DNA from: Desulfosudaceae bacterium
Lineage (GTDB): Bacteria; Desulfobacterota; Desulfobacteria; Desulfobacterales; Desulfosudaceae
Direction of reading: 5' to 3'
DNA length: 64,000 nt
Assembly: GCA_963674745.2 (NCBI GenBank)
Contig: CAXXDV010000001.1
Span: 736,001-800,000, forward strand
This document shows, piece after piece, positions 1 to 64,000 of the stretch. How positions within the stretch are numbered: the first letter of the stretch is position 1; the number at the start of each line of letters is the position of its first letter. Under the pieces are notes generated by a model. The model did not search any database. It was not told where the DNA came from and saw only the letters and a program-made list of their open reading frames with translations. A program made the position numbers and the translations under genes.

Positions 1-1289
1 CGGGACGTCTCTTCCACCACCCCGTAAAGCTCTGACGCCACAATATAATGGTTGTCCGCCAGCCCGATAAACAATGCCTGGCCGCTGCCCTTTTGCGCGA
101 AAAACATTTTTCCCGGCGCCAGGTCGGTCTGCATGGATATGGCATGGGCACCGGAAAAGTCGTTGACGGCCATTCGAAACGCTTCGGTTATGTCATGACC
201 CTGCCGGACGTAACGGGCGATGCGGACAGGAATCATCTTGGTATCGGTGGTAATCTCCGGGGCGATGGTCTCGCCTGCGGCTTCGTGTTCCGCCTGGAGC
301 TGCTGATAATTATCAATATCGCCGTTAAGGCAGGCATGAATAATATAATCTTTTGATTCCGGAAGGCCGGTGATATTGTCCAGGGGGTGGCAGTTGGCTT
401 CCGTAATTGTTCCCACAGAGGCCCAGCGCGTATGGGCAGACAACGTGTACTCCTGCCAATCGCCTGCCAGCATGCAATGAAACACCCCGTCATCGGTTAC
501 AGCCTGTCTTAAAAAACGGACATTGTCTCCCAGGCTGCCGATTTCGGCGGCATACTTGTAAACAAAAGCCACGCACACGATATGGGTGTTATCGTTTTTA
601 GAAACCCTTATCGAGGCATTGGTCAGAAGGGTTTTATCGCATCGTTCCGCGAACGCCTGCGCCCTTCCGGTTTTTTCCAGGTCGGCGGAAAAACGGGCGA
701 AGGATTCCATGGTCAGGGAAAAAAGAATCGATACCCCGGCAGAGTCACGCCCCCGGACCTCCAACCTGTCCAGGCTGTTAAAAATGGCGTTGATCTTTTT
801 CAGCAGGGCAATGGCATCAGCAGCCGCGATACCGGTCGGCGCCAGGTCCCGCGTTTTGGCCACATTGCCGCAGACCTCATGCTTCAGACACCACCAGATA
901 TCACGCAAGCGTTCCAGACGGGCCTCGGTCATTTCGCCGGTTTTCAGGTCAAGAGAGGCCTTTTCATACTGACCGACGGCTTCTGTTTCAGCCTGAAGGA
1001 CCGCCTCGAGCCTGTCAGCCGCTGCTTTTACCTGTTGATAGTCCGATGGATTACTGAACAGATAATAAAAAAAAGGGTCCGTCTTCAGCCGGCAGGCCAT
1101 ATTCCACAGCTGCTCGACGGTTTCATGCCCCCCGAGGTAATCATCACCGGCAAAGCATTCGCCCTGCTGACAATGATGCCAAGTGTTTTCAGCAACATTT
1201 CCTGTCAACCGGTCCAGGTCGGCCAACTGGATCTCGGCCTGTTGACGGTCTTTAAATTTAACCGGGATAATTGAAGAAATACCGCACAT
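1..1289 (-). CDS. GlmS-like glutamine amidotransferase (class II GATase); runs off the window start
   Basis: Not in the ORF track because it has no stop in the window. Manual reading gives ATG at 1289 with MCGISSII (N-terminal catalytic Cys), then LDRLEVRGRDSAG, HTRWASVG..NCHP and CLNGDIDNY; RBS GAGG upstream. Confidence 0.85.
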   Translation of the reverse strand, partial: MCGISSIIPVKFKDRQQAEIQLADLDRLTGNVAENTWHHCQQGECFAGDDYLGGHETVEQLWNMACRLKTDPFFYYLFSNPSDYQQVKAAADRLEAVLQAETEAVGQYEKASLDLKTGEMTEARLERLRDIWWCLKHEVCGNVAKTRDLAPTGIAAADAIALLKKINAIFNSLDRLEVRGRDSAGVSILFSLTMESFARFSADLEKTGRAQAFAERCDKTLLTNASIRVSKNDNTHIVCVAFVYKYAAEIGSLGDNVRFLRQAVTDDGVFHCMLAGDWQEYTLSAHTRWASVGTITEANCHPLDNITGLPESKDYIIHACLNGDIDNYQQLQAEHEAAGETIAPEITTDTKMIPVRIARYVRQGHDITEAFRMAVNDFSGAHAISMQTDLAPGKMFFAQKGSGQALFIGLADNHYIVASELYGVVEETS

Positions 1290-1336
1290 GCCCCACCTCG
1301 AACGATTTTTAAGACATTGGACTTTTTACTCTGCCA

Positions 1337-3262
1337 TCATTTGATGCGGGTGCCGGGAAGGATATCCCCGTCCAATGTAACCACAGCCGCCTGGTCTTCA
1401 TTGATGGCGGCCAGGACCATACCATGGGATTCCACGCCCATCAACTTGGCCGGCTTCAGGTTGGCCACGATCACCACCTGTTTGCCGACCAGGGTTTCTG
1501 GCGCGTATTTTTCCGCCAGACCGGCCACAACCGTCCGTTTTTCGCCGATATCCACTGACAGCTTCAACAGTTTCTTTGCCTTGGGAATCTTTTCCGCGGC
1601 AAGCACCGTACCCACCCGGAGGTCAACTTTTGAGAACTGGTCAATCCCGATCTCCGGCTCAATCTTTGGCCTGGCCTTATCAGGCTTCTTTTCGGCCGGC
1701 GATGTCGAAACTGTTTTCTTATCCACCCGGGGGAACAGGGAAACCGGTTTTAACACACGGGTACCCGGCACGGTCGCCCCCCAGGTTTTCAACGCCTCCA
1801 GCGTAAAGACCGCCGTCTGGCCGTCAGAAGTCAAACCGAGTTGTTTCGCCATGGTCTGCGCGGTGCCGGGCATGACCGGGGAGACAAGACCGGCGATGAT
1901 CCGCAACCCCTCCAGAAGGGTGTACATCACCGCATCCAGGGCTTTTTTACTGTCCACGTCTTTGGCCAGTTCCCAGGGTGCCGTATAATCAACAAAGCGG
2001 TTCATGGCGCTGATAAACTCCCATACGGCCGCCAGGGCCCGGGAAAAAGCAAAACCCGCCATATGGTTTTCATATTCGGCGACCGTTTTTTCAGCCAGCG
2101 CTTTTAAGTTCAACTCCGTTTCCGGCAAAACGGCAGGATCAAAGACCGGAACCAATCCGCCGCAATACTTGTTCACCATGGCCAGCACCCGGGAGAAAAG
2201 GTTGCCGATATCATTGGCCAGATCAGCATTGATCCGGTCAACCAGGGCATCTTCAGAGAAACTGGCATCAAGGCCGAAGGTCATCTCCCGGCATAAAAAA
2301 TACCGGAACGCGTCAAGACCGTAAATATCCTTCATTTCCAACGGGCTGACCACATTACCCAAACTTTTGGACATTTTACTCTGATCAATCTTCCAGAAAC
2401 CGTGAACATTGAGATGCTGATAAATCGGAATACCTGCGGCTTTAAGCATGATCGGCCAGTAAATGCCATGGGGTTTTATAATATCCTTGGCCGTCAGGTG
2501 CTGGGATACCGGCCAGAACTTCTTGAAATTTTCGCCATCCGGAAAACCAAGAGCGGAAATATAGTTGGTCAGAGCGTCAAACCAGACATAGGTCACATAA
2601 TTTTCATCAAACGGCAGGGTAATCCCCCAGTCAAGCCTGGACTTGGGGCGGGAAATGCATAAATCCTCGAGTGGCTCTTTTAAAAAAGAAAGGATTTCAT
2701 TGCGGTAGGCCTCCGGCCGGATAGACGCCGGATTGGCCTTTATGTGGTCAATCAGCCATTGCTGATATTTGCTCATCTTAAAAAAATAATTGGCTTCCTT
2801 GAGAACCTCCGGAGCTGTTTCATGGTCCGGACATTTACCGTCAACCAGTTCCCGTTCACCATAAAACCGCTCGCAGCCGAAACAGTAAAGCCCCTCATAT
2901 TCACTGAAATAGATGTCACCGGCGTCGTAAATGCGCGTCAACAGGTTGCTGACCACCTGTTTGTGCTCCTCGTCGGTGGTTCGGATAAATTGGGAGTACT
3001 GAATATTCAACTCCGGCCACAGCCCTCTGAACAGCGCGCTTATTTTGTCGGCATAGGCTTTTGGAGAAATGTTTTCAGCTGCCGCCGCTTTCATGATTTT
3101 GTCGCCATGCTCATCCGTGCCGGTCAGCAGGAAGGTCTCTTTCCGGCACATGGCATTAAACCGACAGGCCACATCCGCTGTTATGGTCGTATAGGCATGC
3201 CCCAGGTGAGGCCTGGCGTTAACATAATAAATCGGCGTCGTCAGATAGTAAGGTTCCGCCAT
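1337..3262 (-). CDS. metG: Methionine--tRNA ligase with C-terminal tRNA-binding domain
   Basis: YLTTPIYYVN..PHLGH (HIGH-like), KMSKS, Zn-knuckle, C-terminal OB domain (DLRVG..ESHGM); start placed at MAEPYY. Confidence 0.97.
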   Translation of the reverse strand: MAEPYYLTTPIYYVNARPHLGHAYTTITADVACRFNAMCRKETFLLTGTDEHGDKIMKAAAAENISPKAYADKISALFRGLWPELNIQYSQFIRTTDEEHKQVVSNLLTRIYDAGDIYFSEYEGLYCFGCERFYGERELVDGKCPDHETAPEVLKEANYFFKMSKYQQWLIDHIKANPASIRPEAYRNEILSFLKEPLEDLCISRPKSRLDWGITLPFDENYVTYVWFDALTNYISALGFPDGENFKKFWPVSQHLTAKDIIKPHGIYWPIMLKAAGIPIYQHLNVHGFWKIDQSKMSKSLGNVVSPLEMKDIYGLDAFRYFLCREMTFGLDASFSEDALVDRINADLANDIGNLFSRVLAMVNKYCGGLVPVFDPAVLPETELNLKALAEKTVAEYENHMAGFAFSRALAAVWEFISAMNRFVDYTAPWELAKDVDSKKALDAVMYTLLEGLRIIAGLVSPVMPGTAQTMAKQLGLTSDGQTAVFTLEALKTWGATVPGTRVLKPVSLFPRVDKKTVSTSPAEKKPDKARPKIEPEIGIDQFSKVDLRVGTVLAAEKIPKAKKLLKLSVDIGEKRTVVAGLAEKYAPETLVGKQVVIVANLKPAKLMGVESHGMVLAAINEDQAAVVTLDGDILPGTRIK

Positions 3263-4082
3263 AATCTGTTTCCTCTGTTTCATCATCATCGCTCCGGATC
3301 TGATTCAGAGCGACATCCGTCACGGTTCCGTCTTCTTTTTCGATGGTCACCCGTTTGGCGATCACGTTATGGCCGATGACCTTGCCTTCGGCCCGACCGG
3401 TTTTAATGCGCTCACCAATAGCGGGGATCTCTTTTTTCAAGGTCCGGTAGGATTCCTCTTCAAATGCCAGGCAGCACATCAATCGGCCACAAACGCCTGA
3501 AATTTTTGTCGGATTCAGGGAAAGCCCCTGGTTTTTGGCCATGCGGATGGAAATGGGATCAAATTTCCGCATAAACGCCGCGCAGCAGATTTCCCGCCCG
3601 CACCGTCCGATACCACCGGTCATTTTGGCCTGGTTGCGGATCCCCACCTGCCGCATTTCGATTTTAATACGAAACTGTTTCACCAGTCGCTTGACCAGTT
3701 CCCTGAAATCGACCCGTCCGTCAGCCGTATAGAGAAAGGTCAATTTTCTGGCATCAAAAGAGCAGTCAACCGAAAAAAGATTCATCTCCAGGCCCAGATC
3801 CAGAATCTGTGACCGGCAGAAATCCAGACCCTGCTGTTCCAGGGACCGGTTTTCTTCAAGCTGAGAAAAATCCTTGTCAACCGCTTTACGATGGACCTTT
3901 TTAAGGGGTGTTTTGATCCGCTCCGGGTTGACCTGCGACGGTCCGCTGGAAACCACACCCATGCCGTATCCCTGCTCGGTTTCCACAATCACGTAGTCAC
4001 CGATTTCCAGCACGAAGGCACCACAGTCAAAAATATAGGGTTTGCCGTCCGGCTTGAATTTTATCTCAACCGTTTTCCGCAT
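3219..4082 (-). CDS. ricT: PSP1-domain protein (YaaT/RicT family)
   Basis: RVDFRELVK, GGIGRCGREICC, KISGVCGRLMCCL; conserved holB-PSP1-metG order. Confidence 0.9.
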   Translation of the reverse strand: MRKTVEIKFKPDGKPYIFDCGAFVLEIGDYVIVETEQGYGMGVVSSGPSQVNPERIKTPLKKVHRKAVDKDFSQLEENRSLEQQGLDFCRSQILDLGLEMNLFSVDCSFDARKLTFLYTADGRVDFRELVKRLVKQFRIKIEMRQVGIRNQAKMTGGIGRCGREICCAAFMRKFDPISIRMAKNQGLSLNPTKISGVCGRLMCCLAFEEESYRTLKKEIPAIGERIKTGRAEGKVIGHNVIAKRVTIEKEDGTVTDVALNQIRSDDDETEETDYGGTLLSDDADLLC

Positions 4083-4114
4083 GCTTTATTAAACAACTCC
4101 ACAAATTCTGTTGA

Positions 4115-5161
4115 TCAGGCGGTCTTGTCTGCCAGTCGCAGGGCCATCACTTCCAGCATCAGGCGCTGGTTGCCATGTTGCCGTATCGCCTGAGCCGCAT
4201 CTGTAACGGCATCCATTTTAAAAAAAAGGGCGGCCGGGCTGTTGTGCCGTGCAAGATCAGCAATGGCCTCCCGCAGGTCCGTACTGGTAATTTTTTCCGG
4301 GCAGCAGAGACTGACCGCAGCGTCCCGCAAAAACCGCCGGATCATTTCCAGTGACGGCAGTAAATTCTTCCTGTCCCCGGCCAGTTTTTGCGCAAACGTC
4401 AGTATCACCGGCAGCGGGCTTGACGGCAGGCGGCTCATTTCCATAACCAGCCATTTCCGTCTCAGCACCATATCCCTTAACCGTTCCGGTCGCTCCGCCA
4501 GCGCCAGGGCTTCTGCCATGCTGCCCTCGGATATAACGGCCGCCAATCCAGCCGACGACGGCTCCAACCCGCAGTTGTGAACGAGACAGTGCTCAATCTT
4601 TTCAGTGGAAACGGGGTTGAACCGGACATGCTGACAACGGGAAACAACCGTCGGCAGGAGATCCGCCGTCTGACCCGCGGTAAGAAAAAAATATGTCTGC
4701 GGGGGCGGTTCCTCCAAAGCTTTTAAAAGGGCGTTCGAGGCTTCCACGTTCATCGCCTGGGCGTCGGAAATAACAACCACACGAGCCCTCGCATCATGTG
4801 GTTTAAATGTCAATCTTTGAGAAAGCTCACGAACCTGAGCTATTTTGATGACATCACCCTCCGGCTCAACGATAATCACGTCCGGATGACTGCCAGCCAT
4901 AATCTTGACACAGCTGTTACACTGGCCGCAAGGCGTCATCATCTCGTGAGATCCGGCACTCGCATCTCTGCCAGTTGCTATGGTAACCGGCTGCAACACC
5001 TGACAGTTCTGCACCATGGCAAAAAGAACCGCTGCCGTCCGTTTGCCGATACCGTCAATGCCGGTGAAGAGAAAAGCGTGGGGGATATTTCCTTTTGCCA
5101 GAATGCCGGATAAAATCCTCAGAGGCCTCTTTTGATCAACAAGGCCCTCAAATCGCGGCAC
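4115..5161 (-). CDS. holB: DNA polymerase III delta' subunit
   Basis: HAFLFTGIDGIGK, PCGQCNSC..HPD, NALLKALEEPP, LLPTVVSRC. Confidence 0.93.
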   Translation of the reverse strand: MPRFEGLVDQKRPLRILSGILAKGNIPHAFLFTGIDGIGKRTAAVLFAMVQNCQVLQPVTIATGRDASAGSHEMMTPCGQCNSCVKIMAGSHPDVIIVEPEGDVIKIAQVRELSQRLTFKPHDARARVVVISDAQAMNVEASNALLKALEEPPPQTYFFLTAGQTADLLPTVVSRCQHVRFNPVSTEKIEHCLVHNCGLEPSSAGLAAVISEGSMAEALALAERPERLRDMVLRRKWLVMEMSRLPSSPLPVILTFAQKLAGDRKNLLPSLEMIRRFLRDAAVSLCCPEKITSTDLREAIADLARHNSPAALFFKMDAVTDAAQAIRQHGNQRLMLEVMALRLADKTA

Positions 5162-5165
5162 AAAG

Positions 5166-5441
5166 CTAATAGTTAACCCTGTCTTTCAGCTCTTTTCCGC
5201 ACTTAAAGAACGGAAGTTTTTTAGGGGATATGGTCACCCGTTCACCGGTCTTCGGATTCCTGCCGGTATAACTTTTATACTCTTTGACAAAAAAGCTGCA
5301 CAACCCGCGAATTTCGATCCGTTCACCTTCAGCCAGGTTGTTTGCCATGGAATCAAAGAAGATTTTCACGACCTTGGCGGATTCAGCTTTAGAAATGCCC
5401 GCTTTGTCTTTCAGAGCGGTGATAAGCTCTAACTTGTTCAT
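5166..5441 (-). CDS. Integration host factor / HU family DNA-binding protein
   Basis: MNKLELI..RIEIRGLCSF..GRNPKTGE..PFFKCGKELK. Confidence 0.93.
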   Translation of the reverse strand: MNKLELITALKDKAGISKAESAKVVKIFFDSMANNLAEGERIEIRGLCSFFVKEYKSYTGRNPKTGERVTISPKKLPFFKCGKELKDRVNY

Positions 5442-5554
5442 CCATCCTCCCTTATTTTTAAGTAAAGTCCAAATTATTTACTGAAATATCATGTCTGGCA
5501 ACGGGTCATCAAATAATGACGTTAAACCATACAATATCATAAGAAGTCAAGAGA

Positions 5555-6079
5555 TTATAAGATTTTTACGGAAAGTGGCTCCACATCCTCGACGGCGACA
5601 TTAATTGAAGCCGCCTGCCCCATCGCTTCAATGTTAACAACCACGCGGTCCGATCCATGATACTGAACGAATATACCGACGACGCCGGCAAAAGGGCCCG
5701 CGACCACCCGGACAGCGTCGCCGTGCTTTAAAAAATTTACCGCTTCGACATATTCATTGGCCTGAACAATGATTCTTAGGGAGTCAATAACTTCGGGTGC
5801 CACGGGAATGGGGACATCGCGGTTGCCGATCAGCTTGACGACACCGACGGTTTTTAGCACCTCCAGTTTTTCAGCCGGTGTGACGGCGGTTTTCACAAAA
5901 AGGTAACCGGGGAAAAGGGGCTGCTGCAGATACAGACGCCGATCCGTTCTCCGGCTCCGCCTCCTGATGGTCGGCAAAAAAACGTTTTTATTTTTTTTGG
6001 CCAGGCCCTGATAAACAACATTTTCAAACTTGCTTCTGGTATGAAGCACATACCAGGCCTGTTCTTGGTCCAACGACAT
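5555..6079 (-). CDS. NusG paralog (UpxY/RfaH-like transcription antiterminator)
   Basis: WYVLHTRS..E, PLFPGYLFV, KOW motif VRVVAGPFAG. Confidence 0.88.
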   Translation of the reverse strand: MSLDQEQAWYVLHTRSKFENVVYQGLAKKNKNVFLPTIRRRSRRTDRRLYLQQPLFPGYLFVKTAVTPAEKLEVLKTVGVVKLIGNRDVPIPVAPEVIDSLRIIVQANEYVEAVNFLKHGDAVRVVAGPFAGVVGIFVQYHGSDRVVVNIEAMGQAASINVAVEDVEPLSVKIL

Positions 6080-6103
6080 TGTGTTTCCCAGAATATCAAT
6101 TAA

Positions 6104-8389
6104 TTACATCATGTTATCATTTGACGTGTTACTGCTTTCCATATCACTGAACCCGCTCAACCTGATCATAAAAGACAATGTATCATCATCCGGTTCATCC
6201 GTGAAGCGAACATCAAATGACCAGCAATCGGCAGTATAAAGGCAACCGACACTGGTTTCAATGTCCAAATGATTAAAAAGATTATGCTCGCTGTCTGCGT
6301 ACAGTTTCAAATGACGGCCCAGGGTCAGCGCCCCTCTGGCGTAAATGGATTCCGCCGTATCCCGATCATATCGATAGGCGACATACAGGGCGTCACCCCG
6401 ATGATCAAACAGGTTCATGGTGATGTCGAATTCGGACCAGCCGTGCTCATACTTGTCCCAGCCGGCATCCAGGTCAAACCTGAAATTATTGACGGGTGTA
6501 AAATCCAATTCAACCCTGAGGGGATAAAAAGGGCGCCGACTGGTCTGGTCTCTCCAGTCGGTCGGGTCATCCGCCCGGGCCTCTTTGATATCATAGCTTT
6601 GTTCGATGTTGAATCTGCCCACCTCCCGATAGCGGTACCCCGGGGTGTCATCACCACCAACCGCCGTCGATGCGCTTTTTACAGTAAAGACATTCTCAAA
6701 AGAAAAGGTGATCAGGTTCCCGTCGGAAATCACGTCAAGGTCGTCATCAAATACCGGAAAAGGATCGTCCTGTTCCGGAGAAATCACATACTCATATACG
6801 ACCCGGGGCAGGATCGTGTGCCTCAGCCTTGAGCCGGCCTCCCGATCCAGGGCAAACACCCGGCTCAACTCGGATGACAGGTCCAGTTTCATGTCGTACA
6901 CCGTCCGGGTAACGCCCCTTTCCATATCGGGATTTGACGGATCCCGCTCATCCATCCACCAGGCGGTTTCCCGGATGCCGGCCGAGGGTTCGACGGCCAG
7001 AAGGTCGCCCCAGTAGAGGGGCAAATAAACTCTGGGATGAACATCCGTGCGATGGCCTTTTAAGCCATCCTGCCGAAAGCAGAAGGTATACTCGCTTTCC
7101 AGGTCATAATTCAGCGGAATACCGGGCACCGTTTGCCTGACAGCGTTAAACAGAATCACCGGCAGACGCTGCACGGTTGTGTCCGTTTCCTCCCAGCGTC
7201 TCTTGATAACGTCGTCTTCCCATCGCAACGCGGCATTCAGGCTGTATTGCGCCCAGGGCCGGTGCAGACTCAAATTGTTGGTGCGGATGGTCTCCTCTTG
7301 CGCATCAAGGTCCCGGCCAAAAACGCTCTCAAAATAGGCGTCGGTTTTATCAAACCCCATGTAGCCGTTTTCAAACTCGACCAGATAATCCTGATCACTG
7401 ACGACATCAAGATCCATCCGGGCCGTCAATCCGCCGAAAAGCGCCTGTTCCTGCTTCATTCGAAACCAGTAACGCCCCGCGTTGGTCCGCAACCACCGGT
7501 CATCGTTGTAACCGTAATCGTAATCCGCGTCGAGGCCCTGATCGTTTTTTCGGCTGTCGTTCAGCCCGTCCGCCATCACCGCGATTTTAGAGTTTTCGGA
7601 AAAAGCCTGGCGGTACTCTGCTCCCAGTCTCAGGCCCCGCCGGCTCATGGCATGAGCGTATACTGTCATATCGCTGCTGTCATTGATGGCCCAGAAAAAC
7701 GGCTGGTTGAACTCCATCCCTTTTTCTTTTGAGTAATCCAGCTCCGGAACCAGCAGACCGGTCTGGCGACTGATTTTTACCGGGAAAAACAGGTAGGGCA
7801 CATACAATAAGGGTAATTTTTTCACCCAGAAGGCCGCATGCCGGACCGAGCCATATCCGTCCACGGTTATGGAAAGATCCCGGCCGGTCATATGCCAGTC
7901 GGGGTCTTCCGGGTCGCAGGTGGTCAGGCGGAATTTGTCGGCCTGGTAAGTATCCGGACCGATCTTTTCAATACGGTCTCCGGCCACAAAAAAATGATGC
8001 CGACCGACAAACAGCTGCCCGCTGTAGATCGTGCCCGTCCCGGCCGCAAGGTTCATTTCCATCCTGTCTCCGGAAAGGGTGTCCTGACCGGTTGTCATCA
8101 CCACGTTACCGACGGCGAGAATATCCTGGCTGTTACCGTCGAACCGGATGGTATCGGCCCGCACCCGCTTTTCCCCCCTGGTCACAACGACTTCGCCTTC
8201 GGCAATGTATTTATTGTTTTCCAGCGACCGGATGGTATCGGCCTCGATCTGCCAGGGCGACTGGGAATCGCCAAAGCCGAAAACCGGCGGCTCCTGGGCG
8301 AAACAACAGCACACGACCGACAGGCAGCAGAAAAAAAGGCTGCAAACCGCGATCTTAATATGAAAAACGTTACGCTTTGTCTTTAACAA
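6104..8389 (-). CDS. lptD: LPS-assembly protein LptD (start uncertain)
   Basis: Signal peptide, IEAD/OstA-like N-domain, LTTCD..PDW, PYLFFPV..RQTGLLVP, QPFFWAI, YTADCWS. Confidence 0.88.
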   Translation of the reverse strand: MLKTKRNVFHIKIAVCSLFFCCLSVVCCCFAQEPPVFGFGDSQSPWQIEADTIRSLENNKYIAEGEVVVTRGEKRVRADTIRFDGNSQDILAVGNVVMTTGQDTLSGDRMEMNLAAGTGTIYSGQLFVGRHHFFVAGDRIEKIGPDTYQADKFRLTTCDPEDPDWHMTGRDLSITVDGYGSVRHAAFWVKKLPLLYVPYLFFPVKISRQTGLLVPELDYSKEKGMEFNQPFFWAINDSSDMTVYAHAMSRRGLRLGAEYRQAFSENSKIAVMADGLNDSRKNDQGLDADYDYGYNDDRWLRTNAGRYWFRMKQEQALFGGLTARMDLDVVSDQDYLVEFENGYMGFDKTDAYFESVFGRDLDAQEETIRTNNLSLHRPWAQYSLNAALRWEDDVIKRRWEETDTTVQRLPVILFNAVRQTVPGIPLNYDLESEYTFCFRQDGLKGHRTDVHPRVYLPLYWGDLLAVEPSAGIRETAWWMDERDPSNPDMERGVTRTVYDMKLDLSSELSRVFALDREAGSRLRHTILPRVVYEYVISPEQDDPFPVFDDDLDVISDGNLITFSFENVFTVKSASTAVGGDDTPGYRYREVGRFNIEQSYDIKEARADDPTDWRDQTSRRPFYPLRVELDFTPVNNFRFDLDAGWDKYEHGWSEFDITMNLFDHRGDALYVAYRYDRDTAESIYARGALTLGRHLKLYADSEHNLFNHLDIETSVGCLYTADCWSFDVRFTDEPDDDTLSFMIRLSGFSDMESSNTSNDNMM

Positions 8390-8549
8390 CGGCCGCCCCG
8401 GATTTATCCGCTTTTACCTGTGTGTTGATGGCCTCATAAATCATCTGGAATGATTCAGGAAAATTGGCCGGAGAGATTCTGCCGATTTCAATAAACTTGA
8501 CCACCACTTCCTTGGCGGTGCGTAACACCTGATCTTCCCTTGCCCCCAT
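8370..8549 (-). CDS. Small conserved hypothetical protein
   Basis: MGAREDQVLRTAKEVVVKFIEIGRISPANF; AGGAG RBS before ATG 8549. Confidence 0.7.
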   Translation of the reverse strand: MGAREDQVLRTAKEVVVKFIEIGRISPANFPESFQMIYEAINTQVKADKSGAAVVKDKA

Positions 8550-8830
8550 AAAACATCTCCTTTTTTTATCGCCACTGATTGATACGAAGAATCCCGTGTT
8601 TACAATTACTAAATCATGGCTCAATGTTCAACAAATATCAAGCCGGCTGAACCGGCGGCTGTTTTAAAAAAATTATTGCCCATTCGGAAAACCCCCTATA
8701 TTTTTCGGGCAAAAACGCCCAGCATGAGGTTGACATTGATTTTATTAATTGATATCCTGATTAATCCGCAGATAGGGAACTGGTGGATGGCTTAGGCGCC
8801 TTTACGTCTTTTTCGTAATGGGTGGGGGTT

Positions 8831-9325
8831 ATGTCAGAAGAAGAAAATATACCCAGAGTATATATGACCGCGGCGAACAAGGCGGGCTTTACCTGTCCCA
8901 AGTGCAGTAAAGTCCGGGTCATGGATGTCTCCCAGTTCAAAAATGTCAACAAACCGGTCATCAAGGTTAAATGCAAGTGCCCCTGCGGCCATAAGTACAG
9001 CGTCCTTCTGGAAAGAAGGAGAGAGATCCGCAAGGAGGTCAACCTGCCCGGCAAATACAACACCATGGAACGGGAGTATGGGCTTAAAGGTTCTCTTGTC
9101 GTCCAAGACCTGTCCCGGTCCGGATTAAGGTTTCAGTTGAAAATGCCGCAGGAATTTAAGGTGGGCGAAACCCTTATGCTGGAATTCACCTTGAACGATC
9201 GTGAAAGTTCCCTGATCAAACGCAAAGTAATCGTCAGAAGCCAGCACGGGGCTTCCGTGGGCACCAGTTTTGAATCAAAAGAGCATTTTGACAAGCTGGG
9301 GCCGTACCTCCTTTATTCCCTCTAA
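8831..9325 (+). CDS. PilZ-domain protein with N-terminal Cys/Zn ribbon
   Basis: CPKC..CKCPCGH followed by RxxxR (RREIR) and DxSxxG (DLSRSG). Confidence 0.85.
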   Translation: MSEEENIPRVYMTAANKAGFTCPKCSKVRVMDVSQFKNVNKPVIKVKCKCPCGHKYSVLLERRREIRKEVNLPGKYNTMEREYGLKGSLVVQDLSRSGLRFQLKMPQEFKVGETLMLEFTLNDRESSLIKRKVIVRSQHGASVGTSFESKEHFDKLGPYLLYSL

Positions 9326-10620
9326 CCCAGCCTGACGCGTATGGCGTTGGCATGCGCCCCCAGCCCCTCGGTTTCGGCCAGTTTGATGGCATCACCGGCT
9401 TCGGCCTTCAAGGCGGCCGCATCGTAATACACCACGCTGGTTCTTTTCAGAAAATGCGTGGTTGAAAGGGCCGAGGAAAACCGCGCGCACCCGCCCGTGG
9501 GCAGGGTATGATTCGGCCCGGCCACATAATCACCGATGGGTTCGGGTGTATTACGGCCCAGGAACACGGCCCCGGCATTTCGAATTTTTCCCAGCATGGC
9601 AAAAGGATCGGCCACCTGCAGTTCCAGGTGCTCGGGCGCGTAACGGTTGGCGATGTCGATAGCGGTATCAATGGTATCAACCACAAAAATCCCGCCGTAT
9701 CCGGCCAGGGATTGTTCGGCTGTCTTTCGCCGGCTTAATTCCGCCAGCTGGGCTTTTATTTCGCGGGCTGTCTGCCGGGCAATTTCCCTGTCCACAGTGA
9801 TGAGTACCGACGCGGCCAAAGGGTCGTGTTCGGCCTGGGACAGCAGATCCGCCGCCAGATAACGGGGTTCGGCGGTCTTATCGGCGACGATCAATATCTC
9901 GCTGGGACCGGCAATGATGTCGATGCCGACCAGGCCCGAAACAATGCGCTTGGCCAGGGTCACGTATTTATTGCCGGGGCCCGCGATCATATCGACCCTG
10001 GGAATGGTGTCCGTTCCGTAGGCCAGGGCTGCCACTGCCCAGGCGCTGCCGACTTTGTAGACTTCGTCTACACCGGCTTTGTCGGCAGCCACCAGCAGAT
10101 GCGGGTCGACCGACCCGTCTTTTTTCGGTGGCGTCACCATGATGATCCGGGGGACCCCGGCCTGTTTTGCCGGCGCCGCGCCCATCAGCACGGTCGACAC
10201 CAACGGTGTTTCCCCGCCCTTTGCGCCGGGAACATAGATGCCGGCTGAATCAACCGGTGTAATCTGCTGCCCCACCACCACACCCGGCCGGTCTGCGCTG
10301 AACCAGGACTTTTCCTGCTGCGCCTGGTGAAACGATTCGATCTGCCTGACAGCCCGGTTCAAGGCGCGCATGAAGGCTCTGTCCACCTTTTTCCCGGCGG
10401 CTTTGATCTCCTGCGGTGTCACCCGGAACTGCCCGGCCGTCAATTTGGGGGCGTCGAACTGCTGCGAGTATTTCTCCACCGCCTTATCACCGTTTTTGCG
10501 GACATCTCTGAGGATTGTCTCCACCCGCTGATAATCCTTTCTGCTGAAGTCCGCCCCCCTGTTCATGATCCGGCGCATTCTAGCCTGCGCCGTTTTCGTC
10601 TCGTAATCATATACTCTCAT
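9322..10620 (-). CDS. hisD: Histidinol dehydrogenase
   Basis: GIYVPG, GPGNKYV, AGPSEI, DLLSQAEHD, APEHLEL, GDYVAGPNHTLPT. Confidence 0.97.
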   Translation of the reverse strand: MRVYDYETKTAQARMRRIMNRGADFSRKDYQRVETILRDVRKNGDKAVEKYSQQFDAPKLTAGQFRVTPQEIKAAGKKVDRAFMRALNRAVRQIESFHQAQQEKSWFSADRPGVVVGQQITPVDSAGIYVPGAKGGETPLVSTVLMGAAPAKQAGVPRIIMVTPPKKDGSVDPHLLVAADKAGVDEVYKVGSAWAVAALAYGTDTIPRVDMIAGPGNKYVTLAKRIVSGLVGIDIIAGPSEILIVADKTAEPRYLAADLLSQAEHDPLAASVLITVDREIARQTAREIKAQLAELSRRKTAEQSLAGYGGIFVVDTIDTAIDIANRYAPEHLELQVADPFAMLGKIRNAGAVFLGRNTPEPIGDYVAGPNHTLPTGGCARFSSALSTTHFLKRTSVVYYDAAALKAEAGDAIKLAETEGLGAHANAIRVRLG

Positions 10621-10738
10621 GGATATCTCCTTATATTATCGCCAATTCATTTTCCTCATTGACATGCAGCAATAAATTTGTTTTATTACTTTTTTTTAAT
10701 AATATCAAACTACAAAAAGGCCAATAAGGGAGTTTTTC

Positions 10739-11824
10739 ATGTCAAAGAGAATTTATAACTTCAATGCGGGCCCGGCGGCCCTGCCACTTGCCGTCCTGGA
10801 GGAAATCCAGGCTTCTTTCCTTGATTTTCAGGGAACCGGCATGTCGATTACCGAAATAAGCCATCGTTCAAAACCGTTTGACGATATTGTCAATGACGCC
10901 ATTGCCAGAACGAAAAAACTGCTGGGCGTTGATGATAACTATGAAGTCCTGTTCATCCAGGGCGGTGCCAGCATGCAGTTTGCGATGATCCCCATGAACC
11001 TTCTGCCCGACGACAAATCCGCCGACTATGTCAACACCGGCACCTGGTCTACCAAGGCCATCAAGGAAGTTGAAATTCTGGGCAAGAAGTGTCGTGTTCC
11101 GGCCTCGTCGGAGGACAAGAACTTCTCTTATATTCCTAAAAATATTGAATTTGACAAAAATGCCGCTTATATCCACCTGACATCCAACAACACCATCAAA
11201 GGCACCCAGTGGGCTGAATTTCCCGACACACTGGGTGTGCCCATCGTTTGTGACATGTCATCCGATATCATGAGCCGTCCCCTTGACATGAACAAATTCG
11301 GCCTGATTTACGCCGGTGCCCAGAAAAACATAGGCCCGGCCGGGGTCTGCATGGTGGTTATCCGAAAAGATATGCTGGACGCGGCCGCCGACAACCTGCC
11401 GTCCATGCTCAAGTACAAAACCTATGCCGATAAAAAATCGCTTTATAACACGCCGCCCTGCTTTACCATTTACACCATCCAGCTGGTTTTAAAATGGCTT
11501 GACGAAACCATTGGTGGACTTGAAAAAATGGATGCCATCAACCGTGAAAAAGCGGCGCTGTTGTATGATCTGTTTGATGCCGGTGATTTTTACCGGGGCA
11601 CTGCGGAAAAAGACAGCCGCTCTTTGATGAACGTCACCTTCCGTCTGCCGTCAGAAGACCTGGAGAAAAAATTCGTGGCCGACGCGGCGGCAAACGACCT
11701 TGGCGGACTCAAGGGCCATCGTTCCGTGGGCGGCTGCAGGGCCTCCATCTACAACGCCACATCAATCGACGCCATCAACGCCCTGATCAGCTTTATGAAG
11801 GACTTTGAACAGAAAAACGGTTAA
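10739..11824 (+). CDS. serC: Phosphoserine aminotransferase
   Basis: YNFNAGPAALP, DMSSD, GAQKNIGPAG, YNTPP, KGHRSVGGCRASIYNA. Confidence 0.97.
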   Translation: MSKRIYNFNAGPAALPLAVLEEIQASFLDFQGTGMSITEISHRSKPFDDIVNDAIARTKKLLGVDDNYEVLFIQGGASMQFAMIPMNLLPDDKSADYVNTGTWSTKAIKEVEILGKKCRVPASSEDKNFSYIPKNIEFDKNAAYIHLTSNNTIKGTQWAEFPDTLGVPIVCDMSSDIMSRPLDMNKFGLIYAGAQKNIGPAGVCMVVIRKDMLDAAADNLPSMLKYKTYADKKSLYNTPPCFTIYTIQLVLKWLDETIGGLEKMDAINREKAALLYDLFDAGDFYRGTAEKDSRSLMNVTFRLPSEDLEKKFVADAAANDLGGLKGHRSVGGCRASIYNATSIDAINALISFMKDFEQKNG

Positions 11825-11856
11825 TCCGGTCAACCCGACAAGCATGAGGCAACAGG

Positions 11857-12921
11857 ATGAACCTTAAAGCTGCGGTTCTAAAACAAGATCTGGCGCTGGA
11901 TATAGACGCTGTCAGCACCAGTATCGCGTCCACACAACGTGAAAACGGCGACATTCCCTGGTCCATCGGAGACAAGACCGATCCCTGGGACCTGGTGGAA
12001 GCCGCCATGGGACTTTCCATCGGCGGCCTTTTTGAACGGGCGGAAGCCGCTTTTCGCTGGTTGCAGGAAAAACAGCTTACCGATGGCAGCTTTCACGCCT
12101 CCTATCGGAACGATCAGCCGGATGACCGGACTTTTGACACCAACATGAGTTCATATATCGCGGTCGGCGTCTTTCACTATTACCTGATTACCAACAATGT
12201 CAGCTTTGTTGAATCCATGTGGCCGACGATCCGGGCGGGCATTGACTTTGCTTTGAGTCTTCAGACAAAACGCGGTGACGTGTACTGGGCCAAGAACCCG
12301 AAGGGAAAAGTCGACCCCATGGCCCTGCTGACCGGTTCCAGTTCCATTTACTTCAGCTTGAAATGCGGCCTGGCCATGGCGCATTTACTGAACAAGGACA
12401 TGCCGCACTGGCGATCATCCCTGACCCGCCTGGGTAACGCCATCAAAGAGCAGCCTCACCTTTTTAACGTGGCCAAGTCACGATTTTCCATGGACTGGTT
12501 TTACCCGGTCCTGTCGGGCGCCCTCACCGGCGTTCATGCGCAAAACCGCATTGACAAGCATTGGAAAAAATTTGTCGTCAAAGGGCTGGGGGTTAAATGC
12601 GTGGCTGACGAGCCCTGGGTCACCATCGCGGAATCCTGTGAACTTGTATTGGCCCTGGCCGCCATGGGTAATGAGGATACCGCCAAGGTGATATTTTCCT
12701 GGATTCAGGACAAATGTTTTGACGATGGTTCTTACTGGTGCGGGTTCACTTATCCGGATATGGTTGTCTGGCCGGAAGAAAAGATTACCTGGACCAACGG
12801 CGTGGTGCTTATGGCCACGGACGCATTGTACAACCTGACCCCGGCCAGTCGTATTTTCAATCATGACTTCTGGAAAACCGAGTATCCGTTTATTTTTGAA
12901 GCCAAGGCCAAAACTGAATAA
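11857..12921 (+). CDS. (alpha/alpha)6-type 'prenyltransferase-like' protein resembling mycobacterial MmpH glycoside hydrolase
   Basis: GDIPW..KTDPWDLVEAAMGL, YIAVGVFHY, ALLTGSSSI, RFSMDWFYPVL, PWVTIAESCEL, DGSYWCG, WPEEKITWT (family match from memory). Confidence 0.65.
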   Translation: MNLKAAVLKQDLALDIDAVSTSIASTQRENGDIPWSIGDKTDPWDLVEAAMGLSIGGLFERAEAAFRWLQEKQLTDGSFHASYRNDQPDDRTFDTNMSSYIAVGVFHYYLITNNVSFVESMWPTIRAGIDFALSLQTKRGDVYWAKNPKGKVDPMALLTGSSSIYFSLKCGLAMAHLLNKDMPHWRSSLTRLGNAIKEQPHLFNVAKSRFSMDWFYPVLSGALTGVHAQNRIDKHWKKFVVKGLGVKCVADEPWVTIAESCELVLALAAMGNEDTAKVIFSWIQDKCFDDGSYWCGFTYPDMVVWPEEKITWTNGVVLMATDALYNLTPASRIFNHDFWKTEYPFIFEAKAKTE

Positions 12922-12931
12922 ATAAAACCTT

Positions 12932-13651
12932 TTGCGAAGAGATTTACGCCCATATTATTTAAAAGACCTCTATGTAAAACTTCAGAATTTTTACGTAAAT
13001 CATTTTTTGCGCCCTCAGTTTGAGACACTTGGCACAAACTTCACCTTTATGCAGCCCTGGTGTGTTGAGGTGTTCGGCCCCCTTGTCCATCTGGGCAACC
13101 ATGTTACCGTCATGGCGGCAACCGACAACAAGGTCAGATTTTCCGTATGGTCGGATAAAGAGGATGCGGAAGGCATATTTGTCGGTGATGCCGTTCTTAT
13201 CAGCCCGGGTGTCCGCATCAGCGCCTCCAAAAAGATTACTATCGGGGAAGGCAGCATGCTGGCTGCCGGTGCCTACCTGACCGATTCAGACTGGCATGAC
13301 ATCTACAACCGGGTCAATTTCGGCGGCTCGGCGCCGATCACGCTGGGTAAGAATGTATGGGTCTGTGACTACGCCATGATCGGCAAAGGGGTTTCCATCG
13401 GAGACAATAGCGTTATTGCTGCCCGATCGGTCGTGATTGACGACGTGCCGGCAAACGTCATTGTCGCCGGCAACCCGGCCAGAGTGGTAAAAGAACTGGA
13501 CCCGGAAAAAGACATTTACAACCGTGCGGACTGGTTCCGGGACCGCAAGGATTTATACACCGGTTTTGCCGCCATGGACCGGCAGATGATGCAGGGCAAT
13601 ACGTTGTGGGGGTGGATACGCCACCGTCTCGCCCCCCGCCGCGGCGAATAG
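12932..13651 (+). CDS. Hexapeptide-repeat (LbH) acyltransferase
   Basis: LTDSDWHD, IGKGVSIGDNSVIAARSVV..DVP..VAGNPARVV. Confidence 0.88.
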   Translation: MRRDLRPYYLKDLYVKLQNFYVNHFLRPQFETLGTNFTFMQPWCVEVFGPLVHLGNHVTVMAATDNKVRFSVWSDKEDAEGIFVGDAVLISPGVRISASKKITIGEGSMLAAGAYLTDSDWHDIYNRVNFGGSAPITLGKNVWVCDYAMIGKGVSIGDNSVIAARSVVIDDVPANVIVAGNPARVVKELDPEKDIYNRADWFRDRKDLYTGFAAMDRQMMQGNTLWGWIRHRLAPRRGE

Positions 13652-13666
13652 CAGGGCTTTCAGATT

Positions 13667-13727
13667 TGTAGGGGCAGGCCCCTGTGCCTGCCCTGATCAA
13701 GGGCAACCACAGGGGGTTGCCCCTACA
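13667..13727. repeat. REP doublet, GTAG family (family A)
   Basis: TGTAGGGGCAGGCCCCTGTGCCTGCCCT-5nt-AGGGCAACCACAGGGGGTTGCCCCTACA; single related copy at 39547-39571. Confidence 0.8.
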
Positions 13728-13958
13728 GGGATATGACCAACCGAAGGTGTTTCCCGTACCGTCGCCTCCTCCTTGCCGCCTTGAAATCATCTTTAATCTG
13801 AAATCCCTGCCCCAATAAAGTCCTCGTGTGGGCTTGACAAAATGGATTAACGACTTCACATCGCCACGGCAAATGTCCTCGAGGGGTGGCCCCGGCAACT
13901 TGTTGCCGGGGTGCGAAGCACAAGAGAATTATAATTGGCCTACTTAAATGATATGACC

Positions 13959-14484
13959 TCAAAATTTAATATATTTGCGCCATTTGTAGATTCCAGCGGA
14001 TCTCCACTGTCCAAGGGATATAAAATTTTGCTCACTTTCATCCGACATCCTCGATAATAGCATATAAGCTGTTTCTTCCTCATCAGCCCCCATTCCCAAA
14101 AACCAGATTTTAAATCTGAACAAATTCCCTTTTATATCAAACATTCTTATTTCTATTTCATTATGGTGATAATACCGCCCACCAGAAAAAGGCTGTAAAT
14201 CACGCATTGCATCTTTAAAAAGAACTTTACTCTTGTGCGAATTTATAAGCTCATTCAAAAAAAATCCCCCCCCCACTACCAACTTCTATTCGATTAATCT
14301 CTGCAACAGATATATTTGATAACCGTTCCAAAAGTTCAGATTTTTGATGGCCTCGTACAAGCTCTTTAATGAAAGGAGTTGATATGTGTATAAAAATTAT
14401 TATTAAAACAATAAAGTATATATACTTCCAAAATTTCTTTTGGGTTTTTTGTTCTGGCATATGACTCAAAGTCTGATCCATCAT
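13959..14484 (-). pseudogene. AT-rich membrane-anchored hypothetical gene split by a frameshift at a G9-A-T8 tract
   Basis: ORFs 14251-14484 and 13959-14282 overlap across the homopolymers at 14257-14274; a 1-nt deletion fuses them. Confidence 0.6.
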
Positions 14485-14534
14485 TAATTAATGCCACGGA
14501 CGAGCTTCTGCTTTCACGTGGCACCCATTAAAGA

Positions 14535-14726
14535 TTATTTTTCCGAATTATTCTCACCATCTCGAGATGCCAGGGCAAAAACTAACATCATCAACATACC
14601 GACAAAGCCTGCCCAGAGCACCCACTTTTGATCATTCAATAAACCAAAACCAACCATTCCTTGAAAAAGGCAAAAAAGTATTATGTAGATCAATAGCTTT
14701 AAGGTCAACGCCCCCTCCCCACTCAT
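14535..14726 (-). CDS. Small AT-rich two-TM hypothetical protein
   Basis: 63-aa ORF with two hydrophobic segments. Confidence 0.4.
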   Translation of the reverse strand: MSGEGALTLKLLIYIILFCLFQGMVGFGLLNDQKWVLWAGFVGMLMMLVFALASRDGENNSEK

Positions 14727-14805
14727 ACACCCGAATTATCATAACCTGGTGGATTTGTAAAAAGAACCTGCCTGAACGACGATACAAATCGGTTGGTTTG
14801 ATTTG

Positions 14806-14998
14806 ATCCCGGAGGGATCGGGTCGTATAGCCGGTGGTTTCAACCACCGGTGAGAATGGATATGATATTCTGAGTCCTGAAGGGACGACGTTAATCCCCG
14901 GGCAATATTTACAACGCCCCTTCAGGGCTTGGATAATAATGAAGGCCCTTGCCCCGGTGGTTGAAACCACCGGCTATACGACGTTTCCCTTTCAGGGC
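14806..14998. repeat. REPIN/MITE-like composite palindrome (family B)
   Basis: 29-bp perfect inverted repeat GTCGTATAGCCGGTGGTTTCAACCACCGG at 14822-14850 and 14954-14982, plus CCC(T/G)GAAGGG mini-hairpins. Confidence 0.85.
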
Positions 14999-15029
14999 TT
15001 TTCTAATGATGCCCCGGCTCTGGGTTAGG

Positions 15030-15312
15030 GTAACAAGAAAAAGCCGCCCTTTTACACCCCGGCCCCGCCCGTTGCAGCGCAGCCGAGTGAAAACGGTTTT
15101 TTCGGAAGAAGCGGACAGGCTGTTTGAGCGGCGGCCTGCCGGTGCAGAACAAAAAAAGAGGCAATATGACAGTATCTGAAATAGGATGTCAAAAGTGATG
15201 CTGAAGCGAGTTCCTGTACGCGCCGAAAAAATCGTTTGCACGAGGGAAGCCGAAGGCCAAGCTGCCGGGCGATGTTTCTTTTGGTTCTTTTCTTTGCGCC
15301 AAAGAAAAGAAC
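15030..15312. repeat. Long fold-back MITE-like element (family C)
   Basis: Nested inverted segments (AAACGGTTTTTTCGG / CCGAAAAAATCGTTT), ending in hairpin GTTCTTTTCTTTG-CGC-CAAAGAAAAGAAC, which recurs at 34885-34907. Confidence 0.65.
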
Positions 15313-15364
15313 GCAATAACCTCAAAGAACAGAAGAATAAAAAACAAGAAACATAAAATAAATA

Positions 15365-15395
15365 AAAAAGGCGCCGGGAAAATCCCGACGCCTTT
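15365..15395 (-). terminator. Rho-independent terminator of the dsr operon
   Basis: AAAGGCGTCGGGA-TTT-TCCCGGCGCCTTTTTT on the minus strand, ~20 nt after the dsrP stop. Confidence 0.75.
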
Positions 15396-15416
15396 GAAAT
15401 AATTGTTTTATGCTTT

Positions 15417-16589
<1,173 letters not shown>

Positions 16590-16601
16590 CTCATATGTAT
16601 A

Positions 16602-17468
16602 CTAAATAATGTAATAAACAGACGGTTCAGTACCCAGTCCCGGCTGCCGCCGAATGGCATAATTTTCGCGCAGCGCTTTTCTGACATTGGAATCCGGATC
16701 ATCCAGGTCACCGAACAGGATAGCGCCGTTGGATGCTTCCACACAGGCCGGCATCTTGCCCTTGGCCAGACGCTCCGCGCAGAAGTTGCATTTTTCCACA
16801 ACACCTTTCATGCGGGTCGGGAATTCCACATTGATTTCATCCAGTCCTTCACGGGGATCGCGGAAGTTAAAACTTCTGGAACCGTAAGGGCAGGCCGCCA
16901 TGCAGAACCGGCATCCGATACAGCGGTGAAAGTCCATCAGCACGATCCCGTCTTCCCGCTGGAACGTGGCCTTGGTCGGGCAGGCCTGGACACAGGGCGG
17001 GTTGGCGCAATGATTGCACAGGGTCAAAAAAGGAAGATGGGCCAGTCGTTCGGCCAGATAGGGGTTCTCCTTGGCCAGGAACACATTTTCATACTCTTCT
17101 TCCCAGATCCACTTGATCTCATGCCGTTTCTTATCGGAAGAAAAGATCTTGGGCACCGCCTTGTCGAGTATTTCAAAAGGGAGTTTCGGTGTCTTGAGAT
17201 CTTCTTCGAATTCAGGCACGTTATGGATTCGATGACAGGCTTCAATGATCGGCTCCAGGTCTGAAGCGCTCTTAAATTGCCTGGTATCAATGACCATGCC
17301 CCAGTGTTCGGCGGTCAAAGCTTCGGGATTCTTAACCGTTCTCGCACTCCCGCCGGATGCTTCATGACCTGCTGACGACGCCAGTGACGTTACGACGGGC
17401 ACGGTGGCAAGACCGGCGGTGGTGATGCCGGCCAGTTTGAGAAATTTTCTCCGGCTGTTATCCATCAA
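16602..17468 (-). CDS. dsrO: DsrO, Tat-exported 4Fe-4S protein
   Basis: SRRKFLK Tat motif, CNHCANPPCVQACP, CIGCRFCMAACP, KCNFC. Confidence 0.95.
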   Translation of the reverse strand: MMDNSRRKFLKLAGITTAGLATVPVVTSLASSAGHEASGGSARTVKNPEALTAEHWGMVIDTRQFKSASDLEPIIEACHRIHNVPEFEEDLKTPKLPFEILDKAVPKIFSSDKKRHEIKWIWEEEYENVFLAKENPYLAERLAHLPFLTLCNHCANPPCVQACPTKATFQREDGIVLMDFHRCIGCRFCMAACPYGSRSFNFRDPREGLDEINVEFPTRMKGVVEKCNFCAERLAKGKMPACVEASNGAILFGDLDDPDSNVRKALRENYAIRRQPGLGTEPSVYYII

Positions 17469-17853
17469 TATTCTCCTTCGTGTTATGACAGTCCCAGCAA
17501 TAGGGCCTTACGGACGTATAATTATGACAGGCATCACAGAATTCGGACTTATTGGAATGACAATCAAGACAGGTGTTGGTCAGACTCATGTCATATTCCT
17601 CACCCTTGTTGTTGATATAAGTCCTCTTGGCATTCCGTACGACATCTTCCCGCCATTCGTCAAGAAGCTGCATATGCTCTTTTTTCATAAAATCTTTTGA
17701 CTCTACGCAGTGTTTCGCCTCTTTGGCTTTATCGCTCAGCTTCGGCTCGGGTGCTTTGTCGGAACTTCCGGCAAACAGATTCCACCAGAGCGGCGTCAAC
17801 GCGATTATGAGGACAACGACCAACCCGGTTATAATCAGCCCTTTATTCTTCAT
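17458..17853 (-). CDS. dsrJ: DsrJ triheme cytochrome c
   Basis: Three CxxCH (CLDCH, CDACH, CWDCH), HMQLLDEWR. Confidence 0.95.
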   Translation of the reverse strand: MKNKGLIITGLVVVLIIALTPLWWNLFAGSSDKAPEPKLSDKAKEAKHCVESKDFMKKEHMQLLDEWREDVVRNAKRTYINNKGEEYDMSLTNTCLDCHSNKSEFCDACHNYTSVRPYCWDCHNTKENIDG

Positions 17854-19495
17854 CTACTTCCTCCTCTGCTCCCAGGGGTTCGCCGCGCAGGTTCATTTCT
17901 CTTGGCCCTTCTTCTCCCGGAAAGACAAGGGCATTGGCAACCAGCTCATGCAAGCCGATCACGTCCACCTCCGGAACCCAGTATTCCATCAGCGCGGGGA
18001 ATACCGCCCGATCAATCGCACAGATGCAGCCCAGCATATTTACGCCATGTTTTTCATGTACATATTTGACCGCGTTGGCTCTGGGCAGGCCGCCGGACAT
18101 GCGCAGTTCCATATCTTCACCGGCGTTGAGTCCGGCACCACTGCCGCAGCAGAAAGTCTGTTCCCGAATGGTGTTCGGCGGCATCTCGTAAAAATGGTTA
18201 CAAACATTATTGATGACATATCTTGGTTCATCCAGCAGCCCCATCCCCCGGGCCGGGTTGCAGGAATCATGGAAGGTCAGCTTGACGTAATCATTCCTTG
18301 AAGGATCAAGCTTTAACTTGTCATGCTTGATCAGATCGGCGGTAAATTCCGCGATATGAACCATTTTAGTGGCATTGGCATTCTCAAAATGGGTGCCTGT
18401 AATGGGTGACACCGGTTCTTCCAGAAAGTCGGCCGGTCCGTTCATGGTCGCCATGTACTGATGAATGACCCGCCACATGTGACCGCACTCACCGCCCAGA
18501 ATCCATTTAACACCCAGCCGTTTGGCTTCGGCATACATCTTGGCATTCAACCGTTTCATGGTTTCATGGGAGGTAAAAAATCCGAAATTGCCGCCCTCAG
18601 AAGCGTAGGTGCTCCAGGTCACATCAAGACCGTAGACCTTCTTCAGATAATCAAACAGCATCATGTAGCCCATGCAGGTATAGGTTCCCGGATCGGCGAA
18701 CACATCACCCGATGGGGTAATAAAAAGGATGTCGGCCCCTTTTTTGTTCAACTGCGGCGGATCGATTTTTATGCCCGTGAACTCTTCAATATCCTCGACA
18801 AAAAAGTCCAGCATATCTTTGAAGGCATGGGGCTGAATACCGAGATGGTTGCCTGTCCGGTAGCAGTTGGCTACCGGGGTAGCGATCCAGTCAATATTAA
18901 GACCGATCAGGTTCAGCAGTTCCCGGCCCATAATGGTAATTTCAGCGGTATCAATCCCGTACGGGCAGAATACCGAACAGCGGCGGCATTCCGTGCATTG
19001 AAAAAAGTAGTACCACCACTCCTTGAGCACATCCAGGGTCAGTTCCCGCGCGCCGGAGATATGCTTGCCGAACAGTTTATGCATAACCTTGCCGGCCATG
19101 GTAAAATCGTTGCGATAAACCGACCGTAACAGCTCGGCTCTTAATACCGGCATGTTTTTGGGATCGCCGGTTCCAAGAAAAAAGTGGCATTTATCGGCGC
19201 AGGCCCCGCAGCGCACGCAAATATCCATGAAGACCTTGAAGGTCCGGAACCGTTCCAGCCGCTCTTTAAAGCCTTCATGAAGAATCTGCTGCCAGTTTTC
19301 AGGAAGCTTCCAGTCATCCTCCAACGGATTCCAGCTTCTGGGGTACGGCAGCCCTACATATTCAACGCTTTTCGGATTTGACGCGTAGCAGTACATGCCT
19401 TCCTTGATGACAACCGGCGTATCCATCCACCCCGTCCGGGGCGTTCGGTGATCCGTCCTTGCCAGCAGTTCATCCGGTTTAATATCATTTCCCAT
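17843..19495 (-). CDS. dsrK: DsrK (HdrD-like Fe-S subunit)
   Basis: CVRCGACADKC, CTECRRCSVFCP, GECGH, FHDSCN, CCG domain. Confidence 0.97.
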   Translation of the reverse strand: MGNDIKPDELLARTDHRTPRTGWMDTPVVIKEGMYCYASNPKSVEYVGLPYPRSWNPLEDDWKLPENWQQILHEGFKERLERFRTFKVFMDICVRCGACADKCHFFLGTGDPKNMPVLRAELLRSVYRNDFTMAGKVMHKLFGKHISGARELTLDVLKEWWYYFFQCTECRRCSVFCPYGIDTAEITIMGRELLNLIGLNIDWIATPVANCYRTGNHLGIQPHAFKDMLDFFVEDIEEFTGIKIDPPQLNKKGADILFITPSGDVFADPGTYTCMGYMMLFDYLKKVYGLDVTWSTYASEGGNFGFFTSHETMKRLNAKMYAEAKRLGVKWILGGECGHMWRVIHQYMATMNGPADFLEEPVSPITGTHFENANATKMVHIAEFTADLIKHDKLKLDPSRNDYVKLTFHDSCNPARGMGLLDEPRYVINNVCNHFYEMPPNTIREQTFCCGSGAGLNAGEDMELRMSGGLPRANAVKYVHEKHGVNMLGCICAIDRAVFPALMEYWVPEVDVIGLHELVANALVFPGEEGPREMNLRGEPLGAEEEVDEE

Positions 19496-19498
19496 CGA

Positions 19499-20533
19499 TT
19501 ACTCCTTTTCCAGTGGTAGACCAACATCTTTCATCTTTTCCCTGAACTCATCCTCATACTCATCATAGGTATGGGTATGCACGTCGTAGTTCCAGGGATT
19601 AATATGTCTTATCGCGCGGGTGGTATTGGCCATATTGCGCGTCGGTGACAGGAATATGCCGCCAGCGTGCATCAGTTTGCTGTAAGGGAAATAGGCCACC
19701 AGCGTGCTGACCAGGATTAGATGGACATAAAAAAGCGCGCCCACGCCTTCCGGTGTGTTGGGGCTCAATGTTACCAGGCCCATGGCAAAGGCTTTAATGG
19801 ACAGAATATCCACTTTGGCAAAATACCGCATCAGGATACCCGTAGCAGCAATACCGATAATCAGAAACAGCGGAAAATAATCCGAAGCAAGCGATACATA
19901 TTTTACCTGCCCCAGAAAGACTCTTCTGCCCAGAAGCACCAGCAGAGCAGCCAGCAGCACCAGACCGGACATATACACCCCGGGCAGGCCGATGACAAAA
20001 TACGGCGAGAAGAATTCCAAACGGAAGAATGAATCGGCATTCTCCAGAAGCTGGATAACCCAGGGAACCGGTTCAAAGAAAAACCGCATATGCCGCAAAA
20101 GCACCACGGCAAACGCGTAATGAAACGCCAGCGCCGTTACCCAGAGAACGATCTCCCACCGATAGGAGAGCCGGTAATCATCTTTGAACTTGGCCTTGGT
20201 GTTCCGAAACAGTGAACGAAACAAAAAGACCTCAAAGAACATACGGATCAAAACACCGAGGGTCGTGTTCGGATTATCAATCTTATTCTGCTTGATCCAG
20301 GGAAGGCTTTTCTGCTGACCGCAGGTGGTGGGGATGCGGAAAGGGACGGCGGAGTTTGCCCAGCTCAGCACTTTTCGGACTACCCCGACAACAAACAGCA
20401 GGATCGCCAGATATGGAATGATTACGCCGAAAAAGGCTGTCATCCCCAGGGCATCAACCCCTATCCAGGTCAGCAGGATGAGAATCACAACTGTCGCAAA
20501 AGAAAACAGATAACTTACATTCATCAACTGCAC
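19499..20533 (-). CDS. dsrM: DsrM (NarI-like cytochrome b)
   Basis: VPFRIPTTCGQQKSLPW, LFRSLFRNT, YFPYSKLMH, SPTRN. Confidence 0.96.
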   Translation of the reverse strand: MQLMNVSYLFSFATVVILILLTWIGVDALGMTAFFGVIIPYLAILLFVVGVVRKVLSWANSAVPFRIPTTCGQQKSLPWIKQNKIDNPNTTLGVLIRMFFEVFLFRSLFRNTKAKFKDDYRLSYRWEIVLWVTALAFHYAFAVVLLRHMRFFFEPVPWVIQLLENADSFFRLEFFSPYFVIGLPGVYMSGLVLLAALLVLLGRRVFLGQVKYVSLASDYFPLFLIIGIAATGILMRYFAKVDILSIKAFAMGLVTLSPNTPEGVGALFYVHLILVSTLVAYFPYSKLMHAGGIFLSPTRNMANTTRAIRHINPWNYDVHTHTYDEYEDEFREKMKDVGLPLEKE

Positions 20534-20591
20534 CTCTCTATAAAAATTTCATCAACTCATTACGGCCGCAGCCGGTAACTTTTTCAATAGG

Positions 20592-21104
20592 TCAGGCATC
20601 CGTTTCCGGGCCGACCATCAGCCCCGCTCTTTCAAACGCCTTGAACGTCCTGTTCCTGACCTCATAGGCCTGGATTTTAAAAATCTTTTCGCGGCACTCC
20701 ACGTACTTATTAAAACCGATCAAGGCCAGCTCATCAATTTTCTGATCAACCTGCCTGATTTTCTCGGCATTATCCGCCTTTTTACCGACGACATCCCTGA
20801 TAATTTGTTTTAAAAGGAAAATAAACGAAACGGCCTGGGCAGGCGTAAAATCCTGCACCGCCCGTACCCGAATGGCGGGATCCAGGCTTTCCGCCAGATC
20901 ATCATTAGATGCCTGGCCGGCCAGCCCTTCAACAACTTTGGTCAGACTTTCCGAAAGCATACCGGACACGGGATTGGCGAAACGATTTTTTTCCTTTAAA
21001 AAAAAGGATGCCGCTTCTGCCTGATAGGACTTCAGCGCGGCCTCGAGCCATTTTTTGGCAATTGCCTCTTCATGCCCGGATATCAGTGTTTCAATTTGTG
21101 TCAT
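20592..21104 (-). CDS. dsrT: DsrT (RsbRD N-terminal domain protein)
   Basis: NRFANPV, IRVRAVQDFTPAQAVSF, KYVECREKIF; directly upstream of dsrM. Confidence 0.85.
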   Translation of the reverse strand: MTQIETLISGHEEAIAKKWLEAALKSYQAEAASFFLKEKNRFANPVSGMLSESLTKVVEGLAGQASNDDLAESLDPAIRVRAVQDFTPAQAVSFIFLLKQIIRDVVGKKADNAEKIRQVDQKIDELALIGFNKYVECREKIFKIQAYEVRNRTFKAFERAGLMVGPETDA

Positions 21105-21227
21105 GACTGTTTTTACAACCTGGCCGAATCTCAGCGGCTTTCGAAATTCACCGCTCGACCCGCCCGTTTTAAGGACAATGTTGGAACCGAAAAAAGACGG
21201 CACTCATCCTTTATGAATAAAAAGTTT

Positions 21228-21256
21228 TATATAACCAAGCATCTTGGCCCTGTCAA
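21228..21256 (-). promoter_or_regulatory. Sigma70-like promoter of dsrTMKJOP
   Basis: TTGACA-17 nt-TATATA on the minus strand. Confidence 0.55.
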
Positions 21257-21389
21257 GTAAAAAGGAAGCCTTTGCATCCTTATCATTTTTCAAATTATTG
21301 CAGGCTGGTTAAGAAGCCACCGGGATCGTCCGAATTATTGGCTTGACATGAAGTGTCGGAAGGTGATATCCATTTTTTATTTTTCAGAC

Positions 21390-21466
21390 CGGGGCGTGGC
21401 GCAGTCTGGTAGCGCACTTGCATGGGGTGCAAGGAGTCGCAGGTTCAAATCCTGCCGCCCCGACCA
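21390..21466 (+). tRNA. tRNA-Pro(GGG)
   Basis: Acceptor CGGGGCG/CGCCCCG, anticodon stem CTTGC/GCAAG with loop AT-GGG-GT, GGTTCAAATCC T-arm, encoded CCA. Confidence 0.97.
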
Positions 21467-21475
21467 CACACTTCT

Positions 21476-22018
21476 TCATAACAGTTGTTTCCCACAGAGG
21501 TGCTTCAGCTTCGACAAAGCATCAGGATCATCAATAGAAACAATTGCTTCCGGCCCTAAAAGCCATTTCCGACAGACCGGTTCGACCAGCGATTTTCGGA
21601 CAATCCAGAAGTGTCCGGCCCTCGTGAGGGTCAGCAACGGAGCCAGTTGCCCGGCCCACCCCGATCCGGCCAGTTCCAGCTGGCCGATCTCATCCACTAC
21701 GATCCAGTCCGCCGAACAGCAGCGGCTTATTGACAGGGCTTCTTTTCCGGCCGCCAGCCCCTGATCGAAAAAGGTAAACCCCGTAGCCGCGTCGTTGGCA
21801 GGGGCAGGGTTGCGCCGGGCCAGTGGCGTGACGCGATCGTTGCCCAGGTCGACCAGATCAAACCCCGATCGCTGATTGCTCTGCCAGTGTCCGCGGGCGA
21901 TGATGCCGGCCACTTTACCCCCCTGTTGTTTCATCCAGTCGATTAGCGCTTCGGCCAGGGTGGTTTTTCCGGACTGGGTATCGCCGGTGATAATGATCAC
22001 CCGCGGTCGCTCATTCAT
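21476..22018 (-). CDS. P-loop NTPase (NTPase_1/THEP1/DUF2478-like)
   Basis: IIITGDTQSGKTT, RSGFDLVDL, IVVDEIGQLE; start overlaps the ABC ATPase stop. Confidence 0.8.
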   Translation of the reverse strand: MNERPRVIIITGDTQSGKTTLAEALIDWMKQQGGKVAGIIARGHWQSNQRSGFDLVDLGNDRVTPLARRNPAPANDAATGFTFFDQGLAAGKEALSISRCCSADWIVVDEIGQLELAGSGWAGQLAPLLTLTRAGHFWIVRKSLVEPVCRKWLLGPEAIVSIDDPDALSKLKHLCGKQLL

Positions 22019-22799
22019 CAAAAATCGCTTTCGGCAGAAACACCTGCCTGTTGCCGGAAATGTTGACGGCCATGGTTTCGGCTTCATACAACCGGTCCAT
22101 GTTGATTTTTGTCATGACTTCGGCTGTCGGGCCGGACACGATGACCCGGCCGTCCTGAAGCATGATGACCTGATCGGCGAAAAGCATGGCCAGGTTGGGG
22201 TCGTGCATGGCAGCCACCACGCTGATGCCCCGGGTCCGGCAAATGGTCTTAATGGTTGTCAGCAACCGGTACTGATTGTGAAAATCCAGGTGGTTGGTGG
22301 GCTCATCCAGCAGCAGCACATCGTTGGTCTGGACCAGCGCCCCGGCCAGCAGGGCCATCTGCCGCTCCCCACCGGAAATCCGGTTAAAATTGCAGCCGGC
22401 CAAATGCCCGGCATTGAGCATGTCCAGCGCCGATTCCGCCATGGCATAGTCTTCCGCTTTGGGACTGGCGGTCATACCCAGGTAGGGCGCCCGGCCCATG
22501 ACCACCACTTCCAGGACGGTAAACGGAAAGATATCGACATGTTCCTGGGGTACCAGGCTGACGTTCCTGGCCACCGCCTGACGTGGCAGGGTACTCAAAT
22601 CAATGCCGTTGACCGTCACACTCCCTGCGCAGGGCATCAAAATGGTATTCAGACAATGCAGAAGCGTTGTTTTGCCCGAGCCGTTGCGGCCCAGCAGGGC
22701 ACAGAATACGCCCGCTTCAATATCAAACGAGATATCAGTCAAAATGGGACGGCCGTTGTACTTAAACCCGATTGACCGGCAGGACAGTTTTACATCCAT
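22011..22799 (-). CDS. ABC transporter ATPase (FepC/BtuD/HmuV type)
   Basis: GRNGSGKTT, ISGGERQ, LLLDEPTNHLD, AMHDPNLA. Confidence 0.93.
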   Translation of the reverse strand: MDVKLSCRSIGFKYNGRPILTDISFDIEAGVFCALLGRNGSGKTTLLHCLNTILMPCAGSVTVNGIDLSTLPRQAVARNVSLVPQEHVDIFPFTVLEVVVMGRAPYLGMTASPKAEDYAMAESALDMLNAGHLAGCNFNRISGGERQMALLAGALVQTNDVLLLDEPTNHLDFHNQYRLLTTIKTICRTRGISVVAAMHDPNLAMLFADQVIMLQDGRVIVSGPTAEVMTKINMDRLYEAETMAVNISGNRQVFLPKAIFDE

Positions 22800-23842
22800 C
22801 CGCTCCCCCTGTTCCTGAAAAGCAGATAGGCGAAAATCGGGGCCCCGGCCAGGGCGGTGATAATGCCCACGGGGATTTCACTGGTCGTCAGGCTGCGGGC
22901 CGCGTCATCGGCCGCCAGCAGCAGAATACTGCCCAGCAGGGCCGTGACGGGCAACATGTGCTTGTGATCGGGCCCGACCAGGGTGCGGGCGATATGGGGC
23001 ACCACCAGGCCGATCCAGGCGATCTGCCCGCAGACCGACACGGTGATGGCCACGATCAGGGAGCTGGCGGAAATCAACACAAACCGGAACAGGCGGGGTT
23101 CAACCCCGTGTGCCCTGGCCTGGAGATCGCCCAACGAAAGAATGTTCAAACGAAACCGCATCAGCAGAAATAACACCAGGATCCCAAGACAAAAGGGTGC
23201 GGTAATGATGACATCGGTCCAGGTCACCCGGGTCAGGCTGCCCATGATCCAGAAAACGATTGTGGGCAGTTCTTCAAGCGGGTCGGAAAAATATTTAACC
23301 ACCATCAGCAGTGCATTAAAGAACGAGAGCACCACCATACCGGCCAGCACCAGCACGATGACCGGTTTAACGGCTACCAGGCGGGCGATGCCCAGGGCGG
23401 TATAAACCGCCAGCAGCCCAAAGGCAAAAGACAGCAGATGGACCAGCGCAAAGGAATGGCCGGGCATTACCAGTCCAAGGGCGGCGCCGAAGGTACAACC
23501 GGCCGCCACACCCAGGATATCCGGCGATACCAGGGGGTTTCTGAAAAGCCCCTGGTAAACGGCACCGGACAGGGACAGGCTCATGCCGACCATGATCGCC
23601 ATCAGGCACCGGGGAACCCGCAACCACCAGATCACCATGGCATCGGCCGTCAGGGGTTCCGTCGAAAAATTACCGGACAGGAGGCGGGATAAAAACGTCG
23701 CCAGTTCACTACCGGCCACGTTGAATCGGCCCATTGAAAGGGAGGCGACAAAGAGGAGCACCAGCACCAGAAACAGGATGATGATCAGTTTTCCGGGACC
23801 GCCCAAGGGGCTGTTACCGGAAGATCGGGATTCAAAAGTCAT
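22790..23842 (-). CDS. FecCD/BtuC-family ABC permease
   Basis: LRVPR, QGLFRNPLVSPDILG, IAWIGLVVPHIAR, EIPVGIITALAGAP. Confidence 0.93.
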   Translation of the reverse strand: MTFESRSSGNSPLGGPGKLIIILFLVLVLLFVASLSMGRFNVAGSELATFLSRLLSGNFSTEPLTADAMVIWWLRVPRCLMAIMVGMSLSLSGAVYQGLFRNPLVSPDILGVAAGCTFGAALGLVMPGHSFALVHLLSFAFGLLAVYTALGIARLVAVKPVIVLVLAGMVVLSFFNALLMVVKYFSDPLEELPTIVFWIMGSLTRVTWTDVIITAPFCLGILVLFLLMRFRLNILSLGDLQARAHGVEPRLFRFVLISASSLIVAITVSVCGQIAWIGLVVPHIARTLVGPDHKHMLPVTALLGSILLLAADDAARSLTTSEIPVGIITALAGAPIFAYLLFRNRGSGWM

Positions 23843-24897
23843 TGTCTGCCCAATATGTTATCTGCCAGTTCACCGCCCATGTCGCTCAGGGACTGACCGA
23901 ACAGGTCCCGGTGAAATTGATTGATCATTTTCATGGTCTGGCCCTGATCAAAATGATCGGGATAGGCCTTTGCCGCCAGCCAGAGGGTGGCCAGAACAGA
24001 CAGCGGGGAGGGGAAATCCCAGGGCGACAGGGTGGACGGGAAACGATAAACAGCCTTATCGGCCACTGCCGGGACACCTTGAAAAACAGGGCTGCCCAGA
24101 CGCCGGGTCACGCTGCTGTCCAGACTCTGGGAGAGCACCATCACATCCGGGTTCCAGCGGATGAATTGTTCCGGCGACACTTCCTGAAAATAGCCGGAAA
24201 GGTCATGGGAAACGTTGACCAGACCGGCCGTGGCCAGGATTTCGTCCTGGAGCATATTACCGCTGGTGGTGCTGAACAAACCGCGCGGCGAAGCGTAGTA
24301 AACGCGTTTCTTTTTTTCAATCACCGGCCCGGCCAGTTTTTCTTTCACCAGGGCAAGAACGTCATCCATCCTGGATGCTGCCGGAATCAGGCTTTCATCA
24401 TCTCCCACCGCACGGGTAATGAGTTCCAGGGCCTGCTTGATACTGTCAAATGTTTCCGGGACAATAATGATCGCCGGGATGCCCAGATGCTGCAGGCGGT
24501 CGGCCAGCGCACGCCCGTCTTTCTGGGCGTAAAGAATCACCAGGTCCGGCTTGACCGATAAGATGGTCTCCAGGTTCAAGCCGGCTGATTTCTTGCCGAC
24601 GGCGGGGACACCGGCCACACCGGGATATACTGCCTGATGAAGCCGGTCTTTTCGGGAATCGGTATCAATACCGACCAGTTTTTTCTGCAACCCAAGGCAG
24701 AAGACACACAGGGTTGCAGGCTTATATGTGGTCACCAGGCGATTGACCGGCCCGTTTATGGTAACAGGACGTCCGGCCATATCGGTTATCACGCGACCGC
24801 GGGTTTTGTCCTGAGCCATGGCCGGGAGCGACAGAAACGTAATCAGCAATAGCAACCCGCTGATCCTGACGGCTTTAGTAAATCGTGTGCTTATCAT
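23839..24897 (-). CDS. Periplasmic binding protein (Fe-siderophore/B12 type)
   Basis: Signal peptide, ITDMAGRPV, NLETILSVKPDLVI, VSPEQFIRWNPD, PWDFPSP. Confidence 0.88.
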   Translation of the reverse strand: MISTRFTKAVRISGLLLLITFLSLPAMAQDKTRGRVITDMAGRPVTINGPVNRLVTTYKPATLCVFCLGLQKKLVGIDTDSRKDRLHQAVYPGVAGVPAVGKKSAGLNLETILSVKPDLVILYAQKDGRALADRLQHLGIPAIIIVPETFDSIKQALELITRAVGDDESLIPAASRMDDVLALVKEKLAGPVIEKKKRVYYASPRGLFSTTSGNMLQDEILATAGLVNVSHDLSGYFQEVSPEQFIRWNPDVMVLSQSLDSSVTRRLGSPVFQGVPAVADKAVYRFPSTLSPWDFPSPLSVLATLWLAAKAYPDHFDQGQTMKMINQFHRDLFGQSLSDMGGELADNILGRQ

Positions 24898-25006
24898 TTC
24901 GCCATCCTCATGTCATGATTTGGGTCCGAATATACCATCAATCGGCGCTAACGCCAAGAGAGAGGGAAAATCCGCCGCGCCTAAATTGAAAATAAAACCG
25001 GTATTG

Positions 25007-25885
25007 TTATTTTCTGGTCGTCACAACCGAGACGATCAGGTAAGCCAGAAATGTGAGAATCATGAACGCGTAAACACCGAAAAAAAGCTCATGAAGCGGA
25101 TTTTCAACAACGGTGATGACGGCGCCGACAGCGGGAACACCCGTGTCCGGCAGCGACTTTTCAGGGATTAGAAAAAAACGGTTAAGGGTAACACGAAAAG
25201 CGCCCCGTCGATAGGGCTTTAATAAACAGGCGCGCCCGCCTTGAATTGTTGCGCCTTCCCTGGAAACGGAAAAATCGATATAATTATCCTTCAGCCTGAC
25301 GCGGTCCCGGGTCAACAATTGGCGGCGTTGTTGACGGTCTTTATGCTGCAGAACAGAAGCAAAGGAACAGCTTGCCGATTTCAGTTCAATGGTGGTGCCA
25401 TCCGGTAAACCGTTGCTCTGCCCGGGCAGCAGTTCCATGTTGGATGACTTAAACCCGATGGCCATGTGCGCCCCATGCCCGATCATCACCAGCCCGATAA
25501 GCACATGCAGGGTAAAGAGCAGCAGCGGTCTTGCCCCGCTGTTCAAGCGGATTTTCAGGGCCGGTTGCATGAAGCAGCAACAGGCGAGGTTGATAAACAG
25601 CAATCCGGACAACCCCATCAGCACGATCAGCCAGCCGCTGATCAGCGGGTGCGAGGCGGCGCTGTTTCCCAGCCAGGACAGGATCAGTTCATCGTTCATG
25701 CCCTTGATAATGCTGTCCGCAACCGGATGCCGGGTCAGCAGGATCCCCATGCCCAGCCACAGGGCCAGGGCGGCCATGAGCACAAAGCAAAATGACAGTG
25801 ACGACAGGTGCTCAACCAGCCCCCGGAAAACGGATGCCCGGCTTTCGGTAAGGGTTATTTCGCCAGCGCCGTTTTTGATTACCAT
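25007..25885 (-). CDS. ResB/CcsB-like membrane protein
   Basis: Three N-terminal TMs, INLACC, TM His (FTLHVLIG), periplasmic domain and C-terminal TM; translationally adjacent to the CcsA-like gene. Confidence 0.55.
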   Translation of the reverse strand: MVIKNGAGEITLTESRASVFRGLVEHLSSLSFCFVLMAALALWLGMGILLTRHPVADSIIKGMNDELILSWLGNSAASHPLISGWLIVLMGLSGLLFINLACCCFMQPALKIRLNSGARPLLLFTLHVLIGLVMIGHGAHMAIGFKSSNMELLPGQSNGLPDGTTIELKSASCSFASVLQHKDRQQRRQLLTRDRVRLKDNYIDFSVSREGATIQGGRACLLKPYRRGAFRVTLNRFFLIPEKSLPDTGVPAVGAVITVVENPLHELFFGVYAFMILTFLAYLIVSVVTTRK

Positions 25886-26604
25886 ATGAACAACCCCGTG
25901 ACGGCCGCCGCCGTTCCCAGGTGAAGGCCAAACCGCCATGGCGTCCGACGGGCCAGGGATACCGGGAGGTGAAAGTTGAGCATGAAAAGAAAAAAGACCA
26001 TGGCGGACTCAAAGAAGTTGTCGCTCCAGTGCCAGGAGTCCCCCCAACCCAGCAGGCACCAGACGGATCCGGACAGCTCACTGCATAAAAAAGTAATGGC
26101 ACCGGCCATGAACAACTGCCGGTCGAAATCCTGCCGACCGCTGCTGAGTGCGGCCGTCAACCCCAGGGTCGCGGTCAGCATGACACCGGCTGAAAGCTGT
26201 TTAAAGAAAAAAAACCCCTGGGCCAGGGGGCTGACATACATAAAATAATCATGATTCAGTTGCAGCCTGGCCAGGCCCCCCAGGGCGCAGAGCAGGGTCA
26301 GCGCCAGCCCGAACAGAACAAGAACCGCCCGGTCATCCCGGTAGCGGGGCCTTGCCACCAGCAGACCGGCCAGTGTCCAGCCCAGCACCGAGATCGATTC
26401 ATATCCGCCGACAAGGGGAAGCCGATGAAGGGAAAAAGCAAACACCCCGATATGAATGGACAGCAGAATAAAACCGGTCGCAGCGGGGAAAACGGCCGGG
26501 CGCATCCTGTTTCCCGGTCCGGCCAAAACGGCGGTGAGCAAAAAGCACACCGCCGCGGCAAGGAACATCATTGTGGCACCCGGGATAATAGTAATTCCTG
26601 TCAT
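25879..26604 (-). CDS. CcsA/CcmC-like (WWD-family) membrane protein
   Basis: HRLPLVGGYES, Trp-rich WCLLGWGDSWHWSD, LNFHLP. Confidence 0.7.
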   Translation of the reverse strand: MTGITIIPGATMMFLAAAVCFLLTAVLAGPGNRMRPAVFPAATGFILLSIHIGVFAFSLHRLPLVGGYESISVLGWTLAGLLVARPRYRDDRAVLVLFGLALTLLCALGGLARLQLNHDYFMYVSPLAQGFFFFKQLSAGVMLTATLGLTAALSSGRQDFDRQLFMAGAITFLCSELSGSVWCLLGWGDSWHWSDNFFESAMVFFLFMLNFHLPVSLARRTPWRFGLHLGTAAAVTGLFIW

Positions 26605-26616
26605 ATTATCCTGCTA

Positions 26617-28698
26617 TTAGAACCTGGCGCTGGCCCCCACCCGATACATCCGTCCCCGGCCGGGGAAGCCGATTTCCTGTTCATAGTCTTCATCAAAGAC
26701 ATTATCCACTTCCACAAAACAGGTGACAAGGTCTTTAAATGTTCTGGAAATCCGGGTATTCGTAATCAGATAATCATCGGTGGTGGTGGCTTCAAGGTCC
26801 GGATCACCGGTGGTCGGCAGGGTGTCGTACATACTGTTAACGTAAATGGCCTGCAAATCAACATTTACCAGGCAGACGGGAATAACGAACCCGCAGCCGA
26901 CGCCCAGCTTGTGTTCCGGCACGTTGGCCACCCGGCCGGTGGCCCGGTTGTCACTCCGGTTATCAGCGTCATTGAAGGTATAATTGAGGTTGAAGCGGAG
27001 GGTCTCGGACGGCACCACGGCCAGGTTCATTTCCACACCTGCCATGGCGATATCTTCGGTATTGGTGAAAAGTTCTTCCCCGGTGTAATCGTCTTCATAA
27101 TAATCCCGGGAAATCCAGTCGGAAATATCATGGTAAAAAGCAGCCACATCAACCGTTGTGCAGGTCCCGAAGGCTTTTCTGACCCCCAGCGTATAGTTGA
27201 TGGTGGACTCTGAGTCAAGTTCCGGATTGCCACCACTGGAAGAGTAAAGCTGAAACAGGGTCGGGAACCGGGTCTTCCGGGCGATGGATCCATAGAGGGT
27301 GGCGTCCTTGATCAGGCAGTCAAAGCCGATCATGGGGTTGAACTCATCTTTTGTGCCGGGCGTATCGAGCGCGGCCTGGCCAAGCAGAAAGTCATCATCG
27401 TCAAAGACATAATCTTCGGCTTCATCCACCTTGAACCAGTCGTAGCTGACGCCGGCATAAACGGTCAGGATGTCGGTGGGACGGAACTCATGCTCGGTGC
27501 CGACAGAGCCGGTGTAGGAGGCGTAGTCATTGTAGGGCATCCAGGAATCATCCCGGGATTCATGATCGTCTTTTTTGTAGTGCAGGCTGATATGCCCCTT
27601 ATGGTAGTCTGCAGACGAGTAGTCGGTAAACAAAGAAGCGCCCAGGATATTGTCTTTGTAGGTGCTTTTGGCAATGGCGGTTTCCATATCCGGACCGTCA
27701 TAGGAAACATACTCATCCTCGTGATCGTGATAAAATAATTTTCCCCGCAGGGCCAAACCGTCACTGAAGGTATGGCGGCCGCTCAAATCTATGCCCATGT
27801 CATTATAATTTTCAAACCGCGCAAACGTCGAAAAGGCGGGGTTGTCATTTTCCCGGGTGAAAATCCGGTATTCGTTGGTGGCCAGAGGGTGACCTTTTTC
27901 CGTTTGCAGGGTATGAAAACTGATAAAATATTCGGATTGCTCGGTGGGGGTCAGGCCGAACCGGGCCCAGAACTTGTCTTCTTCATAATCCGAGTTCTCC
28001 CGGCGGCCGCCGTCTTCATGGATGCCGTCCAGGTCGGGCATAAATTTTCTGGCGCGAACCGCTGTTTCCGGATCAAAATGATCTGAAAGCGTCCAGCCGT
28101 CGCTTTCCTGACGATTATAACTCAGCCAGTAGTTGAATTTGCCGACCTGATTGCCGTGGGACAGGGAAAGATTATATGTCCTGTCTTCACCCCACTCGCC
28201 CTTGACATGAAAGGTGGGGTCTTCGGTTCCCTGCTGGGTGATAATATTCACTACTGCGATCTGGGCATTGGCGCCGTAAAGGACCGAAGGCGCGTTCTTG
28301 GTAACTTCGATCCTGGAAATAATATCAACCGGGATCTGATCCAGATTCAGTTTACCGTAATAGGTCTCATAAAAAGGAATACCGTCGATCAGAAACAGTG
28401 TCTTTTCCTGGGAAAAGCCATGCACGGAAACCTCGGCTTCGTTTTTTCGCCCCCGGGTCATGGTGATGCCCGGCGCGAACTTCAGGGCTTCGGCCACGGT
28501 CTTGCTGTTATTGGTTTTTATATCTTCTGCGGTAATCACATGGGTGATGGCGATGTCTGAAACGGCGGTCTTCTCACCGGTCACGACAATTTCGCCCAGC
28601 GTATAACCCTTTGTTTCAGAAGTCGATTCAGCAGCCAGGGCAGCGGCTGCCAGAGTCAGACAAACGACCAGGACCATTCCCTGAAGGACATGTTTCAT
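26617..28698 (-). CDS. TonB-dependent receptor
   Basis: Signal peptide, EIVVTG TonB box, plug (LIDGIP..RIEVTK..SVLYG), RFPTLFQLY, VDNVFDEDY, terminal Phe. Confidence 0.95.
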   Translation of the reverse strand: MKHVLQGMVLVVCLTLAAAALAAESTSETKGYTLGEIVVTGEKTAVSDIAITHVITAEDIKTNNSKTVAEALKFAPGITMTRGRKNEAEVSVHGFSQEKTLFLIDGIPFYETYYGKLNLDQIPVDIISRIEVTKNAPSVLYGANAQIAVVNIITQQGTEDPTFHVKGEWGEDRTYNLSLSHGNQVGKFNYWLSYNRQESDGWTLSDHFDPETAVRARKFMPDLDGIHEDGGRRENSDYEEDKFWARFGLTPTEQSEYFISFHTLQTEKGHPLATNEYRIFTRENDNPAFSTFARFENYNDMGIDLSGRHTFSDGLALRGKLFYHDHEDEYVSYDGPDMETAIAKSTYKDNILGASLFTDYSSADYHKGHISLHYKKDDHESRDDSWMPYNDYASYTGSVGTEHEFRPTDILTVYAGVSYDWFKVDEAEDYVFDDDDFLLGQAALDTPGTKDEFNPMIGFDCLIKDATLYGSIARKTRFPTLFQLYSSSGGNPELDSESTINYTLGVRKAFGTCTTVDVAAFYHDISDWISRDYYEDDYTGEELFTNTEDIAMAGVEMNLAVVPSETLRFNLNYTFNDADNRSDNRATGRVANVPEHKLGVGCGFVIPVCLVNVDLQAIYVNSMYDTLPTTGDPDLEATTTDDYLITNTRISRTFKDLVTCFVEVDNVFDEDYEQEIGFPGRGRMYRVGASARF

Positions 28699-28977
28699 TT
28701 ACTCCCCCTTATATTAAATTGATATTGTTATTCAAATTTTGAAAATTAGGATTTATCGTTATTAAATGTCAATACAATTTTTATATTTTTAATCAAATGG
28801 GTTTAAAATAACAGAAAATAACCTATATTAACCATATTTTAATATAAAGGGGCCAGGGATTCGAGGGGTCAAGGGGTCACATGACGGATGCAGGACTTGT
28901 CTTTCAGCCCGGTTTGCGCTAATAAAACTTAATATCCATGCTGAAAATCGGATACCCCCATCCTGAAAGGGTCACTC

Positions 28978-29922
28978 ATGAAAAAACTGTTATCAACACG
29001 GGAAGTTGCAGAGTACCTGGGCGTCAATGAAAAAATGGTCTATTCTCTGGTTTCGGCAAAAGGCCTGCCCGCCTCAAAGGTCACCGGCAAATGGGTTTTC
29101 CCTTTGCACCTGGTGGATGAATGGATGGAAGCCAACACGCTGAACTATCCCAGCCGTGCCCTTGACAAGGCCTCGGGGCATCCCCGGGTGATTGTCCTGG
29201 CCGGCAGCAACGACATTCTGCTTGAAAAAACCATCGGCCTTTTCAACCGCTCCTTTCAGGACCACCTGGCGGTTTTTGCCAACCTGGGCAGCATGGGCGG
29301 ATTGCGGGCGCTTCGCAGGGACCTGTGCCATATCGCTTCATCACATCTGCTCCAGGAAAACGAAGCGGACTATAATTTTGAATTTGCCAACCGGGAATTC
29401 AACCAGGTGCCGGTCATGGTCAACTTCTGCCGCCGTGAGCAGGGATTTCTGCTGCGATCAGGCAACCCGAAAAAGGTTCAGTCCATTGCAGACATAAAAA
29501 AACCGGGGATTCGGCTGATCAACCGTTCGGTCGAAACGGGTACCCGCCACCTGTTCGACCGGGAAGCGAAAAAGGCGGGGATCGACCCGGAAACCATCGA
29601 GGGCTATCAAAACGAAGCCAACAGCCATATGGAGGTCGGCCTGGAGATAAAATCCGGACGGGCCGATATCGGCCTGGGTATCCGAACGGTAGCCGGCCTT
29701 CTGGGATTGGATTTTATCCCGCTGCGCTGGGAACGGTATGATCTGATGATCGCCAAAGACCGGTTTTTTGATAAACCCGTCCAGTATTTTCTGGGCATCA
29801 TGCAGGAAGCGGAATTCAGGGAAATAGCAAGCTCGCTGGAAGGATACGACGTCTCTACGGCCGGCAAAATCATCTATCCGCAGGAACCCGTGGCATTGGA
29901 TTCGAATTCCCGAAAAAAATGA
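28978..29922 (+). CDS. Excisionase-type HTH + PBP (molybdate-binding-like) transcriptional regulator
   Basis: LLSTREVAEYL..LPASKVTGKW, AGSND, GSMGGL, REQG, INRSVETGTR, ADIGLG, ERYDL. Confidence 0.85.
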   Translation: MKKLLSTREVAEYLGVNEKMVYSLVSAKGLPASKVTGKWVFPLHLVDEWMEANTLNYPSRALDKASGHPRVIVLAGSNDILLEKTIGLFNRSFQDHLAVFANLGSMGGLRALRRDLCHIASSHLLQENEADYNFEFANREFNQVPVMVNFCRREQGFLLRSGNPKKVQSIADIKKPGIRLINRSVETGTRHLFDREAKKAGIDPETIEGYQNEANSHMEVGLEIKSGRADIGLGIRTVAGLLGLDFIPLRWERYDLMIAKDRFFDKPVQYFLGIMQEAEFREIASSLEGYDVSTAGKIIYPQEPVALDSNSRKK

Positions 29923-29988
29923 CAACAAAAAATAATTGGCCCGAATCAAACGGGCTGTCGTGGGCACCACAACCGGCCGGACACATTA

Positions 29989-30243
29989 TCAGTCTGAAAA
30001 AAACGCCCACTTCATAAAAAAATAAAAAACGGCAAAGAGTATGGCGCTGACCACATAGGCAATCCAGTCAACCGGTTTTTTCGCTTTTCCGTCTTTCATG
30101 ATTTTACCCACGCGCCGTCCGCACTGGGTGCATTTTTTTACGTCCAGCGGCAACCGCTCAAGACAATCCGGACACTGCTTATAAGGCCTTGGCAGTTCGG
30201 GCTCTTTTCTTTCTTCTCCCATGACGACTCTCTTTTTACCCAT
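29989..30243 (-). CDS. Small Zn-ribbon membrane protein
   Basis: CPDC..CTQC plus C-terminal TM; follows ppiD-like gene. Confidence 0.65.
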   Translation of the reverse strand: MGKKRVVMGEERKEPELPRPYKQCPDCLERLPLDVKKCTQCGRRVGKIMKDGKAKKPVDWIAYVVSAILFAVFYFFMKWAFFSD

Positions 30244-30251
30244 ATTGCCTG

Positions 30252-32150
30252 TTAATTTAAAACACGCTCGTTTTGCGTTATTTCACTTTCCGCTTTCATA
30301 CCTGACAGCCAGGCGGTTAAGGCGTCCTGCTTTTTCAACTGCATTAACTGGTTCATAACATCTTCTTTTACCTCGGAGAAAGCGTCCCCTTCCGGCGGCC
30401 GGCGGTCTTCCAGATAAAGCACATAGTACCCTTTTGACCCATTGATCACTTTATCAGCCAGCCGGTTTTCGGTATTCAGCAAAAAAGCTTCCCGGGAAAG
30501 CCCGGATTCAGTACCGAGATCCGGGACAGGTGCCTGGCGCTTGAAATAATCGGTTGCGATCAGTTCGGCCGATGTTCCTTCGACAGCAGCGTCAATGACC
30601 GAACCTTCCTTAAGTTTTTCCAGGAGATCTTCAGCCGCCTTTTGGGCCGCCTCCTCACGCAGCTCTTCGCTCAAATCCGCCAGCACGGTTTCCCGCACTG
30701 TTTCGAGCCCGGGTACCTCCGGCGCTTTTCGCTGATCTACCTGAAACAGGTAATAATTGTCAGCAATCTGAACCACATCACTGATGTCTCCCTCCACCAG
30801 ATCAAAGGCCTGGCGGACCAGCTCCCCGCCCTGCGGGATTTCTTTTACCGCTTCTGTCCGTGCTAACAACGGCGTCGTTTCCGCCTTCAACTCGAATTTT
30901 TCGGCCGCCTGCTTGACGCTGTCATTGTCTATGGCTGCGTCAAACACACTCATGGCTTGTTCGTAGGCCATGTCCCGGGCCTTTTTCAGCGCCATTGTGT
31001 TTCTGATATCAGCAGCGACGTCGGTCAAAGGTGTCACCGAGGCATCATTGACCTTATCCACCTTGATCACATGCCAACCGAATACCGTTTTGACCGGACG
31101 GCTGATCTCACCGGGCTCCATGGAAAACGCTTTTTCAGCGAATGGCGCCACCAGTTCCCCTTTTTTAAATTTTCCCAGGGCGCCGCCTTTAGACGCACTG
31201 CCCGCGTCCTGGGAATATGCTTTGGCGCACTCGGCAAAATCCCGACCATCGGTGGTGACCATATCATATATCTTCATGGCTTCCGCTTCTTTATCCGAAA
31301 CCGTGGATTCCGGTGCATCTTCCGGCACCTTGATCAGAATATGACTGGCTTCCACCGTTTCTTCAGTACGATAATCATCCTGATGATCTTCATAGTACTG
31401 TGCGACCAGATCCTCATCCACGGATACCCCGGCGGTGTAATCTTCGGGATTAAAGCGGATATAGGTTATCTGCGTTTTTTCCGCGGTTTTATATTTTTCC
31501 TTCTGCTCATCAAAATAGGTTTGGAGTGCCTCGTCCGAAGGATCGACATCCTTGAAATCACCCGGCGAAAAAACCGCTACCTTTATCTTGACCTCGGCAT
31601 TCTCCCATTCATACCAGCGGCGGGCCTCATCTTCAGACACCTTGACGCTGTCATCGATCAACTGTCTCACCTTCTGCGTCAACAAATCCCTTCTCTGCAG
31701 CTGCTCAAAAGATTCCGGGGTCAGGTGGTTTCGCTGCAATATGGAATTATATATCTTGGGCTTGAACTCGCCGTTTATCTGAAAAAATTTCATGTTTCTG
31801 ATCGTGGCCGACAACTCCTCATCAGACACCTGGAACCCGAGTTCGGCCGCTTTCTGCAGCAGCAGCGTTTCCGTAATCAGTTGATCCATGGCCCGTTCTT
31901 TTAATCTCAGCATGTTCAGAATTTCATCATTCAGCTGGTTGCCGAATTGCTGTCTGGCGGAGTCTAAAAGGACAAAGTATCTGTCCTGAAACTGGGTATA
32001 ACTGATGTCTTCCCCATTAACCGTCGCTGCCGTGACATTATTCTGATCCCGAAAATTTCCGACCCCCATAAAGATAAAGGCCAGAACGATAATGGACAGG
32101 ACGCCCTTGATTATCCATGACCCTGCTCTTTGACGCATAAATTGAAGCAT
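30252..32150 (-). CDS. ppiD: PpiD-like periplasmic chaperone / parvulin PPIase
   Basis: N-terminal anchor, SurA-N domain, ASHILIK, YSQD..SASKGG, PVKTVFGWHVIK. Confidence 0.88.
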   Translation of the reverse strand: MLQFMRQRAGSWIIKGVLSIIVLAFIFMGVGNFRDQNNVTAATVNGEDISYTQFQDRYFVLLDSARQQFGNQLNDEILNMLRLKERAMDQLITETLLLQKAAELGFQVSDEELSATIRNMKFFQINGEFKPKIYNSILQRNHLTPESFEQLQRRDLLTQKVRQLIDDSVKVSEDEARRWYEWENAEVKIKVAVFSPGDFKDVDPSDEALQTYFDEQKEKYKTAEKTQITYIRFNPEDYTAGVSVDEDLVAQYYEDHQDDYRTEETVEASHILIKVPEDAPESTVSDKEAEAMKIYDMVTTDGRDFAECAKAYSQDAGSASKGGALGKFKKGELVAPFAEKAFSMEPGEISRPVKTVFGWHVIKVDKVNDASVTPLTDVAADIRNTMALKKARDMAYEQAMSVFDAAIDNDSVKQAAEKFELKAETTPLLARTEAVKEIPQGGELVRQAFDLVEGDISDVVQIADNYYLFQVDQRKAPEVPGLETVRETVLADLSEELREEAAQKAAEDLLEKLKEGSVIDAAVEGTSAELIATDYFKRQAPVPDLGTESGLSREAFLLNTENRLADKVINGSKGYYVLYLEDRRPPEGDAFSEVKEDVMNQLMQLKKQDALTAWLSGMKAESEITQNERVLN

Positions 32151-32513
32151 TTTTTAACTACTCCTAAAATAAAGACACTGATATTATTCAGAATTGATAC
32201 AATCACCAAGATTTTCACAACAGCAACAAACTGCTGATTTTTGTCCTCTTTTATTTATTATATCAAATAAATCAGGTCAAGCGATTTGCTTTCTTTTTGA
32301 AAAGCACTATTTTTAATGTACGCTTAAAAATTCAAATCCTGGACGGAAATTTAAAGAACAAGAAACGCGGGTTAAATATATGTTTAATAGTTTCAAGTAC
32401 TTACAAAGCAACTGAAACTCCCGAAAGTGTCCATCCGCCGCGGCAGCCTGTTATGGAGGATGGACAGCGAAACGCAGACATTGGACCTTATTACAGGGTC
32501 ATCAGAGGTAAGT

Positions 32514-33338
32514 ATGCCGGAACTGCCGGAAGTAGAAACTGTTGTCAGAGGATTGCGCACCGCCATTATCGGAGAAACACTTTCCCGGGTGACCTGCCGG
32601 TACCCTAAAATCAACTTGGACAACCCCGGAAACTGGCGACAGTCCTTGAAGGGGCAACAATTTCTGACTGTCCGGCGGAGAGGTAAAAATATTCTTATCG
32701 ACCTGTCCGGCGGTTTGACCTTGTGGGTTCATCTGAAAATGACGGGCCATTTTTACCTGGCAGACCCGGCCGCACCGGTCGGCCGTCATGACCTGGTACT
32801 TTTCGAATTGAAAAGTCAAGTCCGGCACCTGCGATATCAGGATACGCGACGATTCGGCCGCATCCGTCTTTTTCCCACCAAAACCGTCATGAGCCAGAAA
32901 GGGCTGGCCGACCTCGGACCGGAACCACTTGAAATCAAAAGGCAGGATTTTCTGTCACTGATAAGTCGGTCCCGCCGTATGATCAAACCGGCGCTCCTGG
33001 ATCAACGCTTTCTGGCCGGCATCGGCAATATTTACGCCGACGAATCCCTTTTCCGGGCGAAAATCCATCCCCGGCAACTGACCTGCGACATTTCGACACG
33101 CAAAATAAACACGCTGTATGATGCCATGCGTGAGATATTGACCACAGCCATTGATAACATGGGCACCACGGTAGACACCTATGCCGGTATCAACGGTGAA
33201 TTTGGGGGCTTTCAATCTTATCTCCAGGCGTATGGGCGGGAAGGCGAGCCCTGCTTCCGGTGCGGCCGCTTGATCCAACGGGAAGTTATCGGGTCACGCT
33301 CATCCCATTTCTGCCCGCGCTGCCAAAAAAGCACCTGA
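32514..33338 (+). CDS. mutM: Formamidopyrimidine-DNA glycosylase
   Basis: MPELPEVET, RRGK, HLKMTG, GIGNIYADE, C-terminal Zn finger. Confidence 0.97.
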   Translation: MPELPEVETVVRGLRTAIIGETLSRVTCRYPKINLDNPGNWRQSLKGQQFLTVRRRGKNILIDLSGGLTLWVHLKMTGHFYLADPAAPVGRHDLVLFELKSQVRHLRYQDTRRFGRIRLFPTKTVMSQKGLADLGPEPLEIKRQDFLSLISRSRRMIKPALLDQRFLAGIGNIYADESLFRAKIHPRQLTCDISTRKINTLYDAMREILTTAIDNMGTTVDTYAGINGEFGGFQSYLQAYGREGEPCFRCGRLIQREVIGSRSSHFCPRCQKST

Positions 33339-33415
33339 TAATATGTTCTTTTCTTTGAGGGGGGCCTTAGAAAAAATATTATTGGTTTCCCTGAAAAGAA
33401 ACTCGGATTGGTTTA

Positions 33416-33504
33416 ATCCCGAAGGGATAAAGTCGTATAGCCGGTGGTTTTAACCACCGGAATAAGGGTATATATTATTATTCACGCCCTGAAGGGGCGT
33501 TGTA
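33416..33504. repeat. Half copy of family B repeat
   Basis: 28/29 match at 33432-33460 to 14822-14850; GCCCTGAAGGGGCGTTGTA is the exact reverse complement of 14910-14928. Confidence 0.85.
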
Positions 33505-33584
33505 TTTCTTTTTACGAAGCCATCAAGAACTATTTGACAGCGACTTGCCACTGCCCTTAATGTTTCCCCGAAGGAGATACGAAA

Positions 33585-34871
33585 ATGAAAAAAATGCTTT
33601 TGGCTATCACTTTTGTGATAATTTTCAGCCCGCCAATCCCGACGTCCGCCGGTGATAATGGGACCAATACGGTCAACCGTCTGTTTGATCCGGTAGTTGT
33701 CACCGGCAATGCCTGCCGCCTGACGGACCGACCGCCGGCTGATTACGGGTTATATGCGGTAAAAGACAATCAGCTGCGCCCTATCCCGTTTCAGATCGAC
33801 GAAAAAGATGCGGACGGGAATTTTGTCCTTACCCGGGGTAAAGTGGCATCCGCTGACGTTGACCCCGCTTTTGACGACAATGACGAACTGGTCTTCATGG
33901 CCATGGACGCCGGGGACAAGCTTTCCTGCAAAGACCTGTTGCCTGCAGGAAGTACGGACTGCGCCGAACTTGAAATAAACGATCCGGGAACCCTCAAAAA
34001 AACCTGGGTTTATCTTGTAACCAGTAACCGGCCACAGAAAAAATCCAATAGTGATTATGTCACCTATGATGACGACAAGCCTTCATTTGCCACCCGGAAC
34101 TATTCCGGCCGCTATGACGATGGCCATCCCGTGGGCGCCTGCCGGTATACCTTTGAACGAGGCGTCGACGGAGACGGCGACGACTTTATCGACCGCATTA
34201 AGATCAGATTAACCATGAGGTCAATAGGGGTAACACTTCATCGTTCCGAAGAGGACATCAAAGTCAAGGAACTGGGATATATCGACGGCCCGGTACGGGT
34301 AATCGTCTATTCGAAAAACGTCACCCCTCTGGTGCTGGGTATTCCCGCCAGTTCCACTAAGCAATATACCTATTATTATGATTCCTTTGCCGACTTTGCC
34401 TTTGCGGCATCGTTTCCCTTAAAACCGGGCTTTTTCCGGGCCACGGTTATCGACGATTTTAAAAACGCCAAAGGCTGGACATTTTACAATTCAAACAATC
34501 CCCGCGGGCATGTAATCGACGGCAAAATGGACGACAGCGACAAGGCCCTGGACCGGTCGACATGGTCCTGGAGCGCCCTTGACAACGGCAAACAGTGCTT
34601 CTGGTCGGTGTGGACGGCCCCGCCCGGGTGCCCGGTAAAAGCCGCGCTCTATTTTAACGACGATGAGTCAGCTAAAGACGAACTGGAAGACGATAGGGGT
34701 GAGCTGCCCGGGATCGGCTTTGATTTTAACACCGGCTGGGACCGGCTTGAGGCGGACAGCGTGGAACTGCGCCTGGTCCATTTTTATACCCGGGCATACC
34801 ACAAGGGCATGGAAAAGGAAATCCGCAACGTGTTTGACGCACCGTTGCAGGTGACGTCAAACATTCTTTAG
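33585..34871 (+). CDS. Secreted hypothetical protein
   Basis: 428 aa, signal peptide, AAGGAG RBS, IPFQIDE..DDNDELVFMA. Confidence 0.75.
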   Translation: MKKMLLAITFVIIFSPPIPTSAGDNGTNTVNRLFDPVVVTGNACRLTDRPPADYGLYAVKDNQLRPIPFQIDEKDADGNFVLTRGKVASADVDPAFDDNDELVFMAMDAGDKLSCKDLLPAGSTDCAELEINDPGTLKKTWVYLVTSNRPQKKSNSDYVTYDDDKPSFATRNYSGRYDDGHPVGACRYTFERGVDGDGDDFIDRIKIRLTMRSIGVTLHRSEEDIKVKELGYIDGPVRVIVYSKNVTPLVLGIPASSTKQYTYYYDSFADFAFAASFPLKPGFFRATVIDDFKNAKGWTFYNSNNPRGHVIDGKMDDSDKALDRSTWSWSALDNGKQCFWSVWTAPPGCPVKAALYFNDDESAKDELEDDRGELPGIGFDFNTGWDRLEADSVELRLVHFYTRAYHKGMEKEIRNVFDAPLQVTSNIL

Positions 34872-34884
34872 ATTTTATTGTGTA

Positions 34885-34907
34885 CTTTTCTTTGCGCCAA
34901 AGAAAAG
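34885..34907. repeat. Family C terminal hairpin between convergent genes (possible bidirectional terminator)
   Basis: CTTTTCTTTG-CGC-CAAAGAAAAG, identical to 15287-15309. Confidence 0.7.
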
Positions 34908-34911
34908 AAGA

Positions 34912-36009
34912 TCAACTCGCGTCCCGGGACCGGCTGGAAAACAGCACCAGGCACAACAAAACAAAAAACGCCAGGGTCGCGGCAACCGCCGCGGCGCGAT
35001 AATAATACCCCAGCGGCGCCAACACCAACGCTGAAACCCAGTGCAGGATAATCACCCCCCGGGAGTGCAACCGGATGGGAAAATCATCATACCGGCAGAT
35101 CACGGCCAGTCCGCACAGGTTCCAGCCGTAAAGCGATGTATAGGCATGCAGCTTCATCAGCCAGTGATATTTTTCCGGCGTATATCCGGGTAAGGCTTCG
35201 GCGATAATGTAAGCGAGACCGGAAATCGCGGTGACCATTAAAAAACAGACACCGGAGCTTAAAAAGTTCTTCTGCTGGATATTTTCGCCCAGCCGGTAAT
35301 AAAGCACAAAGGTCATCACCACCGCGGCAAACAACAGAACGGTGACGAATATCTGGGGCGGAAAAGATTCCAGAAGAATAAACACAAAAAAAATGATGAC
35401 GCCCAGGTTGATTGTCCAGAAGGCGGCCTCCTTCATCACCCGGACGGGGCTCTGGTCGGCTTTATCCAGAAAAGAGAAAATCACGGAAAGCGTGATCAAT
35501 GATACGGGAAACGAGTATCCCAGAAAAAACACGTCCAGTTCAAGCTTATGGATCTGTATCAGTTTCAGATACTCGTTGTTGATCACCACGGCCGTGGAAA
35601 AGACCAGCCCGATGGAAAGACAAAGCAGGGCCGCCTGATGGAATTTCCTGCTGATCGGCTCATTTCGGCTGAAGAACCCGAAGGGGAATAAGGTGAACTT
35701 TCGAATGCGAAAAGCCTCGACCATGGCAGCCAGAGACAGAGACAGGACAATGGACGGCAGATAGCATTTGAAAAACACGAGAATAGCATATGCCATGGAC
35801 AAGACCAGAAAGACCGTCGCGCTTGCCGAAAGGGTCTTCCGGCCCTGGGTGAAATACATAATGATGGTACCGCCGGCACAGAGGTTAAACAGAAAAATAT
35901 GCAACCGCTGAAAATCATACGGGGCAACATCGACAAACAGATGCATAAAACCGAAAATCAGGGCCGACAGTATCAGCAGGAAAAAAACAACTCTTAATTG
36001 TGTACTCAT
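34912..36009 (-). CDS. Polytopic membrane hypothetical protein
   Basis: 365 aa, about 11-12 hydrophobic segments. Confidence 0.75.
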   Translation of the reverse strand: MSTQLRVVFFLLILSALIFGFMHLFVDVAPYDFQRLHIFLFNLCAGGTIIMYFTQGRKTLSASATVFLVLSMAYAILVFFKCYLPSIVLSLSLAAMVEAFRIRKFTLFPFGFFSRNEPISRKFHQAALLCLSIGLVFSTAVVINNEYLKLIQIHKLELDVFFLGYSFPVSLITLSVIFSFLDKADQSPVRVMKEAAFWTINLGVIIFFVFILLESFPPQIFVTVLLFAAVVMTFVLYYRLGENIQQKNFLSSGVCFLMVTAISGLAYIIAEALPGYTPEKYHWLMKLHAYTSLYGWNLCGLAVICRYDDFPIRLHSRGVIILHWVSALVLAPLGYYYRAAAVAATLAFFVLLCLVLFSSRSRDAS

Positions 36010-36012
36010 TTT

Positions 36013-37395
36013 TCAGCTCAACTTTCCAAGTGCGTGTTGCAGGTACGGATACAATTCCGGGTATTGAAAGGGATAATTGATTTTCAGCAATTGTTCCGGG
36101 TCGACCCGGGTACCGGCCAGAGCCACTTCTTTGCCCATCTCGCCGAAGGCCGCCTTGATCATCACGGCCGGAACCGGCAGTATCGCCGGACGCGACAGTG
36201 CCCGTCCCAGGATGCGGGTAAAGTCGCCGTTGGTGACCGGGTTCGGTGCGACAAGATTGACCGGGCCGGAAACATCCGGGCGCATCAATAGATGATAGAC
36301 AGCACCCACGGCATCGTCCATGCCGATCCAGCTTAAATACTGCCGCCCTGAAGCGATCCGGCCGCCAAGCCCCATTTGAAACAGGGGCAGCATCTTTTTC
36401 AACGCGCCCCCTTCCGGGGTCAGCACGACGCCGATACGCATATGAACGACGCGGATACCGGCCTCAACCGCGGACCCGGCCGCATCCTCCCATTGCCGGC
36501 AGACATCACTGATAAAGTCATTGCCCGGTTCGGCGGATTCGTTCATAACATCATCGCCACGATCACCATAAAAACCGATGGCCGAAGCCGACAGCAGGGT
36601 CTGGGGTCTTGAACTCAGCTTCGCCATGGTGGTGGCAATCAGGCTGGTGCCGTTTACCCGGCTGTCGACAATGACCTTCTTTTTCGCCGGTGTCCAGCGT
36701 CCCTGGCCGATATTTTCGCCGGCCAGATGGATGACCGCGTCCGGGCGTGCGGCTTCAATTCCTTCAAAATCGATTTTACCGGCGGCCGGGGCCCAGAAAA
36801 CTTCATCCTCATTTTTCGGCTGTCGCCGGACCAGTTTGACCACCCGGTGCCCGCCGGTGGTCAGAAAAGGTACCAGCCGGGAACCGATCACACCACCGGC
36901 ACCGCTGACAAGGACTGTCTGCCGGGGCCGGTCGGCAAAAGTTTGATGAAGGGCCAGGTCGGCAGCCGTCAACCGATGTCGAAAGGCAAAAATCCGGTTC
37001 AACTGCCCTCTGATTATCGGTCCTGCCAGAGGATGCGAAATAACGTCCAACGGCATTTTAAACTGCACGGTATCCTTGAGCCGGCACCGGTGGTCTCCAA
37101 CAGCTTCAAAAGCATGGGTATGCGTCCATTCGGCAAAAGGGCCCCGCACCATTTCATCCTCAAACAGCCGGTTCTCCTTATACCGGGTATGGCGGGCCTG
37201 CCATAAATACGGCACCGGCCCGGCTTTCATGCGCAACACGACCCGTGCACCGGGCAGGATACCGCCTTCCCGGCTGACGACCTCGAGGGGATCCCAGGGA
37301 GGGCTCAACCGCTCAATGGCCCCGGGACGGGCGTGCCAGGCAAAGGCTTCTTTTACATTTACGTCCAGCAGGGACGCCCATTCAAATTTTTCCAA
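36013..37395 (-). CDS. SRPBCC + TIGR01777 (YfcH-like) NAD-dependent epimerase fusion
   Basis: FAWHARPGA..GPFAEWTHTH, then VSGAGGVIG, HLAGENI, SASAIGFYG, GPVNLVAP; TTG start after AAAGGA. Confidence 0.88.
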   Translation of the reverse strand: MEKFEWASLLDVNVKEAFAWHARPGAIERLSPPWDPLEVVSREGGILPGARVVLRMKAGPVPYLWQARHTRYKENRLFEDEMVRGPFAEWTHTHAFEAVGDHRCRLKDTVQFKMPLDVISHPLAGPIIRGQLNRIFAFRHRLTAADLALHQTFADRPRQTVLVSGAGGVIGSRLVPFLTTGGHRVVKLVRRQPKNEDEVFWAPAAGKIDFEGIEAARPDAVIHLAGENIGQGRWTPAKKKVIVDSRVNGTSLIATTMAKLSSRPQTLLSASAIGFYGDRGDDVMNESAEPGNDFISDVCRQWEDAAGSAVEAGIRVVHMRIGVVLTPEGGALKKMLPLFQMGLGGRIASGRQYLSWIGMDDAVGAVYHLLMRPDVSGPVNLVAPNPVTNGDFTRILGRALSRPAILPVPAVMIKAAFGEMGKEVALAGTRVDPEQLLKINYPFQYPELYPYLQHALGKLS

Positions 37396-37399
37396 GTAC

Positions 37400-39415
37400 C
37401 TATCCTTTCTGAACAAAGCTGCAGGGACTGATCAGCATTCTGTCCGCCATATCCGGATCGGTTGAGGCCAGCAGACAAAAGGACTCCCGGTTCTTTTTGT
37501 TACCGATGACGGCGATCAGATCGCCCGGCATCAACACAAAGTCCGCGTCCGGATTGGATCGCAGCCGTTTTTCCCGGACAACACCGACAATGGAGGCGCC
37601 GGTCTGCTTTCGTATCTCACTCCCACCGATGGTGCGGCCGGCAAGTGGACTTTTGGGGTTAAGATGAAACCATTGCAGATCAAACTGCTGTTCGGCCGCT
37701 CGAAGATGAGAAAGGGTCTGGTAATCCGTGTTTCCCGTAAACAGTCGGGCATAAAGCTCCTGCCGAATGGTATCCGTATAGCGCTGGATTTCAGTGGCCG
37801 GCACGTGAAGATGAATCAGGGACTGGCGGGCCATTTCCATACTGGCTTCAAATTCCGGCAGCACCACCGCCGACACTCCCAGTTCCTTGAACAGCGGGAG
37901 GTAGTCGACTCCGGGGGCTCTGGCGACGATCTGCAGGTCCGGGTTCATGCGCCGGGCATGGTTGATGACCGTTCTGGCCGCCACCAGCCCGGGAACCGCC
38001 AGCACCAGCAAAGAAGCCTGCTTTATCCCGGCCGCTTCGAGCACGATTTCCTGGCCGGCATCGCCGTAAACCGCCGCCATATTGTTTTTTACGGCCTGTT
38101 CGAAGCGGTGATGATCCAGTTCAATAATCACAAACGGCATTTCCAGACGTTTCAACACCTGTGCCACCTGAAAGCCGATTCGTCCACCGCCGGCGATGAC
38201 CACGTGACCGATGAAACCGTCCTCCGGTACATTGGACACGTCCAGGGCTTCGTGTTTGAACCAGCGTTTTCTTAAGGCATATATCCGGCTGGTCTGGCCG
38301 GAAACAAACGGTGTCATCACCATGGTCAGAACGGCTGCGGTTAATATCAACGAATAAAGATCATGGCCGATGGAATTGGTCGACAACCCCACCCTGGCCA
38401 GGACAAACTCGAATTCACCGATCTGAAACAGCCCCAGGCCGACGGCCAGGGGAATGACATTCCGGTAATTGAACAAGCGTGCGACAAAAGCGAATATCAG
38501 CCCCTTACCAAGGCTGACCGCAAGGACGAGGATAATGATCTGGGAGAAATGGCTGAACAGATAAGAAAGGTCAAACAGCATGCCGACCGATGTAAAAAAC
38601 AGCAGGCCGAACAGATCCCGCAAGGGAATGATATCACTCAAGGCCTGATGTCCGTAATCGGATTCGCTTAAAACCATCCCGGCCACAAAGGCACCGAAAG
38701 AAAATGACAGGCCGGCCAGGTGCGTAATATACCCCACGCCCAGGCCGATGGCGGTGATGGCCAGCAGGAACAGTTCCCGGGATTCCAGCCTGGCGATATG
38801 GGCCATCAACCGCGGCAGAAGCCGGGTACCCAGCAGAATCATGCCCGCGATGAAAGCGCCGGCCTTTAGGGCCGCGAATCCGATTACCGGCAGCCCGGCC
38901 GAAGGATCATTCAATTGCGGCAGAATGATCATCATGGGGATGACCGCCAGGTCCTGGACAATGAGCATGCCGATCATGACCTTGCTGGAAAGTGTGCCCA
39001 TCCAGCCCTGGTTCATCAGGGTTTTTAACAAAACCATGGTGCTGGACAGGGAAACCAGAGCCCCCAGCCAAAGGCTGGTGTGCCAGTCCCAACCGAACAC
39101 ACGACCGATACTTATGCCCAGGCCGATGGTCAGAGTCAACTGGATGGGAGTACCGACCACGGCAACCATTTTGACGGGCTTTAAATCTTTAAGTGAAAAT
39201 TCAAGTCCCAGGGCAAACAGCAGCAGGGCGATACCGATTTCGGCCAGCAGTTCAATTTCATGGATATTGGTGATCGTCCATCCGCCGGTATAGGGTCCCA
39301 GAATAATACCTGCCAGGATATACCCCAGGATCAGGGGCTGGCCCAGGCGCTGCATCACCAGGCCGCAAAAAAAAGCGGCCACGATCAGCATGATTATGTC
39401 GGTAGCGATTCCCAT
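37400..39415 (-). CDS. CPA2 cation:proton antiporter with TrkA-N and TrkA-C domains
   Basis: [45 protein letters not shown]-terminal RCK_C. Confidence 0.92.
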
Positions 39416-39546
39416 CGGACAGGCTTTTCTTCAAGTATCAATCAACCGTTTGCGGGCTTACCCGTTTTAAAATACCTTACCGGCGCTAAATACACAAGAT
39501 CACAGGCACGTTTTAACTGGTTTTTTTGGAAGCGAACCGCCATGAA

Positions 39547-39571
39547 GTAGGGCAACCCCCTGTGGTTGCCC
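39547..39571. repeat. Single family A REP
   Basis: GTAGGGCAACCCCCTGTGGTTGCCC, near-identical to the reverse complement of 13701-13726. Confidence 0.75.
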
Positions 39572-39684
39572 GCTAGACAATAACAGCCGTTTTGTTGCTT
39601 CGATGGGATTAAAATGTTAAAGAATATAATTATCTGTCATTCGATACCATCTGTTTTGTTACCAAAAAAATGCTTGGAAGACTT

Positions 39685-40293
39685 ATGAACAAGGACAGAG
39701 TTGAAAAGCGCAGAAACGAAATCCTGGCCGCTGCCTTTGAAGTGTTTGCCGAAAAGGGTTATCATGCCACCAAAATTTCCGATATCGCTGAAAAGCTGAA
39801 AATCGGTCATGGCACTTTTTACCGATATTTCAAAAACAAACTGGACATCTTTTCCGCTGTTCTCGACAATGTGTTTATCGAACTGATTTCCGCCATCTCG
39901 GATGAGCCGCCCGATCTGACAGATGATCTTGAGTCCTACCGTTGTCAGATCCGTCGCATCGGCGGAAAAATGTTTTCAGTTTTCTCAAAAGACAAACGGC
40001 TGGCCAAAATCGTTTTTTACGAGATTATCGGTGTTCACCCTGAAATAAACGAAAAGTTCGAAAAGGTCCTGGATTCCTTTGACAGCTATACCGAACAATA
40101 TTTTATCAACGGCATCAATAAGGGCTTCTTAAAAGAGAACATGGACACCCGGATGATTGCCCGGGCCGTGAATTCCCTTATTTTTGCTTCCGCCCGGGAC
40201 ATGGTTATTGCTGATGAGCCGGGAAACATTGTCGAGCGCTGGACAGAGACCATCATTCTCATGATGCTGGATGGTATGGCAAAAAAAACATAA
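39685..40293 (+). CDS. TetR/AcrR family regulator
   Basis: ILAAAFEVFAEKGYHATKISDIA..GTFYRYFKNK. Confidence 0.93.
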   Translation: MNKDRVEKRRNEILAAAFEVFAEKGYHATKISDIAEKLKIGHGTFYRYFKNKLDIFSAVLDNVFIELISAISDEPPDLTDDLESYRCQIRRIGGKMFSVFSKDKRLAKIVFYEIIGVHPEINEKFEKVLDSFDSYTEQYFINGINKGFLKENMDTRMIARAVNSLIFASARDMVIADEPGNIVERWTETIILMMLDGMAKKT

Positions 40294-40315
40294 ACGAGAG
40301 GGAACGCTTTTTTTA

Positions 40316-40344
40316 TTGACAAAAACGGAATGACGTGTCATTCT
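40316..40344 (+). promoter_or_regulatory. Sigma70 promoter overlapped by a perfect palindromic operator
   Basis: TTGACA(40316)-17-CATTCT; GAATGAC-GT-GTCATTC at 40328-40343. Confidence 0.7.
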
Positions 40345-40421
40345 TTTTTTTAAGACCGTTAACCATCACATAAAAACGAAAAAAGCTATAAAGCCATCAT
40401 AATTGCTAAAAGGAGGATATC

Positions 40422-41264
40422 ATGGTCCAAGTCGATGTTGTCTGGGGGTATGCTTTTGGCGCGACCTTCGCAGCCTGTGCCGCGCGGCAACTGGAAAAAG
40501 AAGACAAGCCCTTTCTCAACAAATGGTATGTTTTTACCCTGCTCTTTCTGTCGATTCTCTTCGCCCCTTCCGGGCTTTACCTTTTATGGGAACACACCCA
40601 GTGGGAAACCATGCAGGTGGCCAAAACCTTCACTGATCTGCCTGCCTGGCTGGTGGCCGGTTTCGCGGTCACCAACATCACGCAGGGCATTCTGGGCTAC
40701 TGGGTATCATTCAAGCTGATTAAGAAAGGCAACTATTACGGCGCCCACGTCAACTGGATGGTGGCCTGGATCCTGTTCTGGTTCATCCTGGTCTGTGGCT
40801 GGGATTGCACCGGCTACCAGCGCTTCCTTTATGACATGAGCGTGCACAACGGTGAGCTATGGGCGCCGGGCAAGCATATGGGCATAAGCTTCTTTTATGC
40901 CAGCCGGGTCTGGTGGACGCTGGTGGTCATGGCGATATTTTTCGCCCCCATGCTGCTTCACGGCTATATCAGTGCCGTGCGCGAGGGGCTGAAAGCCGAT
41001 CCGTCCATACCGGCTGAGAAAGTACCCGGACCGATTCGCATCGTTCTCGTTTCCATGGGCGCCCAGTGGGTGGCCTGTTTGGGGTTGGCGATCATCGCCG
41101 CGTTGGTCGTCATGGGTTTCCGGAATTTGACCGGCAGCATTCTGATGGGCTACATTATCGGCGTCCCGGTTTTTTGTATCGTTTCCTACTTTGTGCTTTT
41201 CAGGCGGGGCATGCCCATGTACCTGATTGCCAAACAGCTGTTCATCGCGGAACCTGGAAAATAA
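40422..41264 (+). CDS. Conserved membrane hypothetical protein
   Basis: MVQVDVVWGYAFGA..FAPSGLYLLW..WETMQ..GWDCTGYQRF; AGGAGG RBS. Confidence 0.8.
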   Translation: MVQVDVVWGYAFGATFAACAARQLEKEDKPFLNKWYVFTLLFLSILFAPSGLYLLWEHTQWETMQVAKTFTDLPAWLVAGFAVTNITQGILGYWVSFKLIKKGNYYGAHVNWMVAWILFWFILVCGWDCTGYQRFLYDMSVHNGELWAPGKHMGISFFYASRVWWTLVVMAIFFAPMLLHGYISAVREGLKADPSIPAEKVPGPIRIVLVSMGAQWVACLGLAIIAALVVMGFRNLTGSILMGYIIGVPVFCIVSYFVLFRRGMPMYLIAKQLFIAEPGK

Positions 41265-41296
41265 AAGTCCGGAGGGTCCGAGGGGTTAATAATACA

Positions 41297-41325
41297 AGGC
41301 CCCGCCAACCTTTGACGGGGCCTTG
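41297..41325. terminator. Hairpin between convergent genes
   Basis: AAGGCCCCG..CGGGGCCTT. Confidence 0.55.
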
Positions 41326-41360
41326 TGCTGTTTTGAAACGTTCTTATTCGGGTTGAAACG

Positions 41361-42107
41361 TTACCGCCCGGAGACATGCAGGAACTTCGTGCGCTTGCAA
41401 ACCAACCGGACCACCATAAAAAAGGCCAGGTTCAGCGCCAGCAGATAAACCCAGACTTTAACGGAGGCAAACGAATATGCCGGGTGACCATGACTGACAA
41501 GCTGCAGAACGATAAAGGAAAAAATCGTCATGGCGGCTGTCTGGTACTCGCTTTTTAAAGCGGTTCTCCAGGAAAACGGGATCTCCGGCGGGCGCCGGTT
41601 ACGGAACACCGGCACAAAGACAGGGGTGACCTCCGCCCATTTGGTATATGTTTCTCCGAATTTGTTCAGCAGAAAATCTTCTTCGGCCAGGATAATCCGC
41701 TCATAATGCAACCAGAACCCCAGGGCGTAAATCACCACCAGCCACCATAATGAAAACATCATGACAATGCCCAGTGCGATCAGGAAATTACCCAGGTAAA
41801 GCGGGTTTCGCGTCAAAGAATATAGGCCGGTGGTATTAAGCGTATCCGCCACCTGCCCTTTCTGCCCGTTCCGTCCGGAAGTCCGCCTGGCTCTGCACCC
41901 GATGGCATAGGCCCGGAGGGCCAGGCCAATCAGGGAAACCGCAAAGCAAACCGCGTCCCAACCCCAACCGAAAAAATGAACATTCCCGGAATACAGGTGT
42001 TGATAAAAGGCAAACAATACCATGGGAATGCCAAGAACAGATGCATACATGCCTCTTTTCCGGAACAGGCGGTTACCCTGAACAACCATTTTGTCACGAA
42101 GCAACAT
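41361..42107 (-). CDS. LmtA-like lipid A 1-phosphate methyltransferase (ICMT/PEMT family)
   Basis: QGNRLFRKRG, TSGRN..QVADTLNTTGLYSLTRNPLYLGNF, YERIILAEEDFL..FG, FSWR. Confidence 0.72.
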   Translation of the reverse strand: MLLRDKMVVQGNRLFRKRGMYASVLGIPMVLFAFYQHLYSGNVHFFGWGWDAVCFAVSLIGLALRAYAIGCRARRTSGRNGQKGQVADTLNTTGLYSLTRNPLYLGNFLIALGIVMMFSLWWLVVIYALGFWLHYERIILAEEDFLLNKFGETYTKWAEVTPVFVPVFRNRRPPEIPFSWRTALKSEYQTAAMTIFSFIVLQLVSHGHPAYSFASVKVWVYLLALNLAFFMVVRLVCKRTKFLHVSGR

Positions 42108-42247
42108 GGAAAAATCCTTTCTAAACAAAGGAATACCTGGTATTTTGGAAGAGATTTTGGAAAAATCGTCTTAAAAACATATTCGGAAAAAATGCTCTCG
42201 CCAACCTGCTAATCCTTTAACATATACCAGACAAAAATTACCGGAAG

Positions 42248-42285
42248 CTTATGGCAACATTACCATTTGGCAATGTTGCCATAAG
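42248..42285. promoter_or_regulatory. 38-bp near-perfect palindrome containing CATTAC-N6-GCAAT box
   Basis: CTTATGGCAACATT-ACCATTTGGC-AATGTTGCCATAAG between divergent lmtA-like gene and response regulator. Confidence 0.75.
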
Positions 42286-42365
42286 AAGTTTGATTTTATC
42301 TTTAAAAAGCGCTACAAAAATATCAAATTATCTATTATAACATAAAGCCAAACAGATTCAACATC

Positions 42366-43043
42366 ATGCGATTATTACTGGTCGAAGATGATACCAAAAT
42401 AGCCGATTTTGTCTGCCAGGGCCTGAAGGAAGCCGGTTTCGCGGTTGATCACATGACCAATGGCGAAGACGGTCTGCACATGGCCCTGAACGAATCTTAT
42501 GACGCGGCGGTGATTGACCTGATGCTGCCCAAAGTGGACGGCCTGACCCTGATCGAAACCATGCGGGGCCGGGGCATCAATACACCGGTCCTGATACTAA
42601 GTGCCAGAAGAACCGTCGACGACCGCATCCGGGGACTGCAAACCGGGAGTGACGACTACCTGACCAAACCCTTTGCTTTTTCCGAACTGCTGGCACGGGT
42701 ACAGGCCCTGATCCGACGGGCAAGCGGCGTCGCCTCGCCGACCACATTAACGGTCAATGATCTGACCCTGAACATCCAGACCCGTCAGGTAAGACGAGGC
42801 AAACAACGCATCGACCTCCAGCCGCTTGAGTTTTCCCTGCTGGAGTACCTGATGCGAAATGCCGGGCAGGTGGTTTCCAAAACCATGATCATGGAGCATG
42901 TCTGGGACTATAACTTCAATCCACGGACCAATGTAGTAGAAGCCCGTATCTGTCATCTGCGTGAAAAAATCGACAGCGACTTTGAAAACAAACTCATTCA
43001 TACCATACGGGGCGTGGGTTATGTCCTTTCAGAAAATCCGTAA
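42366..43043 (+). CDS. OmpR-family response regulator (CusR/UzcR-like) #1
   Basis: LLVEDD, DLMLP, DDYLTKPF, HVWDYNFNPRTNVVE, IHTIRGVGY. Confidence 0.95.
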   Translation: MRLLLVEDDTKIADFVCQGLKEAGFAVDHMTNGEDGLHMALNESYDAAVIDLMLPKVDGLTLIETMRGRGINTPVLILSARRTVDDRIRGLQTGSDDYLTKPFAFSELLARVQALIRRASGVASPTTLTVNDLTLNIQTRQVRRGKQRIDLQPLEFSLLEYLMRNAGQVVSKTMIMEHVWDYNFNPRTNVVEARICHLREKIDSDFENKLIHTIRGVGYVLSENP

Positions 43044-44424
43044 CTTCAGCCATACCCTGTCTTTCCGCCTGACCCTCTGGTACACGGGGATATTCATGAT
43101 TTCAGCGTTGCTTCTGCTGTTTTTCTTTTATCATTACCTGGCATCACTGGTTCACAATCAACTGGATGAGCAGCTCGGGGAAGAAATTTTTGAGTTTCAA
43201 TCGATTCTCGAAAACGGAGGGCTGGCAGCGGTCAGACAATATCTGGTTATCGAGGTCGAATCCGAATCTGAAGATACGTTCTTCCGCCTGGTCTCCCTGG
43301 CTGACGGGCAGGAACTTGCCATGGAAAAAAATTTTTCTTTTTCGGACACCCGACCGCTGGCAGCGTTTGTCCAGGCATCGAAAAACGATACCAATAATAT
43401 ATTCGGGAACATAACCCTTCCGGGTTATCCCAACAAGCTGCGCATCGTTTCAGGACAAATCGGCCAGGGGCTTGCACTGCAAGTCGGATCTTCTTTTATC
43501 CATGATGAGAAGATACTGAATTTGTTCAAACGGATGACACTTATGGTCACCTTCCCGTTATTAATCCTCTCTGCCGTTGCCGGCTGGTTTCTGGCCCGGA
43601 ATGCTTTAAAAGACGTGGCGGAAGTTACGCTTACCGCCGAAAAAATTACCGGTGGCGACTATAATCAACGGGTCCGCCTGAAACAGAACGCCTGGGAAAT
43701 TCAGAAACTGGCCGACACCTTCAACATTATGCTGGATCGCATACAGGCACTGATAAAAGGGATGAAGGAAGTCACCGACAATATCGCCCATGACCTGAGA
43801 AGCCCGCTGACCAGAATTCGGGGCAAGGCGGAAAGAGCGATTGTCAGTAACAGCGACCTGCCACACTACCGGGACATGGCGGCCAGCACTATCGAGGAGT
43901 GTGACAACCTCATCGACATGATCAACACCATGCTGGATATTACCGAGGCCGAAGCCGGTGTGGAACGGATTGAGCTGGAAACCGTCGCCTTGAACGATCT
44001 CATCCGGGCGGCCTGCGAACTGTTCGATCCGATCGCCAGGGATAAGGATATACGATTGACGCCTGTCTTGCCGGAAAACCAGATATATATCCATGCCGAC
44101 AAACACAAACTCCAGCGCCTGGTAACCAACATGATTGAAAACGGGATCAAATATAACCGGCCCGGCGGCTCGGTAGTTATTACGGTAGCCCCAACGAACC
44201 AGTGGATCGAAATTCAGGTTGAAGACACCGGAATCGGCATCCCCGCTCAGGATTTGGAAAAAATATTCGACCGTTTCTACCGCTGTGATACGAGCCGATC
44301 CGAACCCGGCCTGGGTCTTGGACTCAGCCTGGCCCAAGCCATTGCCAAGACATCCGGTGGGGATATTACGGTCGAAAGCACAATTAATGAAGGCAGCCGA
44401 TTTACCGTCCGGTTACCGTTGTAG
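43021..44424 (+). CDS. HAMP sensor histidine kinase #1
   Basis: Two TMs, NIAHDLRSPLTRI, ENGIKY, DTGIGI, FDRFYR, GLGLGL. Confidence 0.95.
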   Translation: MSFQKIRNFSHTLSFRLTLWYTGIFMISALLLLFFFYHYLASLVHNQLDEQLGEEIFEFQSILENGGLAAVRQYLVIEVESESEDTFFRLVSLADGQELAMEKNFSFSDTRPLAAFVQASKNDTNNIFGNITLPGYPNKLRIVSGQIGQGLALQVGSSFIHDEKILNLFKRMTLMVTFPLLILSAVAGWFLARNALKDVAEVTLTAEKITGGDYNQRVRLKQNAWEIQKLADTFNIMLDRIQALIKGMKEVTDNIAHDLRSPLTRIRGKAERAIVSNSDLPHYRDMAASTIEECDNLIDMINTMLDITEAEAGVERIELETVALNDLIRAACELFDPIARDKDIRLTPVLPENQIYIHADKHKLQRLVTNMIENGIKYNRPGGSVVITVAPTNQWIEIQVEDTGIGIPAQDLEKIFDRFYRCDTSRSEPGLGLGLSLAQAIAKTSGGDITVESTINEGSRFTVRLPL

Positions 44425-44559
44425 CAAGGAAAGGGGCGCCGCTTCTCGGGACAAAATTTTTCTTGTTCTCAACAGCGATGGTAACGACGGCCTAGCACAA
44501 ACTGATTGTTTCCCATTTGCCCACCGATTCAATTTCCCTCATATCCGCTTTAGTTAAAG

Positions 44560-46086
44560 CTACTTAGCCTCATCCCGAAGGATAAGCGGCAAATACACGG
44601 TAAATATGCTGCCCTGGTTTATCGTGCTTGATACGGTCACCTCTCCTTTATGTAATTTCAGTATGGCATGGACCAGACTCAGCCCCAATCCGCTGCCCGG
44701 TCTGGAGCGACTCCGGTCGCAACGATAGAAGCGGTTAAATATATTCGGCAATTCCTCCTGGGCAAGCCCCATCCCCGTGTCTTTTATCCTTATGTTCACC
44801 TTTTTATTGGACGCCCACACATCAATATCAACATTTCCCCCGAAAGGTGTATATTTCAAAGCATTATCCAGCAGGTTGGAAATAACACGTTGAAGCATCT
44901 GACAGTTGCCGGACACATGGCATTCATCCTTGATGACGGTGTTTAATCGGATCTCTCGATTTTCAGCAACTGGTTTAAAAATTTCATCGGCCCTGCGGAC
45001 CAGATCACTGATATTGACATCTGAAAAATCAACTTCCAGCGCGTTTGCCTCGGCAGCGGCGATATAGAGCATGGTATTAATGATGGTCAGCATTGTATCG
45101 CATTCTTCAATGGTACTGGCCGCCAGGGAGGTAAAGTCGTCCATGGTGGAATCAGACGTCAGGGCAATTTCCGCGGTCCCCCGAATACGCGTTATGGGGC
45201 TTTTCAAGTCATGCGCGATGTCGTTGGACATATCGCGCATTTCGGTTATCAGGATTTGAATCCGATCCATCATGCGGTTGAATTCCCTGGCCAAAAGACC
45301 GAATTCATCCTTTCGTTCGGCCGCCGACAACCTGCGGTCAATCCCGCTGCGACCGATACGCAGAATATTTTCGATCATTGTATACAATGGGTTGAGAAAC
45401 CGGCGGTTAAGAAAATATCCCAGGATCACGATCAGAAGCAACATTTCGGCAACGGATGCCGCATAGATCCCCTGCCGGATTCGTTTTATTTTCTGATCCA
45501 GAACGGCCAGAGACATTTTTATATTGATGCTGCCCCGCCTATTCCCCAAATCAATCAGCGGCGTTGTTATGCTTAAGAACCGCTGACCGTCCGGAAAGTA
45601 AAAGTCAGGATGCTCCGGGTTCAGTCGGTTTAAGTCATCATCTTCTTCATCCTCTTCGTTCCCATCCTCAATATCCTTGTCAATAAAAACGACCGGTTGA
45701 TCATTTTTAAGGGAAGCGATCAGGCTGGCATGCTCTTCCGCCGAGGTTTCTTCAATGTTATCCGGTATATTACTGGCTACAATAGCGGATTGATCGCCCT
45801 GAACGAGAATGACATTGATTTCAATATCGTTTTTTTCTCTGATAGAAACAAGGCGGTCGATAAACGCCTGAGTGCCTTTGATATCCATTTCCAGAATGGT
45901 CGGGCTTATGCTTGATTCAAGCAGGTCGGAAAGGAGCAGCCCTTCGTGTTGAAGCTCAAATACAGTTAACGATTCAATCTGTCTCAAGTAAAAGACAGCG
46001 GTAATTATGGTGGCAAGCATTGTCAGACTGATGACAAGGAGGATGATTTGAAACCGGAGAGACCGGTAAAACGAAATTTTTTTCAT
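44560..46086 (-). CDS. HAMP sensor histidine kinase #2 with acidic periplasmic loop
   Basis: DIAHDLKSPITRI, DNALKY, DTGMG, GSGLGL; sensor loop DKDIEDGNEEDEEDDD. Confidence 0.95.
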   Translation of the reverse strand: MKKISFYRSLRFQIILLVISLTMLATIITAVFYLRQIESLTVFELQHEGLLLSDLLESSISPTILEMDIKGTQAFIDRLVSIREKNDIEINVILVQGDQSAIVASNIPDNIEETSAEEHASLIASLKNDQPVVFIDKDIEDGNEEDEEDDDLNRLNPEHPDFYFPDGQRFLSITTPLIDLGNRRGSINIKMSLAVLDQKIKRIRQGIYAASVAEMLLLIVILGYFLNRRFLNPLYTMIENILRIGRSGIDRRLSAAERKDEFGLLAREFNRMMDRIQILITEMRDMSNDIAHDLKSPITRIRGTAEIALTSDSTMDDFTSLAASTIEECDTMLTIINTMLYIAAAEANALEVDFSDVNISDLVRRADEIFKPVAENREIRLNTVIKDECHVSGNCQMLQRVISNLLDNALKYTPFGGNVDIDVWASNKKVNIRIKDTGMGLAQEELPNIFNRFYRCDRSRSRPGSGLGLSLVHAILKLHKGEVTVSSTINQGSIFTVYLPLILRDEAK

Positions 46087-46125
46087 GTTTTAAACGGAGC
46101 CTGGCAATCTAGCGCAAAAATACGT

Positions 46126-46818
46126 TTACTCTTTTACCACATAACCCACCCCCCGGAGGGTGTGAATTATTTTTTTATCAAACCCTCTGTCGATCTTGTC
46201 CCGAAGCTTGCATATTCTGGCTTCTACCACGTTTGTCCGGGGGTCGAAGTTATAATCCCAGACATGCTCTATGATCATGGTCTTCGAAACCACCCGTCCC
46301 TGGTTACGCAAAAGATATTCAAGCAGAGAAAACTCCAGGGGCTGAAGATCGATTGGCTGATTGTCCCGGGTTACTTTGCGGGACAGAAGGTCCATGTACA
46401 GGCCGGCGAATTCCAGATGCATGGGCTCGGTAACGTTGCTGGCCCGGCGGATCAACGCTTGAACACGGGCCAGCAGTTCGGAAAAAGCGAACGGCTTGGT
46501 CAGATAATCATCGCTCCCGGAATGAAGCCCTTTAACGCGATCGTCAACCGTATTTTTAGCGCTTAAAATAATAACCGGCGTGTTGACGCCTTTATTCCGC
46601 AGTTCTGCAATTATGGACAAACCGTCACGTTTCGGCAGCATAATGTCAATGATGGCTGCATCATAAGGCTCCACCAAGGCCATATGAAGCCCGTCCTCTC
46701 CGTCAGCCGCGTGATCAACCGCAAAGCCGGTTTCTCTCAACCCTTTGAGAACAAAAGAAGCGATTTTGGGGTCATCTTCTACTAGCAGCAGACGCATAGT
46801 TTCCTGAGCCTCTGTCAT
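46126..46818 (-). CDS. OmpR-family response regulator #2 (paralog of 42366-43043)
   Basis: Near-identical blocks: GSDDYLTKPFAFSELLARVQALIRRAS, IDLQPLEFSLLEYL. Confidence 0.95.
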   Translation of the reverse strand: MTEAQETMRLLLVEDDPKIASFVLKGLRETGFAVDHAADGEDGLHMALVEPYDAAIIDIMLPKRDGLSIIAELRNKGVNTPVIILSAKNTVDDRVKGLHSGSDDYLTKPFAFSELLARVQALIRRASNVTEPMHLEFAGLYMDLLSRKVTRDNQPIDLQPLEFSLLEYLLRNQGRVVSKTMIIEHVWDYNFDPRTNVVEARICKLRDKIDRGFDKKIIHTLRGVGYVVKE

Positions 46819-46914
46819 TTATCACCTGCGATACCAGCAAAGACATAACGCCCGGCAGGAAAACGCCGGGCACGATGCCATATGTATTAATCTTAGCGGA
46901 AACGAAAGAGAATA

Positions 46915-48348
46915 TCAATCAACCAGCTCGACAATTTCATCTCCGCCCACCATTTCCTCTTTTATCAGCCCGATACCGGGCGCGTAATACTTGTATTCCA
47001 GAATCGGATCAATCGAGTTCCAGTCCAATGTTTGCAGGCAGTTTTCATATACGGTTCCGTTTTCCAGTTCCACTTCGACATCAAGAGCGACGATCATGCC
47101 CATATCTTCCGCTTCCCCCTCGTAATATTCCTGGTAATAGGATTCGCCCGCTGAAGGGCTATTCCACATGGCGATACCCGGCAACGCTCCGTCAACGCCG
47201 GCTTCCCATGAACCGTCATCATTGGTTTCAACCAGTTCACCCTCATCATTATATTCATAATTAATGACTTCTTCGCCCATGTACCAGACGTTGCCATTGT
47301 CATCCTGGGCAAACCAGTCATTGGTATCTTCAATAAGAACATCACCATCCCCTTGATCAAGAGTCACCCGGTCGTGGAAAATAACGCACGCCACTCCGTT
47401 TACAACCCGGGTGGTTGCTAGGACTTCGGTGACGATAGTTTCTACCTCTTCCTCGCCTTCCATGCGGTAATTGAGGATAACACCCGGAGCCAGCGGCAGG
47501 TAGGTGTTGTCGATAATAGTGGGGTTACTGAAAACAGCCGCGTTAAAGTCCGGTGCACGGTCCTCTCCGGTAAGAAAGACGCCTTTTAATTCGGCGAATT
47601 CTTCACCATCCGTGGCCTCTTCTTTGACCAGACCGACCTCCGGGGCATAATATTTATATTCTTCAGAATCCTCTTCAAGCGGGTTCCACTCCAGGGTCTT
47701 CAGGCAGTTCGTGTATGTCGTGTCATCTTCCAGAACGACGGATCCGCCAAGCTCCTCTACCCGTGCCATGTCTTCAGCCTCGCCTTCGTAAAACTCCTGC
47801 TGATAGGAATTCCCCACCACAGGGTTAGCCTTAATCAGGATGCCGGCCACGGCATTGCTGCCAATTCCGGCCACATCCAGGCCTGATTCCCACGATCCTT
47901 CATTGTCGGTTGCGACCAGTTCACCGTCATCATCATACTCATAATTGACGACATCCTCACCCAGGTACCAGACATTTCCGTCGTCATCCTGGGCGAACCA
48001 GTCGTCCGTATCTTCGATCAGCAGTTCATCCAGATACACCCGGTCGAGAAACATCACACATTCCACTCCATCAACCATTCTGGTGGTATCAAGCACTTCG
48101 GTGACAATGGTTTCAAGGCCATCTTCGGTTTCCGACTGATAAATATGAACCGTGCCCGGATTCAACGGCAGATAAGTGTTGTCTATTCGGGTGGGATCAC
48201 TGAATAAAGCCGCACTGAAAGACGGATCAATCGAGTCTGATGAAGAATTGTTGCCGGCTTTCGAGCCTGATGATCCGCTATCACAGCCTGTTCCCAAGAT
48301 GATCGTCAAGAAAACAATCATTACCAAATAGAATTTTCCATGTTTCAT
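46915..48348 (-). CDS. Highly acidic lipoprotein made of two homologous domains
   Basis: Lipobox LGTGC; repeat IDNTYLPL.PG..LIEDT.DWFAQDD.GNVWY.GE..YEGEAEDM..KYYAP occurs twice. Confidence 0.85.
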   Translation of the reverse strand: MKHGKFYLVMIVFLTIILGTGCDSGSSGSKAGNNSSSDSIDPSFSAALFSDPTRIDNTYLPLNPGTVHIYQSETEDGLETIVTEVLDTTRMVDGVECVMFLDRVYLDELLIEDTDDWFAQDDDGNVWYLGEDVVNYEYDDDGELVATDNEGSWESGLDVAGIGSNAVAGILIKANPVVGNSYQQEFYEGEAEDMARVEELGGSVVLEDDTTYTNCLKTLEWNPLEEDSEEYKYYAPEVGLVKEEATDGEEFAELKGVFLTGEDRAPDFNAAVFSNPTIIDNTYLPLAPGVILNYRMEGEEEVETIVTEVLATTRVVNGVACVIFHDRVTLDQGDGDVLIEDTNDWFAQDDNGNVWYMGEEVINYEYNDEGELVETNDDGSWEAGVDGALPGIAMWNSPSAGESYYQEYYEGEAEDMGMIVALDVEVELENGTVYENCLQTLDWNSIDPILEYKYYAPGIGLIKEEMVGGDEIVELVD

Positions 48349-48462
48349 TTTTGCACCTTACTTTCTCTTTTTAGTTATTCGCGGCTGCTACCTTATAAAA
48401 AGGTATGCGATGATATCTAATTTTTTTTTACCACGAGAAAATGATGGGGAAGTTACCGCAAG

Positions 48463-48514
48463 ATTACAAAAAGGTCATTTTGGTTTCAGACCGTAAAGAT
48501 TATCAAATTGTAAT
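48463..48514. promoter_or_regulatory. Two ATTAC-N6-GTAAT-like boxes in divergent promoter region
   Basis: ATTACAAAAAGGTCAT (48463-48478) and ATTATCAAATTGTAAT (48499-48514). Confidence 0.6.
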
Positions 48515-48678
48515 GTCATCATAATATTCACGTCATTTTTCATTGTTACTATTCTACCCGTTACATGAATTTATGTTTATTGTCCGATAGTGGGCATCCA
48601 GGCATTTGAAGTCGTTCTTCCGGCATCGGCCGAAAGAAAAAGCCCTGGTACTCAAACTTATTTACAAGCAGGAGTTTA

Positions 48679-49647
48679 ATGATGAAAATCTTCAAACCTT
48701 TATTTCTGGTCGTGTCATTTATGCTTATCACCATTTTTTCAGTTCAGGCGGCATCAGGGGATCTGAAGTTTGCCGTTATATCCGATGCCCATGTTGAAAA
48801 GCTGGACACCGCCCTGGCCTTTATTTCCGCCCAGGAGGTAAATTTTATTATCCTGGCCGGTGATTATTATTATGACCAGCAGAACTATTATCCTTATTTT
48901 ATCAAATACGGTTTTGAAGTAGCCCCTCACCTGGCCGAAGATAACCAACCGATTTACTTTGTCATGGGCAATCATGATGAGGACCCGGTGGGTGAGCCCG
49001 GGTTTCAAAACCTGATAGCGCCTTATTATCCGACAAACGGCCCTTCAGGCGCGCCAACCGGGACAATCTTTTCTTTTGACCGGGGAAAATGTCACTTTGT
49101 TATTACCAACCAGTACTGGCAATATCCGGGAGGCGGTTATTCGCCGGCGCAACTGGACTGGATCGAAAAAGACCTGGCAAATTCTTCCATGCCCTTTAAA
49201 TTCGTTGTGGGTCATGAGCCGGCTTTCCCGCTGGAAAGGCATGTCGGCGATTCCCTGGACATCGATCCGGATATGCGCGATATGTTCTGGTCGGTATTAA
49301 TGGACAATAACGTTCAGGCATTTTTTTGCGGGCATACCCATAATTTAAGCCATATGCTGCATCAGGGGGTTTACCAGATCGACGCGGGTGAAATCGACGC
49401 CGGCCATGTCTGTGTAACCATCGTGGAAATGAACGATAATAAAGCGGTCATTAACTCCTTTGAAAACCCCACCAATGAGAACCTGGTTGTGACAACTGAT
49501 GATGGTGTCAACGCGGCGGATATCTTTCACCGGACACTGGTTCCGCAAAGCACCGACGATTCAACCCTTGAAACGGTCCTTTTCGAAGGCTCATCACCGA
49601 AGGGTGGCGGTTCTTGCTTTATCGATACACTGTGCTTTCCATTTTAA
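48679..49647 (+). CDS. Secreted calcineurin-like metallophosphoesterase #1 with GGSCFI C-terminal tag
   Basis: Signal peptide, SDAH, AGD, GNHD, VGH, GHTH; ends GGGSCFIDTLCFPF. Confidence 0.88.
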   Translation: MMKIFKPLFLVVSFMLITIFSVQAASGDLKFAVISDAHVEKLDTALAFISAQEVNFIILAGDYYYDQQNYYPYFIKYGFEVAPHLAEDNQPIYFVMGNHDEDPVGEPGFQNLIAPYYPTNGPSGAPTGTIFSFDRGKCHFVITNQYWQYPGGGYSPAQLDWIEKDLANSSMPFKFVVGHEPAFPLERHVGDSLDIDPDMRDMFWSVLMDNNVQAFFCGHTHNLSHMLHQGVYQIDAGEIDAGHVCVTIVEMNDNKAVINSFENPTNENLVVTTDDGVNAADIFHRTLVPQSTDDSTLETVLFEGSSPKGGGSCFIDTLCFPF

Positions 49648-49681
49648 TTCCACGCGTTCCTGATAATATTTACCACTGATT

Positions 49682-49708
49682 ATTACCTGCGGATCTTTCC
49701 GCAGGATA
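49682..49708 (+). terminator. Hairpin after phosphoesterase #1
   Basis: CCTGCGGA-TCTT-TCCGCAGG. Confidence 0.45.
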
Positions 49709-50027
49709 ATAGTGGCGGTTACAACCAACGCGGTTTCAGCATAAATGGATGTAACAGGTTGAGCTGCGCCGCATTACCGCGACTATTACCGGAGATATCC
49801 GTAAAGTATCCGAAACGGATTATCGGCCACAGGTGTTCTCCAGACCGCATTGATTCCAGCCTCCACCGAGGTGCGACGATTGTCCATAAACACTCGCGGA
49901 TATCATCCGGTTCAACATTTTTCTGCCTTTCCTTCAATTATAAAAAAGCACCCCCGGCGGCTCATCAGAACTCACCCGGTCATGAGTTGTGGTAGCCACA
50001 CATCACCCGGGGAAAAGGACTGATAAC

Positions 50028-50043
50028 ATTATCAAATGTTAAG
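50028..50043. promoter_or_regulatory. Degenerate regulator box in duplicated promoter
   Basis: ATTATCAAATGTTAAG followed by ~70 nt resembling 48515-48590. Confidence 0.55.
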
Positions 50044-50212
50044 GTTGCTATAATATCCACGTCATTTTTTAATTGTTACTATCTCTCCGGTTAAATGAAT
50101 TTCTGTTTATTGTCAGACAACAGGAATTCGGCCATTCGCAGCAGCGCTTCCGGCATTGGCCGGAAGGCGTTGCCTGTATTGTCAAACATCATTTACAGAC
50201 AGGAACGTTACA

Positions 50213-51175
50213 ATGAAAACCCTGAAACCATTATTTCTGATTGCGTCATTTATACTGATAACCGTTTTTTCCGCCCGGGCGACGCCAATGAACCTGAAAT
50301 TCGCGGTGATATCGGACGCACATGTTGTAACCCTGGATACCGCTCTGGAATTTATTTTGTCCCAGGATGTTGATTTTATTATCCTGGCCGGAGACTTTTA
50401 TAATGGACAGCAGGACTATTATCCGCATTTTACAAAATATGGTTTTTCAATAGATCCCCAGCTATCCGGGGATAGGCAGCCGATATACTTTGTCATGGGG
50501 AACCATGACGAAGCGCCGGAAGGTGAACCCGGTTTTCAGACCCTGATCGCGCCCTATTATCCGACAAACGGCCCGTCCGGTGCGCCGACGGGGACGATAT
50601 TTTCTTTCGACCGGGGAAAGTGTCACTTTGTCATTACCAATCAATACTGGCAATACCCGGAAGGTGGTTATACAAAGCAGCAACTGGACTGGATCGAACA
50701 AGACCTTTCCCGTTCTTCAATGCCGTTTAAATTCGTTGTAGGCCATGAACCGGCTTTTCCGCTTGAAAGACATATCGGCAATTCTCTGGATATAGATCCG
50801 GGCATGCGTGATAAGTTCTGGAAGCTATTATCGCATCATAATGTTCAGGCTTTTTTTTCCGGACATTCCCATAATTTAAGCCATATGATAAAAGACGATG
50901 TCTACCAGTTTGATGCCGGCCAAATCAGCGCGGACCATGTCTGTGTAACCATAGTAGAAGTGGATGATAAAAAAGCGGTTGTTAGCTCATTTGAAAATGC
51001 CGAAGATTACAGTCTGGTAGCGACGGCTGAAGAAGCGGGCATTGCAGCGGGTTTTTTTTACCGTACCCTCGTGCCACAAAATCCTGATAATGTCTCACTG
51101 AAAACGATTCTCTTTGAAGGCAACTCATCCAAAAACGGCGGTTTTTGTTTTATCGATACACTTTGCTTTCCATGA
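50213..51175 (+). CDS. Secreted metallophosphoesterase #2 (tandem paralog)
   Basis: Same five motifs; ends NGGFCFIDTLCFP. Confidence 0.88.
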   Translation: MKTLKPLFLIASFILITVFSARATPMNLKFAVISDAHVVTLDTALEFILSQDVDFIILAGDFYNGQQDYYPHFTKYGFSIDPQLSGDRQPIYFVMGNHDEAPEGEPGFQTLIAPYYPTNGPSGAPTGTIFSFDRGKCHFVITNQYWQYPEGGYTKQQLDWIEQDLSRSSMPFKFVVGHEPAFPLERHIGNSLDIDPGMRDKFWKLLSHHNVQAFFSGHSHNLSHMIKDDVYQFDAGQISADHVCVTIVEVDDKKAVVSSFENAEDYSLVATAEEAGIAAGFFYRTLVPQNPDNVSLKTILFEGNSSKNGGFCFIDTLCFP

Positions 51176-51358
51176 AGAAGGATTAAATCCCGTTTTACAA
51201 TAGATTTTGCTGCTGTTTTTTATCCCTTCTCATTCAAAACATACTCCCAAGAGCGCTCAGGACTCACGTAAAGGTCATATAATAATAGCCCGGTTGAAAA
51301 CAATTATTTTTTAGCTTATGATTTTTCTTAACCGTTGCTCGGATTGATTTAAAAATAA

Positions 51359-52870
51359 ATGCTTGGGGCTATGGCGGTATTTATGGGTATCTCTAAAATC
51401 CATTTATGGCGAATCGTAAATAAAAGTATAATTCTAATTATTTCTTACCTGCTGGCCGGTCTGTCCATGGTGTTGGCAGAAGATTTTGATAATGACCGTT
51501 CGAGGGAGCGGGAAAATTCCCTATATCCCAGGACCGGCTTGGTTGAACGGCCGGATGATATCGATAAAGAAGAATACAATATTTTCCCTCTTTTGGGCCG
51601 CTCTTTATATTTGAAAGGAGAAGTTCAGTTCGCCTCTGAATTTATGGGCAATTATGCGCTAAAGCCAAAAACCAGGGACCATCTTTTAGAAATCGAGCCG
51701 ACATTGGTTGTGGAATGTTTTTATCCATTATCGGCAAAGGCATCTGTTTATCTGGAAGGGGAGGCCCAGTTCAAGAGCGAGTACGATTCTGAGACAAAAG
51801 ACCGCTATGACCGTTGGATTTTTGAACGTGTCGAAAGCTGGATTTTTGTTGGGGATATTCAGGATTCGGGCCTGAGTATTCAGCTTGGCCGGCAAAATTA
51901 TGAAGACGAACGGCAATGGTGGTGGGACGAACGGCTGGACAGCATCCGGCTGCATTATGATGAAATGGACGTTCATTCAGAAATCGGTATCGCGAGGGAA
52001 CTGGGACCGGAATCAACCGAACATGGACGGATTGAGCCGGAAAAGGAAGACATCTTCCGCGTATTGACGCACACTGCCTGGCGATTGAATGATGCCTTAA
52101 GATTTGATTTATTCGGTCTTTATCAGAACGATTGCTCCAGCCGGCCGGAAGAGCAGGATACCATACAGCCGGACAGAGAAGATGAAAGCGACGCTGACCT
52201 TTTATGGTATGGCGCCAGGTTCTCTGGTGAGGTCGAAGCAGGCAGACTGGGTGATTTTGATTACTGGATCGATACAGCCGGATTGACGGGTAATGAAAAG
52301 CGATTCGAATTTGAGGAAACCGATGATGGCGTCATTGAAGTCACCGGGATTACAGCTTATGACGCTTCAGGCTGGGCGGTTGATGCCGGTATTACCTGGA
52401 AGACCGGCGTGTTGCGTAATATGGAGCTGACACTGGGATATGCCTTGGGTTCAGGCGACAACAATCCCGAAGACAATAAAGATAAATCCTTCCGCCAGAC
52501 CGGGCTGAACGAAGGTGATAACAGGTTTCAATATTACGGAGAAGTATTTAATCCGGAGTTGTCCAATATGCGCATCCAGACAGCTTCCTTAGGTTTCCAC
52601 CTCACGGAAACCTGTGTTATTGATTTGATTTATCACCATTACAGCCAGGTCCATCCGGCTTCTTTTATGCGTGAAAAAGATATAGAAGCGGATCCGCAAG
52701 GTCTTGATGAATCACTGGGAGAAGAGTGGGACCTGGTCGCCAATGCGGAAGCATGGGAAAATATTGAGATCGAAACCAGCGCATCGTTTTTCAGGAGCGG
52801 TGATGCTTTCGGTGATTTTTCCGGTGACACCGCATATCGTTTGAACTTTGAAATAACCTATCAATTTTGA
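51359..52870 (+). CDS. Alginate-export (AlgE-like) outer-membrane beta-barrel (start uncertain)
   Basis: QLGRQ..DERQWWWDE.LD, LGYALGSGD, FRQTGL, YYGEVFNPELSN, LGEEWDL, terminal YQF. Confidence 0.75.
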   Translation: MLGAMAVFMGISKIHLWRIVNKSIILIISYLLAGLSMVLAEDFDNDRSRERENSLYPRTGLVERPDDIDKEEYNIFPLLGRSLYLKGEVQFASEFMGNYALKPKTRDHLLEIEPTLVVECFYPLSAKASVYLEGEAQFKSEYDSETKDRYDRWIFERVESWIFVGDIQDSGLSIQLGRQNYEDERQWWWDERLDSIRLHYDEMDVHSEIGIARELGPESTEHGRIEPEKEDIFRVLTHTAWRLNDALRFDLFGLYQNDCSSRPEEQDTIQPDREDESDADLLWYGARFSGEVEAGRLGDFDYWIDTAGLTGNEKRFEFEETDDGVIEVTGITAYDASGWAVDAGITWKTGVLRNMELTLGYALGSGDNNPEDNKDKSFRQTGLNEGDNRFQYYGEVFNPELSNMRIQTASLGFHLTETCVIDLIYHHYSQVHPASFMREKDIEADPQGLDESLGEEWDLVANAEAWENIEIETSASFFRSGDAFGDFSGDTAYRLNFEITYQF

Positions 52871-53000
52871 TCGATGTTCATTTATTTTTTGACCCTTCAT
52901 CTGCATTTTACATGCAGGATTAACCTCATTTATTGCGACAAATCCTCTGCCCGGTTACCGCAATCGCCCTTATACAAACAAAATGTACAGGATCTCCACC

Positions 53001-53016
53001 ATTACTAAATGGTAAT
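53001..53016. promoter_or_regulatory. Regulator box
   Basis: (C)ATTACTAAATGGTAAT with TATACT about 33 nt downstream. Confidence 0.7.
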
Positions 53017-53096
53017 TTTTCAGCAACAATGCCGTCATCTTGAACTTTTATACTGCAGAGTAATATTAAACATCCGAAAAGCTGATGGTGTTATGA

Positions 53097-54917
53097 ATGT
53101 TTGTCACAACCGATAAGTGGCCATCCGGACGACCGGATTTAAAAACCGATATAATTCTGCCTTCCAAACCCCGGCCGGCTTCAGCCGACCGTCCCTTCAT
53201 CAATAAAGCCATCTGCCTGCTGGCCGCACTGGCGGTCTGCTTCACCGGCATTTTAGGCCATGACCTGTGGACCCCGGATGAGCCAAGGGTGGCCGCCATT
53301 GCCCTTGAAATGGCGCAGAACGGTAATTTTGTCGTCCCCCATCTGGCCGGGGTCCCTTTTATTGAAAAACCGCCCCTTTACTTTGCCGCGGCCGCGATGA
53401 TGCTCAAGCTGATCGGGCCGGTGGCCGGACCGGCCGGCGCCATTCGTCTGACATCGGCCTTGTTCGGACTGGGCGTGCTGCTCATGATCTTTCTGATCAC
53501 CCGGCGCCTGTGGGACAACAGCACGGGTTTACTGGCCGCCGCGGTACTGGTCACCATGGAGGGCTTTGTTGAAAAATTTCACTGGATCGTGGTGGACCCG
53601 GCCCTTTCTTTTTTTGTCGTGGCTTTTACCTGGTGCCTGGTCGAGATATATTTTAACAACCGCAAAGTATGGTTACCACTGACCGGTTTTTTTCTGGCTG
53701 GGGCGTTTCTCTCTAAAGGCGCGATCGGACCGGCCCTGGCAGCGATCCCCTGGGCCGGGCTAGCAGCGGTATGGTTTTTAAAAGACAGGAAGCGGAATAA
53801 AGGCACAATCAAAGGGTTTATCACAGCACACCTGTGGCTGCTGCTTGTTTTCGGCATTATTTCCGGGGCCTGGATCGTGCTGCTGTATATCAAAGGCGGA
53901 CCGGCCCTTTGGGATGAATGGTTCTGGGTGAACCAGGTCGGCCGGTTTACCGGCCAGGCCGACAAAGGGCACATCAGACCCGGGCAACCCTTTTATTATG
54001 TGGTCCAAACCATGCGTTACACCATGCCGTGGACACCGCTGGTGCTTTATTGGTTTGTGACAGTCACCAGGCGCCTGATCAAAGAAAAACAGATCACCCG
54101 GGGAAACCTTTTTCTCTATCTCTGGGGCTCGGTATCAATCTTGTTGTTAAGCTGTGCGGCCACCAAACGGGGGCTTTACCTGTTACCGGTTATGCCGGTT
54201 TTTGCCATCATGACCGCCACCAGCCTGCAACAGGTTACTTCAGCCTGGTTTAAATGGTATTCCCGATTTTGGGTGTCCATATGCCTGACCGTTATTGCGC
54301 TTATTGTCATTTTACCGCTGGCACCGATTCCCTTGCCGGATGTGATCCCCGTCCAGATGAAAACCGTTCTGACTGATTTTAGTCATCACCAGTTTATCGC
54401 AGGGCTCATGCTGGCGGTATGTCTGGTGGCTTTATTCCGCTTTCGCGGGATTATCCCCCGGGAATATCTCATGATCCTGGCCACCACCGGACTGCTGGTC
54501 AGTTATATGGGTGCACCGGTTCAGGCCATTGATCGGCGGGAAAGCATGGCCGCGGATGTCCGCCGGTTTGTATCCCAGATACCGGAAGCCGGTCGCGGAC
54601 GGATCGCCGGCGTCAACTTCAGCGAAACCATGCGCGGCGCATTTTCCTTTTATACAGACTGGCAGGTTCCCCAGGTAACGGACGAAGCCCGGATCAAACG
54701 CATTCTCACCGGACAGGATAAAATCTATGACAGCCTGCTGGTTAATCACCGGGATAAACACGACAGGCTTCATGCCGAAACCGACCTGGCCCCCTGCCCC
54801 TATCTGATCCTTTCCGAAATGGTCACCGGCGATCATCGTCATAGAAGAATCTTCTGGATCAAAGGCAAAAACATCGTGTTAACCGAAAATATGATGCGGC
54901 ATCCGAAAGGCTTTTGA
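53097..54917 (+). CDS. ArnT-like (GT83/PMT) glycosyltransferase #1
   Basis: [31 protein letters not shown]. Confidence 0.88.
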   Translation: MFVTTDKWPSGRPDLKTDIILPSKPRPASADRPFINKAICLLAALAVCFTGILGHDLWTPDEPRVAAIALEMAQNGNFVVPHLAGVPFIEKPPLYFAAAAMMLKLIGPVAGPAGAIRLTSALFGLGVLLMIFLITRRLWDNSTGLLAAAVLVTMEGFVEKFHWIVVDPALSFFVVAFTWCLVEIYFNNRKVWLPLTGFFLAGAFLSKGAIGPALAAIPWAGLAAVWFLKDRKRNKGTIKGFITAHLWLLLVFGIISGAWIVLLYIKGGPALWDEWFWVNQVGRFTGQADKGHIRPGQPFYYVVQTMRYTMPWTPLVLYWFVTVTRRLIKEKQITRGNLFLYLWGSVSILLLSCAATKRGLYLLPVMPVFAIMTATSLQQVTSAWFKWYSRFWVSICLTVIALIVILPLAPIPLPDVIPVQMKTVLTDFSHHQFIAGLMLAVCLVALFRFRGIIPREYLMILATTGLLVSYMGAPVQAIDRRESMAADVRRFVSQIPEAGRGRIAGVNFSETMRGAFSFYTDWQVPQVTDEARIKRILTGQDKIYDSLLVNHRDKHDRLHAETDLAPCPYLILSEMVTGDHRHRRIFWIKGKNIVLTENMMRHPKGF

Positions 54918-54944
54918 AGGTTTCTCAGCAGATTCATGGCTATC

Positions 54945-54960
54945 ATTACCAAATGGTAAT
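54945..54960. promoter_or_regulatory. Regulator box
   Basis: (C)ATTACCAAATGGTAAT(G) with TATTAT about 33 nt downstream. Confidence 0.72.
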
Positions 54961-55067
54961 GTTCCGGCAATCATCCAATAATCCTTCAATTTATATTATT
55001 TATCAATTTAAGCAATTATAGAATAAATCCAAAGAAACGGACGCAAAGGCCGATCGTATTAACAGTA

Positions 55068-56897
55068 ATGATTATTGCCAACCCTAAAGTTACTGCCGGA
55101 CAACCGTCCGAAACAAGCCGCATACTGCCAACTTTTGCAAAGCATCGGTCCATTAACGACCTTATCTGTCTGTTGGCGGTGCTGGCGATAGGATTCACAG
55201 GTATCTTGGGCCATGATCTGTGGACCCCGGATGAGCACAGGGTAGCCGCCATTGTCCTTGAAATGGCACAAACCGGAAATTTTGTCATCCCGCATCTGGC
55301 CGGGGTGCCGTTCATTGAAAAACCGCCCCTCTACTTTGCTGTTGCGGCCATAATGCTCAAGGTTATGGGACCGCTGATCGGACCGGTCGGCGCCATCCGC
55401 CTGACGTCGGCCTTGTTCGGGCTGGGCGTGCTGCTCATGACCTTTCTGATTACCCGGCGCTTATGGGGAAATAAAACCGGGGTCCTGGCCGTTGCGGTGC
55501 TGGCCACCATGGAAGGCTTTGTTGAAAATTTTCACTGGATCGTGGTCGATCCGGCCCTGGCCTTTTTTGTCGTCGCCTTTGTCTGGTGCCTGGTCGAAAT
55601 ATATTTTAACAACCGCCGATTTTGGTTTCCACTGGCCGGATTTTTTCTGGCCGGGGCGTTTCTTTCTAAAGGCGCGATCGGACCGGCCCTGGCGTTCATC
55701 CCCTGGCTGGGCCTGATGGTTATCTGGTTCTTTGAAAAACGTGAACAGAGGGATCTGAGCAAGGGCTTCGTTACCGCGCACCTGTGGCTCCTTCTGGTTT
55801 TTGTGATCATGACCGGACTCTGGATCGTGTTGTTATATATTAAAGGCGGCCCCCGGCTCTGGAATGAATGGTTCTGGGTGAACCAGGTCGGTCGTTTTAC
55901 CGGCCAGGCCGCGAAAGGTCACATCAAACCCGGACAACCGCTTTATTACGTGCTTCAGGCAATCGGTTACGGCCTGCCGTGGACGCCGCTGTTTTTATAC
56001 TGGCTGGGAACGACGGTTATCGGTTCCGCAAAAAAAAAGTTTTCCAATGATGAAGGGAAAAATCTGTTCCTCTGGATCTGGGGAATCGGCTCAATCGTGC
56101 TATTAACCATTCCCGCCACCAAACGGGGACTTTATATGCTACCGGTCCTGCCCGCTTTTGCCATTATGGTGGCCGTCAGCCTTATAGAACAAAAAACCGC
56201 TTCATGGTTCAAGTGGTATGCCGGATTCTGGACTACAATTTGTTTGGTCATTATGGCGGCCGTACTCATTATACCGCTGACGCCCGGTTTCCTTCCGAAT
56301 TCAATACCGGAAGAGGTGAAAGCGGTTTTGGTTGATTTTAATCATTATCATGTTATTATATTGATCTGGCTGGCAATCTGCATGGTGGCCATTATCCGGT
56401 TTCGCGACATTATCTCCAAAGAATACATGATGGTCCTGACAACGACCGGCCTGCTGGTGGTCCTTCTGGGCGTACCGATCCAGGCCATCGATCAAAAGGA
56501 AAGCATGGGCGCTGATGTGCGCCGGTTTGTGTCCCGGGTGCCGGAATCGCAACGCGATCGGATCGCCGGCTTCGGGTACACCTCAGCCAGGCAATTCTCC
56601 GAAACCATGTTGGGGGCATTTTATTTTTATACCGGTTGGAAGGTCCCCCAGATTGGTGATGAACAGCGCATACAGCAGATTCTCGCCGGACAGGACAAAG
56701 ACTATGACAGCCTGTTGGTCAATCGTCGGGACAAGCACGGCGACCTGCAGCCCGAAACCGACCTGGCGGACGTTCCCTATGAAATCCTTTCCGAAATGGT
56801 CACCGGCGACGAACAGAACCGAAAAGTATTCTGGATCAGGGGCGCAGGTAGCCGCCATATCCAGAAGGGACCAGTGATAAACCGAAAGGAAAACTGA
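55068..56897 (+). CDS. ArnT-like glycosyltransferase #2 (tandem paralog)
   Basis: [16 protein letters not shown]; long blocks shared with #1; stop overlaps arnB start. Confidence 0.88.
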
Positions 56898-58048
56898 TGC
56901 GACAAACCTTTTTACCCTTCTCGCTGCCGTCCATCGGAGAAGACGAAATCGCCGCCGTAACCGAGGTGATGCGTTCCGGATGGATTACCACCGGCCCGAA
57001 AAACAGTGAGTTTGAGCAACAGTTCAGTGAATATACTGGCGCATCCCATACGGTCGCCCTGAGCTCGGCCACCGCAGGCATGCACCTGCTGTTAAAAGCC
57101 TTAGGCATCAAGCCCGGTGACGAGGTCATCACCCCGTCCATGACCTGGGTCTCAACCGTCAACCTGATCGTGCTGGCCGGCGCGACCCCGGTTTTCGCGG
57201 ATATTGACCGGGACACGCTGATGGTGACGCCGGATACAATAGCGCCCTGCCTGAGCAGCCGCACCCGGCTGATCCTTCCGGTCCACTTTGCCGGCGCATG
57301 TGCGGATCTGACCGGTTTGCGGAAACAGGCCGAAGATGCCGGTGTTCCCATGATTGAAGACGCCGCTCATGCCGTGGGCACGGAATACAGAGGTGAAAAG
57401 ATCGGTTGCCGGGGCACGTCCATATTTTCTTTCCACCCCATTAAAAATATCACCACCGGTGAGGGCGGCATGGTCTGTTCCGACGATCCCGACCTGGTCG
57501 AAGCCATCCGCCGGTTAAAGTTTCATGGGCTGGGCAAGGATGCCTATGACCGCAGCAGCCAGGGACGGTCACCTCAGGCGGAGGTACTGGAGCCGGGTTA
57601 TAAATACAATATGCCGGACATGCTGGCGGCCCTGGGTATTGTCCAGTTGAAAAAAATCGACGTTTTTAACCGCAAACGTGCTGAACTGGCCGGCCACTAC
57701 CTGGATCTGTTAAGCGACGTGGATGAGATTGTTCCGCTGTCCATACCACCGGCCGACTGCAAACATGCCTGGCACCTGTTTATTGTGCGACTTGACGCGG
57801 ACAAGGCCGCCCTGAACCGGGATGAGTTCATGGAGGCCCTGAAACAACGAAACATCGGCACCGGCCTGCATTTCCGTGCGGTACATCAACAGAAATTCTA
57901 TCGGGAAACCATGCCGTACCTGTCCGGCACGCTTCCCAACACCGAATGGAACTCGGACAGGATCTGCTCTTTGCCCCTGTTTCCGGATATGGAAGCCGAC
58001 GATGTCAGGGATGTGGTTACAGCCATCAAGGAAATTTTATCAAAATGA
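56897..58048 (+). CDS. arnB: UDP-4-amino-4-deoxy-L-arabinose aminotransferase
   Basis: [56 protein letters not shown]. Confidence 0.93.
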
Positions 58049-58989
58049 ATGAAAACTGTCTGATATCGATTGTTATCCCCGTATTTAACGAGGAGGATAA
58101 CCTGGATGAATTAATACGGCGCTGTCTTTCCGTCTGCCGCGGCCACAAGAACCCTTTCGAGGTTATTCTGGTCGACGACGGCAGCACTGACCGGTCCGCG
58201 CAAATGATTGAACGGGCGGCCCTTACAAACCCGGAACTAACCGGTATTCTTCTGAACCGGAACTATGGGCAGCATTCCGCGGTTATGGCGGGTTTTGAAG
58301 CGTCCCGGGGAGAAATTGTCGTTACCCTGGATGCCGATCTTCAGAACCCGCCCGAGGAGATCCCCCGGCTCATTGAGACCATGGCCGAAGGATACGACGT
58401 GGTCGGCAGCGTCCGGATGAACCGACGTGATCCGATCTTTAGAAAAATCGCCTCATTTGCGGTGAACAAATACGTTCAAAGAGTCACCGGCGTCATGATG
58501 AAGGATTACGGCTGCATGCTGAGGGCCTATCGCCGGCACATTATTGACGCGGTTTTAAACTGCCCGGAACGCAGTACTTTTATTCCGATCCTGGCCAACA
58601 GCTTTGCCCGGTCAAGCACGGAAGTAAACGTCAGCCACGATGAACGACATAATGGTGACTCAAAATACGGCTTTTATGAACTGATATCTCTGCAGTTTGA
58701 CCTGCTGACCTGCATGACCGCCTTTCCCCTGCGACTGTTCAGTATCCTGGGCGCCCTGGCCTGTTTTGCCGGAACCGGTTTCGGTATTTTTCTTATGGTC
58801 ATGCGCCTCATATTCGGGGCTACATGGGCTGCGGAGGGGGTGTTTACGCTGTTTGCCATTCTGTTTGTCTTTGTCGGAGTGCAATTTCTGGCCTTCGGAT
58901 TGATCGGCGAATACATCGGTCGCATTTACAACGATGTCCGGGCCAGGCCCCGGTATTACGTACAGAAAACTGTCGGAAACCACCCTTAA
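58045..58989 (+). CDS. arnC: Undecaprenyl-phosphate Ara4FN transferase
   Basis: [61 protein letters not shown]. Confidence 0.93.
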
Positions 58990-59004
58990 GAAAGGAAAAC
59001 ATCT

Positions 59005-61074
59005 ATGAAAACAATCGTTTTTGCATATCATAACATCGGTTGCGAAGGAATCCGGGCGCTCTTGCGCAACGGATTTGAAATTGCGGCTATCATTACCCAT
59101 ACGGATGATCCATCCGAGGCGACCTGGTTTGATTCCGTAGCGGAACTGGCGGTTGAGCAAGACATACCCGTTTATGCGCCGGAAGATGTCAACCACCCCA
59201 TTTGGGTGAACAGAATACGGTCTCTGGCCCCGGACATTATTTTTTCGTTTTATTATCGAAACATGCTGGGTCGGGAAATCCTTGACATCCCGGGCCAGGG
59301 CGCACTGAACCTGCATGGTTCCCTGCTGCCCGCCTACCGGGGGCGATGCCCGGTCAACTGGGTCCTGATTAACGGTGAAAAAAAAACCGGTATTACCCTG
59401 CATTACATGACATCCGCACCTGATGCCGGTGATATCGTGGCCCAGGAAGAAATTGCGATAACGCAGGAGGACACGGCCCACACCTTGTACGGCAAGCTGG
59501 TGCCGGCCGCATCCAGGCTGCTGGACAAATATCTTCCGCTCATTAAAGCCGGATCGGCGCCGCGTGTCCCTCAAAATTCTCTGCAGGCCTCTTATTTCGG
59601 CGGCCGGCGACCCGAAGACGGAGAAATTAACTGGAGCTTGTCGGCCGAATCGGTCCGCAACCTGGTCCGGGCCGTCACCCGGCCTTATCCCGGGGCATTT
59701 TCCCATACCGGCGACCGCAAGATCCTGTTCTGGAAAGCAACCTGTGTTCCATGCAGACAAAAGGCCGTTGCGCCGGGTACCGTCCTGTCGACCGTGCCCC
59801 TGGTCATCGCCTGCGGCAAGGACGCCGTCCAGATCGATTCCGGGCAGACCGAACCCGGTGTCCCCGTAACCGGCCCGCAACTGGCGGACGAACTTAAACT
59901 TGTTACCGGGCTGACGTTCGGGCCGGCAGTGGGCCCGGCCTTGGAGCAGAACAGAAAAAAACAAGTACTGATACTGGGGGTAAACGGATTTATCGGTAAC
60001 GCCCTGACCGAAAGGCTGCTTGACGGCGGCCGTTACGAGGTCCACGGTATGGATATTCACTCGGACAGTATCGGCCGGTTTAAAGGAAAACCGGGTTTTA
60101 CTTTTCATGAAGGCGATATTGCCATCCATCGGGAATGGATCGAATACCATATCAAAAAATGCGACATCATCCTGCCGCTGGTGGCCATTGCCACACCGGC
60201 CGAATACACCCGCAATCCCCTGACCGTTTTCGAGCTTGATTTTGAAGAAAACCTGCGCATTGTTCGTTACTGTGCAAAGTATGGCAAACGCATTCTTTTC
60301 CCCTCCACTTCCGAAGTATACGGCATGTGCGATGACGGGACATTTAACGAGGAATCATCAAACCTGGTGCTGGGACCGATCAATAAACAGCGTTGGATTT
60401 ATTCCTGCAGCAAGCAGCTCCTGGACAGGGTGATTTACGCTTATGGACAGAAGCAGGGCCTGAAATTCACTCTTTTCAGGCCGTTCAACTGGATCGGACC
60501 GCGGCTGGACAGCCTGTCATCAGCCCGAATCGGGAGTTCCCGGGCGATCACCCAGCTGATTCTCAACCTGGTCGAAGGCACGCCGATTCAGCTGGTGGAC
60601 GGCGGCCGGCAACAGCGCTGTTTTACCGACATATCGGACGGGGTTGAATGCCTCTACAGAATTATAGAAAATCATGGCAGCCGTTGCGACGGGCAGATCA
60701 TCAACATCGGCAATCCGGACAACGAAGCCAGTATCAAAGAACTGGCCGAGATGCTGGTGGAGGCCTTCGACCATCACCCGTTGCGCTCACAGTTCCCACC
60801 GTTCGCCGGCATGCGGGAAGTGGAAAGCGGAACCTTTTACGGTCAGGGCTACCAGGATGTTCAGCACCGCAAACCGAGTATCGGCAATGCCCGCCGCCTG
60901 CTGGGCTGGGAACCGACGGTTCCCCTGGCGCAATCAATTAAAGAAACCCTTGATTTCTTTCTCCGGCAGACGGTAGGAGTATCTTTGAACAGACCAGATA
61001 GGGATATGCAAGATTTAAGCTTGAAGGAAATCCCCCGGGAGACTATTTATTATGGAACTCGGACTCAGGGTTGA
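59005..61074 (+). CDS. arnA: Bifunctional UDP-GlcA oxidase/decarboxylase and UDP-Ara4N formyltransferase
   Basis: [57 protein letters not shown]. Confidence 0.96.
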
Positions 61075-61939
61075 TGTAGATACATACCGCGGCACCCGGA
61101 CAGGCGTCCCCAATCTGCGAAAAATCTTTTACGATAACGCCATAACCGCATCCTTCTTTTTTTCCATGGGGCCGGATAATATGGGCCGCCATTTATGGCG
61201 ACTGTTGAGGCCGGCTTTCCTGAAAAAAATGATGCGTTCAAACGCGCCCGGGCTTTATGGCTGGGATATTCTACTGCGGGGAACGATCTGGCCGGGACCG
61301 GTTATCGGCCGTGAAGCCGGACAGGTTATACGGGCGGTTGCCGCCGACGGTCATGAGACAGGACTTCATGCCTGGGACCACCACCGTTGGCAGGTGAAAG
61401 CGCTCCTTATGGATGACGAGATGGTATATCACGACATTGAAGCCGGCTTTAATTTATTCGCCGACATTGTCGGCCGGCCGCCGTCATGCTCGGCCGCGCC
61501 TGGATGGATATGCAACAACACCATACTGAAACAAAAAGACCTGTTTCCATTTACCTATAATTCCGATTGTCGGGGAACAGACGTTTTTCTTCCACTTGTT
61601 GAAGGAAGGTCATTAACCGTCCCCCAGATACCGGTGACGTTACCGACTTATGACGAAATTATCGGCAGCCGTGGGATTACCGCTGAAAGCTACAACGATC
61701 ATCTTCTTTCCCTGATACAGCCTGACCGACTGAACGTACTGACCGTTCATGCCGAAGTGGAAGGCATTATCTGCCGGGAGTTGTTTGTTGATTTTCTTGA
61801 AAGATGCCGACAAAAGGAAATTTCCATTGTCCCCCTCGGGCGCCTGTTAAAAGAGGATGAACCGCTACCCGGTGCAACTGTTCGCCTGGGAGAAATTGGT
61901 GGCCGTCAGGGGCTTGTTTGCATGCAAAATAAGAATTAA
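61052..61939 (+). CDS. arnD: Ara4FN-undecaprenyl deformylase
   Basis: [44 protein letters not shown]. Confidence 0.93.
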
Positions 61940-61953
61940 CACATAAAAAATGA

Positions 61954-63657
61954 ATGATTATGACATCTGATCTTTCTCATTTCTTCCCGGGCAGCAATAA
62001 ATCCCTTAAACTTTATACCCTGTTCGTTGTTTTCGGTTTTGTGCTGGTTTATTTGCTGCCCCTGGGTGTTCGTCCGCTGGTTATTCCGGATGAAACCCGG
62101 TACGCGGAGATTCCCCGGGAAATGATCGCCTCCGGGGACTGGGTCGTGCCCCGTTTAAACGGACTGCGCTACTTTGAGAAGCCTGTTCTGGGATACTGGA
62201 TCAACGCCCTGAGCATTCAAACGTTCGGAGAAAATGCCTTTGCCGCCCGCTTTCCGGCAGCCATGGCAACAGGCTTGACCGCTCTGCTTATTTGCTTGTC
62301 AGTCGCTTTTTTTGCCGGAGAAACCGGCACCGGTCTTCTGGCATCACTCGTTTTTTTAACCAGCCTGGAAGTCTTCTGCCTGGGAGTCGTCAGCACCCTG
62401 GACAGTATGGTGGCGTTTTTTCTTGCCTGTGCTGCAGGCAGTTTTTTCGCCGCCTGGTCCAATCGGACCATACCCGCCAGGTTTTACCTGTTCCTTCTTG
62501 TTTCCGGTATCAGTTGCGGCCTGGCCTGTCTGACCAAAGGGTTTCTGGGACTGGCCGTTCCCTTGCTGACCATTTTCCCCTTTCTCCTGTGGCAAAAAGA
62601 ATGGAAAAACGCCGTAGTTGTCACCACTATGCTTATCATTCTTGCTCTGCTGGTTATGCTGCCCTGGGGCCTGGCAATCCATATGAGAGAACCGGATTTC
62701 TGGAATTTCTTTTTCTGGAACGAACATATCCGTCGCTTCTTATCTGACAATGCCCAGCACGACCAGCCTTTTTTTTATTTTTTCCTGGTGCTGCCCCTGG
62801 GTTTTTTCCCCTGGACCGCGCTTTTGCCGGCAGCCATCGCCGGACACAGAAGAAAAGGGGTATTGACACCGTTCTTTCAATTTACGATATGCTGGCTGTT
62901 GTTTCCTTTTCTGTTCTTTTCAATTTCATCGGGCAAACTGCTTACCTATATCCTGCCCTGCTTTCCACCGCTGTCGATTCTGACTGCGGCGGGCTTGAAA
63001 AAATATTTTGATTCACCCGGGAACGCCTTTTTTAACAACGGTCTTCGCCTGATGATGGGGTTGATTATCATATTGATGATTGCGGTCCCTGTCATTCAAA
63101 GCGGATTAATGGCCAAAAGCGCCCCCCCTGTTGAACCCGGCAAAGCCTTTTTGCTTTTCGCGGCCCTCCTCTTCTACATCACCTTGCTGTTCTTCTCTTT
63201 GAAAACAGGCCAACCACTCAAAAAAATGGCCCTGTTTGCCCTGGCACCGGTTATTTTATATCTCTCGACCCATTTTATAATGCCCGGATATATTGAAAAA
63301 GAAAAAGCGCCCGGTTGTTTTCTGAAAAAACACGCAGCCGGGATCACCCCCCGGACGGTGGTCGTATCGACTGAAACAGCCATCAGGGCGGTGTGCTGGT
63401 TTTTCAAAAGGGATGATGTTTTTGTGCTCAGCGACAATGACGGCGGAGAACTTTACTACGGTCTGTCATACAAAAACAGCAGGCATCGGCACTTGACTTT
63501 CGATCAATTTCATAGGCGGATAGCCGGCAACACCTGGAGCGCCCCGGTTGTGCTTATCATCAAATCAAAAAAATACAACAGAAGGAAGCATGAATTGCCG
63601 GAGCCCGCTTATATGGACACCAGCGGTGAAAACGGCTATGTTTTTGCCGCCTATTAA
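61954..63657 (+). CDS. arnT: Lipid A 4-amino-4-deoxy-L-arabinose transferase
   Basis: PDETRYAEIPREM, GLRYFEKP, LTKGFL, EPDFW.FFFW.EHI.RF, GKLLTYILP, GELYYGL. Confidence 0.92.
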   Translation: MIMTSDLSHFFPGSNKSLKLYTLFVVFGFVLVYLLPLGVRPLVIPDETRYAEIPREMIASGDWVVPRLNGLRYFEKPVLGYWINALSIQTFGENAFAARFPAAMATGLTALLICLSVAFFAGETGTGLLASLVFLTSLEVFCLGVVSTLDSMVAFFLACAAGSFFAAWSNRTIPARFYLFLLVSGISCGLACLTKGFLGLAVPLLTIFPFLLWQKEWKNAVVVTTMLIILALLVMLPWGLAIHMREPDFWNFFFWNEHIRRFLSDNAQHDQPFFYFFLVLPLGFFPWTALLPAAIAGHRRKGVLTPFFQFTICWLLFPFLFFSISSGKLLTYILPCFPPLSILTAAGLKKYFDSPGNAFFNNGLRLMMGLIIILMIAVPVIQSGLMAKSAPPVEPGKAFLLFAALLFYITLLFFSLKTGQPLKKMALFALAPVILYLSTHFIMPGYIEKEKAPGCFLKKHAAGITPRTVVVSTETAIRAVCWFFKRDDVFVLSDNDGGELYYGLSYKNSRHRHLTFDQFHRRIAGNTWSAPVVLIIKSKKYNRRKHELPEPAYMDTSGENGYVFAAY

Positions 63658-63802
63658 TTGTAAAGGGGCCATGTCTTCAGGCACAGCTTTATAATCTTTC
63701 CTTGCATCCACTGGCATCAGAATATATGGTTGCCAGAATCATGTCGGAACTGCCGGATTACATGACTTGAAATTCCGGCTGGCTTGAAAGGCGCTTTTTA
63801 AA

Positions 63803-64000
63803 ATGTTTCAGTGGCTGTTTAGAAAAAAATCCGGAAAATATTACCGAGTCGCTGCGCTGCTGGCTGTGATTATTTTAATTGCAGGAGCGGGCTTATACTA
63901 TTATAAATCCAGACCACGACATTTTGCTGTTGTAAAAGAAGGCGTGCTGTATCGAAGTGCCTTGCTCAAACCGGATAACCTGAAAAAAATCCTTGATGAT
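63803..64000 (+). CDS. Membrane-anchored tyrosine/dual-specificity phosphatase-like protein (5' part, truncated by window)
   Basis: Manual translation MFQWLFRKK..TM..RHFAVVKEGVLYRSALLKPDNLKKILDD; F..V..G.LYRS is typical of DSP/PTP N-termini, but the catalytic CX5R is not in the window. Confidence 0.55.
   Translation, partial: MFQWLFRKKSGKYYRVAALLAVIILIAGAGLYYYKSRPRHFAVVKEGVLYRSALLKPDNLKKILDD

Follow-up and report, generated by a model that had tools for sequence, protein, structure and literature searches.

A CcsA/ResB-like protein pair in a candidate tungsten or molybdenum uptake operon of a Desulfosudaceae bacterium

What would relatives of the system II cytochrome c synthase proteins CcsA and ResB be doing between an outer-membrane receptor and an ABC importer? 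The question is raised by a minus-strand operon of a Desulfosudaceae bacterium that lies in the window analyzed here, a 64,000-nucleotide stretch of contig CAXXDV010000001.1. Seven co-oriented genes specify, in this order, a TonB-dependent receptor, a CcsA-like protein, a ResB-like protein, a Peripla_BP_2 binding protein, a FecCD permease, an ATPase and an NTPase, and they stand opposite a divergent gene for a regulator with HTH_17 and PBP_like domains. All eight genes of the arrangement proposed in an initial annotation of this DNA were found (Table 1). The receptor gene is separated by 12 nt from the CcsA-like gene, which overlaps the ResB-like gene by 7 nt if the ATG at 25885 is the start of the latter. 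A 109-nt gap precedes the binding-protein gene, the following importer genes overlap by 4 and 10 nt, and the NTPase likely starts at an internal ATG at 22018, and would then overlap the ATPase gene by 8 nt. The reading toward which we lean, without great confidence, is that of a TupR-controlled, TonB-dependent uptake system for tungsten or molybdenum in which a complex derived from CcsBA works on the metal species. The data suggest that the locus is an undescribed helper module for the acquisition of one of these metals in a sulfate-reducing bacterium; no description of such a system was found in the papers searched.

Table 1. Positions in the window of the operon, its regulator gene and the region between them.
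Feature	Coordinates	Strand	Evidence
Regulator, HTH_17 (excisionase-type) + PBP_like	28978..29922	+	Pfam PBP_like E 2.4e-66, HTH_17 E 5.6e-13
Divergent intergenic region: operon promoter and candidate operator	28699..28977		TTGACA block, hexamer repeats
TonB-dependent outer-membrane receptor, 693 aa	26617..28698	-	Plug E 3.7e-22, TonB_dep_Rec_b-barrel E 2.3e-27
CcsA-like membrane protein, 241 aa	25879..26604	-	VIA-align, hhalign; heme-handling-protein fold
ResB/CcsB-like membrane protein, 292 aa	25007..25885 (ORF open to 25939)	-	pLDDT, VIA-align, hhalign
Periplasmic binding protein, type II (BtuF/FhuD/MolA class) importer	23839..24897	-	Peripla_BP_2 E 1.8e-19
FecCD/BtuC-type ABC permease	22790..23842	-	FecCD E 1.7e-79
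ABC ATPase	22011..22799	-	ABC_tran E 1.3e-27
P-loop NTPase	21476..22087	-	NTPase_1 E 1.8e-16; weaker MobB 7e-5, DUF2478 1.4e-4

Neither protein of the pair matched a Pfam family at E ≤ 0.01, and the sole family match in Pfam and NCBIfam was CcsB (E 0.0018), obtained with the ORF at 25879-26604. The CcsA-like protein does not reach the gathering threshold of PF01578 (Cytochrom_C_asm), for which only four of 25 family representatives, the most distant ones, exceed 29.9 bits, and the ResB-like protein stays below the Pfam threshold of PF05140 (ResB/CcsB). Both ORFs are real genes, as indicated by conserved homologues, conserved synteny and confident AlphaFold2 models (pLDDT 93.7 for the CcsA-like and 86.6 for the ResB-like protein). 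In VIA-align comparisons the model of the CcsA-like protein resembled CcmF (Z 18.9) and CcsBA (Z 18.1), the next best structure scoring 10.6 or below, and it superposed on CcsBA residues 626-887 with an rmsd of 2.9 A over 230 residues. Its profile also matched the CcsBA entry 7s9y in the PDB (E 0.0039) and, by hhalign, the CcsA of the same genome (probability 95.6%, E 1.2e-8, 227 columns). The ResB-like model, with four transmembrane (TM) helices and a small beta-rich periplasmic domain of about 120 aa, superposed on CcsBA residues 3-337 (Z 10.7, rmsd 3.6 A, 215 residues), and its hhalign comparison with the genome's ResB gave a probability of 70.8% (E 3.8e-5). The two proteins were predicted to form a complex with an ipSAE of 0.85, the best control reaching 0.00; of 157 solved complexes, 116 attain the mark applied, as do two of 215 mismatched pairs. 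Contacts agreed by at least 98% between runs and the partner's pLDDT was at least 82. Since a structure of CcsBA exists, this prediction may partly mirror the likeness to CcsBA. Profile, fold and complex predictions identify the pair as a remote CcsA/ResB homologue that shares fold and ancestry with the synthase, and the initial description of a degenerate CcsA/ResB pair thus held. It is distinct from the organism's own cytochrome c synthase, as had also been supposed: canonical ResB and CcsA genes are located on another contig (C3:657331-659501).

The pair shares with CcsBA/ResBC (Helicobacter hepaticus CcsBA, PDB 7S9Y/7S9Z) the two-protein architecture, the fold, the predicted complex, a loop with the tryptophans of the WWD domain and both transmembrane histidine positions. 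The only invariant histidine of the CcsA-like protein, H212, aligns with CcsBA H858, and H127 of the ResB-like protein, which is invariant (H137 and C103 are nearly so), aligns with CcsBA H83 (E 0.06) and, by hhalign, with a histidine of the genome's ResB. Table 1 of PMC11322641 lists H858 and H83 as the two TM-His of CcsBA. As both of its histidine positions align, the TM-heme site is probably retained, and the pair may bind heme, although these alignments are weak (E 0.0039 and 0.06; hhalign 95.6% and 70.8%). Unlike in CcsBA, the periplasmic ligands are gone. Heme-handling proteins are defined as a family by two periplasmic histidines, P-His1 and P-His2, that flank the WWD domain (PMC6299221), and the CcsA-like protein has neither. 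All 28 family members have Phe in the P-His1 column, where the genome's two canonical CcsAs carry His. The P-His2 position is missing throughout the family: the protein of the operon ends 29 residues past H212, short of the canonical histidine at +37, and the tail measures 30-43 aa across the family versus 41-45 aa in canonical proteins. The WWD motif is modified (GWGDSWHWS.NFFES), retaining W182, W187, W191, W193 and G188, with Ser, Asn, Thr or Gly in place of the Asp; the Glu that follows this Asp is Phe in 25 of the 28 members and Ser, Ala or His in the others. The 'PKE' Glu is replaced as well. The periplasmic domain between TM3 and TM4, large in ResB/CcsB, is much smaller in the 292-aa ResB-like protein, the canonical ResB of this genome being 496 aa long. 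With the P-His1 histidine, the P-His2 position and the WWD Asp all missing, the pair cannot act as a canonical synthase.

We consider it unlikely that the pair is instead a specialized cytochrome c synthase or heme exporter for a dedicated periplasmic CXXCH protein, a partner lost or encoded elsewhere in this organism, with the connection to metal uptake being indirect, through the heme c protein. The retained TM-His positions would suit such a role, and H137, near the periplasmic end of TM3 in the ResB-like protein, could substitute for a periplasmic ligand. However, the excerpt of PMC11322641 considered here states that synthase function needs all four histidines, a canonical system II is already encoded elsewhere in the genome, and CXXCH, CXXXCH and CXXXXCH motifs are absent from all eight proteins of the operon and regulator, in agreement with the earlier remark that the operon lacks a CxxCH substrate. 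Related loci argue in both directions. A signal-peptide protein of about 350 aa, with a weak Oxidored_molyb match, follows the receptor in nine of them (L013, L015, L068, L069, L070, L075, L078, L080 and L081), and seven of ten examined homologues of this periplasmic protein contain CXXCH. In L082-L084, three of 20 loci picked by homology to the pair alone, the pair adjoins multiheme cytochromes, namely NapC/NirT-like proteins with three CXXCH motifs and a protein with eight. CXXCH proteins beside the receptor in seven loci and multiheme neighbors in three mean that the family may have a cytochrome-related role. Against this, the genome under study has no homologue of the receptor-adjacent CXXCH protein, and an ORF with CXXCH is missing within 7 kb in 15 of 28 loci.

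What, then, does the operon import? Chelates such as siderophores, heme or B12 are the usual cargo of TonB-dependent receptors that work with type II ABC importers. The receptor has a signal peptide, a TonB-box-like GEIVVTG at its N-terminus, and the plug and barrel domains of TonB-dependent receptors, whose barrels have 22 strands, and all NCBIfam models for B12, heme and siderophores scored far under their cut-offs. BtuBFCD was likewise not recognized by the equivalog models (BtuB 136.9 versus 599.7 bits, BtuF 54.7 versus 234, BtuC 210 versus 461), and the best NCBIfam models for the ATPase, those of F420-0, heme and corrinoid ATPases, were all under cut-off. That the best, sub-threshold NCBIfam models are of the siderophore, heme and B12 kinds is an observation that goes against tungsten or molybdenum. 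The binding protein, which carries a signal peptide, has as its closest PDB relatives two structural-genomics proteins, 4hn9 (E 3.8e-34) and 4ovk (9.3e-28); the third best, MolA HI_1472 (3psa, E 7.9e-22), is matched over residues 151-334 only. MolA is a molybdate/tungstate-binding protein. Further relatives include the Helicobacter pylori Ni-binding CeuE (2.8e-12) and BtuF (1.7e-8).

These resemblances, of the receptor to siderophore, B12 and hemin receptors, of the permease to BtuC, of the ATPase to heme and corrinoid ATPases and of the binding protein to binders of iron complexes, nickel and B12, would fit an operon that imports another chelate (a corrinoid, heme, or a ferric or nickel complex), the regulator being coincidental or sensing another anion. 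We judge this quite unlikely. An Rfam scan of positions 20000-31000 at E ≤ 1 returned only a tRNA-Pro (21390-21466), so cobalamin and Moco riboswitches are absent at the locus, as had been noted for the former, and the intergenic region contained no Fur box that outscored shuffled sequence. In addition, the regulator adjoins the operon in L009 and in L014, the latter from another family of the order, an aldehyde oxidoreductase (AOR) gene heads the equivalent cluster of L067, and the pair recurs with modABC or TupA-like genes, where heme, B12 or iron would make no sense.

The regulator is the sole HTH_17+PBP_like gene in the genome. This architecture, with PBP_like corresponding to PF12727, is that of TaoR (excerpt of PMC11980592). 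TaoR and TupR are tungstate/molybdate-responsive regulators (Rajeev et al. 2019, as cited in excerpts of PMC10102598, PMC11980592 and PMC12327845), and DVU3193 TupR regulates tupABC (PMC10102598, excerpt, citing Rajeev 2019). Orthologues sampled from 20 Desulfobacterales loci, 58-67% identical, lie beside Tup/Wtp-type ABC genes in 15: a TupA/WtpA-type binding-protein gene directly adjoins the regulator in 12, and ModB/ModC-like genes are found within about 1.1 kb in three more. A divergent AOR-family gene is additionally present in two. The NCBIfam TupA model was the only family matched by five tested binding proteins from these loci, at 242-358 bits against a cut-off of 400, and that of L088 reached 452 bits with WtpA (cut-off 355). 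Judged by sequence and gene order, the regulator is a positional orthologue of TupR-type tungstate regulators, which supports its initial assignment to a Mo/W type. Unlike that of TaoR/TupR, its neighboring putative target is an operon for a TonB receptor, CcsBA-like pair, type II ABC importer and NTPase, and not tupABC or aor. The intergenic region includes a TTGACA -35 element on the minus strand (28773-28768) and four hexamers, GTTATT at 28727 and 28758 and AATAAC at 28807 and 28817, a density of four in 296 nt versus 0.5 per kb across the window. L009 shares the TTGACA block and its flanking repeats, L010 shares them in part, and the repeats could serve as an operator.

Members of the pair family are uncommon: in a set of 1.84 billion representatives they form 130 clusters. 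The receptor adjoins the pair in 12 of the 20 loci picked by pair homology and in all seven loci from relatives, bearing out the expectation of a conserved arrangement, and the NTPase gene also follows the ATPase gene in L009, L010, L011, L066, L067 and L079. The AOR gene of L067 immediately precedes the receptor, ABC, NTPase and pair genes. Five of the 20 loci have the pair within a modABC or TupA-like operon, and ModE-like, nif or molybdoenzyme genes accompany it in some of them: nifE/N-nifB-like genes are followed by the pair, modA (291 bits, cut-off 253), modB and modC in L077; a ModE-like gene by the pair and modABC in L076 and L071; modABC by DUF364, the pair and TP_methylase in L072; and the pair by a TupA-like gene, TP_methylase and a MoCoBD aldehyde oxidase in L085. 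All five belong to one taxonomic family (f52) and thus represent few independent events. TupA-like genes are present in 10 of 21 pair-bearing genomes versus 248 of all 401, so the two do not show a complementary distribution in the phylum. Among the substrates initially listed, molybdenum and tungsten gain support from the pair's place in these operons, and heme and corrinoid gain none. The imported species may be a chelate and the pair may be a reductase, as initially proposed.

The same loci bear on the proposal that the pair handles or moves a pterin cofactor (Moco, Wco or a precursor) in a CcsBA-like manner, the cluster salvaging or exporting the cofactor instead of the free metal. Large cofactors are suitable cargo for TonB receptors and type II ABC importers, and a WWD platform without an axial histidine and with Phe for P-His1 might accommodate a planar non-metal ring. 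The NTPase resembles MobB weakly, and related loci encode the proteins with Oxidored_molyb-like domains, whose signal peptides are of the Sec type and not twin-arginine. However, the similarity to Oxidored_molyb is weak and only partial (E 1e-6 to 1e-11), and the pair is coupled to oxyanion-binding ModA/TupA-type families in five loci. We know of no precedent for bacterial Moco uptake, and this proposal appears very improbable.

We infer, then, that tungsten or molybdenum is the substrate. In the uptake system that we favor, the divergent regulator would be the organism's TupR-type tungstate/molybdate sensor and would control the receptor operon. The receptor would bring a tungsten or molybdenum species into the periplasm, a MolBC-A-like type II importer formed by binding protein, FecCD permease and ATPase would move it across the inner membrane, and the P-loop NTPase may pass it onward. 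The pair would be an inner-membrane complex descended from a system II cytochrome c synthase (CcsA plus ResB). Its attachment to two unrelated kinds of Mo/W importer, receptor with type II and ModABC or TupA-like, suggests that the metal species itself is what the pair works on, presumably at the periplasmic face of the inner membrane. Heme-dependent redox chemistry or ligand exchange, for example, might convert the forms met in sulfidic habitats into the oxyanion that the binding proteins accept.

Components of this system have counterparts elsewhere. The Haemophilus influenzae molybdate/tungstate importer MolBC-A (HI1470-72) consists of the same classes of Peripla_BP_2 protein, FecCD-type permease and ABC ATPase and, to our knowledge, has no TonB receptor, CcsBA-like pair or NTPase partner. 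ModABC, TupABC and WtpABC probably handle the same nutrient, but the importer in the window belongs to the unrelated type II class, with an energized outer-membrane receptor ahead of it. Bacteroides thetaiotaomicron BT2473-2482, described in an excerpt of PMC10434189 as an iron-starvation locus with 'CcsA' proteins, differs in metal and partners, judged by that description. The Desulfosudaceae genome gave no match to TupA, and none to WtpA except a weak one on ModA; it carries six AFOR_N (AOR-family) genes, in line with a need for tungsten, and a single modA, whose product could supply tungstate.

Seven consecutive minus-strand genes face a divergent regulator gene, and their most economical reading is that of a tungsten (or molybdenum) uptake operon. 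Pfam and NCBIfam searches assigned to them a TonB-dependent receptor (Plug and barrel), a binding protein (Peripla_BP_2), a FecCD permease, an ABC ATPase and a P-loop protein of the NTPase_1 family that also weakly matches MobB/DUF2478; the two remaining genes encode a CcsA-like and a ResB-like membrane protein, referred to here as the pair. The receptor and the binding protein carry signal peptides, and the receptor has in addition a TonB-box-like motif, GEIVVTG. Its NCBIfam matches are sub-threshold (E 1e-19 to 1e-24) and go to the 'CU/PUIUD/PCPU/FCYXU motif-type' TonB-dependent receptor families, which from their names we take to be selenocysteine-motif receptors. The binding protein resembles MolA (E 7.9e-22); this similarity fits the tungsten/molybdenum reading but does not prove it, because two proteins of unknown ligand rank above MolA. 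An Rfam search for riboswitches across 20000-31000 of the window (E<=1) returned only the tRNA-Pro directly downstream, and no CXXCH motif occurs in the seven operon proteins or in the regulator. The gene content, divergent regulator and lack of riboswitch and CXXCH described in the initial annotation were therefore correct. The neighboring genes encode DsrM and DsrK, and the host is therefore a sulfate reducer.

Positions of the features discussed (coordinates without a locus or contig name are those of the window; L numbers are comparison loci; G000 is the genome of the window)
Feature	Position	Strand	Remarks
dsrK	17843-19495	same as operon	downstream of operon; DsrMKJOP complex
dsrM	19499-20533	same as operon	downstream of operon; DsrMKJOP complex
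203-aa protein, RsbRD_N domain	20592-21203		precedes dsrK/dsrM
tRNA-Pro(GGG)	21390-21466		between dsr genes and operon
Seven-gene operon	21476-28698	minus	
Promoter-like site	24957-24929	minus	in the gap ahead of the binding-protein gene
ResB-like protein, 292 aa	25007-25885	minus	
CcsA-like protein, 241 aa	25879-26604	minus	
TonB-dependent receptor	26617-28698	minus	
Regulator gene	28978-29922	plus	divergent from operon
84-aa zinc-ribbon protein	29989-30243	minus	beyond regulator gene
PpiD/SurA-like periplasmic chaperone, rotamase domain	30252-32150	minus	beyond regulator gene
Locus of modABC operon, porin gene and second PBP_like regulator, HTH_3 (Xre-type) not HTH_17	G000 contig 3, 1212698-1219398 (L026)		regulator faces modABC operon
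Regulator orthologue locus L100	G029:C50:7100-22100		
Receptor-following Oxidored_molyb-like protein	L068:13340-15205		
Receptor-following Oxidored_molyb-like protein	L013:3962-5734		
Receptor-following Oxidored_molyb-like protein	L069:4892-6697		
Receptor-following Oxidored_molyb-like protein	L070:4913-6691		
Receptor-following Oxidored_molyb-like protein	L075:13210-14259		
Receptor-following Oxidored_molyb-like protein	L078:5556-6626		
Receptor-following Oxidored_molyb-like protein	L080:13163-14215		

Neither protein of the pair matched a Pfam family, and the only family match in the combined Pfam/NCBIfam searches was CcsB (E 0.0018). Single-sequence searches of the PDB sequences gave no match at E<=10, Foldseek alone reached CcsBA at just E 0.01, and profiles together with VIA-align were required to show homology. 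The AlphaFold2 model of the CcsA-like protein (pLDDT 93.7) was aligned by VIA-align with CcmF (Z 18.9, rmsd 3.5 Å, 233 residues) and with the CcsA part of CcsBA (Z 18.1, rmsd 2.9 Å, 230 residues), all entries after these two having Z <=10.6; the ResB-like model (pLDDT 86.6) aligned with the CcsB part of CcsBA (Z 10.7, 215 residues). The genome of the window has an ordinary ResB and CcsA pair on contig 3 and an additional CcsA on contig 1. Comparison with its own proteins by hhalign gave a probability of 95.6% (E 1.2e-8) for the CcsA-like protein against CcsA and 70.8% (E 3.8e-5) for the ResB-like protein against ResB. The predicted complex of the two proteins reached an ipSAE of 0.85 (best control, 0.00), passing a mark that is also passed by 116 of 157 solved complexes and by 2 of 215 mismatched pairs; at least 98% of the contacts agreed between runs, and the pLDDT of the partner was at least 82. 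Since a CcsBA structure already exists, this pass may in part reflect likeness to CcsBA.

The pair is rare. Among 5.8 billion clusters, a word-indexed search returned eight relatives of the CcsA-like protein and, counting that of the window, six matches for the ResB-like protein. A nine-sequence profile of the CcsA-like family run against 1.84 billion representatives yielded no more than 130 proteins at E<=0.001, of which 104 reached E<=1e-10; nearly all of the 130 have about 245 aa, and Myxococcota and Chloroflexota are among the phyla represented. Among 25 family members scanned, only the four weakest met the Cytochrom_C_asm threshold, with matches below it in several more, and the family lies at the edge of that superfamily. 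The ESM Atlas neighbors of the pair were short Cytochrom_C_asm and ResB clusters, mainly from Thermodesulfobacteriota and Myxococcota.

The residues kept and lost were compared with those of the Helicobacter hepaticus synthase CcsBA, for which Table 1 of PMC11322641 lists H858 and H83 as transmembrane heme ligands and H761 and H897 as the periplasmic histidines P-His1 and P-His2. H212, the sole invariant histidine of the CcsA-like family, aligns with H858, and H127, the invariant histidine of the ResB-like family, aligns with H83 and with a histidine of the host's own ResB. P-His1 aligns with an invariant phenylalanine, F131: in an alignment of 28 CcsA-like family members and the two canonical CcsAs of the host genome, this column held Phe in all 28 but His in both canonical proteins. 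The Asp of the canonical WWD motif is replaced by S, N, T or G, and the Glu of the 'PKE' that follows it by Phe in 25 of the 28 members, the remaining three carrying S, A or H. The tail past H212 has 30-43 residues, whereas the corresponding tail of the canonical CcsAs has 41-45 and carries a His at +37. Because both transmembrane histidines align while P-His1 is a Phe and the tail is short, the transmembrane heme site of the pair may survive, whereas the apparatus with which a synthase ligates heme on the periplasmic side is not retained. The surviving histidines suggest a bound heme b, from which we infer that a redox or ligand-exchange role is conceivable. Other family-specific, widely conserved residues are R135, E176, P214 (R in three members) and, in the ResB-like partner, H137 and C103; position 135 is K in the three window-group proteins, and another four members have E there and Q at position 176. 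With the Phe at the P-His1 position and H212 invariant, and R135, E176 and P214 conserved, the family has few members and sharp limits and is hence easy to annotate and to test genetically.

A 74-row profile was searched in 401 sampled genomes of the phylum. It matched 110 of them at E<=1e-8 with bimodal scores: 23 places in 21 genomes scored 7.4e-37 or better, the next best being 4.4e-23, and the weaker group is probably ordinary CcsA. Twenty of the 23 strong places were fetched; the other three are that of the window and two that lie at the ends of short contigs (about 2.4 kb). A ResB-like gene adjoined the CcsA-like gene in 18 of the 20 (L078 included). A homologue of the window's receptor adjoins the pair in 12 of the 20 loci, with type II ABC genes also present in four of these and the NTPase in three. 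At L067, a gene of the aldehyde:ferredoxin oxidoreductase (AOR) family lies directly ahead of the receptor, ABC, NTPase and pair. The same receptor-pair association was seen in seven loci of nearer relatives, the regulator being adjacent in L009 and L014. A search for related loci with a nine-row alignment gave seven loci, each from a Desulfobacterales, Desulfobacteraceae, Desulfonema or Desulfoplanes MAG. In five of the 20 loci there is no receptor, and the pair sits within oxyanion-transporter operons. The gene orders are nifE/N-nifB-like genes, pair, modABC (modA at 291 bits, cut-off 253); ModE-like gene, pair, modABC (two loci); modABC, DUF364, pair, TP_methylase; and pair, TupA-like gene, TP_methylase, molybdopterin aldehyde oxidase. 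The pair thus accompanies two unrelated classes of importer for the same metals, which speaks for an action on the substrate rather than on any one transporter. Two observations count against the tungsten/molybdenum reading: all five of these associations come from a single family (f52), and no complementarity between pair and TupA was seen across the phylum, a TupA-like gene being present in 10 of the 21 pair-bearing genomes versus 248 of the 401 overall.

The pair family may have a cytochrome-linked role, possibly a third use of the variant pair. In the three remaining loci (L082, L083 and L084, family f79) the neighbors of the pair encode an ABC exporter, an S8 subtilase that looks truncated and a NapC/NirT-like protein with three hemes, and L084 additionally encodes a cytochrome with eight CXXCH motifs. 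These loci have the lowest scores and hold the most distant members of the family, still with Phe at the P-His1 position. Also counting against tungsten or molybdenum is a protein that follows the receptor in nine related loci (L015 and L081 in addition to the seven in the table). It has about 350 aa, a Sec-type signal peptide and weak Oxidored_molyb matches, with CXXCH in 7 of 10 homologues, and no homologue was found in the genome of the window. In four loci its C-terminus is extended by a domain of the tetrapyrrole-methylase fold (TP_methylase), and it is odd for one periplasmic protein to combine such a SAM-methylase fold with a heme c motif and a molybdopterin-domain-like fold.

The tungsten/molybdenum reading draws on the regulator as well. 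It consists of HTH_17 and PBP_like domains, the HTH(17)+PBP-like architecture that PMC11980592 gives for TaoR, and TupR (DVU3193) is named as the regulator of tupABC in PMC10102598, which cites Rajeev et al. 2019. The label TunR was considered for it and dropped: TunR has a different architecture, and no paper on TunR with tungstate and Desulfovibrio was found. The regulator was matched at E<=1e-40 in 140 of 151 genomes of the order, about a hundred of the matches listed being full-length with 50-67% identity. Twenty orthologue loci were fetched from the best 37 matches, passing over those whose contig position suggested short flanks. A gene for a TupA- or WtpA-type binding protein lies directly beside the orthologue in 12 of them, two of which also have a divergent AOR-family gene; ModB/ModC-like genes lie within about 1.1 kb in three more, a receptor and ECF-type ATPase accompany it in one, and nothing related was found in four. 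When neighbors were tested against NCBIfam, five matched TupA at 242-358 bits, under the 400-bit cut-off yet as the sole match, and one matched WtpA at 452 bits, over the cut-off of 355. L100 shows another non-Tup arrangement at this regulator: the genes ahead of the orthologue encode a TonB-dependent receptor with 28% identity to that of the window, an ECF-type ATPase in duplicate and two small proteins of unknown kind. The same genome carries the pair with a receptor on a different contig (L013).

The genome of the window, 99.96% complete, encodes six AFOR_N proteins and one ModA. Neither TupA nor WtpA was found in it, the remaining PBP-like binding proteins being PstS. Its only HTH_17+PBP_like gene is the window's regulator. 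The PBP_like domain occurs otherwise in a MoeA fusion and in an HTH_3 regulator, the latter facing an operon in which a gene for an Alginate_exp-family outer-membrane porin precedes modABC (L026). In this genome the positional TupR orthologue thus faces the receptor/pair/ABC/NTPase operon and not tupABC. The uptake pathway for a metal chelate or cofactor proposed in the initial annotation is thus partly supported, and regulator orthology together with the Mod/Tup-linked pairs narrows it to tungsten or molybdenum.

In anaerobes, aldehyde oxidoreductases, formate dehydrogenases and nitrogenases depend on tungsten and molybdenum. To our knowledge, the uptake routes for these metals are ModABC, TupABC, WtpABC and MolBC only, none of which has an energised outer-membrane step of its own or an accessory membrane enzyme, and we know of no link of the CcsA/CcmC/CcmF fold to anything but cytochrome c biogenesis. 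A literature search, with supplements outside its reach, found no paper joining CcsA/ResB-like proteins to molybdenum or tungsten and no description of TonB-dependent uptake of these metals, although the regulon tables of Rajeev et al. 2019 might already list such a target. A loose precedent is the mention of 'CcsA' proteins in a Bacteroides iron-starvation locus (PMC10434189). In a more far-reaching reading, the complex derived from CcsA and ResB would act outside cytochrome c maturation, as an accessory with bound heme b, of a kind not known before, that helps anaerobes to acquire tungsten or molybdenum. On the periplasmic side of the membrane it would process the metal species that occur in sulfidic habitats, or the metal bound to a pterin, for importers of the ModABC, Tup or MolBC type; the operon in the window would then be the first route for either metal that depends on TonB. 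The joint reading, a heme-handling machine repurposed as an acquisition accessory plus a first TonB-dependent route, is tentative, and we give it somewhat worse than an even chance. If it is true, sulfate reducers own an extra regulated module for acquiring these metals where sulfide alters metal chemistry, and the CcsA/CcmC/CcmF fold, which possibly has a new function here, gains a second one.

Control of the operon was approached through its upstream DNA. The best candidate Fur box had six mismatches to the E. coli consensus, and 101 of 500 shuffles did equally well or better; a promoter/terminator consensus scan gave nothing decisive, its one promoter-like site being that in the table. In the region 28699-28977, GTTATT at 28727 and 28758 and AATAAC at 28807 and 28817 flank a conserved TTGACA -35 element. 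This block is conserved in L009, from the same genus, and partly in L010, and is a candidate operator for the regulator.

Follow-up and report, generated by a model that had tools for sequence, protein, structure and literature searches.

Sensors bearing an ExxE motif drive lipid A remodelling in the ColRS, RaxHR and BqsRS systems, as described in PMC4074579, PMC8306577 and PMC4358008. Pseudomonas ColRS and Xanthomonas RaxHR are OmpR-type pairs whose periplasmic sensor bears ExxE; a porin, phosphatases, EptA/CptA and ArnT/ArnC-like genes are among their targets, and the genes of the two-component system (TCS) themselves need not be induced (PMC4074579, PMC8306577). In Salmonella/E. coli PmrAB (BasRS) and P. 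aeruginosa BqsRS, iron-type ExxE sensing leads to activation of arn and to tolerance of cationic stress, according to the account in PMC4358008. The island analyzed here resembles these systems in these respects, sensing through ExxE and cationic-stress tolerance being in our case the presumed parts, and it differs from ColRS and RaxHR, as far as these are described in the sources cited, in having LmtA-like, acidic lipoprotein (LP), metallophosphoesterase (MPE) and dual-specificity phosphatase (DSP) targets. The locus is no new kind of system; it works like PmrAB, ColRS and BqsRS, but with a CzcR/UzcR-type box. A sequence-only reading of this DNA had called the system undescribed, which was overstated because its logic of cation sensor, lipid A masking and phosphatases is already known from PmrAB, ColRS and BqsRS; its exact gene set was found in no other genome examined.

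The genes of the island form an unbroken run from position 41361 to past the end of the window (the whole stretch of 64,000 nucleotides that was analyzed), and all those named in the earlier reading exist and are intact (Table 1). The DSP-like phosphatase, there described as partial, is a whole gene. The island constitutes an insertion of ~26 kb between kef and mltG, which adjoin each other in both congeneric genomes. The host genome (5.5 Mb, 99.96% complete) contains a dsrA scoring over the model cut-off, and the label "sulfate reducer" given to the host therefore holds.

Table 1. Predicted promoters and genes of the island, in window coordinates.
Feature	Position	Strand	Remarks
Regulon promoter 1	42221..42275	-	Box 42258-42275, two repeats, -10; targets lmtA; 54.3 bits, top site of the genome; downstream part alone p 9e-8
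Regulon promoter 2	48425..48479	-	Box 48462-48479; targets LP, probably also RR2-HK2; 31.9 bits
Regulon promoter 3	48498..48552	+	Targets MPE1; 33.2 bits
Regulon promoter 4	50027..50082	+	Targets MPE2; duplicate of promoter 3; 28.3 bits
Regulon promoter 5	53000..53054	+	Targets arnT1; 31.1 bits
Regulon promoter 6	54944..54998	+	Targets arnT2-arnBCAD-arnT3; duplicate of promoter 5; perfect 18-mer; 39.8 bits
LmtA-like membrane methyltransferase	41361..42128 (likely start 42107)	-	TIGR04571 match under cut-off; Pfam PEMT
RR1	42366..43043	+	OmpR-family regulator nearest CusR/CopR/CzcR models
HK1 sensor kinase	42961..44424 (likely start 43021)	+	ExxE (E75/E78) just after TM1
HK2 sensor kinase	44560..46086	-	Rare single-Cache/PAS periplasmic domain and acidic loop
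RR2	46126..46818	-	71% identical to RR1; recognition helix near-identical
Acidic two-repeat lipoprotein (LP)	46915..48348	-	No Pfam or NCBIfam family; LolA/YmcC-like open beta half-barrels (model)
MPE1	48679..49647	+	Exported calcineurin-like metallophosphoesterase; Gly-rich CFI C-terminal tail; PF00149; signal peptide by inspection
MPE2	50213..51175	+	Tandem duplicate of MPE1, 71% identity; metal-ligand motifs intact
AlgE-like outer-membrane barrel	51359..52870	+	PF13372 (Alginate_exp); no site of its own, -21 bits
ArnT1	53097..54917	+	Divergent ArnT-family transferase; NF009784 96 bits; PDE-x-R and EKP motifs present
ArnT2	55068..56897	+	66% identical to ArnT1
ArnB aminotransferase	56897..58048	+	NF008658 590 bits
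ArnC	57946..58989 (likely start 58045)	+	NF007986 478 bits
ArnA bifunctional enzyme	59005..61074	+	NF005998 1098 bits, cut-off 777
ArnD deformylase	61052..61939	+	NF011923 381 bits, cut-off 382
ArnT3	61954..63657	+	Closest of the three to canonical ArnT; NF009784 480 bits, cut-off 567
Membrane-anchored dual-specificity phosphatase (DSP)	63803..64000, on to 64387 past the window (genome-extended)	+	Motif HCTHGVVR; 194 aa

Architecture of the shared promoter

The palindrome noted upstream of the genes is predicted to be the front part of a longer, oriented promoter of the activator type, in which CATTAC-N6-GTAAT is followed by two further GTAAT-like repeats at 11-bp spacing and, 31 nt beyond the box, by a -10 hexamer. 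Of 39 sites, 24 have a -10-like TAnnnT that begins at exactly this distance; no site has one on its opposite side. Box and repeats would occupy about -61 to -22, with the centre of the box ~52 nt ahead of the inferred start. Seven sites of the genome lie within one mismatch of CATTAC-N6-GTAATG, three of them in the island. An oriented 57-bp promoter model trained on other genomes and then run on the host genome gave six matches, all six in the island, and the promoter part learned solely from other genomes produced p values between 9e-8 and 2e-5, confined to the target side. The common palindrome is real and above chance at these six sites; the claim did not extend to the AlgE-like gene, DSP and RR2, which have no site directly upstream in the 57-bp model scan. 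The AlgE-like gene would be transcribed by read-through from MPE2. The same scan detected no site at the host CusA/CzcA pump gene or at host degP (-5 bits).

The site at 42258 is oriented to lmtA (54 bits) and not to RR1 (-0.6 bits). Judged by the orientation of the promoter sites, LP-RR2-HK2 is probably an inducible module for feedback, with RR1-HK1 as the constitutive sensor. In the tandem duplicates MPE1/MPE2 and ArnT1/ArnT2 the promoter was copied along with the gene, and the six sites therefore count as four independent ones at most; the oriented 55-bp architecture is the same in the four non-duplicated promoters.

The sequence of the ColR box differs from that of the island box. The island palindrome, ATTAC-N6-GTAAT, is instead the motif reported for P. 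stutzeri CzcR (PMC8025907), and palindromic GTAAT half-sites occur in published motifs of CusR/CopR/CzcR-type regulators (PMC8025907, PMC11195947); it is also close to the CATTAC-N6-TTAA given for UzcR (PMC8963506). As in the descriptions of CusR, CopR, CzcR and UzcR, the box is centred ~52 nt upstream of the start and several paralogous regulators can use one site, and UzcR too drives envelope genes (PMC11195947, PMC8025907, PMC8963506, PMC12864828). Unlike these heavy-metal systems, the island has two extra direct repeats after the palindrome, regulators and kinases that score under the family cut-offs, and lipid A/envelope genes, not the host CusA/CzcA pump, as targets. The repeats recall BqsR, for which 5-bp repeats spaced by 6 nt (11-bp period) and overlapping the polymerase site are described, but the BqsR half-site is TTAMG whereas GTAAT is here preceded by an inverted copy (PMC4358008).

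Regulators, sensors and effector proteins

The proposal of two CusR/UzcR-like TCS stood in so far as heavy-metal TCS models score best for both pairs, though all four proteins fall under cut-off: RR1 and RR2 gave 266 and 260 bits to TIGR01387 (cut-off 279), and HK1 and HK2 229 and 242 bits to TIGR01386 (cut-off 293). This best match to the CusR/CopR/CzcR model distinguishes the regulators from those of ColRS/RaxHR, and likewise from PmrA, to whose model RR1 and RR2 scored 197 and 180 bits (cut-off 330). The nearest plasmid-borne regulators are for the most part unnamed proteins of alpha- and betaproteobacteria (51-63% identity).

In HK1 the ExxE follows TM1, in contrast to ColS and RaxH, where it is described as adjoining TM2. 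Glutamates 45/48 of BqsS also lie near the N-terminus, but HK1 is without the Arg that BqsS is reported to need for Fe(II) (PMC4358008). ExxE is present in HK1, in its orthologue in the sister species (G002) and in 14 of 42 sensors of the family, and is missing at the aligned place in HK2. Sensors with ExxE make up 10/17 of those with LPS cargo versus 0/12 of those beside degP, a difference that is confounded by descent and not significant in an independent-pairs test. The periplasmic domain of HK2 resembles the WalK sensor fold (Z 13.7, rmsd 2.6, 140 aligned) and has 23 homologues, in which E89, N91, S105, N106, N110, E118 and H119 are invariant.

Leptospira LmtA carries out SAM-dependent methylation of the 1-phosphate of Kdo2-lipid A. 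The island protein has the same size and matches TIGR04571 over its full length (E 2e-55), but with 188 bits against a cut-off of 325, and it differs from Leptospira LmtA in its predicted inducible promoter, common to arn or eptA. The orthologue in the sister species is 58% identical and lies behind the same promoter; 13 of 17 other lmtA-like loci have no link to the promoter/regulator system. The arnB, arnC, arnA, arnD and arnT genes are together in one operon, of whose products ArnA alone exceeds its cut-off; ArnD is 1 bit under, and all three ArnTs score under theirs. Searches of the 99.96% complete genome with PRK02971, PRK15051 and PF00893 gave no match for the ArnE/ArnF flippase, and the Ara4N route is therefore without one known step; another flippase possibly takes its place.

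LP (477 aa, 23% Asp+Glu, pI ~4.05) consists of two ~220-aa repeats that are 58% identical. Its structure model (pLDDT 92) suggests an open beta half-barrel like that of the DUF3108-like/YmcC-like exported proteins BDI_3050 (4fvs; Z 11.8, rmsd 3.9, 171 aligned) and BF2203 (3fzx), from which LP differs by 13% identity, no Pfam match, two tandem domains and the conserved acidic motif EDTxDW[FY]AQDxxGNVWYxGE. At least 3259 homologues occur in bacteria and archaea, and among 76 sequences 35 Asp/Glu columns are ≥95% conserved. Of 80 LP loci sampled across phyla, 22 have a regulator-kinase pair within 3.5 kb; the other 58 have none adjacent. Some relatives are fused to PepSY or RTX Ca-binding repeats, and an Atlas cluster close to LP has PF21347 in 10% of its members. 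Microbacterium UipA (PepSY), likewise an acidic exported protein adjoining a TCS, may be a functional analogue.

Both MPEs retain the five metal-ligand motifs DxH, GD, GNHD, GHE and GHxH, and family-model searches, Pfam among them, gave no match to PhoN- or PhoK-type families. The nearest solved relative of DSP is TpbA (E 9e-8).

The predicted regulon in other genomes

The promoter pattern matches 51 of 401 genomes of the phylum, versus 3 control matches. The regulator clade is found in 74/401 genomes and in 40 of the 51 pattern-positive ones; the pattern occurs in 25/52 regulator-positive genomes outside the training set and in 11/327 regulator-negative genomes. An envelope gene is the target at 49 of 72 non-self sites. 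Besides degP, a general envelope-stress gene, the usual targets are arnT/arn, LtaS-like transferases, phosphatases, efflux channels and PepSY proteins. None of seven RND-type proteins tested from these loci scored over cut-off as a CzcA-family pump, one partial gene scoring best to CzcA. The phosphatase families (two MPE families, DSP, PAP2) are interchangeable between genomes.

The sister species keeps lmtA, RR1-HK1 and DSP, the last with its own promoter site, and has under the same promoter eptA in place of arn, another phosphoesterase family and an LtaS-like gene. A predicted regulator site thus lies upstream of arn here and of eptA there, as in systems of the PmrAB/ColRS/BqsRS type, and Ara4N and phosphoethanolamine cassettes appear to be swapped under one switch. 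Elsewhere, arn/arnT or other lipid-modifying genes are targets at 16/72 sites, 11 arn/arnT sites being found beyond those of the island. In one genome (G199) the regulator pair and arn have a Kdo/WaaP-family kinase and a SAM methyltransferase as neighbours, a gene set that we take to resemble the ColR targets PP0903-0905. Conserved co-localisation had also been expected: in other families, LP, AlgE-like, MPE, DSP, lmtA and arnT do each recur together with this regulator or its site (loci L042, L086, L106, L234, L285, L299), the AlgE-like orthologue of L042 lying between the regulator pair and LP, but the exact combination is not conserved.

The shared oriented promoter, together with the eptA/arn targets in other genomes, makes one regulon for surface-charge masking well supported as a prediction, in line with the single regulon and the main task of lipid A/LPS charge masking put forward earlier. 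The work yields a precise promoter model, with a list of targets, for an envelope regulon that about a fifth of the sampled Desulfobacterota genomes carry; our literature searches found no description of lipid A remodelling in these Desulfobacterota. Members of the phylum inhabit metal-rich sediments and pipelines, where cationic biocides are used against them. New elements are an LmtA-like gene under predicted stress control, a lead to the function of a large, unannotated family of lipoproteins, and the rare HK2 sensor domain.

Function of the island and alternative readings

With moderate confidence, we consider a cation-stress, charge-masking regulon the best explanation of the whole island, a metal cation being the likeliest signal. 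The island would be the whole local regulon of a TCS clade common in the phylum. Envelope cation stress, most likely an excess of a multivalent metal such as Fe or Zn, would be sensed in the periplasm by HK1 through its ExxE helix and by HK2 through its different, acidic Cache domain. RR1 and/or RR2 would then bind box and repeats, at the computed sites and geometry, and activate the six promoters, with outputs that make the envelope less negative: Ara4N would be made and transferred by up to three ArnT-family enzymes to presumed envelope acceptors, and the LmtA-like enzyme, judged by its family, would methylate a phosphate. For the phosphatases, removal or recycling of phosphate esters of the envelope is the likeliest task, as for the PAP2/LpxE genes of the ColR and RaxR regulons. 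LP most likely serves as a buffer that binds the cation through conserved acidic residues, the role of PepSY proteins in related loci. Several results count against this explanation: ExxE is infrequent in the sensor family, degP is the commonest target, the host CusA/CzcA gene has no site, no RND-type protein tested from the other loci passes as a CzcA pump, ArnE/ArnF were not found, LmtA and the ArnTs score low, and most other lmtA-like and LP loci have no link to such a system or no adjacent pair. A further proposal, tentative and joint in its three parts, is that the regulon is the sulfate reducers' PmrAB counterpart and the first inducible lipid A phosphate methylation for cation defence outside Leptospira, that the LP domain represents a widespread unnamed family of periplasmic/surface metal-cation binders, with an acidic half-barrel and induced by adjacent sensors, and that the HK2 Cache domain is a new direct sensor of a hard cation (Fe, Ca, lanthanide or uranyl).

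The same regulon might serve a general envelope-stress response (Cpx-, Bae- or indirect UzcRS-like) in which the sensors read damage, low pH or cationic peptides and not a bound metal, and in which lipid or misfolded substrate, not metal, is the cargo of the LP half-barrels; we regard this as the rival, though a less probable one. It would account for degP being the commonest target (21/72 sites), for the RND channels, cardiolipin synthase, MoxR and SurA/PpiD among targets or neighbours, and for the likeness of the modelled LP fold to the LolA/LppX lipid carriers. That E98 is the only universal acidic or His sensor residue among HK1 relatives points the same way, and loss of an envelope protein is reported to activate UzcRS also, its uranium sensing being thought indirect (PMC12864828, PMC8963506). 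However, the degP-linked sensors belong mainly to one clade without ExxE, whereas HK1 and its sister orthologue keep the motif; host degP has no site; and the conserved residues of LP are largely acidic and aromatic.

Detoxification of hard cations (uranyl, lanthanides), with phosphatases releasing phosphate that precipitates the metal and LP nucleating or chelating it, is in our view unlikely. A regulon that combines three exported phosphatases with a strongly acidic lipoprotein would suit it, as would the distant likeness of the MPEs to purple acid phosphatases (E 4e-6), the resemblance of the box to the UzcR site in sequence and spacing, and the reports that PepSY UipA binds uranyl and that UrpRS controls a phytase (PMC8963506). 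Yet the phosphatase families swap between genomes and are co-transcribed with eptA, arnT or LtaS-like genes, which fits lipid turnover, and close MPE orthologues occur in just 3 of 200 genomes of the order, one of the three linked to the system. The annotated targets include no phosphate-supply or uranium-specific gene. Sulfate reducers, moreover, have other means already: they can precipitate many metals in sulfide form and can reduce U(VI). Neither the uranium/lanthanide specificity nor the phosphate release for biomineralisation of the sequence-only reading is thus supported, interchangeable phosphatases beside lipid-modifying enzymes being found in the ColR and RaxR regulons as well.

That unrelated modules merely collected at an insertion site and share the motif solely through tandem duplication is very improbable. 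The insertion between kef and mltG, the two promoter sites that are duplication products and the occurrence of the full gene set in this genome only, among those examined, would agree with it; the four non-duplicated promoters nevertheless share one oriented architecture, and six of the island's gene families recur elsewhere with the same regulator or site.

One promoter type ahead of six units

Matches to the palindrome CATTAC-N6-GTAATG are present at six positions of the window (see table); with at most one mismatch it occurs at seven sites in the host genome, three of which lie in the island (41361 to just past the window end). Regulators resembling RR1, which with its kinase HK1 forms one of two OmpR-type pairs (the other being RR2-HK2), were detected in 74 of 401 genomes of the phylum at an E value of 1e-85 or better. 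Forty loci were picked by score and contig size from 87 matched places, and in 21 of these an intergenic site with up to two mismatches was located beside the regulator-kinase operon. In a half-site permutation control the true half-site gave 22 matches, and each of 89 permuted half-sites gave three at most. Thirty-nine sites, some of them near-duplicates, were oriented toward their target genes by our own assignment; they displayed a fixed layout in which the palindrome is followed by two GGTAAT-like repeats at 11-bp steps. A TAnnnT hexamer begins 31 nt past the box at 24 of the 39 sites, and on the opposite side at none. This layout would fit an OmpR-family activator spanning the -35 region.

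A 57-bp promoter model was built from 32 training sites, all from other genomes, with the sister species G002 held out. On both strands of the host genome it gave six matches of at least 14 bits (28-54 bits), all in the island, and the three held-out G002 sites scored 31-36 bits. Because training sites had first been chosen by likeness to the 18-mer of the window, the downstream 37 columns were also scored alone; the target sides gave p values of 9e-8 to 2e-5 and the opposite sides 0.02-0.96. The six sites precede lmtA, arnT2-arnBCAD-arnT3, MPE1, MPE2 (exported calcineurin-like metallophosphoesterases), arnT1 and LP (an acidic two-repeat lipoprotein). The site at 42258 is oriented toward lmtA and not toward RR1, and autoregulation of RR1 through it was therefore rejected.

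The sequence-only reading had all island genes sharing an upstream palindrome. This is true of the six units; the gene for the AlgE-like outer-membrane barrel, DSP (a dual-specificity phosphatase) and RR2, like htrB and degP, have no site of their own in the host genome by the 57-bp model. Judging from gaps of 96-183 nt, RR2-HK2, AlgE and DSP would be expressed by read-through. No further regulon members were found elsewhere in this genome at 14 bits or more, and weaker 18-mer matches fall mostly within genes. A scan for sigma-70 promoters and terminators gave a result near chance level, and no RNA data set appeared among the sequencing runs listed.

Positions of palindrome matches and of other features (window positions unless a contig is named)
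Feature	Position	Remark
Palindrome match	42258
Palindrome match	48462
Palindrome match	48498
Palindrome match	50027
Palindrome match	53000
Palindrome match	54944
MPE C-terminus	49600-49647
MPE C-terminus	51130-51175
Gene with CFI tail	C1:410619-413609
Gene with CFI tail	C3:1468568-1472821
kef to mltG	39416-65603	genome-extended
HtrB/LpxL-like acyltransferase gene	64399-65364	in kef-mltG insert; no regulon site
Intact gene	33585-34871	no Pfam or NCBIfam match; outside regulon
Intact gene	34912-36009	no Pfam or NCBIfam match; outside regulon
Intact gene	40422-41264	no Pfam or NCBIfam match; outside regulon
26-nt repeat	near 34882-34907	also multicopy in relatives
Intergenic element, ~145 nt	C1, about 806315-806460	past window; many 82-96% identical copies in both congeners (G001, G002)

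Genes of the island

The window spans C1:736001-800000 of the host genome, which measures 5.55 Mb, is 99.96% complete and contains dsrA over cut-off. Among named loci, those with the closest regulators (74-80% identity) are labelled Desulfobacterales or Desulfobacteraceae. Each gene listed from sequence alone is present and intact; DSP, which had been called partial, is a whole gene of 194 aa ending past the window limit, and is followed by an HtrB-like gene and then mltG. ArnA exceeds its model cut-off (1098 bits, cut-off 777). Scores under the cut-off (in brackets) were obtained for ArnB 590 (631), ArnC 478 (529), ArnD 381 (382), ArnT3 480 (567; ArnT1 and ArnT2 96 each) and the LmtA-like protein 188 (325), for RR1 266 and RR2 260 with the heavy-metal regulator model (279), and for HK1 229 and HK2 242 with the heavy-metal sensor model (293). 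No ArnE/ArnF flippase was found in this 99.96% complete genome. MPE1/MPE2 and ArnT1/ArnT2 each arose by tandem duplication, which also copied their promoters.

The genes kef and mltG are adjacent in both congeners and ~26 kb apart in the host genome; relative to these the island region is an insertion between the two genes, not set off from its surroundings by GC content. The insert also carries a TetR gene together with one for a membrane protein of 280 aa.

MPE1 and MPE2 have complete metal-ligand motifs and resemble purple acid phosphatases only distantly; the nearest solved relative of DSP is TpbA. The MPE C-termini carry a glycine-rich stretch and CFI (GGGSCFIDTL), which we take to resemble a CFI-box C-terminal sorting tag and which could tether the two enzymes to the surface. 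NCBIfam flagged no sorting tag of the CFI type. The tail occurs in 13 further genes of the host genome; a loose form of the pattern caught 23 open reading frames there, 15 of which resemble exported proteins with the tail.

The Cys22 of LP is of the lipoprotein type and conserved to at least 90%; the protein further has two repeats that are 58% identical and an Asp plus Glu content of 23%. Of 8000 sequences scored, at least 3259 are related to it, some of them being fusions with PepSY or with RTX Ca-binding repeats; Pfam and NCBIfam gave no family name. Its predicted structure (pLDDT 92) consists of two open beta half-barrels and is nearest to BDI_3050 (Z 11.8, rmsd 3.9, 171 aligned), LolA/LppX-type folds ranking lower; the top Foldseek rows were discarded as non-specific beta-rich matches. 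Across 76 sequences, 35 Asp/Glu columns are conserved at 95% or more, and LP probably binds cations. A regulator-kinase pair lies within 3.5 kb of LP in 22 of 80 GTDB loci from many phyla (18 of the 56 with full flanks), compared with one of 17 lmtA loci.

Conserved switch and modular cargo in other genomes

An IUPAC form of the element matched in 51 of the 401 phylum genomes (74 sites, two in the host genome), and the reversed pattern gave three matches in the same set. The RR clade was present in 40 of these 51. Among non-training genomes, a site was found in 25 of 52 RR-positive versus 11 of 327 RR-negative ones, a comparison in which related genomes are not independent. When we counted which gene or operon comes first downstream of each of the 72 non-self sites, degP was the commonest target (21). 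Lipid-modifying targets made up 16 (arnT/arnC/arnA-type 11, LtaS-like sulfatase-fold 3, methyltransferase with lmtA-like 1, cardiolipin synthase 1), a phosphatase was the first gene at five, one a weak match, and outer-membrane efflux channels (5), PepSY (2) and other or unknown genes (23) account for the rest. These computations show one oriented promoter type ahead of six units, co-occurring with the RR clade and with envelope-modifying cargo. All six model matches in the host genome being in the island, they bear out the single regulon that had been proposed, which we regard as well supported.

G002 retains lmtA (58%), RR1 (83%), HK1 (61%) and DSP (54%). Between them lie eptA, which exceeds its cut-off (NF028537, 620 bits), and a phosphoesterase of another family, and an LtaS-like gene follows DSP, all three behind the same promoter type; arnA was not found in this genome. 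Partial versions occur at L042 (RR-HK-AlgE-LP), L086 (LP-RR-HK-arnT, with a full arn operon alongside), L106 (LP-RR-HK), L234 (MPE-RR-HK-arnC-arnT), L299 (MPE-DSP-arnT) and L285 (LtaS-like-lmtA). A conserved whole-island gene set did not emerge: the 40 RR-clade loci contain LP once and orthologues of lmtA, MPE, AlgE-like and DSP never, with arn-type genes in 13 and degP in 14. Close MPE orthologues were present in three and AlgE-like ones in one of 200 genomes of the order. Of the 21 lmtA-like loci detected, 17 were inspected, and 13 of these had no link to the system. The overall picture is of a conserved switch with modular cargo.

Ahead of an LP gene in a Kangiella record (L017) the promoter model scored 29.5 bits, and a Granulosicoccus record (L015) reached 16.9 bits, so the switch may extend to the Gammaproteobacteria. 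At L288, L289, L292 and L293 (family f133) a variant of the element precedes small zinc-ribbon genes; these genomes lack the RR clade at the threshold used and perhaps employ a paralogous regulator.

Known systems, signal and competing explanations

In the parts of the publications considered here, ColRS uses an ExxE motif to detect Zn, Fe, Mn and Cd and targets ArnT/ArnC-like, CptA, phospholipid and porin genes (PMC4074579), RaxHR neighbours arnT, lpxE and eptA (PMC8306577), and BqsRS, which detects Fe(II) by means of RExxE, binds repeats of 11-bp period and activates arnB (PMC4358008). The P. stutzeri CzcR motif reads ATTAC-N6-GTAAT (PMC8025907), and the UzcR site, CATTAC-N6-TTAA, precedes the start by 43 or 53 bp (PMC8963506); the CusR/CopR/CzcR/UzcR comparison also drew on parts of PMC11195947 and PMC12864828. 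The island regulon resembles PmrAB, ColRS and BqsRS in working mode, whereas its box is of the CzcR/UzcR type, and its regulators pass the formal cut-off for neither side. The motif does not appear in the sections considered of Rodionov 2004 on deltaproteobacterial regulons (PMC545781). Among mostly open-access papers, a published description of such a regulon in sulfate reducers was not found, which is not to say unpublished.

HK1 has ExxE (E75/E78) directly after TM1; it is kept in G002 and occurs in 14 of 42 family sensors. It is present in 10 of 17 sensors beside LPS genes and none of 12 beside degP. This correlation with cargo was dropped, as it was not significant over independent pairs with the tree allowed for.

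The RR would bind the element and activate the six units, LP may act as a cation buffer, and the acceptors of ArnT1/ArnT2 and LmtA and the phosphatase substrates are putative assignments. Co-regulation of the island genes is very likely, and a role in charge masking seems quite likely. A metal cation as the direct signal is reasonably probable, and the reading that joins all three is one we cautiously favour. Its main rival, a switch answering general envelope stress, appears rather unlikely; it would account for degP being the most frequent target and for the true CusA/CzcA gene of the host genome lacking a site. The suggestion that the phosphatases release phosphate for uranium biomineralisation is highly improbable: their presence is all that speaks for it, but known lipid A regulons contain phosphatases too, no neighbour or target gene lends support, and none of the 10 publications listed by a literature search featured a metallophosphoesterase. 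The regulon offers a testable promoter model, an eptA/arn swap, a link to LmtA and two uncharacterised domains.

Among 1185 candidates, 23 are related to the periplasmic domain of HK2, which has the fold of a single Cache/PAS unit (Z 13.7 with WalK) and in which Glu, Asn and His residues are invariant. The domain did not match the sensors found next to LP genes elsewhere, which indicates that LP and HK2 do not always go together. Domains of this type (P0133-P0135, P0142-P0143) are also joined to outputs of other kinds (HD-domain, adenylate/guanylate cyclase, PF06580 kinase), pointing to a mobile sensory unit whose pocket is conserved.
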